In this document: piece by piece, positions 1-64,000 of the stretch
Numbering within the stretch: position 1 is the stretch's first letter
Layout: each line of letters starts with the position of its first letter
NCBI RefSeq assembly: GCF_963921235.1
Contig: NC_086108.1
Location: 18,104,001 to 18,168,000, forward strand
DNA from: Mobula hypostoma
Taxonomy: Eukaryota
Direction of reading: 5' to 3'
DNA: 64,000 nucleotides
Notes under the pieces: model-generated
The model's input: only the letters and a program-made list of their open reading frames with translations
The model's database searches: none
What the model was told of the DNA's origin: nothing
Translations under genes and position numbers: made by a program

Positions 1-600
1 TTAATGATTTACTCATATGTAATCATAGAATTATACTCCGAATTATACCGCAATCTGGTTAATTGGGTTCATCAACACAATTATTGCACTATTGAAAGCT
101 TCATTGAGTAGATTATTGGTATATTTATTCATTCTCTGATCTAACCAGTCATCTTTCTCATTGTTTTTTAACAGACATCTGATAACTATGAATCATTTAC
201 TGACCTGATGATTGAACTGGTTAGTCATTGATAGATGTCATTAATTCTTGGAAAGTTGTCAATGGACTGTGTTAACACAGCAAATGATATGATTATTGGT
301 TGTGGCATTACTTGGTCTGTTATTGGGTTGCTCAATCTGATTCCTCTTTTACCATGATCACTGATTGTATTATTGGTGCGTTGAATATTTAATCACCTTG
401 ATTATTCGGCTATTCAGTAATTTCAATGTCAAATCATTTGTTGATTCATTCATTTGGGTACTTGTGACTAATCATTGTTACAGTTCTGAAACATCCACTG
501 AACTTGTTGCTTTATTCATTGTTAACCCTCCACTGTCAGAAGAATCATTTTATCTGTTTGCACATGTGCAGAGAGGGCCTTTGTGTGACTGTACTTGAAA
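1..600 (+). repeat. Degenerate ~32-bp tandem repeat block (backbone satellite)
   Basis: Recurring GATTATTGG / GAATCATT / ACTGA words, e.g. gattattggt near 111 and 291; boundaries approximate. Confidence 0.6.
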
Positions 601-1100
601 CATTGTGTACAGTTTTCATTTTCTTACCATGCAATGAAGAATTACCAGCTGGTGGATTTGCAAAGGTGGAGAGACTGAGTCAACTTGTACTGTGAAGAGT
701 TAAGAAATAGAGTGGGGGGGGGGGTGTAATCTCTAAGATTTACAAAATTCTCATAGGGATTGTCAGAAGATACTGGGAGAGTGCTTACCTTGGCCAAGGA
801 CTCTAAGACTAGAGGTAGGGGATATTTTGAAAATTAGGGCAGCCATTGTGGACTGGGGTGCAAAGAAATGTCTTCACTCAGAGGTTGGTGAATGTTTGGT
901 ATTCTTTGTCCATGAGGATCATTGAGGTTTAATAACTGAGGTTCAGTTTTGTAATAGTGAATGATAGATTTCTGGGACTTGGGGAAATCAGGGTTGTGGA
1001 AATAATGAAAAAAATATTGCTGAAATGAAAGATTAGCTGAGATTTTGAGTGCTGGGACAACTTGAAGGGCTAAATGGCCTACTGCTGCTGTTATTTCTTG
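600..1100 (+). mobile_element. Old CR1 LINE 3' end remnant
   Basis: Decayed CR1 3' motifs (ttcactcagaggttggtgaat..tggtattct; gaagggctaaatggcctactgctgct). Confidence 0.6.
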
Positions 1101-1384
1101 TAGCTCATTGACTGGAAGTTTGGTTTGCTGTATTGTTTGAATCATTGAGTAGCTAGTGAATAATTGTTCTATGGTATAAATCACTGATATAATTGTTTGT
1201 CCACAAATCCATTATAAAGCATCCTCTAGGGAAGAGTGATCACAAGATTGAATTTCACAACTGATTTGAGAACAAAACTAACTTAGTTAAAGATAATGAC
1301 AAAAATTTGCAGGCATCATTAGCTGAAGTATTTCGGGAAGTTAGATTAGAAGGTAAAATGGTAGATGTGAAATGGCAGATGCTA

Positions 1385-1580
1385 ATGGAAATATGTGAAC
1401 ATTGTCAACAGGGGTTTAGCTTCCAGATCCAGGGTGTCAAATTCAATCCTGACATTGAGTGCTGTCATTGTGGAGTAGGAGCATTCTCCTTGTGACAATG
1501 TTTCCCCCAGATGCTCTGGTTTCCTCCCACACTGAAAGTAGTAATGTAGATTATTTTGCCAATATAGGTTGCTGTATGTT
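1385..1580 (+). mobile_element. Degenerate V-SINE-like element
   Basis: V-domain-like core tttcccccagatgctctggtttcctcccacactgaaag. Confidence 0.5.
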
Positions 1581-1749
1581 AACAGAGGGAGGAGAAGAAT
1601 CAAAGGAGCCTTTCTAAGGTGGCATGATAGAGAATGGATTGCAGAACCTACGGGAAACAAACAGGAATAGCTTGGATGGCATTGATCTGGGAGATGTTAT
1701 GGATCCAAAGGGCAGCTTGGTTTTCAGGAGGTGTTATACGCTCTTTCCC

Positions 1750-2097
1750 TCTGTTAGCCTGGAAGTCACCCTTGGGTAAGATGTGGCAGCTGCTTAGCAG
1801 CCACCACCCCACCACCCCACCACCCCACCAGCTGATCAGGGTCATGTGAAGCTGTGGGAGCAGCTGGTGTATTTCACAAATCCTGGTTATGCGACCTCTG
1901 ACAGCAGGCAGACAGTCTTTATAGAGTACTGATATTGGCTTGCGGGGGGTGGGGGGAGGCGGGGAATCACCTATCTTGTAAAGACACTGCCCATAAGAAG
2001 GCAATGGCAACACTTCTATTGAAAAATTTGCCATGAGCTATCATGGTCAAAGACCATGATCACCTCTATCATATGACACGGCACATAATGATGATGA
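1750..2097 (+). mobile_element. SINE or LINE fragment with RTE/BovB-like 3' tail
   Basis: agaaggcaatggcaacacttct...tttgcc resembles the RTE/Bov-A 3' motif; ends in a short (tga)n tail. Confidence 0.45.
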
Positions 2098-2129
2098 GGT
2101 TTCCAGTTATGGCTTTATAATAAAGTAAA

Positions 2130-3247
2130 CACTGCAGAAAAATAGACTCTTCAGCCTAACTTGTCCATGCCAAACACAGTACCCACCAAGCTAGCCCCAT
2201 TTGCTTGTGTTTATCCCATATTCCTCTGAACCTCTTATTCATGTATTTATCCAAATGTCTTTTAAATATTGTTAGTGTACTTCAACAACTTTCTCTGGCA
2301 GCTCATTTAATATATGCACCACCCTCTACATGCAAGAGTTGCCCTTCATGGTCTCTTTAAGTCTTTCACTTTAAACCTGTGCACTTTAGATTTTGATTCC
2401 CCTCCCTGGGAAAAAGACAATCTGCATTCAGCTTATCCACATCCATCATAATTGTATACATTTCTATAAGGTCATAGTCAATGGAATGTATAAATGTTTG
2501 TTGAGAAATAAAATCACTAAGAGATAATCTATGTTTTGATTCATGATGCTATGGATGGTATCAACTTCAACAAAAAGAGATTATAATGTTGTAAAGACTA
2601 CCAATAAATTTGACTACTGGTAACATTTTAGAAACCAGCAAATTCATGATTAAAAGTGACAAGAGAGAAAAATGTAGGCTGTGAAAGTAATCTGGTAAAA
2701 GAGGTAAGAGAGAAAAAGAAACCAGTGTGGTCATCTTCATGCATATAAAATGGGAACAGCAAAAGTAACATTGATTCCTCCTTGAGATGAGGGACTTAAT
2801 AATGGGGGAATGTGGAAATGGCAGAGATCTCCAGTAAGTATGTTGTACCTACTTCAAAAAAGAAGACATTACTCATTGGAGTTTAGAAGAATGGAGTGGA
2901 GGGGGTATCTTGTTGGAATCTATTAAGTAGTGAAATGCCTATCAGAGTGGGTGTGGGGAAAATGATTTCTATAGTGGGGGAGTTGAGAACCAGAGGTCAC
3001 AGCCTCAGAATAGAGTGACGTCCATGGAGAAGAGAAGAGGAATTTCTATAGCTAGAGGGTACTGAATCTGTGGAATTCATTGCAAATGGCTGGGAAGGCC
3101 AAGGCATATTTAAAGCAGAGGTTGATATATTGGGTGTCAAATATTATGGGGAGAACACAGGGTTGAGAAGGGTAATAAATCAGCCTTGATGGAATAATGG
3201 AGCAGACTTGATGGGCTAAATGTCTGGTTCTGCTACTATGTCTTATA
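2130..3247. mobile_element. Old CR1 fragments (minus ~2130-2475, plus ~2600-3247)
   Basis: CR1 3' motifs on both strands (agaaccagaggtcacagcctcagaatag; gaatctgtggaattcattg). Confidence 0.6.
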
Positions 3248-3249
3248 CA

Positions 3250-4685
3250 AGTCAGAGTATTGGTCTGCTTAATTTATTGATTTGATTATTTGTCTCTGAA
3301 TACATTCACTGGTCTATTATTCTGGTGAGATATTGGACTGTTTGATTACCCGTTCCATGTAAAACTGTTGGCTATCAGCAGCGCATCGTTGTATCTATAT
3401 CCAATGCAAAGGTATGGTCTATGCTTGAGGTCATTTGCAACTGATCTGACCTCTGACCTCTTGTTCAGTTCTTTAACATCAATGACCTCAGAGGCAATAA
3501 ACATTTATGCAGACTCTCGGCTGTCAGCCATCCAGGGAAGGTAAGTAATTTGTGTTCAGTTTTATTTATATTACTTCATAGAAATGTTGCAATTAGTAGG
3601 TTATTATATTTTAATTTATTGAAAGTTTTGTTATTTTCAAAACTATATGCATGTAATTTCTCAGTGTTTCTGACTTTCAGAGGCAATTTGAAATGGTGGA
3701 AAATCTCTTGGATCGCACAGGCTGTGATTGAGGTGATTGGAAACCTGTAGCATCAACATGTAAATGTGGCAGAAGCTATCCTTTGAGCCATTCCTTCACT
3801 CAACTAAGTTACTGAAGTCAGTTTTGATCTTCAGTTGACCCCTTATTTGAATTTTAATAATTTGTTGATTCAGCTGTTAATGTAAGTATTGATCACTGTT
3901 CTTCGACTATTAGACTGCTTCATCATTCAGGTCTGGTTAATACTGTGCTGAGTATTTGTAACTTTGACAATTGGCATATTTTTTCATTCATTCAGTAATT
4001 TTATGGTCTGTTCAGATTTCATTGCTCTGAATGTGGTTCAATTTTTTTTTTACATCAGTTAGTATCCAATTACTGGCCTGATTTATCTGCCAAATGGATT
4101 GTTGATCTGCTAAATTCATGGTTCTCACCATTCATTGGTTTATTTGTTCATTGATATTACCACTCTGTAGAATGTTCAGGTTTTCTCTCTGCCTGGCTGT
4201 TTACGATTTTATGTTTACTACGTAAATATGATTATTAGAGACAACAGAATGCAGATGCTGGAATGTAAAACACTAAACACTGCTCTGAAAGAACTTTATG
4301 GGTCATGCAGCAGCTGTGGGAGAAATAAATAGCTAATGTTTTGGTCCACAATTTCTTTTGAGATCAAAACATTGACAATTTCTTTCCTCATACAGATGTT
4401 GCATGACATGATCACTGAATTCCTCCAGCACATTGTTTGCTGCTCAGTATGGTCATCAATTTGTTATTTCCTTCACTCAGCTGATTATTGGTCTGTCAAA
4501 TTATTATTGATTGATATAGTTAATTGTTTTATTTCTTAAGAAATATTTCTTCTATACCTATCACTGAACTGACTGTTAATGCAATAAACCATTCACTAAT
4601 TGTCTGTTGAACCACTTATTAAACTGAAAAATGGTGCATTTCAATCACAGTTCTGCATTGCTTTATTGAATCAGCAAGACTGAAT
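3250..4685 (+). repeat. Degenerate ~32-bp tandem repeat block, interrupted by a candidate exon and a Penelope terminal-repeat remnant
   Basis: ctgattattggtctgtc at 4481 and many variants. Confidence 0.6.
3469..3540 (+). other. Candidate 72-nt host exon
   Basis: ctgac branch-like motifs, ctcttgttcAG acceptor and perfect AAG|GTAAGT donor; two frames open (FFNINDLRGNKHLCRLSAVSHPGK or SLTSMTSEAINIYADSRLSAIQG). Confidence 0.5.
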
Positions 4686-4687
4686 TA

Positions 4688-5802
4688 GAAACATAGAAAA
4701 CCTACAGCACAATACAGGCCCTTTGGCCCACAAAGCTGTGCTGAACATGTCCTTACCTGAGAAATTACCTAGGGGTTACCCATAGCCCTCTATTTTTCTG
4801 AGCTCCATATACTTGTCCAGGAGTCTCTTAAAAGACCCTATCGTATCCGCCTCCACGCCTCACCACTGCTGGCAGCCCATTCCACGCCTCAGCACTCTCT
4901 GCGTTTATTAAAAAAAATCTTGCCCCTGACATCTCCTCTGTACCTACTTCCAAGCACCTTAAAACTGCCTCTCATGCTAGCCATTTCAGCCCTGGGAAAA
5001 AGCCTCTGACTATCCACATGATCAATGCCTCTCATCATCTTATACACCTCTATCAGCTCACCCCTCATCCTCCATCGCTCCAAGGAGAAAAGGCCAAGTT
5101 CACTCAACCTATTCTCAGAAGGCATGCTCCCCAATCCAGGCAACGTCCTTGTAAGTGTCCTCTATCCCTTTCTATGGTTTCCACATTATTCCTATAGTGA
5201 GGTGACCAGAAATGTGCGCTGTAGTCCAAGTGGGGTCTGACCAGAGTCCTATATAACTGCAACATTACCTCTCGGCTCCTAAACTCAATCTCATGTTTGA
5301 TGAAGGCCAACGCACTGTATGCTTTCTTAACCATAGCCACGCAGCCTGATCCCCCACGCTGCCAAGAGCCTTACCATTAATACTATATTCTTACCATTAT
5401 ACTATATTTGACTTACCAAAATGAACCACTTCACACTTATCTGGGTTGAACTTCATCTGTCACTTCTCAGCCCAATGTTGCATCCTATCAATGTCCCGTT
5501 ATAACCTCTGACAGCCCTCCACACTATCCACAACACCTCAACCTTTGTGTCATCAGCAATTTTACTAGCCCATCCCTCCACTTCTTCATCCAGGTCATTT
5601 ATAAAAATCACAAAGCGAAGGGGTCCTAGAACAGATCCCTGAGGCACACCACTGGTCACCGGCCTCCATGCAGAATATGACCTGTCTACAACCACTCTCT
5701 GCCTTCTGTGGGCAAGCCATTTCTGGATCCACAAAACATTTCTGGATCCCTTGGATCCCATGCCTCCTTACTTTCTCAATAAGCCTTGCATGGAGTACCT
5801 TG
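4688..5802 (-). mobile_element. 5'-truncated CR1 LINE (RT C-terminus and 3' UTR), frameshifted
   Basis: ORFs with [28 protein letters not shown]; tail (ttctatgt-like) at 4688. Confidence 0.92.
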
Positions 5803-5809
5803 CCTAAAC

Positions 5810-6800
5810 ACTCTAAATATTGTGCTGATTAATAATTTCCTGGCCAATTGAATCATTCAAAGCTCTAACCTGTCTGTTAACATTTTGAAATTTCCTATTA
5901 TTCTGTTGAACATCTGAATATTGTACTGTTGACATTTTCACTGACCGGAGGGAATAAATCAGTAATATGAGTATTGGGTTCTTAAATAATCAAATGAAAT
6001 GTGTTCAATCTGTGATTTTGTTTTCGACTTTTTGAGATTATTGGTCTGATGGTGGGTCTTTTGAATTGTTTATTTATCTGATAGTTTGTGTGCTAATTTG
6101 CTGATGTTACTGTGGGTCTGCTGAATCTTTCCTCGCTATGTGTTATTAGTTTGGTGAATCATTCACTGATCTGATTATTGGTCCAGAAACCATCTGTTTT
6201 GATTGCTAGTACTTCATTAATTTGTCTGATCTATCAATTATTGAATGAATTATTGGTCTGGCAATTGTTTAATCAGTTGATCAGTCTGTCCCATTTGTAA
6301 TCTAAGCATTTGTGCTCAGAAACTGTAATTGCTTGGATTATTAATCTATTGAATTAAATTGATGTCTGTCAGCATGTTAATTGATCAAGTTTTTCACTTA
6401 ACTACTTGTCTACTGAGCTATTGATTTGGTGAGTAATTCATGGGATTGAATACTGGAACGCTGAATCATTAAATGACCCGATGATTGAGATGTTGATTCA
6501 CTCCCTGCATTATGGTCTCTTAAACAAAGCTGAATCACTTTTTAAATTGTATTATTGTTAATAAGTCTATATTGTTGGGCAAATCACTTATCTGTTGAAA
6601 TCAATCTGAATTATTATATTTTTGCATCAATTAATGATCTCCATTTGCTGAATCATTCATTAATGTGCCTTATTAGTTGGTGTAAGCATTTTCAGACCTG
6701 ACTCTTAAATAGTTGACTGACTCACTAATCTGATTAATACTCTTAAATTATTAGTTGCTATGATATTGGTTTGATAAATCATATATTTATCTAATGTTTG
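5810..6800 (+). repeat. Degenerate ~32-bp tandem repeat block
   Basis: ttattagt at 6143 and ttattggt at 6175 are 32 nt apart; gaatcattcactgatctgattattggtc at ~6156-6183. Confidence 0.7.
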
Positions 6801-8468
6801 GTCTTCGGTATTCACCAATGAGAGGGAACTTGATGATGGTGAGGACAATATGAGTGAGGTTGATGTTCTGGAGCATGCTGATATTAAGGGAGAGGAGATG
6901 TTGGAATTGTTAAAATACATTAGGACAGATAAGTCCCCGGGACCTGACGGAATATTCCCCAGGCTGCTCCACGAGGCAAGAGAAGAGATTGCTGAGCCTC
7001 TGGCTAGGATCTTTATGTCCTCGTTGTCCACGGGAATGGTACTGGAGGATTGGAGGGAGGCGAATGTTGTTCCCTTGTTCAAAAAAGGTAGTAGGGATAG
7101 CCCGGGTAATTATAGACCAGTGAGCCTTACGTCTGTGGTGGGAAAGCTGTTGGAAAAGATTCTTAGAGATAGGATCTATAGGCATTTAGAGAATCATGGT
7201 CTGATCAGGGACAGTCAGCATGGCTTTGTGAAGGGCAGATCGTGTCTAACAAGCCTGATAGAGTTCTTTGAGGAGGTGACCAGGCATATAGATGAGGGTA
7301 GTGCAGTGGATGTGATCTATATGGATTTTAGTAAGGCATTTGACAAGGTTCCACACGGTAGGCTCATTCAGAAAGTCAGAAGGCATAGGATCCAGGGAAG
7401 TTTGGCCAGGTGGATTCAGAATTGGCTTGCCTGCAGAAGGCAGAGGGTGGTGGTGGAGGGAGTACATTCAGATTGGAGGATTGTGACTAGTGGTGTCCCA
7501 CAAGGATCTGTTTTGGGACCTTTACTTTTCGTGATTTTTATTAACGACCTGGATGTGGGGGTAGAAGGGTGGGTTAGCAAGTTTGCAGACGACATAAAGG
7601 TTGGTGGTGTTGTAGATAGTGTAGAGGATTGTCAAAGATTGCAGAGAGACATTGATAGGATGCAGAAGTGGGCTGAGAAGTGGCAGATGGAGTTCAACCT
7701 GGAGAAATGTGAGGTGGTACACTTTGGAAGGACAAACTCCAAGGCAGAGTAAATGGCAGGATACTTGGTAGTGTGGAGGAGCAGAGGGATCTCGGGGTTC
7801 ATGTCCACAGATCCCTGAAAGTTGCCTCACAGGTGGATAGGGTAGTTAAGAAAGCTTATGGGGTGTTAGCTTTCATAAGTCGAGGGATAGAGTTTAGGAG
7901 TCGCAATGTAATGATGCAGCTCTATAAAACTCTGGTTAGGCCACACTTGGAGTATTGTGTCCAGTTCTGGTCACCTCACTATAGGAAGGATGTGGAAGCA
8001 TTGGAAAGGGTACAGAGGAGATTTACCAGGATGCTGCCTGGTTTAGAAAGTATGCAATATGATCAGAGATTAAGGGAGCTAGGGCTTTACTCTTTGGAGA
8101 GAAGGAGGATGAGAGGAGACATGATAGAGGTGTACAAGATAATAAGAGGAATTAGATAGAGTGGATAGCCAGCGCCTCTTCCCCAGGGCACCACTGCTCA
8201 ATACAAGAGGACATGGCTTTAAGGTAAGGGGTGGGAAGTTCAAGGGGGATATTAGAGGAAGGTTTTTCACTCGGAGAGTGGTTGGTGCGTGGAATGCACT
8301 GCCTGAGTCAGTGGTGGAGGCAGATACACTAGTGAAGTTTAAGAGACTACTAGACAGGTATATGGAGGAATCTAAGGTGGGGGCTTATATGGGAGGCAGG
8401 GTTTGAGGGTTGACACAACATTGTGGGCCAAAGGGCCTGTACTGTGCTGTACTATTCTATGTTCTATG
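6801..8468 (+). mobile_element. 5'-truncated CR1 LINE, ORF2 RT domain broken by two frameshifts
   Basis: ORF 6850-7752 (KSPGPDG, NYRPVSLTS, DFSKAFDKV, GVPQGS, FADD) continued in 7773-8159 and 8161-8406; (ttctatg)n tail. Confidence 0.96.
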
Positions 8469-8569
8469 TATTATTAAATACTAATCAGATAGTGGTAAAT
8501 CAAGTCATATTTGCTGATATGTTGATTGCCTTATTGAATTATTTCTTGACATATAAAGTAGAAGTGTTG

Positions 8570-10505
8570 ATAAGTGCCAACAGGGCTGCTTTGCTTTGGT
8601 GGACTGGACAATATTTAGGGATTCATCTTCGAGTCTGAATGAATATGCCTCAGTTGTCACCCACTTTATCAAGACCTACGTGGATGAGTGTGTGCCTTCA
8701 AGAGCATTCCAGACAGAGCCAAATCGAAAGTTGTGTATGGATCAGGAGATTTGTGGTCTGCTGAGGGCCACTGTATGGCATTCAAGACTGGTGATTCAGA
8801 AGTATAAGAGCGATAAAGCAATTCTGATTGAGGTTAAAGATGGGATCGAATGCACTCAGCTATGGCAGGGTTTACAGACCATTACTTTCTACAAAGTGAA
8901 ACCTAACATGAATGGCTTCACTCCTAGATGAGCTTAATGCCTTTTATGCAGGCTTTGAAAGGGAGAATAAAACCACATCTATGCAAGGCCCTGCAGCCTC
9001 CAGTGATCTTTGTCTTGGAGGCCAATGTCTGAGCATCTTTCAAAGGGTGAACTCTCACAAGGCATCAGGCTCTGATAGGCACTGAAAACCTGTGCTAACC
9101 CACTGGCAGGAGTGTTTAAGGATATTTTCAATCTCACTGCTGCAGTAGAAAGTTCTCAGCTGCTTTAAAAGGGCAATAATCATAACCAATGCCCAAGAAG
9201 AGCAAGGTGAACTCCCGATGTGAATATTGCCCAGTGCACTCACAGCTACGATGATGAAACGCTTTGAGAGAGTGGTTATGGTCAGAATTAACTCCTGTCT
9301 ATAAGTAAGGACCTGGATCCACTGCAATTTCTCAAATGCACAATAGATCTACAGTGGCTACAAACTCACTGGCTCTCCACTCGGCTTTGGATTATCTGGA
9401 CAACAGTAATATTTGAGTCAGGTTGCTGTTTATTGATTACAGCTCAGCGTTCAACACAATCATACCCTCAGTTCTAATCAACAAGTTCCAAAACCTGGGC
9501 CTCTGTACATCCCTCTGCAACTGGGTCATTGACTTTCTCACCAGGAGAGCGCTGTCTGAGTGGATTGAAAATAACATCTCCTCCTCGCTGACAATCAACA
9601 CTGGTGCACCTCATGAATGCATGCTCAGTCCATTGCACTAATCTCTACATTGTGTGGCTAAGCACAGCTTAAGCGCCATCTATAAATTTGTTAATGATAC
9701 AACTATTGTTAGTAGAATTTCAGATGGTGAGCAAGAGACTTACAGGAGTGAGATAGATCAGCTAGTTGTGTGGTGTTACAGCAACAACTTTGACTCAACA
9801 GTAAGAACAAGGATAGTGGATTTCAAGAAGGGAAAGTTCAATAAACACACACCAGTCCTCACTGAGGGATCAGAAGTGGAAAGGATCAACAGTTTCATGT
9901 TCATGGCTGTTAACATCTTTGAGGATCTATCCTAAGCCCAACATACTGATGCAATTACAAAGAAGGCATGACAGCAGCTATATTTCATTAGGGGTTTGAG
10001 GAGAATTGGTATGCCACTGAAGATGTTCACAGAAATTTCTACGGATGTACTGTGGAGAGCATTCTAACTGGTTGTTCACCATCTGATAGAAGGGCCACTG
10101 CACAGGACTGGCAAAAAACTGCAGAAAGTTGTAAATTCAGCCAGCCTCATCACTAGCCTCCCCAGCATCCAGGACATCTTTAAAATGCAAAAAGGTGGCA
10201 TCCATCATTAAAAATCCCTGTCATTCAGGATGTGCCACTTTCTCATTGCTACCATCAGGGAGGTGGTACAGAAGACTGAAGGCGCACACTCAATGTTTCA
10301 GGAACAGTTTCTTCTGCCATCAGATTTCTGAATAGACAATAAACCCATGAACACTTGCTCGGTATATTTCACCTCTCTTTTTGCACTACTTAGTTAATTT
10401 ATTATATGTAGTTATTGTAATTTATAGTTTTTATTACTGTGTGTTGCAATGTACTGCAACCACAAAACTACACATTTCACAACATATGCTGGTGATGTTA
10501 CGCCT
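8570..10505 (+). mobile_element. Decayed Rex1/Babar-type LINE
   Basis: [34 protein letters not shown] remnants; AT-rich 3' UTR. Confidence 0.8.
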
Positions 10506-10539
10506 GAGAATCAGGCCATCATCTCCAATGGATTTTGAA

Positions 10540-11285
10540 CAGATCATTGTTACATGACTGACCCAACGGTCTGATTTATTTGTCAGAGACCTGATTTTTT
10601 TTGATCTTTTGAATCTTTTATTGTTCTCATATTGTTGGAAGATTATTAGTCTGTAGATTCATATACGGATCTGGTTAGTTTGAATCACTGATCAAATTAA
10701 ATCTGTTCGTCCCGAGTTATTGATATGGTAAATCAATCATTGACGTGTATATTGGCCATTTAATTAATTTAATAATCTATATCTGTCACAGTGTCTGGTT
10801 GCGAACCCAAATGTAAGACACAGACACTGAAGTACAAGGAACAGGACTTGACTAGAGTAGGGACGTGAGAGGATACAGACAAGGAGCAGGGACAAGAACG
10901 CAGACTTGGGCTTGGACTCCGAGCCAGAGACTGGACAAGGACCTAGGACCTGGGTCTTGCCTTGGGCTCGTACCCCAGAACTAGGCAAGGACATGACATG
11001 ATTACAGGACAGGATGTGGCTGGGGTCTAGAGAATTGGGTCTTGAGGCTGGGGTCTTGGACTTGAGGATGGTTTATACACAAATCTTTCATTTTGCTACT
11101 TCTCTCTGATTATTTGTCTGTCTCATCACAAATCTGTATTGATCATTGTTCAGATAATTAATATTGTTGTGGATCTATCTATGGATAGACTTTTATTTGT
11201 TGTCTAGTTCATTCATCATGTTATTTGTAGACATATTCATTAATCTTTTTATTGAACTATTACATAATTCATTGATCAGGTTTCT
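10540..11285 (+). repeat. Degenerate ~32-bp repeat block containing a probable LTR fragment (~10784-11070)
   Basis: gaagattattagtctgtagattcat, tgaatcactgatc; the GA-rich insert starts TGTCAC but no second end or TSD was found. Confidence 0.5.
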
Positions 11286-11299
11286 GTGCTCAGTTCCAA

Positions 11300-11750
11300 T
11301 AGCATTAGAGGAAGTCTGAAAGAGATTTACTGGGCTAAATCCTAGGATGAGAAGTTGCCCTGTCAAAAGCCAAACATCTTAATTCTATATTCTTTGAAAT
11401 ATATAAGCCTCCTAAGGAAAATATTTTCTATAGTGGGAATTTTGTTGCTTATGAGAAACAAGTTTTAAATCAATGGGCCAGCCTTTTAAACCAAGTACAC
11501 TGATATTTCTTCTTGTAGCAGATGATGAACTTTTGGAATTCTCTGGCACAGAGTTATAGAGGCTGGGTTGTTCAAAGCATTTGAAGTGGAGGTAAATAAA
11601 CTTTTGAAAGACCAGGCAATTGACGATAAGGACCTGTCACAGAAGGAATTGGGGCCTGGGATAAATCAGCCATAATGATATTGAATGCTGGGAAAGGCTT
11701 GAGCAGATGAGGGGCCAAGGGGCCGATTCCTGTTCTGGTTTTTTTGTGTT
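11300..11750 (+). mobile_element. Old CR1 3' remnant
   Basis: gatgatgaacttttggaattctctg, ataaatcagccataatgatattgaatg. Confidence 0.55.
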
Positions 11751-13374
11751 ATTCCTCTGTTGAATTGGTCACTGTTCTGGCCATTAGTGTTGTAAATTGT
11801 TTCTTATTTGACTGTTGCTCTACTTCTATTGCTTTATATTTGCAGTTGGCAGGCTAATTAAAAAGGTGCCTTACTGCCACCTACTGAACTGGAGTGTGAG
11901 GAGGATTCAGGAGAGTGCTATGCTCCTACCATCACCATCCTCTAGAAGAAATAATACTAAAGATAAGGATAAATATATATATATCGCCCAATGCTACTGA
12001 CTTAAATTGCATTAAACTACCCAATCAAGTTTCAAGAATTTAAATAGTTGTGCTTTTTTCTTGCTTCTTGACCAGATGCACCAAACTATCTAAAGTAACA
12101 ATGTTGCTTCCCAGGGTCTGCGTTCTCTCCCACTCGTATGCCCTACATTCCAATAACACGTGTGAGACTATCTCTGGAAGTCAACACCGTCTGCATTCAC
12201 CTGAAGTATGTTTATCAAGACTAAGCATTGTGGCATTTAAACTAGTATGGTATAGTAAGTTGAGTAATTATAACTTCCTTCCTTCTGGGCCTTCCTCTCC
12301 TCCAAAGTGAAGTAACCTTTTTCTGAATTCCATATAAATGTCTCCCCTTCAATTATGTATCCCACAGGTGCTGCCAGATTGAGAGAACATGGTCCTTAAT
12401 TAAAACATGGCCCTAATGCAGTGGAATATCAATATCAGCAGCACCAACCTTCATGGATTGTCTAGTCAGACTGCTTCATCGCCTTCCATCTGGGAGATGG
12501 AATCCACGAAAAGCAGATACGCACTCCTAAAAGCTGTAGCCGTAACCATGTTTGTCTAACTTCCAACAAAACGTCCGGATGATTATTGGACACACACACA
12601 CCTTCAGACTCCACAATACAGAGAAGGAATCAGAACAGACAACAACAGTTAGACTGTACATCCTCTATCCACTGCAATGCAAGAAAGATTGCCACCATTT
12701 CAATAGCATAAACTGAAAGTTTATTAGATAAGCTTTTTCTCATTGACACCTGAAATTCTGGGACATAGGCTGCAGCAACAGTGTAATGAGACACAGGATC
12801 TTAATCACTGGAACCATTCTATCATATTGATGCATATACAGAGTCAATGCTACCCCTCAGGATACACATTGGGCACATTCCGACAGCCTCTCCCAAAGAC
12901 TCGAATCTACCCGAGGTAAAGGAAGTTGCCAGGGAGGAGTAATGAATAAGGCCACTAGGAGCATGGTTATATTGATCAGTTCCTTTCCACGCAAACCTTG
13001 CAGTCTTGATGATCCCAACACTCTTTCAATATATTCTTAGTTGGATGATCATCCTCATGACCACTGAGGTGTACCCATTAATCACAGCCATCTGCAATCT
13101 TCGCAAATACAATGACATCTGCAGAGCAGAAACAGGAGAAGACCCAGCAGACATAAAGCCTGGGGTTTGAATAACATCCAGCAATATCAAAAATGAGGAG
13201 GCGGCACAACCATCTGCAACACAGAATAATCTAAGACTGCTCTAATCAATGCATAATGCACTGTAATCGTGATGCCCTATTAAATCCTCAGTCATATCCC
13301 ACCAAACACAGAAGCACTTTAAGGACAACCTTGTATCTCCCAAATATTTTATTGACATGAAGCTTCCAAGCAAG

Positions 13375-13934
13375 TGTAACCCTCTGATTCTGTCTGCTGC
13401 ATAAGTCTAGGGAAGACTATCTCTGGCCCCACCAACAATATGATATTGAGATGCACAACCTCCTGTTTGTGTGGATGCTGCGTGATTTGTTACCCTGTTA
13501 CAAATCAGTACCACAAAATAACAGACAGTACACCATATGCAGTTAAACGATTTAGTTTTATTATACTTAATTTGACTAAGGGGTTAGAAAAGTAAAAAAA
13601 GGGCCCATTTTAATGAAACAATCTAATGTGCACAAACTGAAGCTCGCGGCTTCCCTTCCACTGATTCCTCCATTGATTTTTCAACTCCCAGCCCCACTCC
13701 AAGTCCACTCCTTTCTGTGTCTATGACCTCTCCTTTCTGGCATCTTCTCTCTTCATTTTCTGCCAAACAGAAGTCTCAGATCACCTGAGTCTCAGGCACA
13801 CAACAAGAAAAAGAATACTCCCTTCATTGGAAGGCACACAATCCAAAGCCCCTGTTATCTCTAGCCATAACCCAAACACTGCTGCTACAGAAAAACCATT
13901 ACATTAGCAGTGAAACTTTTCCCAGGGTATTACA
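13375..13934. mobile_element. Solo LTR (560 bp) with CAAG TSD
   Basis: TGTAAC...TTACA ends; CAAG at 13371-13374 and 13935-13938; removing it restores the Nimb peptide WMDVKLAWKLHVNK. Confidence 0.85.
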
Positions 13935-14334
13935 CAAGTTTCACATCCATCCATGTACTGCGGATCCTCATCGCTGACACCTGTTCCAATATCTGTCCAT
14001 ACAGTCTAAGGTCAACAATGGGCTGATTATCCATTCACTAAAACAAATAATCTGAGTTTTTGCTGCTGACAACTTAAACCCCCACTGCTCAACCCATTTC
14101 TCCACTTCCTGCACAGCAACCTGAACCTTATTAATTACCAAATTTAGATTCCTATCCTTTTTCCACACAGCCCCATCATCAGCATACAAGGACCCAGAAA
14201 TGTCAGGATCCACTTTAGAAAAAATATCATTTATCATAATATTGGACAGGACTACAAACACTTCCTTGTGGACTACAATTACCTGTAGGTAATATCAAAT
14301 AAGACTGCCACTAGAACTTGCTCAGTAACCTCGC

Positions 14335-14470
14335 AAACACGAGGAATTCTGCAGATGCTGGAAATTCAAGCAACACACATCAAAGTTGCTGGTGAACGCA
14401 GCAGGCCAGGCAGCATCTCTAGGAAGAGGTACAGTCGACGTTTCAGGCTGAGAATCTTCGTCAGGACTAG
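14335..14470 (-). mobile_element. Penelope terminal-repeat (pLTR) fragment with hammerhead motif
   Basis: Same sequence family as the ends of the 38725-41394 element; minus strand reads agtc-CTGACGA...GAAAC-GTC-gact at 14433-14468. Confidence 0.8.
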
Positions 14471-14539
14471 ATGAAAGAGTCACCATCCTCTTCATAAGCT
14501 TACACATATTGGAAGTCAAAGAAACTGGCCTGTATCTGA

Positions 14540-17500
14540 TCCTCCGGCAGGCAGGTTTGCCACTGCTACACAGGTGTGTTTAAACTAAGTAGTGGGGGGG
14601 GAGGGGATGAACTGGAAATATAAGAATGGAGTTAAAGGGAATGAGAGAATAAGAAAAGTTAAGAAAGACAGCAGAATTAACGGGGCAGAAAGATCAGGAA
14701 GGGATCGGAGAGTATGGGCAAGTGCAATAGGAATCGATGTGAAAGGTGAGAGGAGTAAAAGTATTATATGTGAATGTACGGAGCATAAGAAATAAAGTGG
14801 ATGAGCTTGAGGCTCAGTTGGAAATTGGCAAGTATGATGTTGTGGGAATAACAGAGACATGGCTGCAAGAGGACCAGGGCTGGGAAATGAATATTCAGGA
14901 CTATACATCCTAATGAAAGGACAGACAGGTTGGCAGAGGGGGTGGGGTGGCTCTGTTGGTGAGGAATGAAATTCAGTCACTTGCGAGGGGGGACATAAAA
15001 TCAGGAGATGTAGAGTCAGTATGGATGGAACTGAGAAACTGTAAGGGCAAAAAGACCCTGATGGGAGTTATCTACAGGCCCCCAAACAGTAGCCTGGATA
15101 TAGGGTGCAAGTTAAGTCAAGAGTTAAAATTGGCATGTCGCAAAGGTAATTCTATAGTTGTTATGGGGGATTTTAACATGCAGGTAGACTGGGAAAATCA
15201 GGTTGGTACTGGACCCCAAGAAAGGGAGTTTGTGGAATGCCTCAGAGATGGATTCTTAGAGCAGCTTGTATTAAAGCCAACCAGGGAGAAGGCAATTCTG
15301 GATTTAGTGTTGTGTAATAAGCCAGATTTGATAAGGGAACTCAAGGTAAAGGAGCCATTAGGAGGTAGTGACCATAATATGGTAAGTTTTAATCTACAAT
15401 TTGAGAGGGAGAAGGGAAGATCGGAAGTGTCAGTATAACAGTTGAACAAAGGGGACTATGGACACATGAGGGAGGAACTGGCAAAAGTTGACTGGAAAGA
15501 TACCTTAGCAGGGATGACAGTGGAACAACAATGGCAGGTATTTCTGGGAATAGTACAGAAGGTGCAGGATCAGTTCATTCCAAAGAGGAAGAAAGGTTCT
15601 AAGGGGAGTAAGGGGTGACCGTGGATGACAAGGGAAGTCAAGGACAGTATAAAAATAAAAGAGAGGAGGTATAACATAGCAAGGATGAGTGGGAAGCCAG
15701 AGGACTGGGAGACTTTTAAGGAGCAACAGAAGATAACTAAAAAGGCAATAGGGAGGGAAAAGATGAGGTACAAAGGTAAGCTAGCCAAAAATATAAAGGA
15801 GGATAGTAAAAGCTTCTTTATGTATGTGAAGAGGAAAAAATTAGTTAAGACCGAAGTTGGGCTCTTGAAGACAGAAATGGGTGAAATTATTATGGGGAAC
15901 AAGGAAATGGCAGACGAGCTGAACAGGTACTTTGGATCTGTCTTCACTAGGGAAGACACAAACAATCTCCCAGATGTAATAGTGGCCAAAGGACCTAGGG
16001 TAACAGAGGAACTGAAGGAAATTCGCATCAGGCGCAAAATGGTGTTGGATAAACTGATAGGACTGAAGGTTGATAAATCCCCAGGGCCTGATGGTCTGCA
16101 TCCCAGGATATTTGAGGTGGCTCTAGAAATCGTAGACACATTGGTAATCATTTTCTGATGTTCTATAGATTCTGGATCAGTTCATGCGGATTGGAGGGTA
16201 GCTAATGTTTTCCCACTTTTTAAGAAAGGAGGGAGAGAGAAAACAGGCAATTATAGAGCAGTTAGTCTGACATCAGTGGTAGGGAAGATGCTGGAATCAA
16301 TTATAAAAGATGTAGTAGTAGCATATTTGGATAGCAGTGGCAGGATAGGCCCGAGTCAGCATGGATTTGGATTTACAAAGGGGAAATCATGCTTGACTAA
16401 TCTTCTGGAATTTTTTGAGAATGTAACTATGAAAATGGACATGGGAAAGCCAGTGGATGTAGTGTACCTGGACTTTTAGAAAGCCTTCAATAAGGTCCCA
16501 CATAGGAGGTTAGTGTGCAAAATTAGAGCAAATGGTATTGGGGGTAAGGTACTGACATGGATAGAAAATTGGTTGGCAGACAGGAAACAAAGAGTAGGGA
16601 TTAATGGGTCCTTTTTGGAATGGCAGGCAGTGACTAGTGGGTACCGCAAGGCTCGGTGCTGGGACCGCAGCTATTTACAATATACATTAATGATTTAGAT
16701 GAAGGGATTAAAAGTAACATTAGCAAATTTGCAGATGACACAAAACTGGGTGTCAGTGTGAAATGTGAGGAGGATGTTATGAGAATGCAGGGTGACTTGG
16801 ACAGGTTGGTTGAGTGGGCAGATGCAGTTTAATGTGGATAAATATGAGGTTATCCACTTTGGTGGCAAGAACAGGAAGGCAGATTACTATCTGAATGGTG
16901 TCAAGTTAGGAAAAGGAGAAGTACGAGATCTAGGTGTCCTTGTTCATCAGTCACTGAAAGTAAGCATGCAGGTACAGCAGGCAGTGAAGAAAGTTAATGG
17001 CATGCTGGCCTTCATAACAAGGGGAATTGAATATAGGAGCAATGAGGTCCTTCTGCAGTTGTACAGGGCCCTGGTGAAACCACACCTGGAATATTGTGTA
17101 CAGTTTTGGTCTCCAAATCTGAGGAAGGGCATTCTAGTTATTGAGGGAGTGCAGCCTAGGTTCACGAGGTTAATTCCCGGGGTGGCGGGACTATCATATG
17201 TTGAAAGATTGGAGCGACTGGGGTTGTATACGCTGGGCTTTAGAAGGATGAGAGGGGATCAATTTGAAACATATAAGATTATTAAGGGATTGGACACACT
17301 AGAGGCAGGAAACATGTTCCCGATGTTGGGAGAGTCCAGAACCAGAGGCCACAGTTTAAGAATAAGGGGTAGACAATTTAGAACGGAGTTAAGGAAAAAC
17401 TTTTTCATACAGAGGGTTGTGGTTCTGTGGAATGCTCTGCATCAGAAGGCAGTGGAGGCCAATTCTCTGGATTCTTTCAAAAAAGAGTTAGATAGAGCTC

Positions 17501-17636
17501 TTAAAGATAGCGGAGTGAAGGGATATGGGGAGAAGGCAGAAAAAGGGTACTGATTGTGGATGATCAGCCATGATCACAATGAATGGTGGTGCTGGCTCGA
17601 AGGGCTGAATGGCCTACTCCTGCACCTATTGTCTAT
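14540..17636 (+). mobile_element. CR1 LINE, end of ORF1 plus near-complete but disrupted ORF2 (APE and RT)
   Basis: GVIYRPPN, MGDFN, LGGSDHN endonuclease motifs; KSPGPDG; LVKPHLEYCVQFWSP; several stops and frameshifts; 3' UTR ends at ~17636. Confidence 0.95.
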
Positions 17637-17897
17637 TAACTCCAGGATTATTATCAGTAAATGCCCTCCTATTTTGCTTAGACTCTTCATTCAGTTTTTC
17701 AAAACTGAGCACGTTCACAAAAGCTCCAGCCAAAAATTCTGCCTTTTCCAAATCTGTAACAATCCTTTTTCCTAGAACACAGGACTGGAAGGGTTCTGCT
17801 CCATCTCACAACTCCCATTTTCTGAATCATACTTCATCTATTGGGATCTCCCTAGCAATACTGCTACCGTATTTCCTCCAGTATGATTTTTGCACAC

Positions 17898-18759
17898 TGT
17901 TACGTACCCCGTAACTGGGTTGCCAAACCGGCAGAAATGGATCACTCAGTTGGAGTCTGGAGTACTAGAACTAAGAAAGTTTTATTAAAGAAACAAGCAA
18001 CACAGTAATCGAAAGGATAATAAATGCAACAGTTCAGCGATGATAAACACACATGTGCACAGAATTAAGATAACAGCATCAATCAAGCTCTATCGTTGTC
18101 TAGGGGTAAATGACCAAATTTCAAAGTGACTCAAAGTTCAGTCCAGTTTAGTAGTTCAGTTCGCAGTAATCGTTGCCATGGTGATGGACAACGTGGGGGA
18201 AGAGAGAGATAGAACAGGAACAACTGATCATTCAGACACGGCTTCACTCACAGACCGGCGAGATGGCTCACAAGCAACTTTTGGGTGGGTCCTTGGTGAT
18301 GTCACCTGAGGTCACCGACTGTGACCCCTCCTCCAGATGCAGTTGATCCTCTGCAGTGAACCCGGCACCCAGGCAAGGGCGGACACACACCGGGTTCCCG
18401 CTGATCGTACCTTTCCACCCCGGCCGTTGTCTGGTACTTCTCACCGACTCGTGAGAAGCGTACCGCTTCCAGGGTCTCGTTACCTCGGGTGGCGTGTGTG
18501 TCCTGCCTTAGCGAACCTGTCCCTTTTTATCCCCCTGCTGGGGCATCGCCTGTCCACCACTTCAAACAGTTCAGGGTTCAAAGGGGGAGCCGCTCCAGAC
18601 AGCTCTCTCTCCCCCGTCCCTTCATTACACATCTCCAGACGCTGCTCCATTGTTCCTTATCTCTCCTTCCCCTGAGGGCAGGTGGCAGACCACTTGCTGA
18701 TGTCACTGATGCTAACCCAGGCCAGCAAACATCTTAATTTTATGTGTATTCTCGTCACA
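17898..18759 (-). repeat. 3' LTR (862 bp)
   Basis: TGTTAC...GTCACA; direct repeat of 21936-22797; minus-strand AATAAA at 17981-17986. Confidence 0.97.
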
Positions 18760-18773
18760 CTTCCCCCCTTTAA
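18760..18773 (-). promoter_or_regulatory. Polypurine tract
   Basis: Minus strand ttAAAGGGGGGAAG directly abutting the 3' LTR. Confidence 0.85.
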
Positions 18774-18879
18774 GGATTTTTACCGGGAGGTAAAAATTAC
18801 AAACATGAATACATTATTTGATACATACACAAATATACATCTTTATCAGCTATTTGGCTAACACAGCGAGTTTGAAGCG

Positions 18880-20034
18880 GTCAACACCTTGACAGACAGT
18901 CATCACATTTTCTGTTCCTTTTACACGTGTTATTAATAATCTCTTAGACCAGGCTCCAACTCAGCAAACTTCATAGTGGCCAAAACCACTGATGAATTGC
19001 GACCAATGTAACCTCTCATTTGATTTTGTCCCGGACCACAATAACAAGGGTCATCCCATTCCGACTCAGTTTTCTCTCGCAAGGGCTTAGTAGGAGGGGG
19101 ATGGGTATTGACCGCAGAGTTATTGCAAAACTTCCTGCAGTACCCCACCATCTCCAAGAGCCTTCTGAGGGCCCTCTTGTCCGTCGGGGTTAGGAGGTCA
19201 GCGATAGCCTGCACTGTAGCTTGCATCGCTGCCAGCTGCCCCTGTGTCACCACAATTCCCAGGTAAGTGACCCTCGTGTGGCCGAATTCATTTTTTTCAA
19301 GGTTCACTATCAAGCTGGCTTCAGACAGCCGTATTAAATTACCAATACACACCTCTGTGTTCATCAGCCCTTTAGTCACTGAATTACTCATTATATATGA
19401 GTGTTCTTTACTAGGCTGCCCTATTGTAACAGACATCACCCAACGTCCCAGTTCTTTGCATTTCCTCGGGACAATCAAACACACGGGTGCGAGTCGTTTA
19501 ATTACTTCTTCTAAAGATTCGCTTTGTTCGGGGATTAAGGGAGAGACCTTATCAGTAGACCCGGCCAAAACAATAGCCTTCTCCCATTTGATCGATCCCA
19601 TACTAATCTTTTCAAAACGGTTTTTTCCTCTTATCAGGGGGCCCCTAGCTTCATTGATTTCCACGCTAACACCGACTGGGTTTGTTAGCATATCAAAAGC
19701 CGGTGACTGTCTCAGTTCGCGTCGGTCATGATCAATAACATTTTTCCCCCTGGGCAGCCGGTAAATCTCTTTCATGATTCCACCAACTGTTTCCTCCAGC
19801 ACTGCAAAATGTCCACCGGGGGGGTACCTCGTGGGCCATGTTAAAAACCTCATCCCCATAACTCTTTTGCACCACCCCCCACTCCTCATCTGCGGATACT
19901 GTACTTGATTTCCCTTCCTTCCTTAGCACTTCCTCCTCCGCACAATAGTCTACTAGTTCCCTTGTCAAGGCTGTGTCAGAGAGAGCGGTCTCTGCCACAA
20001 CCATCAGCCCCTCGTCTCGCTCCTGCGTCTGCAC
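18880..20034 (-). pseudogene. pol: Internally deleted pol: integrase zinc-finger start, then RT thumb, then RNase H C-terminus
   Basis: EVFNMAHEVPP/GGHFAVLEET (HHCC region, ~19740-19850); LIVNLEKNEFGHTRVTYLG...RALRRLLEMVGYCRKF (RT thumb); ITRVKGTENV/DCLSRC* (RH end); no YxDD or DDE core. Confidence 0.75.
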
Positions 20035-20107
20035 AAATTCTTTCCTGGCTACTGCTACGTCCGTCCCAGCTCCCTCACTGCCTCTTGTTTCATTTCGTTC
20101 CGTCTTT

Positions 20108-21898
20108 TCACTTTTTATTTTCCCCCCCGTACAGGGTGGGCAGAAACGTTTCAGCTAAATTCACTATCGCGGGCCCGTGATGAACCTGTGAGTCCATGGG
20201 TGGGGCCTCAATGCTGGCAGGCTGACCTGCCAATCTCACGACTGGGAACACGATTCCTCCGGCGATGTCATTACCGAGCAAGACTTCCACGTCTTTCATC
20301 GGTAATTCGGACCTCACCCCGATCGTGACTAGTCCAGAGACCAGGTTGCTCTGTAAGTGTATCTGGTGCAAAGGGACTGACTCTGTCCCTTCCCCAACAC
20401 CTTTGACCTCTACCTCCCCAGTCTGGGTCTCTGAGCTAAACTCTAATACACTCTTCAGTATTAGTGACTGACACGCTCCCGTGTCTCTCCAGATTTGCAC
20501 TGGAACTGGTTTTAACCTCTCCTTCACTGACACCAGTCCGGCCGAGATAAACCTCTCGCGCCCTTCCTGGACTTTTTCAGACCTGTCCTTCCCTAGCGGT
20601 TCGCTTAACAGCTCAATACAGCCATTCAAAATTTCCGCTTTTCCTTTCCCTGTCTCCTTCCTTGGGGCAAAGCACCTGGACGCAAAGTGTCCGACTTTCC
20701 CACAATTATAACAGACGACCCCAGGAGACTTTCTACCAGACTGCTCCTGGTCTACCTTATCCTTTTCACTAGTCCCCGGCTTACTTTCTGACTTTTCCGG
20801 CGGACTCTCCCCGCCGTCCTGACTACCCTTCTGGTAGCCTTTACTTGGGGCAAACTTCATTTTATGCGTCAACGCATACTCATCTGCTAACTTAGCAGTT
20901 GCGGCTAACATGGCTGCCTCTTTCTCATCGAGGTAGGGTCTCATACCCTCGGGGACACAACCTTTAAACTGCTCAATCAGGATCAGTTGTAGCAGTCTGT
21001 CATAATCCCCCTCTACCCCCTTCGAGGCGCACCAACTCTCACAATATGTCTGCATCTCACGGGCAAACTCCAAATACGTGTGGTCCCACTGTTTCCTCGC
21101 ATTCCGGAACCTCTGCCGGTATGCCTCCGGGACCAACTCATAAATCCTGAGGATGGCCTCTTTCACCACCTCATACCTCTGGGCATCTTCCGCGGACAAA
21201 GCGGAGTAAGCTTCTTGGGTCTTCCCTTTCAGTACACTCTGAAGTAAGACAACCCACTTATCCCTCGGCCAGTCCTGACCTATAGCCACTTTTTTGAAGT
21301 GGAGGAAGTACCGTTCCACGTCGTTATCGTCAAACGGGGGAACAAGCCTAACCTCCTGGGTCGCCCGGAACCCTCCACCTTGGTTCGGCACAAGCCCCTG
21401 CTCGGCCCTTATCTTTCACTTCTCCAGCTCAAATTCCATTTCCCTCTGTTTCTCCTCTCTCTCCAACTGTCTGTCCCTCTCTTTCTCCTCTCTCTCTAAC
21501 TGTCTTTCACTCTCTTTCTCTTTCTCCCGCCTTTCTAACTGCTTCTCTTCGTGTTCTAACTGCCGTACCCGGAACTCATGCTCGAGTCTCAGTTTTTCAA
21601 GCTGTACCTGTACTGCGTCTCCAGCAGGTTTTTCAATAGACACCACCCCCAGCTCACCTTGGGGAAACACACCTTTAGATACATAGTGCTCTACAATAGC
21701 TCTGTGTATCTCCTCTCTCCTCAATGTCGACTTCACCTTAGCAAGATTCAACCGTTTGGCCACAGCTATCAATTCCGATTTCCTGGCATCCTCTAATGCC
21801 TCCAAGGTCGGCGCCTTTATAAATTCCTCAGCCTCCATTTCTGCTGTTTGTCTTTTCTTATTCGGGAATTTTAACCCAATCAATTTACTCCGTCCCAA
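20108..21898 (-). CDS. gag: Gag-protease with coiled coil, SCAN-like capsid domain, CCHC zinc knuckle and D(T)G protease motif; one in-frame TGA at 21416-21418
   Basis: PEAYRQRFR..LLQLILIEQF..LADEY; CYNCGKVGHFASRC; RDTGA; ORFs 21416-21898 and 20108-21391 are in the same frame. Confidence 0.85.
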
Positions 21899-21912
21899 AT
21901 TTAGCGTTCAAA

Positions 21913-21931
21913 ATCCCGGACGAGAACCCCA
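21913..21931 (-). promoter_or_regulatory. Primer binding site, tRNA-Pro-like
   Basis: Minus strand TGGGGTTCTCGTCCGGGAT, 4 nt inside the 5' LTR; canonical Pro PBS is TGGGGGCTCGTCCGGGAT. Confidence 0.85.
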
Positions 21932-21935
21932 CTTA

Positions 21936-22797
21936 TGTTACGTACCCCGTAACTGGGTTGCCAAACCAGCAGAAATGGATCACTCAGTTGGAGTCTGGAG
22001 TACTAGAACTAAGAAAGTTTTATTAAAGAAACAAGCAACACAGTAATCGAAAGGATAATAAATGCAACAGTTCAGCGATGATAAACACACATGTGCACAG
22101 AATTAAGATAACAGCATCAATCAAGCTCTATCGTTGTCTAGGGGTAAATGACCAAATTTCAAAGTGACTCAAAGTTCAGTCCAGTTTAGTAGTTCAGTTC
22201 GCAGTAATCGTTGCCATGGTGATGGACAACGTGGGGGAAGAGAGAGATAGAACAGGAACAACTGATCATTCAGACACGGCTTCACTCACAGACCGGCGAG
22301 ATGGCTCACAAGCAACTTTTGGGTGGGTCCTTGGTGATGTCACCTGAGGTCACCGACTGTGACCCCTCCTCCAGATGCAGTTGATCCTCTGCAGTGAACC
22401 CGGCACCCAGGCAAGGGCGGACACACACCGGGTTCCCGCTGATCGTACCTTTCCACCCCGGCCGTTGTCTGGTACTTCTCACCGACTCGTGAGAAGCGTA
22501 CCGCTTCCAGGGTCTCGTTACCTCGGGTGGCGTGTGTGTCCTGCCTTAGCGAACCTGTCCCTTTTTATCCCCCTGCTGGGGCATCGCCTGTCCACCACTT
22601 CAAACAGTTCAGGGTTCAAAGGGGGAGCCGCTCCAGACAGCTCTCTCTCCCCCGTCCCTTCATTACACATCTCCAGACACTGCTCCATTGTTCCTTATCT
22701 CTCCTTCCCCTGAGGGCAGGTGGCAGACCACTTGCTGATGTCACTGATGCTAACCCAGGCCAGCAAACATCTTAATTTTATGTGTATTCTCGTCACA
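21936..22797 (-). repeat. 5' LTR (862 bp)
   Basis: Direct repeat of 17898-18759; only two substitutions seen by eye. Confidence 0.97.
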
Positions 22798-23502
22798 ACA
22801 CGTGCCCTTTTATACAGAATCAAATAGTCCATCATATATGTAAGGTTGCTTAGAGGTCAAGGAGGAGGAAGTGCTGGAGTAATGAGTATTAAGGTGGCTA
22901 AGTACCCAGGGCCTGATGAGATTTACCCCAGGTTATTAAGGGAGCTAAGAGATGAGTTTTCTGGGGCCGACCAGTAACTTTGTGTCCTCTGTAGGCACAG
23001 AAGAGTTCTCAGAGGCTGGTGAGTGGCTAATGTTGTACCTCTATTTCAGAAGGGAACAAGAAAAATTCCTGGAAACTATAGACCAGTGAGTCTCACGTCA
23101 GTTGTAGGGAGTTTGCTGGAGAAATTTCTTGGGGATAGGATATAAGAGCATATGGAAACCCATGGTCTAATTCGAGAGGCCAGCATGGCTTTGCACAGGA
23201 CAAGTCATGTCTTACCAATTTGATTGAGTTTTTTGACCAGGTGACACAAGATTGATGAAGGTTGAGCAATGGATGTTGACTACGTGGATATTAGTAAGTC
23301 ATTTGGCAAAGTCTCATGGGAGGCCAACCCAGAAGGTTAGAATGCATGGAGTCTGCACCACAGTGGCTGTTTGGATTGAGTTTTGGCACGCACAGAAGAC
23401 AGAGAGTAGTGGTTAAAAGGAAGTATTTGAGCTTGGTTTGTAAATAGGGGTGTTCCACAGGGATCTGTGCTGGGACCTCTGCTGTTTGTGATGTATATAA
23501 AT

Positions 23503-24292
23503 CGGCGGTCCCCAACCACCGGGCCACGGACTGGTACCGGGCCGCAAAGCATGTGCTACCGGGCCGTGAGGAACCGATATGAGTCAGTTGCACCTTTCCT
23601 CATTCCCTGTCACGCACTGTTGAACTTGAACATAGGGTTGCCAACTGTCCTGTATTAGCTGGGACATCGGGCTAAATTGGTTTGTCCCGTATTTCCCCCG
23701 CTAACGGCAGAGCGTTCCTGTGAAACCTTTTGTGCTGAAATGGCGTGAAGCAAAGAAGCAATTACCATTAATTTATATGGGAAAAATTTTTGACCGTTCC
23801 TAGACCCAAAAAACAACCTAACAAATCATACCAAATAACACATAAAACCGAAAATAAATAACACTAACATATAGTAAAAGCAGGAATGATATGATAAATA
23901 CACAGCCTATATAAAGTAGAAACAATGTATGTACAGTATAGTCGGGAAGATGAAGGCAAAACCGATTTGTGGGGGGGGAAAAATCGGCACGTACGCACAT
24001 GCGTACATCCTATGCGCATGCCATGCATGTGCGCACAGATGCCCGTGCAAGGCTTCATAGTTATGGTAGTCTTTCCAGGAATAAAGTGTCCTGGGATTTG
24101 ACTGCTACTTTTGTCCCTTATTTGGGAGTGAGAAGGCTGGCAAACCTAACTGTAAAAGACATGTTGAGGTGAGTTTAACCCTACTTGAACACCACGCCCC
24201 CCTCCCGCGCCCCCCCCCCGGGTCGGCCGGTCCGCAAGAATATTGTCAATATTAAACCGGTCCGCGGTGCAAAAAAGGTTGGGGAATCCCTG
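23503..24292. mobile_element. Non-autonomous hAT-type element with 8-bp TSD
   Basis: Ends CGGCGGTCCCCAACC...GGTTGGGGAATCCCTG; TSD atataaat (23495-23502) and atacaaat (24293-24300). Confidence 0.85.
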
Positions 24293-24441
24293 ATACAAAT
24301 GACCTGGATGAAAATGTAGGTAAGTGGGTTAGCAGATTTCTTGATGATGCCAAGATTGGTGGAGTTGTGGATAGTGTAGAAGACTGGAGACTAATAAACT
24401 GTGATATAGATCATTTGCAGATATGGGCCAATAAATGGCAG

Positions 24442-24670
24442 GAATGTTGGGGGAGGGGGAAATTCGACTCACACCATGAGGCCTGCGTTGGGCATTTTCA
24501 TGCCAAATTGGGAGTCTGTGTGGGGCACCACTCCTCGCACAGACACTAGAGCAATGTGTGATTAAGTGCCTTGCTCAAGGACACAAACACGCTGCCACAG
24601 CTGAGGCTCGAACTAGCGACCTTGAAATCACAAGACGAACACCTTAACCAGTTGGCCATGCGCCCAACAC
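24442..24670 (-). mobile_element. tRNA-derived SINE
   Basis: Minus-strand head gtgttgggcgcatggccaactggttaagg...ctagttcgagcc (A and B boxes); flanking aaatggcag repeat at 24433 and 24674. Confidence 0.75.
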
Positions 24671-25429
24671 AGGAAATGGCAGATGGAGTTTAATCTAGAT
24701 AAATCTGAGGTGCCCTGATGAAGGGTCTAAACCCAAAATGTATACTATTTATTCTTTTTCCATAGATGCTGCCTGGCTTGCTGAGTTCCTCCAGGATTTT
24801 GTGTGTGTGTCTGTGCTACTTGGGTTTCCCACAACTGCAGAGTTTGTCGTAAATGTAAAGTGTTGCACCTTGTTAGAGCAAGTACACTATTACAGGCAAG
24901 ACCCTTAACACTGTTGTTGAGCAGAGAGATCTTGAGGTCCAAGTTCATAGTTTCATAACAGAAGTGACGCAGGTTAATAGGGTGTTTAAGAATACTAATA
25001 GAATGCTTGTTTTTATTAGTCAGGGCATTGAGTTCAGAAATCAGGAGGTTATGTTGCAACTTTATAACACTCTGGTTAGGCCACTTCTGGAGTATTGCAT
25101 ACAGTCCTGGCTGTTCCACATTAGGAAGTATGTTGAGACTTTGGAGAGGGTGCAGAAGAGATTTACCAGGATGCTGCCAGATTTAAAGGGCATGTGCTGT
25201 CATGAGAGATTAGATAAACTTGGGTTGTTTTCTCTGGAGTGGCAGAGGCTGAGGGGAGATCTGATGGAGGTTTATAAGATTGAAAGGCACAGATAGAGTA
25301 GACGGGGAGTATCTCTTTCCCAGGATAGAAATGTCTAGTACCAGAGGGCATACATTGAAGGTGAAAAGGAGTACATTTAAAGGGGATATGAGGGGTAAGT
25401 TTTTTTTACCTTGGTTTTGGATGCTTGAA

Positions 25430-26320
25430 ATGTGCTGCCCTCAACACAGGAGCCCCTCAGAGCTGTGTCCTAAACCCCCTCCTTTATTCTCTGCACACCC
25501 ATGACTGTGTCGCCACCCACAGTCCCCAACTGCTAATTAAAATTGCTGACAATACTAAACTGATTGGCTTAATCTCAAATAATAATGAGGCAACCTACAG
25601 AGAAGAAGTCATCACCTTGACACAGTGGTGTCAAGAAAATAACCTTTCCTTCAACGTTGCAAAAACATAGGAGCTGGTTGTGGATTACAGGAGGAATGCT
25701 GATGGGCTAACCCCTATTGACATCCATGGATCTGAGGTTGAGAGGGTGAACAGCTTTAAGTTACTAAGCATACACATCACCAAGGATCTCGCGTGATCTG
25801 TACATACCAACTGTGTGGTGAAAAAAGCACAACAGCGCCTCTTTCACCTCAGACGGTTGAAGTTTGGTATGGGCCCCCAAATGCTAAGAACTTTCAACAG
25901 GGGCACAATTGAGAGCATCCTGACTGGTTGCATCACTGCCTAGTATGGGAACTATATGTCCTTCAATCGTAGGACTCTGCAGAGAGTGGTGTGGACAGCC
26001 CAGCACATCTGTAGTTGTGAACTTGCCATGATTCAGGACATTTAAAAAGACAGGTGTGTAAAAGGGGCATGAAGGATCATTGGGGACCCGTCACCCCAAC
26101 TACACACTGTTCCAGCTGCTATCATCCAGAAAATGGTATTGCAGCATAAAAGCTAGGACCAACAGGTTCAGGGACAGCTTTTTCCACCAGGCTACTGATT
26201 AACTCATGCTGATACAATTTTATTTTATATGTTATATTGACTTTTCTGTTGTACATACTTTTTGTTATAAATTACTATAATTTGCACATTGCACATTTAG
26301 ACGGAGGCGTAACGTAAAAG
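25430..26320 (+). mobile_element. 5'-truncated Rex1/Babar-type LINE
   Basis: LNTGAPQSCVLNPLLYSLHTHDC, IADNTKLIGLI, WCQENNLSFNVAKT. Confidence 0.85.
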
Positions 26321-26756
26321 TCAATTCGATTCAATTGGTAGAGGCAAATACATCGGAAGTATTTAAGAGACATTTAGATATGTCACATATATATGAGGAA
26401 GATGGAGGCATATGGATATTGTGTAGGTAGGAGGGATTAGTTTTTTTGGGTGGTTGATTTACTTTTTAGCTGGTTCGGCACAAAATTGTGGGCTGAATGG
26501 CCTCTTCTTTGTTTTTAATAAAACATAGTTTCTTAAAAGGCTTGTTTCTATATTTTACTGCTTGAGCACTACCTACCAATACGCAACATTTCTGCTGCCA
26601 TAACCAGCTACTTTAGTAATTGTCTGCAGCAATTTCCTATAGGATGTTACTAAAAATTATTTATCAACATCCCCCTCTAAAAGACTATACTGTAACTTCT
26701 CACAAAATTTCCCAAATTTATGTGATTCTGCACACCTGAAGTTCCATCTAGGAACA

Positions 26757-27789
26757 GAAGATTAGACATTGGCTCAATGGAAGAAACCAGAGAGTGGTAG
26801 TGGAAGATTGCTTCTCTGAGTGGAGGCCTGCGACTAATGGTGTGCCACAGGGATCAGTGCTGAGTCCATTGTTATTTGTCATCTATATCAATGATCTGGA
26901 TGCTAATGTGGTAAATTGGATCAGCAAATTTGCTGATGATACAAAGATTGGAGGTGTAGTGGACAGTGAGGAAGGTTTTCAAAGCTTGCAGAGGGATTTG
27001 GACCAGCTGGGAAAATGGGCTGAAAAATGGCAGATGAAGTTTTACACAGACAAGTGTGAGGTATTGCACTTTGGAAGGACAAATCAAGGTATAACATACA
27101 AGGTAAATGGTAGGGCACTGAGGAGTGCAGTAGAAGAGGGATCTGGGAATACAGATACAAAATTCCCTAAAAGTAGCGTCACAGGTAGATGAGGTCGTAA
27201 AGAGAGCTTTTGGTATATTGGCCTTTATAAATCAAAGTATTGAGTATAAGAATTGGAATGTTATGGTGAGGTTGTAAAGGCATTTGTGAAGCCGAATTTG
27301 GAGTATTGTGTACAGTTTTGGTCACCAAATTACAGGAAGGATATAAATAAGGTTGAAAACTGCAGAGAAGTTTTACAAGGATGTTGCCGGGACTTGAGAA
27401 ACTGAGTTACAGAGAAAGGTTGAATAGGTTAGGACTTTATTCCCTGGGGCGTAGAAGAATGAGGGGAGACTTGATAGAGGTATATAAAATTATGATGGGT
27501 ATAGATAGAGTAAATGCAAGCAGGCTTTTTCCACTGAGGCTAGGGGAGGAAAAAAACCAGAGGACATGGGTTGAGGGTGAAGGGGGAAAAGTTTAAAGGG
27601 AACATTAGGGGGGGCTTCTTCACACAGAGAGTGGTGGGAGTGTGGAATGAGCTGCCAGATGAAGTGGTAAACGTGGGGTCACTTGGTCCTGGTGCAGGTC
27701 AGTGGGACATGGCAGAAAAATGGTTCGGCACGGCCAAGAAGGGCCAAAAGGCCTGTTTCTGTGCTGTAATGTTCTATGGTTCTATGGTT
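26757..27789 (+). mobile_element. 5'-truncated CR1 LINE
   Basis: [16 protein letters not shown]; (ttctatgg)n tail. Confidence 0.92.
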
Positions 27790-27810
27790 CAAAGAGCTCA
27801 CAGTCCTATC

Positions 27811-29275
27811 CATAAGACCATAAGACAAAGGAGCAGAAGTAGGCCATTCGGCCCATCGAGTCTGCTCCGCCATTTTATCATGAGCTGACCCATTTTATCC
27901 TATTTAGTCCCATTGCCCCGCCTTCTCACCATAACGTTTGATGCCCTGGCTACTCAGATACCATCAATCTCTGCCTTAAATACACCCAATGACTTGGCCT
28001 CCACTGCTGCCCGTGGCAACAAATTCCATAGATTCACCACCCTCTGGCTAAAAAAATTTTTTCGCATTTCTGTTCTGAAAGGGCGCCCTTCAATCCTGAA
28101 GTCATGCCCTCTCGTACTAGACTCCCCCATCATGGGAAACAACTTTGCCACATCCACTCTGTCCATGCCTCTTAACATTCGAAATGTTTCTATGAGGTCT
28201 CCCCTCATTCTTCTAAACTCCAAGGAATACAGTCCAAGAGCGGACAAATGTTCCTCATATGTTAAGCCTCTCATTCCCAGAATCATTCTAGTGAATCTTC
28301 TCTGTACCGTCTCCAATGTCAGCACATCCTTTCTTAAATAAGGAGACCAAAACTGCCCACAGTACTCCAAGTGAGGTCTCACCAGCGCCTTGTAGAGCCT
28401 CAACATCACATCCCTGCTCCTATACTCTATTCCTCTAGAAATGAATGCCAACATTACATTCGCCTTCATCACTACCGACTCAACCTGGAGGTTAACTTTA
28501 AGGGAATCCTGTACGAGGACTCCCAAGTGCCGTTGCATCTCAGAACTTTGAATTCTTTCCCCATTTAAGTAATAGTCTGCCTGTTTATTTTTTCTGCCAA
28601 AGTGCATAACCATACACTTTCCAACATTGTACTTCATTTGCCAATTCTCTTCCCATTCTTCCAATCTATCCAAGTCTCTCTGCAGACTCTCCGTTTCCTC
28701 TGCAGTACCGTCCCCTCCACCTATCTTCGTATCGTCAGCAAACTTAGCCACAAAGCCATCTATTCCATAATCCAAATCGTTGATGTACAACGTAAAAAGA
28801 AGCGGCCCCAACACTGATCCCTGTGGAACACCACTGGTAACCGGCAGCCAACCAAAATAGGATCCCTTTCTTCCCACTCTCTGTTTCCTGCCAATCAGCC
28901 AACGCTCTATCCACGTATGTAACTTTCCTGTAATTCCATGGGCTCTTATCTTGTTAAGCAGCCTCATGTGTGGCACCTTGTCAAAGGCCTTCTGAAAATC
29001 CAAATATACAACATCCACTGCATCTCCCTTGTCTAGCCTCCTGGTAATTTCCTCAAAAAATTGTAATAGGTTTGTCAGGCAGGATTTTCCTTTAAGGAAT
29101 CCATGCTGAGTTCTGCCTATCTTGTCATATGCCTCCAGGTACTCTGTAACCTCATCCTTGACAATCGACTCCAACAACTTCCCAACCACCGACGTCAAGC
29201 TAACAGGTCTATAATTTCCTTTTTGCTTCCTTGCCCCTTTCTTAAATAGTGGAGTGACATTTGCAATCTTCCAGT
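27811..29275 (-). mobile_element. 5'-truncated young CR1 LINE with uninterrupted RT ORF
   Basis: 450-aa ORF 27954-29306 with NYRPVSLTS, DFQKAFDKV, GVPQGS, FADD; (tcttatgg)n tail; tail-to-tail with the previous copy. Confidence 0.96.
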
Positions 29276-30289
29276 ACAGTTCCACACCTACCATATACTT
29301 GATCAAGAAATGATTGCTAACTAATTCTCCTTGTAAATATCCTGCTCTGTGATTCCTTCAATAGTATCAGATGAGATCAATATCAGATACTGATTTTTTC
29401 CAAATCTCAAATCCAGTTCCTCTACCATCATTAAGTCACACCAAACAATGACTATCCAAAAGATATTCCATGAAGCCATTAGCATTTGTTCTACTGCTAA
29501 CCAACAGTGTACTGTGTACATTAAAATCACCACACCATTATCCTGTTGAGTAATTCGTTACTCTGGTTGTTGAACATAGCCTGAAATCTTATTTTGCTTC
29601 CAACAGTCCCCCCCACCCCTCCACTTTTTAAATTCTCCTTTATATGGTCCATTGAAACATCTAGGAACTTCTAATAACACTCCACCCATCCACTGTCTTT
29701 TCAGAAATAGCGATGCCATTAACAGATTTCAAACACCAGCTCTTTCTGTACCATCATTGCATATCATAAGCAACTTCCCAACTCGAAATGGATCAACACT
29801 AACTGTATCCCCCAGTGCTTTAAGATCAGAAGTTAACGAAAACAGATTAAGAGAGCTACTAGGAGAAGAGTCAAGTTTCTTCAGTACCTTAAGTTCCTGG
29901 TTCCTCTTCTTCCAATTTCATACCATTCCTCACCATCACTAAGTTTGTTCCCTTCTCTATGTCCTTGCTTTCTCCTATGTCCTTTGACTTCCCACCACAC
30001 ATCGCTGTCCTTCCTGCATCTGCCTCCATACTCCATCTCCTGCTCACTTCCTGCCAGCTCCTCTCCAGTCACGTCTCCAGAAGTTGCTCACAAAAGACAT
30101 TTCAATGAAAACCTGTAGAAGGGTCTTGCCCCAAAACATCAAATGTTTTCTTCATTTCCATAGATGCTGCCTGACCTGTTGAGTTCCTCCAGCATGTTGT
30201 GCATGTTGTTATTCATTTCAAATTGGCAGGCCCCAACCAGCTTGTGTTGCTGCATTCCAAATGAGCATACCGCCCCAGTTTGCCGACTG

Positions 30290-31040
30290 TTGGGTCTACT
30301 TTGAATGAATCTGATATAACAATTGCTGATCTGATCTCTAGCCTACTAAATCGGTTCTAATCGTTTGTCTATGAATCATTCATTGGACTGTTGTCATATT
30401 CCCGAGATTATTGATTATAGATTATTCACTGTGTCAGGCATTGTTTGTTGATGTAATCTAAAGCAAATTGATTTAATGCTTGAATTATTGGCCTTTCTCA
30501 TCAACCATTGATGAGATAATTAAAATGTTGATTATTTTTGATTAAAAAATCATGAAAATATGGGAATGAATGAACTTGTTTCAATCACTGCAGTAAGTTA
30601 TAGTTCAGTCCGTGATTCATTGACTTGATCAATTGTTCATCTATTGATTCATTGACCTGATTGACTCATTTGCTGGACTGTTGAATCATCATTTAATAAT
30701 CAAATTATTGGTTGGTTGACACGTTTACCATTAAATTAAATAACTGGTTGTTCTAATTATTTATGGAATACACCATTGATTTGATTATTGGTCTGTTGGC
30801 TTGTTTTAAATCTTGTATCAGTTGAATCAATCTTTGATTATTTTGAGTCTTTCTTTAATCTGATTATTGGCCTGCTGAATCATTCTATTGTTCTCGTTTT
30901 TCAGTAATAAAATTATTTTTGATGAATTAAACCATTATCCTGTTCATTACTCTGGTTGTTGAACAGTTGTGTGATCTAATAATACATTTATCCAGTGTTT
31001 GGTCTATAATTGGCTGAACCAGTTCTTGCATTCACTGACT
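30290..31040 (+). repeat. Degenerate ~32-bp tandem repeat block
   Basis: ctgattattggcctgctgaatcattc at 30860; gatttgattattggtctgttgg at 30778. Confidence 0.7.
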
Positions 31041-31936
31041 TATTCCTCTCAGTACTATTTTTAAATGTGCTATAAATTGTACTTTGAGCTCCAGTATAAT
31101 CAATTCAAAGTACAGTACAGTCAATATCTTTATCACAACTTCCTCTGTTGCCATTTAAACCAGGGAAGCAGGGAATCATTAATCTCTCTTCAAATCATGT
31201 CTCTCAATGATACTCATCACAATACTTTATTCATAGCTGGCAGTTCATCTGCTTTTCAGCCAACCTTTCCCCTTTTAGTTGCACAAAACCTGATATCTAT
31301 GATGATATAAAGCAATGGAAGGTATAGTTTTCAAAGTTCAAAGTACTATCTCATCATATTGAACCCTGAGATTAATTTACTTGTGGGCATACTCAATAAA
31401 GCCAATAACCATAATAGAATCAATGAAAGACACACCAACAAGGCAGGCAACAACTGTGTAAATGAAAGAAGAAAAAAAGAAATAATGAATAAATAAGCAA
31501 TAGATATCGAGAACATGAGATGAAGAGTCCTTGAAAGTGAGTGCATTGGTTGTGGGAACAGTTCAGTGATGGGACAAGTGAAGTTATCCGCTCTGGTCCA
31601 AGAGCCTGAGGATTGAGTTTTGTTCATAATGTCTAAAAAGCCATTAAAACACCTGTCTCTAAGATGCCATTCATCTCAAGTGAAATGCGAATCAGTGATC
31701 TGTCTATGGAAGTTGCCGCAGTTGATATTTGTGTGAAGAAAGACCTCTGTATACTGTTGTGTGCGGTGCAGGCAATGAGAGTTCGGTTGTAGAGGTACAC
31801 TAATGCCAGTACACTATGTAGAGTGAGCAATTTTAGCTGAGAATTATTAGCCAAAACAACTATTGTGAACTGCATGGTGCCTTGTAGTGATACGTGTGGC
31901 TTTGGTTTCAAAATTTTGTATGATATCTATTTATAA

Positions 31937-33945
31937 TCATAGAATCATACAGCTCAGGAATGGGTCCTTTCCACTCACCATGTCTATGCTAACCATGATG
32001 ACTATCTGTTAATCTCATTTTCCTGCATTAGGGCTATATTTCTGTATTCTTTTACTATCCAAATACCTCTCTGAATGGATTTTAAATATTATAGCTACAT
32101 CTGCCTCCACCTTCTTTGGTAGCTTTTTCCAGGTAACCACTGCTGTGTGCAAAAACCTACCCTTCAGAACTCCTTCAACTTTTCTCCCCACTTCACCTTA
32201 AGCTTGTGTCTTTCGGTTTTAGATTCATCACCCTCGGAAAAGAACTGACTATTCGTCCTATGTATGCCCCTTTATAATTTGATAAACTTCAGCCTCGTAT
32301 GTTCCTTTATAATTTGATAAACCTCAGCCCCCTATGTTTCATTGAGGATCAACTGATCCCATTCAGTTCTTCATATGTAAAGCCCATCATTACAGGCAAC
32401 ATCCTGGTGAGTATCTTCTGTGTGGTCTCAAATGTTACCAAATATGGACTTCAGTAAAGCTTTTGACAAGTTCCTGCATGGCAGGGAAGGTTAGATTGCT
32501 TGGGAGTGGTTGGGGGGGGGAGGGGGAAGAATATTAGATTTGTAATTGGCTTTGTGTAGGAAGCAGAGAGTGATGATTACGGGTTGTTTCTCAGACTGAA
32601 GACTTGTGACTAGTGGTGTGGCACAGAGATCAGTGCTGGGACCTCTGCTCATTATTTGGATGCATGATTCGAATGTACATGTATAAGGCATAGATTGTAG
32701 GTTTGTGAATGATGCTAAAGTAAGTGGTATTGTAGATAGTGAAGAAGATTTTCAAAAATTACAGTTGGATATTGATGAACTAGGATTGGCAAATGGTTTT
32801 CAGTGTGGAGAAGTGTGAATTCATTTGGGAATACACTTGGGAAGTCAGATCAAGGTAGGGCTTTCATAGTGAATTTTATTTTATAAATTATTTATTTATT
32901 TGAGATTAAGCGTGGGGTATGTCCTTCCAGCTCTCCGAGCCATGCAGTCCCCAGACTACAGTCCCCAGATTTAACCCTAGCCTAATCACAGAACAATTTA
33001 CAATGACCTACTAACCGGTACGTCTTTGGACTGTGGGAGGAAACTGGATCACCCGGAGGATATACACACATTTACAGCAAGCACGTACAAACTTTTTAGG
33101 GACAGCGGTGGGAATTGAACTCAGGTTGCTGGTATTGTAAAATGTTGCACTAACCACCACACTGCAGCACACTAACTGCTCCACTACTGGGAATGGTGGG
33201 GCCCTAAGGAGTGTTGTAGAACAGGAGTACAAGTAAATGGTTCTCTGAAAGTGGTGACAAAGGTAGATGGGGTGGTGAAGAAAGCTTTTGTCACACTGCC
33301 CTTCATCCGTCAAGGAAATGGGCTTAGAAGTTAGGATATTATGTTGCAGTTGTGCTATTCATTAGTGAGGCCGCACTTGGAGAATTGCAATCAGTTTTGG
33401 TCGCCCTGCTATAGAAATGTCATCCTTGAACGAGAATACTGCAAGGACTCGAGGGCCTGAGTACAGGGAGAGGTTGGGCAGTCCAGGACTTTATTCCTTG
33501 GAGAGTAGGAAGTTGAGAGGTGACTGTATAGATATAGGGTAAATGCACATAGTTTTATTCCCTGGGAAGGGCAACTAAAAACATGAGGGCATAGTTTTAA
33601 GATAAGAAGTGAAAGATTCAAAAGGGATGTAAGTGACATTATCTTCATATAGAATATGGTATGTATATGGCAGGTATAATAACTGCATTTTAAAGACATG
33701 TGGATAAATACAGAGATGGGAAGACCTTGGAGGATATGGGCCAAATGTAGGTAAATGGGACAAGCTTGGTAGCACCATGTTCAGTATGGACTGTTGGACT
33801 GAAGGGCATGTTTCTATGCTGTATGACTGTCCTTCCTGTAACATGGTAACCACATAATACTCCAAGTGTGGTCTAACCAATGTTATATCATGACATCACA
33901 GTCTTGTACTCAGCACCTCAGCCTATGAAGGCAAGCATACCAAAT
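31937..33945. mobile_element. Old CR1 fragments in both orientations (minus ~31937-32440, plus ~32445-33830)
   Basis: catagaatcatac tail; ggacttcagtaaagcttttgacaag (DFSKAFDK); gtgaggccgcacttggagaattg. Confidence 0.75.
32875..33175 (-). mobile_element. V-SINE-like element inserted in CR1
   Basis: Minus strand cctccgggtgatccagtttcctcccacagtccaaagacgt (V-domain), tRNA-like head, (aaat)n tail. Confidence 0.75.
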
Positions 33946-34247
33946 GAATTTTTCGCAACCCTCTTCACCTATGCCACCATTTTCAAGGACCTGTGGAAGG
34001 GCAGCTCATGATCTCTCTGTATATCCACATTCAGTCAGTTCTATCAGCTTCAGTTGTCGTGAGAGTCAGAGTTCACTGACTGGCCACAGTAACAGACCAG
34101 AGTTCAAGCACCACATGCAACGTAACATACTCAATCACAAGCGGTAGCTCATCCCCTGTCTTTGATACAACCAGCACTCTCCCGCCCCAACCCCTGACCA
34201 CACCACTTGGGTAGAAACTGACATCATTATTTTCCATTTATGTTTAG

Positions 34248-34382
34248 AGAAAGATGGTGCACACCTCCAGAGAGAACACTAGGACCAACAAGACAGCGAT
34301 GTTTAAAGAGTTGGGAAGAGCACTGGCCGACTACTGTCAGTAGTAGTGCCTGTTGGGCAGTCAGGCATTGGACTGTGGAGAG
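34248..34382 (+). other. Candidate 135-nt host exon
   Basis: aactgac branch, ttttccatttatgtttAG acceptor, GAG|GTGAGT donor; exactly one open frame (phase 2/2). Confidence 0.5.
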
Positions 34383-34489
34383 GTGAGTGTATAGATCCTG
34401 CCTGCTGGTGCAGTTTTGCATAAGACAGTGTAAAGTGAGCATGCAATCATCTGAGGGTCAACATGCTTAAACTTCTCTCCCCAAAACAG

Positions 34490-34690
34490 GCGAACGACAT
34501 ATTGTGAATGCAGAGGTGGCTACAGAAAGTTGCGATGGCCCCAGATATCCAATTGGAAAGAAAGGCCAATGGTTTCCCAAGAAGATAAACGAGGCCAGAT
34601 TGTATTAGGAACAGAGAGAGAGGTTATGAGGGAGGTTATCCTAGGACATGGCCACCCAGTCACACTGTATCTGAAAACCAATGGGCAAGG
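34490..34690 (+). other. Candidate 201-nt host exon
   Basis: cttctctccccaaaacAG acceptor, weaker AGG|GTAGGA donor; one open frame, phase 2/2, compatible with the previous exon. Confidence 0.3.
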
Positions 34691-37600
34691 GTAGGAGGTG
34701 GGGCAGGAGAGGAGGGCTTGATAGTGATGTGCACAACTGATCTCTTTTCACCATCTGTACAATTTGCCAACTGCTGTGCAGAAACTGCAAGAGGCAAGCA
34801 GCGAAAGGACAAATTTTGAGACCTGAGACTGCAGGTGCAAGAATTTGGAGCGAAAGACTGATAGAACTGAGCAGCTTGAGCAATATCTATGGAAGTGGAG
34901 GGGCAGTTAATATTTTAGCTTGAGACCCTGCAACAAGTCTTAAGGATGTAGAGCGGAGAGGTCTGGTACAAAGAGGAGAGAGGGAGAGGGCTGGTAGAAG
35001 ACGGTTGGAACCAGGTGAGCTAGGGAATGATGGGCAGGTAGATCAGTGAGCAGTGGTGGAGTGTTAAGACAAGAAGCTGAAGGGAATTGGTGGAAAGGGA
35101 GGGGTAATGGACACATAGAACTTGAGCAGTGGGGTGGGAGCTATAGGAAGGGTAAGTCAAGGGTGCAGAAACACAAGTGGATAGGTGTGTGGGTGATGGG
35201 AAAGAGCTTGGATGGAGTGGGAGAAATACAAAGGAAGTGATACTGGAAAATTCAATGTTCTATGTGCTATCCAAGTGTAATGTATCAGCGAGGTTTTGAA
35301 GGGGCTGGGTAAAGTTGATAGGCATTGGATCTCAATATTACATGGAAGATGGTGTTCCTATTTGAACCCAGCATGGAAGGAGGTCATATCATTGACAGCT
35401 GCATGACTTCATTGAGGACTTCATTAACCAGACTTAATTGTGCAGCTCACTCCCCTCACACAATGGTGTGCAGTGTTCAGGACTAGGAGCATTTTGTTGC
35501 TGAATCAGAACTCCACTAGAGACTGAGTGGCATTAGCTAGTTTGCAAGCCTCTTCCTTCCTCCAGGCATGGCTGTGCTGTGCGTGATAACCCCACCCCAG
35601 CAAAGCCTTGCAATCCCTACAACCCCCACCAAAGAGACAAATACATGCCCAGGAGCCAGAAGCTGCTGACTTTCATGCAGCTGCATATGACTTCAGAGTT
35701 CACTGTGGTTGGGTAGTACAGTCATGACCTTGGAGTGGACAGGCAGGACATAGAAGGGGACAATCTCTAGCAAAGTACACCTGTCTACTTGCTTCTTCTT
35801 AGCAACTATTTCTCTGTTAGAGACAAGATGATACCTTCAAACCCCCATAATTATGGAGACAGCAGTTGTGTCATGAACTTGTACTAGTTTTCCAAGTGGA
35901 AATATTCAAGTAGTCCAGAGCCATTTATAATTGCAATCAACATTTTTTCAGTAACAAGGAATTTATGTGAGTTTTCAAAATAATTTTTGTTTACGTTAAT
36001 AAAAGAAAAACAATTTTATTTTTATAAAATATTGCATTTGATAACTTTCCTTCCCAGTGTAAATAAAAATTCACCAGAGCATTTGGAAAATAGTCTCGTT
36101 TGGAATACTGGAAACACTTAACAAGTCAGGCAGCATCTGTAGACAGAGAAGCAACTAACATTTTGGGTCAAATTAACTGGTCAATTATGATTAAGTGTCT
36201 CAGACCCTAAAAGTTAACCTTGTTTCTCTTTCTATGGATGTGACCTGAACTTCTGAGTGTTTGCAACAACGCATAACACTCTCTGCTGCAGGATTTCAAG
36301 CTCAATTGGGGAATTTAACAACAAGATGCTCATTGGAATTGTTCACAGGGTCCATTTCTGCACAGATGTGTTTTGTTGATAAAAGGCTAAGCCTTCTGCA
36401 GGGTCCAAAGAGTGCAAGCAACTCATCCCCTTGCAGTATTTGAAGTTGAGTGACCTGATTGGTTACCAACACCGTAATGTTAGCAATTTGTTCTTTCTGT
36501 TACTTGCCACACTGGGATGTATACCAAGTCATTTCTCATATCAGGAATGAAATATCAGCCTATGGTTGAATGCTATCGGCCATTGCTTATGTAAGGATGC
36601 CCAAATGCCTCTGAATATTACAGCAAATGTACTTTGGTACAGCCTAGTTGGTATTGTCTTGATGGGCCAAATGGTGCATTCCCATGATATGTGCCTCTAC
36701 AACTCTGTGTTCTTATGCAGTGTTCAGCATTTTCAGAGAGGATGTACAGAGGTATATCACAAGGGTTTGTCACATTCAAGGAGTGTGAATGCCCCTTCCC
36801 TGTGCAGTTTGTAAACAGAACTGATTTATTGTTTGATTCCTTTGTAGAACAGCAGCAGCCTCAGGGACTGATGCTTGTAAACTGATAGAAGGCCAGAGAT
36901 CTATCATTTCATCAAGATGGAAATGCTGTAAAGGTTGATGAGATGGAGATGAGAGCTTGCAGATTCTGGAATCTGGAGCATCTCATAAGCTGGTGGTGAA
37001 ACTCAGAGGGTCAAGCAGCACCTGTGGTGGGGAAAGGAATTGTTGACATTGACCTGATATTTTCTTCCAACTGATTGTTTCTGACTTTCCAAGTGTAGTC
37101 CCCAACCCCTTGGTCAACTGTATGTATCTGTAGGGATTTAGGATTTTGCATTGTTCGTGAATGGAGTATTGCACCATTATTCTAGAATCATTTTGTAGCA
37201 CAAGCCCTGTCTATTGTCATTCAAAGTTGATGAAAGATTGTTTGGCTCATCTGGCTTGCTTTCTGCAGCTGTCCCTTGGGTAAGAGCAGCATTACAATTG
37301 TGACAGCCATTCTCGGCCTTTTCATTTGATTCCCTATAACAAGTGCACAAACATGAGAATAACACAAAGGAAATGAAACTGCTGTAATTCTTGGCAGAGG
37401 AATTCCTATTAGTTGGCGTCATTATGGTGGATATTAATGTAGTAAATTAAGATGATTTAAACGAATGCACAGTTCTGTATTTGTCAACGTGGAACAGAAA
37501 GTGAGTTTGTAAATCTGGCAGAAAGAAAGGATGTTGAGGTTGCTGAGGGTGGAGCACCACGTGAGGGGTGTGGGACAGGTGGCAGAGAAGGACTGCCAAA

Positions 37601-37877
37601 GGTGGGGGGGGGGTGCGCAAATTCAGACACACCCAGCCCTAGCTAGATCACTTGATTCCAAATAATTGGTTTATTGATCATGACAGAATGTCTCTCTGGT
37701 GCTTCCCACTCCCTGACCTCTTCCTTCTCCTTTTTCCAACCATGATTCTCCTCTCCCTGCCCCCTTCCCACTCTCAGTCCACAGTGGAGACCCATATCTA
37801 AATCAGGTTTATCACTCACATATTTCATGAAATTTGTTTATTTTTGCAGTAGTATAGTGAAATACATAAAATTATGA

Positions 37878-38092
37878 CAGAAGTGGTGGGAGTATGGAAT
37901 GAGCTGCCAGACGAGGTGGTAAATGCGGATTCTTTTTTAACATTTAAGAATAAATTGGACAGATACATGGATGGGGGGTGTATGGAGGGATATGGTCCGT
38001 GTGCAGGTCAGTGGGACTAGGCAGAAAATGGTTCGGCACAGCCCAGAAGGGCCAAAGGGCCTGTTTCTGTGCTGTAGTTTCTATGGTTATGG
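37878..38092 (+). mobile_element. CR1 3' fragment next to a Tc1-like MITE remnant (~38093-38150)
   Basis: Matches the 3' end of the 26757-27789 copy; gcaaaagtctgaagcac...gtgcctaagacttttgcac inverted repeat follows. Confidence 0.7.
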
Positions 38093-38309
38093 TAACTGCG
38101 CAAAAGTCTGAAGCACCTTATGTGCCTAAGACTTTTGCACAGGACTGTAGTTATTGCTGAACTGAGTGTGGAAGTTCAACTGTTTGTGCGTTTTTGTTGC
38201 ACTGCAGACATTATCCAGGTGAGTTTGGCTGGCTACACGTCAGCTGAGCAAACAGAAACCAAGCTCCCCTCACTCATTCAGAGGTTTCTTTGATTTCCCT
38301 TTCCTTCAG

Positions 38310-38626
38310 ATAGATAGAGTGGATAGCCAGCGCCTCTTCCCCAGGGCACCACTGCTCAATACAAGAGGACATGGCTTTAAGGTAAGGGGTGGGAAGTTCA
38401 AGGGGGATATTAGAGGAAGGTTTTTTACTCAGAGAGTGGTTGGTGCGTGGAATGCACTGCCTGAGTCAGTGGTGGAGGCAGATACACTAGTGAAGTTTAA
38501 AAGACTACTAGACAGGTATATGGAGGAATCTAAGGTGGGGGCCTATATGGGAGGCAGGGTTTGAGGGTTGGCACAACATTGTGGGCCGAAGGGCCTGTAC
38601 TGTGCTATACTATTCTATGTTCTATG
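38310..38626 (+). mobile_element. Short young CR1 3' fragment
   Basis: Near-identical to ~8154-8468 (the 81-aa ORFs differ by one residue); (ttctatg)n tail. Confidence 0.93.
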
Positions 38627-38786
38627 TTCAGTTATCACTAACCTGTGTCCAGCAGCTATATATCAGCTGGATAAGAGTTAGCTCATTTGCCCTGAATCCA
38701 TCAAAACAGTTCCTTATGTTTTTGCAACACACATCAAAGTTGCTGGTGAACGCAGCAGGCCAAGCAGCATCTGTAGGAAGAGGTGC

Positions 38787-38822
38787 AGTTGACGTTTCAG
38801 GTCGAGACCCTTCGTCAGGACT
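38787..38822 (-). ncRNA. Minimal type I hammerhead ribozyme motif
   Basis: Minus strand agtc-CTGACGA-agg(gtctcga)cct-GAAAC-GTC-aact; one stem I mismatch. Confidence 0.65.
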
Positions 38823-41262
38823 AACTGAAGGAAGAGTGAGTAAGGGATTTGAAAGTTGGAGGGGGAGGGGGAGATCCAAAATGATAGGAGAAGACAGGAG
38901 GGGGAGGAATAGAGCCAAGAGCTGGACAGGTGATAGGCAAAAGGGGATACGAGAGGATCATGGGACAGGAGGTCCGGGAAGAAAGACAAGGAGGGGGGCG
39001 GGGACCCAGAGGATGGGCAAGAGGTATATTCAGAGGGACAGAGGGAGAAAAAGGAGAGTGAGAGAAAGAATGTGTGCATAAAAATAAGTAACAGATGGGG
39101 TACGAGGGGGAGGTGGGGACAGCGGAAGTTAGAGAAGTCGATGTTCATGCCATCAGGTTGGAGGCTACCCAGACGGAATATAAGGTGTTGTTCCTCCAAC
39201 CTGAGTGTGGCTTCATCTTTACAGTAGAGGAGGCCGTGGATAGACATGTCAAAATGTGAATGGGATGTGGAATTAAAATGGGAATGGGATGTGGAATTAA
39301 AATGTGTGGCCACTGGGAGATCCTGCTTTCTCTGGCAGACAGAGCGTAGATGTTCAGCAAAGCGGTCTCCCAGTCTGCGTCGACTCGCCAATATATAAAA
39401 GGCCACATCGGGAGCACCGGACGCAGTATATCACCCCAGTCGACTCACAGGTGAAGTGTTGCCTCACCTGGAAGGACTGTTTGGGGCCCTGAATGGTGGT
39501 AAGGGAGGAAGTGTAAGGGCATGTGTAGCACTTGTTCCGCTTACACGGATAAGTGCCAGGAGGGAGATCAGTGGGGAGGGATGGGGGGGACGAATGGACA
39601 AGTGAGTTGCGTAGGGAGTGATCCCTGCGGAATGCAGGGGGGGGGAGGGAAAGATGTGCTTAGTGGTGGGATCCCGTTGGAGGTGGCGGAAGTTACGGAG
39701 AATAATATGTTGGACCTGGATGCTGGTGGGGTGGTAGGTGAGGACCAGGGGAACCCTATTCCTAGTGGGGTGGCGGGAGGATGGAGCGAGAGCAGATGTA
39801 CGTGAAATGAGGGAGATGCGTTTAAGAGCAGAGTTGATAGTGGAGGAAGGGAAGCCCCTTTCTTTAAAAAAAGGAAGACATCTCCCTCGTCCTAGAATGA
39901 AAAGCCTCATCCTGAGAGCAGATGTGGTGGAGACGGAGGAATTGCGAGAAGGGGATGGCGTTTTTGCAAGAGACAGGGTGAGAAGAGGAATAGTCCAGAT
40001 AGCTGTGAGAGTCAGTAGACTTATAGTAGACATCAGTGGATAAGCTGTCTCCAGAGACAGAGACAGAAAGATCTAGAAAGGGGAGGGAGGTGTCGGAAAT
40101 GGACCAGGTAAACTTGAGGGCAGGGTGAAAGTTGGAGGCAAAGTTAATAAAGTCAACGAGTTCTGCATACGCGCAGGAAGCAGCGCCAATGCAGTCGTCG
40201 ATGTAGCGAAGGAAAAGTAGGGGACAGATACCAGAATATGCACGGAACATAGATTGTTCCACAAACCAACGAAAAGGTAGGCATAGCTAGGACCCATACG
40301 GGTGCCCATAGCTACACCTTTAGTTTGGAGGAAGTGGGAGGAGCCAAAGGAGAAATTATTAAGAGTAAGGACTAATTCCGCTAGACGGAGCAGAGTGGTG
40401 GTAGAGGGGAACTGATTAGGTCTGGAATCCAAAAAGAAGCGTAGAGCTTTGAGACCTTCCTGATGGGGGATGGAAGTATATAAGGACTGGACATCCATGG
40501 TGAAAATAAAGCGGTGGGGGCCAGGGAGCTTAAAATCATCGAAAAGTTTAAGAGCGTGAGAAGTGTCACGAACATAGGTCGGAAAAGATTGAACAAGGGG
40601 TGATAAAACCGTGTCGAGGTATGCAGAAACGAGTTCGGTGGGGCAGGAGCAAGCTGAGGCAATAGGTCGGCCAGGACAGGCAGGTTAGCAAGCTGAGACA
40701 ATAGGTCGGCCAGGACAGGCAGGTTAGCAAGCTGAGACCCGACGCAGACTGGGAGACCGCTTTGCTGAACATCTACGCTCTGTCCGCCAGAGAAAGCAGG
40801 ATCTCCCAGTGGTCACACATTTTAATTTCACATCCCACTCCCATTCTGACATGTCTATCCACGGCCTCCTCTACTGTAAAGATGAAGCCACACTCAGGTT
40901 GGAGGAACAACACCTTATATTCCGTCTGGGTAGCCTCCAACCTGATGGCATGAACATCGACTAAGGCCCCACTTCCCCCTCGTACCCCATCTGTTACTTA
41001 TTTTTATGCACACATTCTTTCTCTCACTCTCCCTTTTCTCCCTCTGTCCCTCTGAATATACCTCTTGCCCATCCTCTGGGTCCCCGCCCCCCTCCTTGTC
41101 TTTCTTCCCGGACCTCCTGTCCCATGATCCTCTCGTATCCCCTTTTGCCTATCATCTGTCCAGCTCTTGGCTCTATTCCTCCCCCTCCTGTCTTCTCCTA
41201 TCATTTTGGATCTCCCCCTCCCCCTCCAACTTTCAAATCCCTTACTCACTCTTCCTTCAGTT

Positions 41263-41298
41263 AGTCCTGACGAAGGGTCTCTGCCTGAAACGTCGACT
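41263..41298 (+). ncRNA. Minimal type I hammerhead ribozyme motif
   Basis: AGTC-CTGACGA-AGG(gtctctg)CCT-GAAAC-GTC-GACT; complete core, stems I and II, palindromic ACGT stem III. Confidence 0.75.
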
Positions 41299-43722
41299 GC
41301 ACCTCTTCCTACAGATGCTGCCTGGCCTGCTGCGTTCACCAGCAACTTTGATGTGTGTTGCTTGAATTTCCAGCATCTGCAGAATTCCTGTTGTTTCCTT
41401 ATGTTTTTGGTTTGCTTTACTCATTTTCCACTGAGTCCCATGAGGAAAATCATGGGCAGGCTCACGCTGTTCTACTTGGTGTCAATGTTTGGCAGTCAGT
41501 GGGCTGCTGGGGTCGTCCTCCCCGCAAGCTTTCCATGGATTTGTGACTGCCGTGGTGTTTTTTCTTGTTTTATACGTCATAGAGTTGTACAGCATGGAAA
41601 TAGGCCCTTCAGTTCAACTCGCCGATGACCATGTGCGACATCCATCATCGAAGATCCTCACCATCTGGACCATGTCATCTTCTCGCAGATACCATCGGCA
41701 GGACATATAGAAGCCTGAAGTCCCGCACCACTAGGTTCAGGAACAGCTACTTCCTTTCAACCATTTGGTTCTTCAACCAGCCTGCACAACCCTAATCACC
41801 GCCTCAGTATGATGACAACACTTTTTTAAAAAAAGAGAGATTCTGCAAAATGCTGGAAATCCAGAGCAACACGCACGAAATGCTGGAGGAACTCAGCAGG
41901 TCATGCAGCACCTATGGAGAGGAATAAGTAGTTAACATATCCGTCTAGGACTCTTAGATTTTCTAACTTCAAAACATTAAAGTAATTCAAAGGAAGACAT
42001 GGGAGCCTGAAATGTGAGTCTAGCTTTGTGGTTACTTTAAGCGAGGTGCGCGCATATCACGTGGCAGCATCATGACATGTGCAATTCACATATTTATAAT
42101 CCATAATGAATTATTTAAACAAACAAGAATGCTTAATCAACATATATACATACAAAATTACTCAAATATTACTGAAATATTAAATATAAAAGGGACCCTT
42201 CATCAGGACTGGGATCAATGACACCATGACTACTTTGCATTACAATGGAATTTGTTTATGTTCTAATTGTTTTTTCTTGTATGGTTTTGGGTAATTTTGT
42301 TTTTCTTGTGAATACTGTGTCTTTAATGCTATGTTCCCATGATACGGCTGCAAGTAAACATTTCTTTGTAGTTGGTACATGACAAACAAGCTGACTTTGA
42401 ATTGGAGCTGGTCCCATTTGCCTGCATTAGCCCTTATCCTTCTAAGCCTTTCCTATTCATGGACCTGTCCAAGTGCCTTTTAAGCATTGCCTTTGTCTGC
42501 TCCTCTATCACTGCATTCTACACTCCTACCACCCTCTGTGTGTAAACTTTGCACTCAGGTCCACATTAAATCATCTCCCTTTCACTTTTAACCTACGCCC
42601 TCTAATTTTAGACTCCCCTGCCCTGCGAGGAAGACTGGAACATCCATCTTATTTGCACTTGTCCTAGTACTGTATACATGTAACTGGGGGATATCTTAAA
42701 TTAGTTGAAGTGGATTACAATAATTTTTTAAAAATACATCTCCTTTAAAATATATTGCTCATATCATATAAGAATCAGGAGTATGCAGTGAAATGAACAA
42801 AAATTAATCAATGATACAAGGAGCAGTGAATTGGGAATCAGAGACTGGAATATGATCTCCAAGGGTGAATCTTGCAGATTCTGGAAACCGGAAATATAAT
42901 TCTGGTATAGGGCAGCATCTTTGAAGGGAGAAGCAGAGTTGCCATTTCAGGTCGGCGATGCATTGTAAATTCCATGAGAGTGTATGTTATTCCATTGCTC
43001 AAATTCTGTCAGGATGAATTTCTGCAACCTAATTGTTGGTAATTTTGAGGTGCCTCTACTTGGGGTAGCACAAAGTGTAGACAGATATTTTACATCAAAT
43101 GGATGCACCCCCAATCTTGCACACTTCTGGATCAGGTACAACTTGCTCTGGCTATCTCAAAGCAGCCTTCCAAGTCTGGAACCTGGGACAGGACTCTCTC
43201 CGAACTGCAGCTTCTCCCTCTGGGAAATTTGTTTATTATTGTCACCAGTAGCAAGGTACAGTGAAAAGCTTCTGTTTTGTGCAATCCAGACTGATCAGGA
43301 GTGCATCCAGGTGGTACAAAAGGCAAAACAAAACAGAATGTAGAATATATTGTTACAGTTTCAACAAAAGTGCAGCCAAATATAGTGCAAGGGCAATGAT
43401 GTGGTAGATTGTGAGATCATTTTTCCATAGCAAACATCCTTTTAGCAGCAGGTTAAAAGCTGTCCTTGAACCTGATAGTGCATGTTGGATCTTGTGTGTG
43501 ATATACGAGGGGAGAAGAGAGAACAACTGGGTTGGGAAGGGTTTGCTTTCCTGAGGCAGCGAGAAATAGAGACAGGGTCAATCGAAGTGAGGCTGTTTTT
43601 TTTTGTGATGGACTGGGCAAAGTTCACAGCTCTCTGCAGCATCTTGTGGTTTTGGAGAGAGCAGATGCCATACCAAACTGTGGTTCTCCCGGATAGAATG
43701 TTTTCTTTGCATCTATAGAAAT

Positions 43723-45070
43723 AGACCAAAACATCATAAGACAAAGGAGCAGAAGTCGGCCATTCGGCCCATTGAGTATGCTCCACCATTTTATCATGAG
43801 CTGATCCATTCTCCCATTTAGTTCCGCTCCCCCGCCTTCTCACCATAACCTTTGATGCCCTGGCTATTCAGATACCTATCAATCTCTGCCTTAAATACAC
43901 CCAATGACTTGGCCTCCACTGCTGCCCATGGCAACAAATTCCATAGATTCACCACCCTCTGACTAAAAAAATTTCTTCACATTTCTGTTCTGAACGGGCG
44001 CCCTTCAATCCTTAATTCATGCCCTCTCGTACTAGACTCCCCCATCATGGGAAACAACTTTGCCACATCCACTCTGTCCATGCCTTTCAACATTCGAAAT
44101 GTTTCTGAGGTTTCCCCTCATTCTTCTAAACTCCAAGGAATGCAGTCCAAGAGCGGACAAACGTTCCTCATATGTTAACCCTCTCATTCCCGGAATCATT
44201 CTAGTGAATCTTCTCTCCAACGTCAGCACATCCTTTCTTAAATAAGGAGACCAAAACTGCCCACAGTACTCCAAGTGAGGTCTCACCAGCACCTTATCGA
44301 GCCTCAACATCACATCCTTGCTCCTATACTCTATTCCTCTGGAAATGAATGCCAACATTGCATTCGCCTTCTTCACCACCGACTCATCCTGGAGGTTAAC
44401 CTTAAGGGTATTCTGTACGAGGACTCCCAAGTCCCGTTGAATCTCAGAACTTTGAATTCTCTCCCCATTTAAATAATAGTCTGCCTGTTTATTTCTTCTG
44501 CCAAAGTGCATAACCATACACTTTCCAACATTGTATTTCATTTGCCACTTCTTTGCTCATTCTTCCAATCTATCCAAGTCTCTCTGCAGACTCTCTGTTT
44601 CCTCAGCACTACTGGCCCCTCCACCTATCTTCGTATCATCAGCAAACTTAGCCACAAGGCCATCTATTCCATAATCCAAATCGTTTAGAAATTTCGAATG
44701 TTGAAAGGCATGGTCAGAGTGGATGTGGCAAAGTTGTTTCCCATGATGGGGGAGTCTAGTACGAGAGGGCACGACTTAAGGATTGAAGGGCGCCCATTCA
44801 GAACAGAAATGTGAAGAAATTTTTTTAGTCAGAGGGTGGTGAATCTATGGAATTTGTTGCCATGGGCAGCAGTGGAGGCCAAGTCATTGAGTGTATTTAA
44901 GGCAGAGATTGATAGGTATCTGTGTAGCCAGGGCATCAAAGGTTATGGTGAGAAAGCGGGGGAGTGGGACTAAATGGGAGAATTGATCAGCTCATGATAA
45001 AATGGTGGAGCAGACTCGATGGGCCGAATGCCCGACTTCTGCTCCTTTGTCTGAAGGACTTATGGTCTTA
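43723..45070. mobile_element. CR1 with inverted duplicated 3' end (minus 43723-44685, plus 44686-45070)
   Basis: CR1 3' UTR and tail at both ends; FADDTK and LVRPHLEYC on minus. Confidence 0.88.
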
Positions 45071-45139
45071 CTTTGTCGGTTGCAATTGTGACTGCGCACA
45101 CTTCTCTTCCCTAGCACCCTTGAGTGTCCGGTATACTGC

Positions 45140-46713
45140 TGATGTCTTCCTTTTTGGAATATACCTGTTTTGCACCTTCCTCACTTCTCGCATAAACTCC
45201 AGCCACTGCTGCTCTGCTGTCCTTCCCGCCAGTGTCCCTTTCCAGTCAACTTTGGCCAGTTCCTCTCTCATGCCACTATAATTTCCTTTACTCCTCTGAA
45301 ATACTGACACATCGGATTACAGCTTCTCTTGTTCAAATTTCACAGTGAACTCAATCATGTTATGATCACTGTCTCCTAAGGGTTCCTTCACCTCAATCTC
45401 TCTAATCACCTCCGGTTCATTACACAGTACCCAATCCAGTACAGCCGATCCCCTAGTGGGCTCAACAACAAGCTGTTCTAAAAAGTCATCTCGCAGACAT
45501 TTTACAAATTCTCTCTCTTGAGGTCCGGTGCTGACCTGATTTTCTCAATCCACTCACATGTTAAAATTCCCTACAATTATCATAACAAGCCTTTTCTACT
45601 TCCTGTTGTAATTTGTAGTCCACATCACTGCAGCTGTTTGGAGGCCTGTATACAACTGCCATCAGGGTCCTTTTACCCTGCGATTTCTCAGCTCAACCCA
45701 TAAAGATTCTGCACCTTCCGATCCTATGTCACCTCTGTCTAATGATTTAATAGCATTTCTTACCAATGAAGCCACGCCACCCCCTCTGCCTACCTTCCTA
45801 TCCTTCTGATGCACCGCGTATCCTTGGATGTTCAGCTCCCAGAGACATGCATCCTTTAGCCACGTCTCAGTGATGGGCAAATATCATACCTGCCAATCTG
45901 TAGCTGTATGACAAGATCATCCATCTCATTCCTTATGCTGCGTGCATTTAAGTATAACACCTTAAGACCAGTATTTGGTACTTTTCGCTTTGATTTCACT
46001 GCAACGTTATTGCACTGCAACTCATCCCAATGGCTACAAATTTGCCCCATCACCTGCCTGTCTTTCCTGACATCTTTACTGCTCACTATCTTAGATTTAT
46101 TTCTGTTTTCCCCTTCCTCCGCTCTATCATTCTGGTTCCTATCCCCCTGCCAAATTAGTTTAAACCCTCCCTAACAGCTCTATTAAACCTTCCCGCCAGG
46201 ATATTGGTCCCCTTCGGGTTCAGGTGTAACCTGTCCATTTTGAACAGGTCATACTTCCCCCAGAAGAGATCCCAATAATCCAAGAATCTGAAGCCCTGCC
46301 CCCTGCACCAGTCTCTCAGCCACACATTTATCTGCCTGATCCTACTATTCTTGCCCTCGCTAGCACGTGGCACAGGTAGCAATCCCGAGATTACTACCCT
46401 GGAGGTCCTGCTTCTCAGCTTCCTTCCTAACTCCCAGAAATCTCTCTTCAGGACCTCCTCCTTTGTCCTATCTATGTCATTGGTACCAACATATACCAAG
46501 ACAACTGGCTGCTCACCCTGCCCCTTCAGAATATTCTGGACCCAATCCAAGACATCCCGTACCCTGGCACCTGGGAGGCAACCCACCATGCGAGTATCTC
46601 TATCAGGCTCACAGAATCTCCTGTCTGTTTCCCTGACTACGGAATCCCCTATGACTACCGCATTCCTTTTCTCCCTCCTTGCATCCTGTACAACAGCGCC
46701 AGGCTCAGTGCCT
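45140..46713 (-). mobile_element. CR1 5' portion: ORF1 esterase-like (SGNH) domain and ORF2 endonuclease
   Basis: CLPGARVRDV, VGTNDI, DRLHLN (46155-46589); LYLNARSIRN, ITETWL. Confidence 0.9.
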
Positions 46714-47365
46714 GGCTTGATTGGTGAGGGTCTTTGGGGACATGTCAGATTCCTTTAGCCTTCTGGGGAAGTAGAGGCACTGGTGTGCTTTCTTGGCCAA
46801 GGTGTCTACATGGCTGGAGCAGAATACATTGTTGGTAATATTTAGGTGTAGGAAATGAGGAGTTTTGTAGTAATTTGTTTAGTTTTTCAACTTCTACAGC
46901 AACTTCCGTTCTTTCTTTTCCAATAGGTTCAATTTAATGTCAGAGAAATGTATACAATATACATCCTGAAATTCTTTTTCTTTGGAAACATCCACAAAAA
47001 CGGAGTAGTGCCCCAAAGAGTGAATGACAGTTAAATGTTAGAACCCCGAAGCTCTCCCTCCCACGCATAAACAGCAGCAAAGTGACAACCCCCTACCCCC
47101 AGCAAAAAAAGCATCTGCACCCTCCACCGAGCACTTAAGTGTGCAGCAAAGCATCAATAAAAACACAGACTACTTGTTCACCCAGTAATTCAACATACCA
47201 CAGGCTCTCTCTCTCTAATAAGGGAGACGAGGTGTCCCCGTTATTACTACTCTTATTAGATACCTTTGACACTGTAGCAACAATCCACACTTAGAACAAA
47301 TTTGATTTGGCTAAGACATCCAGTATCAGAATGCAGTGGAAAAACTACAGTTCCAACCATCTGTT

Positions 47366-49645
47366 TAAGACCATAAGACATAGAAGCAGATTTAAAGCAA
47401 TATGGCCTAATTTTGCTCCACCATACAATCATGGCTGACTTTTTTTCTCCTACTCAACCCCATTTCCCAGACTTCTCCCCATTACCTTTGGTGCTATGTC
47501 CAGTCAAGAACCTATCTATCTCTGCCTTAAATACCCCCAACGGCCTGGCCTCCACAGCTGCATGTGGCAACAAATTCCACAAATTCACCACCCTCTGGCT
47601 AAAGAAATTTCTCTGCATCTCTGTTTTGAATGGACACCCTATATCCTGAGGCTGTGCCCTCTTGTCCTTGACTCTCCCAGCATAGGAAACATCCTTTCCA
47701 CATCTGCTCTGTCTAGGCCATTCAACATTAAAAAGGTTTCAATGAGATCTCCCTCATCCTTCTGAATTCCAGCAAGTTACGACCTAGAGTCATTAAACGT
47801 TCCTCATTTGATAATTCTTTCATTCCTGGAATCATCCTAGTGAACCTCCTCTGGATCCTCTACAATGTCAGCACATCTTTTCTAATATGATGCGCCCAAA
47901 ACTGTTTACAATACTCAAGGTGAGGCCTCACCAATACCTTATAAAGTCCAGTATCACATCCTTGCTCTTGTATTCTAGATTTCTTGAAATGAATACTAAC
48001 ATGGCATTTGCCTTCCTCACCACCGACTCAACCTGGAAGTTAACCTTCAGGGTGTTCTGCACAAGGACTCCCAAGTCCCTTTGCATCTCAGATTTTTGGA
48101 TTTTCTCCTTGTTTAGAAATAGTCCGCTCATTTATTTCTACTACCAAAGTGCATGGCCATGCATTTCCAACATTATATTTCATTTGCCACTTTCTTGCCC
48201 ACTCTCTTAATCTGTCTAAGTCCTTCTGCATATACCTGCTTCCTTAACACTACCTGTCCCTCCACCAATCTTCATATCATCTGCAAACTTGGCAACAAAA
48301 CCATCTATTTCATCATCTAAATCATTTATACACAGCATAAAAAGAAGTGGTCCCAACACCGACCCCTGTGGAACACCACTAGTCACTGGCAGCCAACTAG
48401 ACAAGGATCCTTGTATTCCCCCTTGCTGCCTTCTTCCAATCAGCCAATGCTCTAGCCATGTTAGTAACTTTCCTGTAATACCACGGGCTCTTAACTTGGT
48501 AAGACGATAAGACTAAGGAGCAGAAGTCAGCTATTTGGCCCATCAAGTAAGCAGTCCCATGTGTGGCACTTTGTCAAAGGTCTTCTGAAAGTCCAAATAT
48601 ACAACATCCACTGCATCCCCTTTATCTATCCTACTTGTAATCCCCTCAAAGAATTCCAGCAGGTTCATCAGGCAGGATTTTCCCTGAAGGAAACCATGCT
48701 GACTTTGTCCTATCTTGTCCTGTGTCGCTAAGTACTCCATCAATGCATCCTTAACAATTAACTCTAACATCTTCCCAAACACTGGGGTCGGGCTAATGGG
48801 TAGGGACAGGTGGTATTAAGGCTATAATTTCCATTCTGCTTTCTTCCTCCTTTCTTAAAGAGTGGAGTAACATTTGCAATTTTCCAGTCCTCTGGCACTA
48901 TGCTGGAGTCCAATGATTTTTGAAAGATCATTGCTAATGCTGCCACAATCTCTAATGCTACCTCTTCCAGAACCCTAGGGTGCAGTTTATCTAGTCCGGG
49001 TGACTTGTGTAGCTTTAGGTCTTTCAGTTTTTTGAATACCATCTCACTTGTAATAGTAACTGCACCCACTTCTCTTCCTTCACACATGTTTGGCACACTG
49101 CTAGTGTCTTCCACAGTAAAGACTGATGCAAAATACATCAGCCATCTCTTTGTCCCCTGCCTCATTTTCTAGGGGTCATATATCTACTCTCATTTCTCTT
49201 TTTAATTTTTTTTCACATACTTCAAAAAGCTTTTACTATCCACTTTGATATTATTTGTGAGCATGCTTTCATATTTCATCTTTTCCCTTCTAATGATTCT
49301 TTTAGTTGCTCTTTGTAGGTTTTTAAAAACTTCCCAATCCTCGATCTTCCCACTAATTTTTACTTTGTTGTATGCCCTCTTTTTTGTTTTCATATTAGCT
49401 TTGACTTCCCTTGTCAGCCACGGTTGTACTATATGCCATTTGAATATTACTTGATTTTTGGAATGCACATGTTTTGCACCTTCCTCAATTTTCCCAGAAA
49501 CGCACATCATTGCTGCTCTGCTGACATCTCTGCCAGCATTTCCTTCCAATTTACTTTGGTCAACCCCTCTCTCATCCCACTGTAATTTTCCTTACTCCAC
49601 TGAATTACTGCTACATCAGACTACTTTCTCCATATCAAACTTCAA
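47366..49645 (-). mobile_element. Decayed CR1 LINE
   Basis: [29 protein letters not shown] fragments; taagaccataagac tail. Confidence 0.9.
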
Positions 49646-50084
49646 GCATAAGAGACCAAGATAGCTATTGAGGCCAGTAGATAAATATTGGCAAATACTT
49701 AATTTAATTAATGGAAGGTCTGCCCACATGTATTAACTATTTATTGGTATATTGAACATTCGCTCATAAGTGTGCTTATTGACATTGCAACGTTAAATCA
49801 ATTGTTGGTATGTCTATTGGTTTGTAAAAATAAGTTATTAACAAGTTTATAGGTTTGTTGCAAAATTCAGCGCAATGTTTAAGAGGCATTTAGAAAGGCA
49901 TATGAATAAGCAGGGAATGAAGGGATTTGGGCCTGATGCAAATAAACAGGATTATTTTAAATTGGCCTCATGTTCAGTCATCATGGACTATAGGTCCTGT
50001 TCATTCCTCCTTCCCATTCTACTATTGTCCACTCCGCTGTCCTCTCAGATAAACTTTCCCACCCACCTGACTTTACCCATCACC

Positions 50085-51456
50085 AACAAGAGAAAATCTG
50101 CAGATGCTGGAAATCCAAGCAATACATACACAATGCTAAAGGAACTCAGCAAGCCAGGCAGCATCTATGGAAAAAAGTACAGTCAATGTTTCGGGCCAAA
50201 ACCCTTCAGCAGGTCTGTAGAAAAAAAGCTGAAATTTGGAAGGTGGGGGAAGGGAAGAGAGAAACACCAGGCGATAGGTAACACTTGGAGGGGGAGGGAT
50301 GCAGCATAAAGCTAGGAAGTTGACTGGTGAAAGAGACAGAAGGATATGAAAGAAAGAAAAAGGGAGTGGAGGAGCACCAGAAGGAGGTATTGAGCAGGCA
50401 AGGAGATAACACGAGAGAGGGAAAAGTGGATGGGAAATGTTGGGGGGTGGTGAGTGGAGGCATTATTGAAAGTTTGAGAAATTGAAGTTCATGCCATCAA
50501 TTTGGAGACTACCCAAATGGAATATAAGGTATTGTTCCTCCAACCTAAGTGTGGCCTTATTCCGCCATCTCCAACAATCCCACCACCAAACACATCTTTC
50601 CCTCCCTTCCCCCCCCTACACTTTCTGCTTTCCACAGGGATATCCCTTGTCCATTTGTCCCTCCCCACTGATCTCCCTCCTGGTACTTATCCCTGCAAGT
50701 GGAACAAGTGCAACAGCTACCCCAACACCACCTCCCTCACTACCATTCAAGGCCCCAAACAGTCCTTCTAGGTGAGGCAACACTTCACCTTTGAGTCTGT
50801 TGGGGTCATATACTATGTTCGGTCCTCCTGGTGTGGCCTCTCAAATATCGGTGAGAATCAACGTAGATTAGGAGATGGCTTTGTTGAGCATCTATGCTCC
50901 GTCCACCAGAACAAGCGGGTTCTCCCAGTGGCTACCCATTTTAATTCCACGTCCCATTCCCATTCCAATACAACCAGCCACAGCCTCCTCCACTGTCATG
51001 ATAAGGCCACACTTAGGTTGGAGGAACAACACCTTGTATTCCATTTGGCTAGCTTCCAACTGATGGCATGAACATCGATTTCTCTAACTTCCAGTAATGC
51101 CTCCACCACCCCCCTCCCCTTCACCATTTCCCATCCCTTGTCCCTCTCTCTTGTTATCTCCTTGCCTGCCCATTGCCTCCCTCTGATACTCCTCCACTCT
51201 TTCTTCCATGGCCTTCTGTCTCTTTCACCAATCAACTTCCTAGCTGCTGGCTTCATTCCTCCCCCTCCAAGATACACCTATCGCCTGATGTTTCTTTCTC
51301 CCTTCCCCCCCCCACCCACCCCCCAGCTTCCAAATCTACTCCTCAGCTTTTTATCTCCAGTCTTGAAGGGTTTCAGTCCAAAATGTCGACTGTACTTTTT
51401 TTTCCCATAGATTCTGCCTGGCCTGCTGAGTTCCTCCAGCATTTTGTGTGTGTTGC
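50085..51456. mobile_element. Older Penelope derivative with inverted arms (minus ~50085-50560, plus ~50560-51456)
   Basis: VIYYVRSSWCGLSNIGENQRRLGDGFVEH (GIY-YIG); pLTR sequence at both ends with decayed hammerhead cores. Confidence 0.85.
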
Positions 51457-51659
51457 TCACCTGTCACCTTCCAACTCTTTCTCCTCCCCCCACCTTTTGA
51501 ATCAGGCATCTCCCCCCGTTCCCCCTCAGTCCCGAACAAGTGTCCCTGCCCAAACATCGACTGTTTACTCTTTTCCACAGTTGTTGTTAATTACTGGAAT
51601 AATTTGCTGAAATTACCTTTCATCTGTTAAATTGTTCACTAACCTGATTAATGGTTTCT

Positions 51660-52420
51660 TAACAATAATAATATTAACTTTATTTATATAGCACCTTTCA
51701 TACATTAAGATGCAATCTCAAAGTGTTTCACATAGATTGTAAATTCTAGGTAATAAAATGTAATGAAATATACCAAATTATGTAAATATAATTAATATCA
51801 ACAGGCATTAAGTAATCCTATAAATTGGCCAAATTAAAAAAGCAGATTTTTTGAAGTGGTTTGAAATGTTTCACAGTATTAGCCCCTTGTATCTCAGTAT
51901 TCCACAATTTCTGGTGCTTAAGAGCAAAAGGCCACATCACCAGTTCTTGTCTGCTTAGCTCTGGGGAAACTAAGCAAACCAGTATTCATGTATCTAAGAC
52001 TATGACTAGGGATGTAAGGGGATGGACACTCCAAAACATACGGAGGAGCTGGACTATTCAGAGCCTTGTACACAATTCAGAGTAGTTTAAAATTGATCCT
52101 AAAGGACACAGACTGCCAGCGCAAGGATGCCAGATTTTCTTTTTTGTTTAAGATTCCTGCTGCTGCACTTTGAACAAGCTGCAGCGAATTTATATCTTAG
52201 GCAGTCCTAAAAAAAAGTGCATTACAGTAGTCTAATTGGCTAAAACAAAAGCCTGCATCAATTTTTCTGCATCTTGAGATGTTATAAGAAATTGACCTTT
52301 TGCATGTTTCAATAATGAAAGAATGCAGTCTTAATAATATGGTTAAAATATGATTTGAAATTCAGCTCAGAGTTAATAATAGCACCTAAGATTTTACTTC
52401 TGGCTTGATTTGAAAGGCCA
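51660..52420 (-). mobile_element. L2-clade LINE 3' fragment
   Basis: DAEKLMQAFV..LDYCNALF..LQLVQSAAA remnant; 3' end tttatttatatagcacctttc...aaagtgtttcaca. Confidence 0.75.
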
Positions 52421-53202
52421 GATGATTCTTGAATTATTGGTTGATCTGATTATTGATCCGAAATTATTATTCATTGTTCTTGTTGGTTTGATAAAGCAAC
52501 CATTGATCTGATCATTGGCTTGTTCGCTCATACATCAACCAGTTCATTTATTAACCTCGCCTGTGGAATAGTTAATTGATTAATGGATTGTTGGAATTCT
52601 CCATTGATCAGGTTCTCCAAACCATTCACCGGTCAGATTAATTGTATGTTAACTATTTGTTGACATACTACCTCACTCCTTTGATTAATAATCAGATTCA
52701 TCTGTTTTTTCAATACATTGATCTAATTATTGTTCCACTGAAGGTTCAGTTGAGCTGACATATATGTGGTTGTCTAAGTCACTGACTTTTGTTCTTGCAA
52801 CATTGAATCTGATTATTAGTTGTTTGAACTATCTGTTGCTATGATCCTTGGAAATGTTTACTAATCTGTTTTACAGATCTGTTGTAATGTGAACAGAAAC
52901 TGCTGGGAACAGCCAGTAGGTCAGTCTGAGAAAGGATCCCAGATTTTAAGTGTTAATTCTTTCTACAGATAGTGTCTGACTTGCTGAGTGTTTTCAGCTT
53001 TTTCTGTTTTGATTTTAGATTTCAAGCATCTTCAGTTGTTTTGATTTTAACTTCCTATTGTACAAGGGAACAAAGTTTGCTGATGTATTTTTTGATCATA
53101 GTATACTTCTGTGAAGTCATTAACTAATCTGATTATTGAGCAGTTGAATTATTGGCTGATCAAGTGATTGAACTGTTGAACTCATAACAATCAAAACAAT
53201 TT

Positions 53203-53452
53203 GGGATGGCCCAGTAGCACAGCCATTAGCTCAACGTTATTACAATGCCAGCAATCCAGGTTTAATTCTGCTGCTGTCTGTAAGAACATACATTCTCTCC
53301 GTGGCTGTGTGGGTTTCTTCTAGGTGCTCTGGTTTCCTTCCACATTCCAAAAATGTACAGGTTAGTAGGATAATTGGTCACTTGGGTGTAATTGGGCAGG
53401 GAGAGCTCTTTGGGCCAGAAGAGCAGTTTACTGTGCTGTATCTCTAAATAAA
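53203..53452 (+). mobile_element. V-SINE-like element
   Basis: gtgggtttcttctaggtgctctggtttccttccacattccaaaaatgt core; ctgtatctctaaataaa tail. Confidence 0.7.
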
Positions 53453-53555
53453 CTCCAATTTTTGAAGAGATTATTCGTCTACTCATTATTATCCATTGTT
53501 TCATTATCAGGTTGCTTTATTGTTATGTCCATTTTCATGAGGTATAGTAGGCCAT

Positions 53556-53875
53556 GTGTTGGCCCGTGGCGAAGTGGTTAAGGCATTCGTGTAGTGATTT
53601 GAAGGTCGCTAGTTCGAGCCTTGGCTGAGGCAGCGTGTATGTCGTTGAGCAAGGCACTTAACCACACATTACTTTGCGATGACACCAGTGCTAAGCTGTA
53701 TGGGTCCTAATGCCCTTCCCTTGGCCAACATCGGTGACGTGGAGAGGAGAGACTTGCAGCATGGGCAACTGCTGGTCTTCTATACAGCCTTGCCCAGGCC
53801 TGCGTCCTGGAAACTTTCCAAGGCACAAATCCATGATCTGATGAGACTAATGAAAGCCTATTTAAAAAAAAAAGA
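53556..53875 (+). mobile_element. tRNA-derived SINE
   Basis: tggcgaagtggttaagg (A box), agttcgagcc (B box); A-rich tail; taggcca repeated on both flanks. Confidence 0.8.
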
Positions 53876-55227
53876 ATAGGCCAAAGGACCTGTTTTTAAG
53901 TTTACAACCCCAAGGCTCTACGATGGGGTATAAATTCATATCATTCTTTATTGCTCTGATTTTTCACATTTAAAATCATTGAAGGAACTGATTTATTATT
54001 TTTCTGTTGAATCATTTATTGATCTGATTATTGGTCACTTGGTTAATATTATTTATTCCTTTTGCTGGTGACTACTTTATATGCCTAATAATTTTACACT
54101 GATTTGATTACTGTGTAGTAGATTCAGTCAATAATTATTGTCATGTTGAATCATTCACTGATATTATTACTGGTCATTTGAAAATACAGACTGTAGTTCA
54201 CCTTTGTGAATTAATCAAATGACTAATAACTAGATTAATGAATTATTCATCCAAACAATATTGTGATCCTTGAATGATTCTGTAGACTAATAGCCATTAC
54301 AATTGAAAATATTGAATCAATTTAGCAATAAAATGATTGAATGAATGATTCAACAGGCTAATTGTTAGGGCAGTGAAAGACCCATAACAATTTCCCTGTC
54401 TTGTTTAAGAGATCAGTAATCAATCCAGTAAAAGACAGCCAAGACTGGAAAATTAATTCAATCAGCTAGGCAATTCTCAATTGATGTTCCACCCATTCAT
54501 CCAGCATTTTCTCTGGAGCTACTATTTGCATTTTTGCCATTCATTGGCAAGTCTAGGCTCTGTTGTGAGACAGGACTAGGCCTCAGGTGGAGGATCCAGA
54601 GATATCCCCTTGAATGCTTGCTGTCATTTGACCATATGGGATATTCAAAGCCAATTAAGATTGAAATAGTTCAAATTGATAAACATTATTAAAGAAAAGA
54701 ATAATTAAAATGAATTCAATCATATTAAAGTCCTGAAAATCAATTTAAAAAATACAAAATATAAAACGTACTTTTGCACATCTACTTTCACTTGGTGTCA
54801 GTGATTCCATTTAAACCAATGTCCATCATGACTCACAGCTCAATTGTACTGCAGCCCTGCACTTGGTGCTGAGTCCTTTGTTGGAGTAGAAAGTCAGATG
54901 TATTGATTAGCACATGCAGAAACCACGGGTGAACAGACCTCTGGAATTGTCAAACACAAGTAGGCACAATCTGGCTACTATCTTCCAGTGGACCACTACC
55001 AGGCCAATAATCAGGACTGTGAATGACTATGTAAGCACAACATTAATTTCAGCCAGTAAATTAATAGATCAATAAAAATAACTCATTAATAAATCAACAG
55101 ATTTATGAATCTAACACATCTGAAGCAGCATTCATTTGTTGAATCTTCATTGATCTGAAATGTGATCTAGCGATCTGATTGCTGGTCTGTTTAATAATAA
55201 TTAGCACAACATTAACAAATTATTATT

Positions 55228-55730
55228 GTGTGATCCTGAATCTCCAGAGGGGAAGGCCCTGAATCCTTGGCTTTGCTTGTTGCTCAGCGGCTGGGACGGG
55301 GTCGAAGCGCTCAGCAGAGATAGCGCTCGGTGTCGAAGGGCTGGTCGGAGGCTTGAAGTTTTTGGACGAATTCAGAGTCGGCTGGGGTCGGGTGCTTCCT
55401 ATGCATCGACAGTTGTCGGTGCCTGGAGGTTTATGGCAGACAGAGTTTCTCCCTTCTGCCGCCTGCTATTGGGGACTGCTGGGAGTCGATCGGAACTTTG
55501 AGACTTCTTTTTTTACTGTTCCCATGGTCTGTTCTTTATCAAATTATGGTATTGCTTTGCACTGCTGTAACTATATGTTATAATTATGTGGTCTTGTCAA
55601 TGTTAGTCTTTGGTTTGTCCTGTTTTTTTGTGAGGGCACTCTGGAGGAACATTGTATCATTTCTGATACATGCATGCATTTCTAAATGACAATAAACGAG
55701 GACTGAGTGTCCTCATACTCTAAAATCTAA
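55228..55730 (+). mobile_element. Unclassified short retroposon-like repeat
   Basis: CpG-rich 5' part, T-rich 3' UTR ending aaatgacaataaa...tctaaaatctaa. Confidence 0.4.
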
Positions 55731-55914
55731 ACATTACTACTCTCTAGAGTTGTTAATTGATCTGATTGTTGGTACATTGGTCTGACAGCTGCTTGTTTGA
55801 TCATTCAATGTTTTGATTGTTTCCCTCATCTGATTATTTGTTGTTAATAAGTCTATTGATCTGATTACTAGTCTGCTGAAACAGATTTTGATCAAAATAT
55901 CAGTCCGCTCAATG

Positions 55915-57440
55915 GTAAACATGAGGAATTCTGCAGATGCTGGAAATCCAAGCAACACACATCAAAGTTGCTGCAGGCCAGACAGCATCTCTAGGAAGAG
56001 GTACAGTCGACGTTTCGGGCCGAGACCCACTCTCCCACGAGGCATTTGTCACTCTCCCACGGCAAAGCCACTGATGTACAAAGGAAAGTGGTCAACCTGC
56101 ACCTTCATGAAGACTTCAATCATCTCTTTTGTCTTGTCCGGGTAGAGACACAGGTTGTTGTGTTCGCATCATTTGACAGGCCTCTCTGTATGCTGATTCA
56201 TTATTGCTGACGATGAGACCAACCACTGCTGTATCATCAGTGAGCCTGATGCGGTTTAAGCTGGATCTGGCTGTGCAGTTGTGAGTCAGTAGTGTCAACA
56301 GTAGCAGACTGAGCACTCAGCCCTGGGGGAGCACCAGTGTTCAATGTGATAGAGCTTGAGATGTTGCTACCAATTAAGACTGGCTGGGTTCTTTCCATCA
56401 AGAAGACTTGAGTGCAGTGACAAAGAGAGGTGTTGAGTCCCAATGAGGACAGTTTACCCACCAGCCTCCAAGGGCTGATCCTGTTTAACGCCAGACACAG
56501 GTAGGGTGCTATCACTCAATTGGGAGCATTCTATTGATTCCTCAATAACAGATGAGACATTGAAGTGCAGATCAGGAGGAAGACTTTGGAAGAATACAAA
56601 GTTTTTGCCGTGGGTGACTTCAACACCTCTAATATTGATTGGCACCTCAATGCAAAAGGTTTAGATGGGGCAACATTTTTAGATGGGTCTAAAAGAGAAA
56701 CCATAATGGATCTGATACTAGGAAATGAACCAGGTCAGGTGTCAACCCGCTAGGTGACCACAACTCCCTGACCTTTACCATAACCTTGGAAAAGGATAGG
56801 AACAAACAATATGGGGAAGTATTTAATTGGGGAGGGCTAATTATAATGCAGGAGTTATTATTAGGTAGAATCTTGGGAGCATAAATTGGGAGGGGATGTT
56901 CTCAGCGAAATGCACAATGGAATTGTGGAGGTTGTTAAGGGAGCTCTTGCAGGGGAATCTTGATGCACCGTTTTCTTCTCTGGTCACCCCATTACAGGAA
57001 GGATATTTAGATTTTGAAGGTTTAACAGTAGGCTGCCTGGACTGGAGAGCACGTTCTATGAGGAGAATTTGGACAAATCTCAGTTGTTTTCTCTGGAGTA
57101 GCATAGACTGATACAAGTTTATAAAATTATGGGAGATATAGGTAGAGAAGACAACCAGTATCTTTTTTCCTCAGGGTCAAAATGTCTAATACTAAAGGAC
57201 ATGCATTAAGGTGACAGGGTGTAAGTTCAAAGGAGGTGTGCTGGGCAAGTGGTGGAGGAGACAGATACAATAGGAATGCTTAACAGATTCTTGAACATAC
57301 AAATGAGTGTGCAGAGAATGGAGGAATCTGGTTGTTGTGTAAGCAGAAGAGATGAGTTTCATTAGGCATTTAATTACTAGTTTAGTTCGGCTAATCATGG
57401 GCTGATTGGCCTGTTTTTGTTCTGTACTGTTCTATGTTTT
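55915..57440. mobile_element. Cluster: Penelope pLTR fragment (~55915-56030), Rex1 minus (~56030-56490), decayed CR1 plus (~56490-57440)
   Basis: ctgcagatgctggaaatcc; LNTGAPPG, TDDTAVVGLI; VGDFN, MDLILGNEPGQV. Confidence 0.75.
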
Positions 57441-58546
57441 GAGCTCCCTATAGTAACCCTCCCTAAACATAATTGAGGACAACGAATTGCACAGCCTGTG
57501 AAATCTGAGAAATTTAAGTATGTTTTTATGAAATGAAATTAAAATGTATGTGAAACATGTTCTGCACCTTAAAATTGGAAAGAAATGGGATTCCCCTTGT
57601 TTGACACAATCTATCACACTGATTTCATACATCTTCTTTCAATCTATTTAGTGTTAAAACTCAGTGTGGGTATCAATGAGAAGTGGCAAACTACAGGCTC
57701 AGTGACTGAATTACTGGAGCTTTTACTGAATGCATTTTAGCATGATTGCTGATTTTAATTTCAATTACAAGTGCGATTTCCATCTGTAACATGTTTTAAA
57801 AAAACATATCAAAAATTCATTTGTTGATAAAAACAGTCACAATTCTGCTATAGTAACTGTAGAACTAAGACTTCAAAGTCAAGTATTATCTCTTGTGGGG
57901 GGGGGGGTGGGAGTCAATTTTCTTTTTAAATTCTGCAGCCACTACAGAATACCAGGTTTCTCCGCCATCCGAAGTTAGAGCGTTCCTATGAAACACTTCG
58001 TAAGCCGGAACGTCGTAAAGCAAAGAAGCAATTACCATTAATTTATATGGGAAAAATTTGTGAGCATTCGCAGACCCAAAAATAACCTACCAAATCATGC
58101 CAAATAACACATAAACCCTAAAATAACATATAGTAAAAGCAGGAATGATATGATGAATACACAGCCTATATAAAGTAGAAATACTTTTCCATAATCATTG
58201 CTGCACTGTTCTCCTTAGTGAAACTCTCACACAAGCGCTCTCGGTAGAAACACGGTGCAAGCGCCGTCAGCAAAAACACGGCGCAAGCACTCTCCAGTAA
58301 CCTTTAAGCTATGAAGCTGCCAAATCATACCAAATAGCACGTAAAAATACACAGCCGATATAAAGTAGAAATAATATATGTACAGTGTAGTATCACTTAT
58401 GGGAATCAGGAAGACATCGAACACACTGATGATGGTGTGTTAGGCTGAGTCGTTGGAGGTTGGGGTGGTGCAGTGGCTCCCATCCTCTGGACAGCGAACC
58501 GATACTGATCTGCGAAGTATGCAGGGGTACAGCAGCAGCTAGGACA

Positions 58547-58744
58547 CACCCAGCACATCTTTAAGAAAAACGCTGAAACAAACAAGCTAATTAATTAGGT
58601 GCCGCCTGGCACGTAAATGTCGCCCAGATCAGAGACGACGCAATCGGCAATCGCCTCTGATCTGGGCCGACATTTACGTGCTGGGCGGCCACCTAATTAA
58701 TTAGCTTGTTTATTTCGGCTTTTTTCTTAAAGATGTGCTGGGTG
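58547..58744. repeat. ~200-bp imperfect palindrome inside the Tigger element
   Basis: cacccagcacatctttaagaaaaa..aagctaattaattaggtg..cacgtaaatgtcg..cccagatcagag mirrored by its reverse complement. Confidence 0.9.
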
Positions 58745-58964
58745 CATTCTGGCCACCGCTGCATTCCGCGGCCCGGGGGTTGGGGTGCTGGGACACTGGG
58801 GTGTCATCTCATCATCTGTTTCCATCAGGGCAGGCAGGTCATCATCTTCTATGTCTGCCTGCCTTGATGTTGAAGGTCGAGGTTCGTCGTCTGCTGTGGC
58901 TGATGTGGAAGGCTTGCTTGACTGCTTAGCCTTGCACATTTTTAGATCATACAATTCTTTGTAA

Positions 58965-59770
58965 TGTTACGTACCCCATAACTGGGTTGCCAAACCAGCA
59001 GGAATGGACCATTAGTTGGAGTCTGGTTTAACAGAAACTAATAAAGTTTTATTAAAGAAATAAGTAACACAGTACTCTAATCATAAGGATGTAAATGCAA
59101 CAGGTTAGCAATGATAATACACACGTGTACACAGAACTAGGGTAACAGGAATCAACCAAGTTCTACCGCAGTCTCGGGGTAAAATGATCAGTCTCAAGTG
59201 ATGCAGAGTTCAGTTCAGCTTAGTACAGTTCGCAGTAATCGCTGTTGTGCCGTTGGAGAGAGAGAGAATGCAGACCTTTGATGTTCAACAGCTGGTTTTG
59301 GGCGGACCCTTTTATGTCTTCTATGGTCACCGACTGTGACCCCTCCGTTCCGGATACGACTGTTCTTCCATGGTGAACCTGGCACCCAGGCAAGGGTGGA
59401 CACACACACCAGGTTCCCACTGATCGTACTCTTTTCACCCTGTGCATCTATGGTTGGTTCCCGCGAATTGGACCCCCAAATTCCACCAACTTGTGGGGGC
59501 ACACCGCTCTTCCAGGGTCTCGTTATCTCGTGATCTCGTGGTGTGTGTCGTGCCTTAGCGAACCTGTTCTTTTTATCCCCCTGCTAGGGTATCGCCTGTC
59601 CATCAAACTTCAAGCAGTTCAGGTTCAAAGCAACTGGTCTGTCAATACTCTGAGTTGTGTCTCTTTTCGTTGTCTCTCTCCTCTCTCATTAACATTTTGA
59701 ACGTTTCTCCATTTGTCTCCTTTATCTCTCTCATCAGCATTAATCTTCTGATAACTTGGTTTTTGTCACA
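58965..59770 (-). mobile_element. Solo LTR (806 bp) related to the Gmr1-like element, GTAA TSD
   Basis: TGTTACGTACCCC...GTCACA; GTAA at 58961-58964 and 59771-59774. Confidence 0.93.
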
Positions 59771-60559
59771 GTAAGCACTCAAGCCATCCTGCAAATATGC
59801 CCTAAACCGACATACCCTTTCAAAATTAAAAGTCGTACTTTATCGTTGCAGTAAAAATCTCATGCAGTTGCTTCACGTTCTGTTCCTGGACGACTTCACT
59901 TTTGGTCCGCTTGCTACTGCGTTCAGTTTCAATTGTTATCCTTTCCTCTTCCAATTGCATCATCTCTTCATCTATCAGTTCTTAGTCATGGGATGCCAAA
60001 ACCTCTTCAACGTCATCTTCGTCAACTTCCACAAGCCAAACTCACTTTGTCCTTGCTTCGTTCACCACGATCAAAACGCTTAATTATGTCTAGTTTTACG
60101 CTAATTGTAACACCCTTATGAGCTCTTTCAGGCTTTTCCAATACTTTAGAACTCATCTTGCTAACGGATGCTCACAGGCACGTGTTTAAGCAATGCCGGC
60201 TAGAATGCCGTTTCGAATCCTGGGGAGAGTGGCTGCTCGGGGCGCGCGCTGCTTTTTTCGCGCACTGCCTTTTTTCATAACAACGAAAACACCTTCTGTT
60301 AGCGAAAACAGGTAACTAATGTAGGTCTTTTGTAACAGTGAAGTTTCATAAAGCAAACGTTCGAAAAGCGGAGGACACCTGTACATTTATTAAAGCATAT
60401 CCTACTGCAGGGAGTGTCACTTTTTCATTTCGGTCTCATGATGACGACAGATGCTACACCTGCATTACCCTCTCTTCCTACCATTCAGTGCTCAGAAATT
60501 CTTTGCAGTTGAAGTAATGAGTGGCTTGCATTTTTTCCATTTTAATATAACATGTGCAC

Positions 60560-61145
60560 TGTTCACAATGTGGTACCCTTTACTGTGGAAGAGGGAAAGC
60601 TGGAGGTGTATGCACACAATGGTGACATGGGAAGACAGGCGGGGAAGGTGTTTGGCACACTGGCCTTCATCATTCAGGTAATTGACTATGATTTGGCATG
60701 TCATGTTTCAAATGTTCAGGCCATTGCTGTGTACAGTAACCATCTTTGAAGTTTTTTGTACAGTTCTAGTCACCCCTCTACAAGGAAGGAGTTATTATGC
60801 CATTCATATAAATATGATTTATATAAATATGTTGGATGGTTGCAGTCTTTACCCCAGGGCAGGGAAGTTCAAAACTAAAGGGCATAGACTTCAGCTGAGA
60901 AGGGAAAGATTTCTCAGAGGACTGAAAGGCACATTTTTCACACAGTGGTAAGTACGTATATGGAATGAGCTGCCAGCAGAGGTGATCAAGGTGGATACGA
61001 TTGTCATGTTTAAAATACATTTACATAGAAAATACTTACATGGATTGGAGCCAAATACAGGCAAATGGGACATGCTCAGGTAGACAGCCTTGTAAGCATG
61101 AACTAGTTGGGCTGAAGGACATGTTTCTGTGTATCTCTATCTTTA
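60560..61145 (+). mobile_element. Old CR1 3' remnant
   Basis: YPRAGKFKTKGHRLQLRRERF..GTFFTQ; tggaatgagctgccag. Confidence 0.7.
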
Positions 61146-61789
61146 TGTGTAAGTGTTGGTCACCTATTCTAATTAAAGAGCCATATGACGATTTTAGCCG
61201 ATGTATTGTTTGAGAAAATTAATGAATCAACATGGCACAAATATTGTTAAGTGTAGTTAGTTTCATTTCTCTGCATGTAGCTAATTTACAGAAATATTAT
61301 ATTGAGTTGTGAACACTGGAAAATACATCAGCATACATTACTTATTCCAATCCTGGGCAGAGGATATATGCCACCAATGTTTATCTGGTTAGGGGTTTCT
61401 GAATTTATCTACGTTGACACAACCAGGACTCATTCCCTGGAGACCAAACAAAAGTCAGGCTCTTGTCTACATTAATCCCATTTGAAGATGCAAGATTTCT
61501 GTTCAGTTCCTACCTATCAGGAAGCTCTGATTTTACTGCAATGATTCAATAAAATAACTGAATAGATAAAAACACATTTTCACTCCTAACATGTGCCAAT
61601 AACCTCTAACCATATTGTCAATAATCATATCCTCACCACTGCTATAAAATCTGGTGAAGGATATTGTTTTCTTCTGATAGTGTAGCACAGAAAAAAGACT
61701 GCCACTATTATAATGGTTACAGTATTTCAGATAGAATTTCTGTCATTATTTACTCCCTGCAATCAATTTTAAGTGTATCTTGTGCACCT

Positions 61790-62265
61790 GTTTATATCAG
61801 TGTGTTGAAACATCCATTGATCTAATCTTGGTCTGTTCTATCACTCACCTATCTGATCACTGAGATTGTTCATTTCAAAGTGAGATGGAATCATTTGTGA
61901 TCTATTTATTCTGATAAGTACACCTCTGTTAGTTTATATCCAGTAGGATCATTCATTAATCAGGTTCCATAGAATCACGTCTGATTGGTATATTTAGTGG
62001 AATCAGTCAGATTATTATTCATTTGGTATCATTTTGATTATTGGGCTGAATCAGAGTGTTCCTCAGTAGATCTACCCATTAATCTGATGATGGGTCAATG
62101 CAGTCATTCTTCATTCTGTTTATGGGTAATTAAATTCAATCATCAGTCTGATTATTGATCAGTAAAATTACTCGTGTTGTTCTGTAATATCAATTCACCT
62201 TGTAGCACTTTGCCCCCAGTTCAATCAATGTCAGTGGAATCAACATGTACTTGATATGATCACTG
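61790..62265 (+). repeat. Degenerate ~32-bp tandem repeat block
   Basis: gttgaaacatccattgatctaatcttggtctgtt; tctgattattgatc at ~62147. Confidence 0.6.
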
Positions 62266-62957
62266 GCCTTCCCTATCATCCTCCCTTTCCTTGACCCTTG
62301 CACTAGGAAGGCAACATGCCAATGTGGGTCACATTTATTTCTGCAAAAGTGCCTATCATTCCCTTTGTAGCACAGAAGAGGAATCCACCATAGATGAGTC
62401 CATGATTATATTGAATGCATTGACTGATTTTTCGGTCACCATAGATCTCCCAGTCTTGTTTCTCCTCTCTTGTGTAGCAGAACCACAAGTGGTATTGCAA
62501 AGCTGGATGCTCCTACCTTGCCCTGAAGAGCTAATCCTCTCAACAGTATCCAAAGCAGTGTTTCTTATGGAGAGGTGTTAGCCAAAGGAGATACCTGTAG
62601 TTTCAGCCTTCCTATATTCCACCTGACACTAATCTATTCCCTTCCTGTCTATGCATTCTTAGCCTGGGGTGTGACCACCTCTTTAAATGTACTGGCTATG
62701 AAGATCTCAGCCTCGCCAATGCTCTGATGTTACGATGGCTGCAGCTTCCACTTTGAAGTGCAACTTTCCAGTTGTGCAGCGGGAGACATTTCCTGCACAG
62801 GGCTCACCCTCCAACACATGAAATAGGAGCAAGAAAATAGACCTCGAGGCCCCTCGAGCCTGCCCCATCAATCGGTGTGATCATGGCTGATCTATGCTGG
62901 ACTTTTTCTCTGCTAGTAAATAACCCTCAATTCAAACATGTTTCCAATATTTATCTA

Positions 62958-63270
62958 ATAATAATAATAATAATAGGCATCTGTTAGTCTCATGAGACCA
63001 TGGATTTGCACCTTGGAAGGTTTCCAGGGCGCAGGCCTGGTCAAGGTTGTATGGAAGACCAGCAGTTGCCCATGCTACAAGTCTCCCCTCTCCACACCAC
63101 CGATGTTGTCCAAGGGAAGGGCATTAGGAGCCATGCACCGGTGTCGTCGCAGAGCAATGTGTGGTTAAGTGCCTTGCTCAAAGACACACATGCTGCCTCA
63201 GCCAAGGCTTGAACTAGTGACCTTCAAATCACCAGACAAACGCCTTAACCACTTGGCCATGTGCCAACAC
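62958..63270 (-). mobile_element. tRNA-derived SINE with (TAT)n tail and 12-bp TSD
   Basis: aatatttatcta at 62946-62957 and 63271-63282; same family as 53556-53875; sits inside an old CR1 3' remnant. Confidence 0.88.
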
Positions 63271-63542
63271 AATATTTATCTATCTTCACCTTAAATATAT
63301 CTAATGATTTGGCCTCCACCATGCTCACTCAGTGGTCCAGAGATTCGCTGTCCTCTGAAGACATTTCCTTGACTTTCTACATCATATAAGGGAAATTGAA
63401 TAACTATTATTCACTTTCAAATTGCTCCCTTTTCATTGTTCAAATTAAACAAAACTAGCTACATGGGATGTCCTATTGACATTGGAACACTACCTCCACC
63501 AACTATAATTTTTTACTTTTTCTAAATCATTGAAACCACATG

Positions 63543-64000
63543 GTCATAGTCATAGTCATAGTCATACTTTATTGATCCCCGGGGAAATTGGTTTTCGTTA
63601 CAGTTGCACTATAAATAATTAAATAGTAATAAAACCATAAATAGTTAAATAGTAATATGTAAATTATGCCAGAAAATAAGTCCAGGACCAGCCTATTGGC
63701 TCAGGGTGTCTGACCCTCCAAGGGAGGAGTTGTAAAGTTTGATGGCCACAGGCAGGAATGACTTCCTATGACGCTCTGTGTTGCATCTCGGTGGAATGAG
63801 TCTCTGGCTGAATGTACTCCTGTGCCCAACCAGTACATTATGTAGTGGATGGGAGACATTGTCCAAGATGGCATGCAACTTGGACAGCATCATCTTTTCA
63901 GACACCACCGTCAGAGAGTCCAGTTCCATCCCCACGACATCACTGGCCTTACGAATGAGTTTGTTGATTCTGTTGGTGTCTGCTACCCTCAGCCAGCTGC
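63543..64000 (-). mobile_element. Rex1/Babar-type LINE 3' end (runs off the window)
   Basis: ILDNVSHPLH..RCNTERHRKSFLPVAIKLYN; (tatgac)n tail. Confidence 0.85.

Follow-up and report, generated by a model that had tools for sequence, protein, structure and literature searches.

The window analysed here, a 64,000-nucleotide stretch of Mobula hypostoma DNA (contig NC_086108.1, positions 18,104,001 to 18,168,000), probably contains the worn remains of a satellite array with a 32-base unit, which was once homogeneous, lost its homogenisation long ago and was shredded by transposons. The ~160 units are 67% like the consensus, lie in ~25 pieces over 62 kb and make up ~8% of the window. At a posterior >0.5, the repeat comprises 4,787 bases on the forward strand (~4.8 kb), with ~0.4 kb on the reverse strand; the controls at this threshold were four block shuffles (0, 31, 53 and 0 bases), the complement (0 bases) and the reversed sequence (278 bases). 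A first-pass annotation had equated the repeat with seven inter-transposon regions, and most of it does lie there, but it fills 4,688 of their 8,491 bases (55%; just 42% for 52420–55910) and 507 repeat bases fall elsewhere.

The 4-mer autocorrelation of the seven regions has its top lag at 32 (z 9.9 against 60 dinucleotide shuffles), bearing out the proposed 32-bp tandem repeat, with lags 20, 12, 4, 28, 16 and 64 likewise elevated. Taken region by region, the lag-32 z values are, in order, 6.0, 0.5, 1.7, 4.8, 4.0, 6.0 and 2.3, so that two of the seven regions have no 32-nt signal by autocorrelation alone. A cyclic HMM returned exactly the 32-nt unit already proposed, and blind training at period 32, from random seeds and with only the pieces left of 20 kb (the left third), recovered the same unit. 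On the held-out right-hand pieces, period 32 scored 626 bits and 11 other periods from 4 to 36 scored 297–438, the pieces having been picked with a 32-mer model, which biases the test toward 32. TRF at score 30 reported no 32-period array, matching the expectation that tandem-repeat masking would miss it.

The pieces consist of head-to-tail copies of one 32-nt unit, as in a dead satellite array. The unit noted as near-consensus at 54004–54035 indeed matches at 31 of 32 positions, and that at 6152 matches at 30. A 32-nt spacing reported at 6143/6175 and 53143/53175 holds for the anchors, but the whole units are just 13/32 and 14/32 alike. The unit had also been described as two related 16-mers; its halves are 7/16 alike with p=0.14 at lag 16, and a 4-nt sub-period is backed instead (lags 4, 8, 12 and 16 jointly, p=0.0008; lag 12, p=0.002). 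Since both strands of the unit contain stop triplets and its length is not divisible by 3, every frame closes, and a coding repeat was ruled out from the sequence.

Both ends of the array lie outside the window. Its leftmost pieces, on the forward strand like all those below unless stated, are two runs of decayed units at 66–456 (~11 units), with orthologous contigs in two related organisms, B and E, and from here the array may extend left beyond the window. A small remnant among mobile-element fragments (1125–1212) is followed by pieces at 3251–3350 (~3 units), 3853–4173 (~10 units) and 4431–4673 (~7 units). A 5′-truncated LINE on the reverse strand, which we take to be of CR1 type, is inserted in the array at 4686–5801, with loose ends at both positions; its right junction is common to organism E, whose record 7 covers 5767–6408. 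The longest run (5841–6814, ~28 units) contains the 30/32 unit at 6152 and borders a young CR1-type LINE with an RVT_1 domain (6806–8468), where the match to the E contig ends at 6804 and that to B carries on. The repeat register is kept across this LINE (offset +1 as run, or 0 with the tail shortened by one base), the one junction in register among six tested; the other five gave no usable register. Further pieces lie at 8480–8549 and at 10535–11287, where two runs flank an insertion at ~10780–11130 and a younger 28-nt duplication is present at 11193–11253.

A remnant at 11749–11824 precedes a 17.7-kb nested block of mobile elements. The 41-nt piece at 29534–29574 shares derived letters with 30931–30965 (E 1.9e-7 among repeat pieces) and is likely a local copy rather than part of the backbone; it is the only repeat within two gaps of 17.7 and 18.7 kb. 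A run of ~21 units occupies 30308–31022, and two remnants that the first-pass annotation had not listed lie at 49742–49869 and 51584–51662. The stretch 52427–53181 comprises runs at 52427–52882 and 53075–53181, and the best-kept run, at 53944–54182, includes the unit that is one position off consensus. A SINE at 53548–53883 has a 7-nt target-site duplication; other matches of 5–7 nt may be chance. The repeat had been taken to lie on one strand, which fails at a local inversion of ~0.9 kb (54190–55110), where reverse-strand repeat at 54190–54440 and 54990–55110 is separated by 550 nt of other DNA. Foldback-type inverted arms were ruled out here, because the reversed part has forward repeat on both sides. 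Remnants at 55130–55197 and 55733–55914 follow, and the final ones lie at 61795–62179.

The insertions into the array are LINEs, SINEs and LTR elements, gathered as expected of a dead satellite, and the picture of a decayed fossil array broken up by insertions stands. With the window's own sequence as evidence, mobile elements account for 30.4 kb of the 58.9 kb of non-repeat DNA, and the remaining 28.4 kb is assigned to neither class. A host-gene lead, consisting of an intron-like stretch (3541–3680) and an acceptor-like site near 37335 on the reverse strand, was dropped, with no homologues, as was a LITAF-like Pfam match, which scored 20.3 bits where the cut-off is 23.8. In 16 unassigned regions, a crude search for splice sites gave no exon.

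Divergence among the units is star-like, as in an array that was once homogeneous and whose homogenisation then ceased. Neighbouring units are 50.1% alike and far units 50.9%; units one to six apart are 48–51% alike, adjacent ones being no closer than those 50 kb apart (51%), and the share of common non-consensus letters is 0.37–0.44 at one to six units and 0.43 for far units. Near and far units are thus equally alike, which shows no local homogenisation and rules out a higher-order repeat of 64 or 96 nt. Eight clusters are 63–72% like the consensus, indicating even decay. The mutation spectrum is biased toward transitions and from GC to AT (C>T 0.28, G>A 0.26, A>G 0.13, T>C 0.12), CpG is depleted and CA and TG interchange. 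The spectrum looks neutral, and the array most likely decays like neutral DNA. At 0.44, the K2P distance to the consensus exceeds the per-lineage distances to E and B by factors of ~13 and ~50, respectively. Counts of 32-mers with 25, 26, 27 and ≥28 matches (22, 11, 6 and 4) agree with those under simulated decay (25, 13.8, 6.3 and 2.4). The 31/32 and 30/32 units are better kept than the simulation gives, with 0.12 expected at ≥30 matches and 31 reached in 1% of 300 simulations.

The repeat is present at the same locus, as single copies, in B and E. At 80% likeness, the depth of repeat-only bins is about that of a single orthologous contig (3.6–5.5 in B, 15–22 in E), and neither young copies nor a high-depth contig on these bins were found in the contigs of the two relatives, the latter being weak evidence on an active sister array. 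Repeat-rich contigs differ from B by 1.7–1.8% and other contigs by 1.5–2.0%. Relative to E, the repeat has 90 differences in 1,382 bases and neighbouring DNA 167 in 1,946, ~25% fewer in the repeat (p=0.03), which is more AT-rich (32% GC, against 37–39%). Among the 40 of 363 rows listed, 27 differences to E fall in the repeat, 20 of them on aligned columns; in 7 the window has the consensus letter, in 7 E has it and in 6 neither does, suggesting symmetric decay. The length of the window is mostly colinear with B and E, save for ~170 extra letters in E at 6409–6461, and with units ~50% alike a hypervariable minisatellite (VNTR) was rejected. Organisms D, F and G contain 4–6% of the window's words. 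A presumed RNA run (X20) has no cover on most repeat-only bins and carries no weight on expression.

Together, the equal likeness of near and far units, the biased decay and the orthologous single copies in relatives fit an initially homogeneous satellite in which homogenisation ceased and transposons inserted. Its history may have begun with a 4-nt simple repeat of ATTG/ATTC type, of which eight differing tetramers came to form the 32-mer, to be amplified by unequal crossing-over or rolling-circle copying. Every piece would once have been part of a single array of at least 5 kb, and we infer that this one array has grown past 60 kb. Homogenisation would have ended everywhere at about the same time, leaving the array to erode through point mutations, small indels, one inversion and successive transposon insertions, and the array presumably has no present function. 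The stop likely dates to more than 100 million years ago; this absolute age is soft, and is further softened by a 2–3-fold faster phase through which dead arrays may pass, according to PMC2729386. PMC12428016 gave no usable date.

The main alternative is a dispersed minisatellite, likely carried within an ancient mobile element such as a large DNA transposon or a Helitron-like element with internal tandem arrays, the clusters being several copies or one interior. The short unit, the two gaps near 18 kb, the 28.4 kb of unassigned DNA and the array ends outside the window would suit such an element, but the clusters are co-oriented save for the one local inversion, self-BLAST of the window found no flanks common to clusters, and Pfam searches of 117 open reading frames (20 + 97) found no transposase or helicase; we consider this origin unlikely. 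If there were no true 32-mer but the remnant of a 4-nt microsatellite or cryptic simple sequence, this would explain the elevated autocorrelation at many lags divisible by 4, the self-similarity at 4 nt within the unit, and the jumps by multiples of 4 (22/108 observed against 4/79 simulated). This reading is largely refuted by the held-out scores for periods 4, 8, 12 and 16 (300, 297, 336 and 410 bits against 626 for 32) and by the blind relearning of the 32-nt unit from the left third, and is hardly credible.

Selective maintenance, whether of the whole array or of a few units, is also very unlikely, be it for protein binding or chromatin (through AP-1-like, homeodomain or CCAAT words) or for a role in a non-coding RNA. 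The density of ATTGG, TAATCA and TGAATCA words had been offered as a hint of protein binding, an argument that is circular because the unit itself contains these words. In favour of selection are the two strikingly well-preserved units at 54005 and 6152, the ~25% fewer differences to E, and intact TGAATCA, which occurs 11 times where independent columns predict 3.9, a ratio ranking second among 32 words; most 7-mers top that expectation, however (median ratio ~1.4), GGTCTGT equally so. ATTGG (14 against 11.7 expected) and TGATTA (18 against 14.3) are unremarkable, and both Gs of ATTGG rank with the most poorly preserved columns (0.48 and 0.45). Nor do differences to E shift toward non-consensus sites, the repeat rate against B is the same as that of other DNA, Rfam gave no matches at gathering scores, and transposon invasion is heavy. 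The hints of a protein-binding role are weak.

Read as a dead satellite, the array represents the end stage of satellite life, well past detection by TRF, with a recoverable ancestral unit available for mapping in further sharks and rays. A bolder version, which we regard as doubtful, is a Palaeozoic fossil satellite predating the shark–ray split, possibly an ancestral centromere mark with a few units co-opted as protein-binding sites, whose orthologous locus would still be readable throughout the cartilaginous fishes, thanks to their very slow rate of DNA change. If so, few dead tandem arrays recoverable in a vertebrate genome would be older, and part of the ‘unique’ DNA of sharks and rays would be unrecognised satellite. 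An array older than that split, or marking an old centromere, could serve as a marker for tracing how karyotypes evolved in a group where large chromosome fusions occur, as a preprint notes for mobulids (bioRxiv 10.64898/2026.10.27.761883). The process is an ordinary one for which no new mechanism is needed, and its importance is modest.

The family appears undescribed in the literature, Rfam and collections searched. No description was found among the titles and abstract openings listed, and three unit words were absent from the literature searched, although supplements and repeat libraries could contain one; the passages covered from PMC10620051 and PMC11406177, and from two bioRxiv preprints, name no such unit. 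Exact unit patterns had 0 loci in viral and metagenome contigs, and distant blastn of 53985–54185 against phages found nothing, these collections being ill-suited to a fish repeat. The alpha-satellite monomer is 171 nt, against 32 nt here with no sequence relation, and primate alpha satellite was dismissed as an identity on its period. The dead (monomeric) alpha-satellite layers by primate centromeres nevertheless offer the closest likeness: as given in Shepelev et al. (2009; PMC2729386), they too are once-homogeneous arrays that then diverged and received retroposon insertions, and they lack a higher-order period. Mean pairwise identity is ~50% here, compared with 71% in the oldest human layer according to that source, and the 32-nt array makes up 8% of its span with neither an active sister array nor a link to a centromere seen, unlike alpha satellite. 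Long persistence across related taxa is likewise described for the ancient families PstI of sturgeons, BIV160 of bivalves and PcP190 of frogs (PMC4877019), and for alligator and caiman satellites conserved across crocodilians (PMC10900743). Those families are described as common to living species, whereas the 32-nt repeat is seen solely as a dead array.

The 64-kb window is CpG-poor, rich in retroelements and of animal type, with LINE and SINE types that we take to resemble those of cartilaginous fish. In seven AT-rich regions, the first-pass annotation had proposed a fossil satellite with a unit of ~32 nt. Lag 32 gave the top autocorrelation peak in these regions for 3-, 4- and 5-mers (z = 9.1, 9.9 and 9.4 against 60 dinucleotide shuffles), bearing out this period; side peaks fell on multiples of 4. 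Windows of 24 nt with at least 18 matches to the near-consensus unit at 54004–54035 numbered 576 on the + strand versus 34 on the − strand, and a cyclic HMM converged on the proposed unit. For a blind test, models of 12 periods were trained from random seeds on the 2,472 bases of pieces lying left of 20 kb, and the 2,142 bases of pieces to the right served for scoring, the pieces having been preselected with the 32-mer model and 3 small pieces of 25 omitted or merged. Period 32 reached 626 bits on the held-out pieces, compared with 297–438 for the other periods, and the period-32 model trained on the left pieces again returned the proposed unit. Posterior decoding assigned 4,787 bases of the + strand to the repeat, where control sequences yielded 0–53 bases (four shuffles), 0 (complement) and 278 (reversed sequence). 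With ~0.4 kb of the − strand, this makes ~160 units or 8% of the window. As anticipated, tandem-repeat masking would miss the array, with TRF at score 30 yielding 62 rows and period 32 in none. The repeat is a real, well-recovered fossil satellite, explicable without a new mechanism.

The seven regions do contain the repeat, but are only 55% filled by it, with 507 repeat bases lying outside them. Most of the repeat is on the + strand, as had been claimed of all of it, except for 54190–55110, which is inverted and has forward repeat at either side. A unit of two related 16-mers is not what we found: its halves are alike at 7 of 16 letters and lag-16 self-similarity is non-significant (p = 0.14). 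With self-similarity at lag 12 (p = 0.002) and at lags 4, 8, 12 and 16 combined (p = 0.0008), the unit is more readily seen as a series of eight diverged tetramers, a structure suggesting that a 4-nt simple repeat may have seeded it.

Units are 67% alike to the consensus (K2P 0.44) and ~50% alike to one another, whether neighbours (50.1%, 93 pairs) or more than 5 kb apart (50.9%, 4,977 pairs), and these two classes of pairs have non-consensus letters in common at 0.425 and 0.426. No higher-order period was seen at lags of 2–6 units, and the eight clusters over 62 kb show 63–72% consensus likeness. Where C and G of the unit have been lost, T and A have mostly taken their place, and CpG in the repeat is depleted, with CA/TG interchange. 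The even divergence and this pattern of C and G loss indicate that a single sequence gave rise to all units, each of which diverged independently; the array, formerly homogeneous, is no longer being maintained. Dead primate alpha-satellite layers (PMC2729386) are alike in their halted homogenisation, followed by divergence and transposon build-up, but are unrelated in sequence and far less decayed (71% pairwise versus 50% here). No description of the 32-nt unit was found in the papers searched, Dfam, Repbase and supplementary repeat libraries being outside the scope of this search.

The stretch 3244–4680 is present in 19 of 24 listed runs, from 7 studies. Four runs were aligned to positions 1–6830 at 80% likeness, and contigs of two relatives, organisms B and E, were compared there. 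Organism B differs by 1.7–1.8% in repeat-rich contigs and 1.5–2.0% in other contigs; organism E differs at 67 of 964 letters (5767–6804), 104 of 1,450 (29–1530) and 86 of 916 (2138–3082). Differences of E amount to 90/1382 in repeat DNA versus 167/1946 in other DNA (p = 0.03, assuming the 23 listed in 29–446 to be complete), and the higher AT content of the repeat may explain its lower divergence. Among the E differences listed (40 of 363 rows), 27 lie in repeat regions, 7 off aligned columns and 20 on them; of these 20, the window matches the consensus in 7, E in 7 and neither in 6, as predicted for neutral decay. Depth over repeat-only bins is approximately single-copy in B and E, so no abundant young array of the unit came to light in their contigs, which can show presence but not absence. 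The E contig match ends at 6804 with 46 letters remaining, and the B contig continues into the LINE at 6806; the E contig end is consistent with E being without this insertion, the far flank lying outside the aligned stretch. At 6409–6461, E is ~170 letters longer than the window; either E gained an insertion or the window's lineage suffered a deletion.

Measured against per-lineage distances, the divergence from the consensus is ~13-fold that to E and ~50-fold that to B. If B is a congener, it split off no more than ~20 million years ago, by a date quoted in bioRxiv 10.64898/2026.10.27.761883; with a split at 5–20 million years, the clock age would be at least 250 million years. Ages at the upper end of this scale are not possible, which means that rates or initial heterogeneity were different. 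Arrays of dead alpha satellite appear 2–3 times older than their true age (PMC2729386), and the shark mutation rate is low, at 7e-10 per base per generation (PMC10587355). The array is likely more than 100 million years old and may possibly predate the shark–ray split.

Expansion of one satellite past 60 kb by insertions, as had been suggested, would fit the LINE at 6806, beyond which the repeat returns in register; five other junctions are too decayed to read. The clusters are also alike in orientation and decay level, apart from the inversion 54190–55110, and have no flank in common. Against a single array stand gaps of 17.7 and 18.7 kb between clusters. Evidence from within the window proves no more than 30.4 kb of the non-repeat sequence to derive from mobile elements, leaving 28.4 kb unassigned, although much of this remainder carries RT fragments or high depth. 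No host gene was found within the window. As the simplest reading, we infer one array.

The words ATTGG, TGATTA and TGAATCA are portions of the unit itself. ATTGG and TGATTA are intact 14 and 18 times (11.7 and 14.3 expected), neither kept beyond chance; TGAATCA is intact 11 times versus 3.9 expected, with one word of no recognised meaning equally over-kept and the median word ~1.4-fold over expectation. Units at 54005 (31/32) and 6152 (30/32) exceed simulated decay (0.12 expected) and are the sole unexplained hint, which could reflect chance, local conversion or co-option. The repeat had no Rfam match.

A 41-nt repeat piece at 29534–29576, between two apparent broken-LINE fragments, shares derived letters with 30931–30965, 1.4 kb off, and may be templated filler from break repair. 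Low-copy DNA separating repeat runs at 3541–3680 (+, 140 nt) has a strong donor and acceptor look; no protein homologue was found, and it may represent the 5′ portion of an ancient LINE. The unique-looking 35900–37400 (−) resembles a terminal exon: it offers a good acceptor at about 37335, a frame of 50 codons and, near 36015, a word like a poly(A) signal. Its LITAF-like Pfam match is weak, under the cut-off, and no homologue was found. The element at 38724–41361 has inverted ends of ~650 nt (92% alike), a 39-nt tandem duplication at 40648–40738 and no Pfam match, and we assume it to be Penelope-like. An LTR retrotransposon at 17898–22797 has two 862-nt LTRs (99.8% alike), a SCAN/zinc-knuckle gag and an interior of only ~3.2 kb, so pol seems largely lost; a solo LTR at 58964–59630 is 72% alike to its LTR. 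The 3′ 380 nt of a LINE copy at 43723–45068 occurs twice, inverted and 95% alike, and a young SINE at 53548–53883, with a 7-nt target-site duplication, has relatives at 24548–24671 and 62972–63271.
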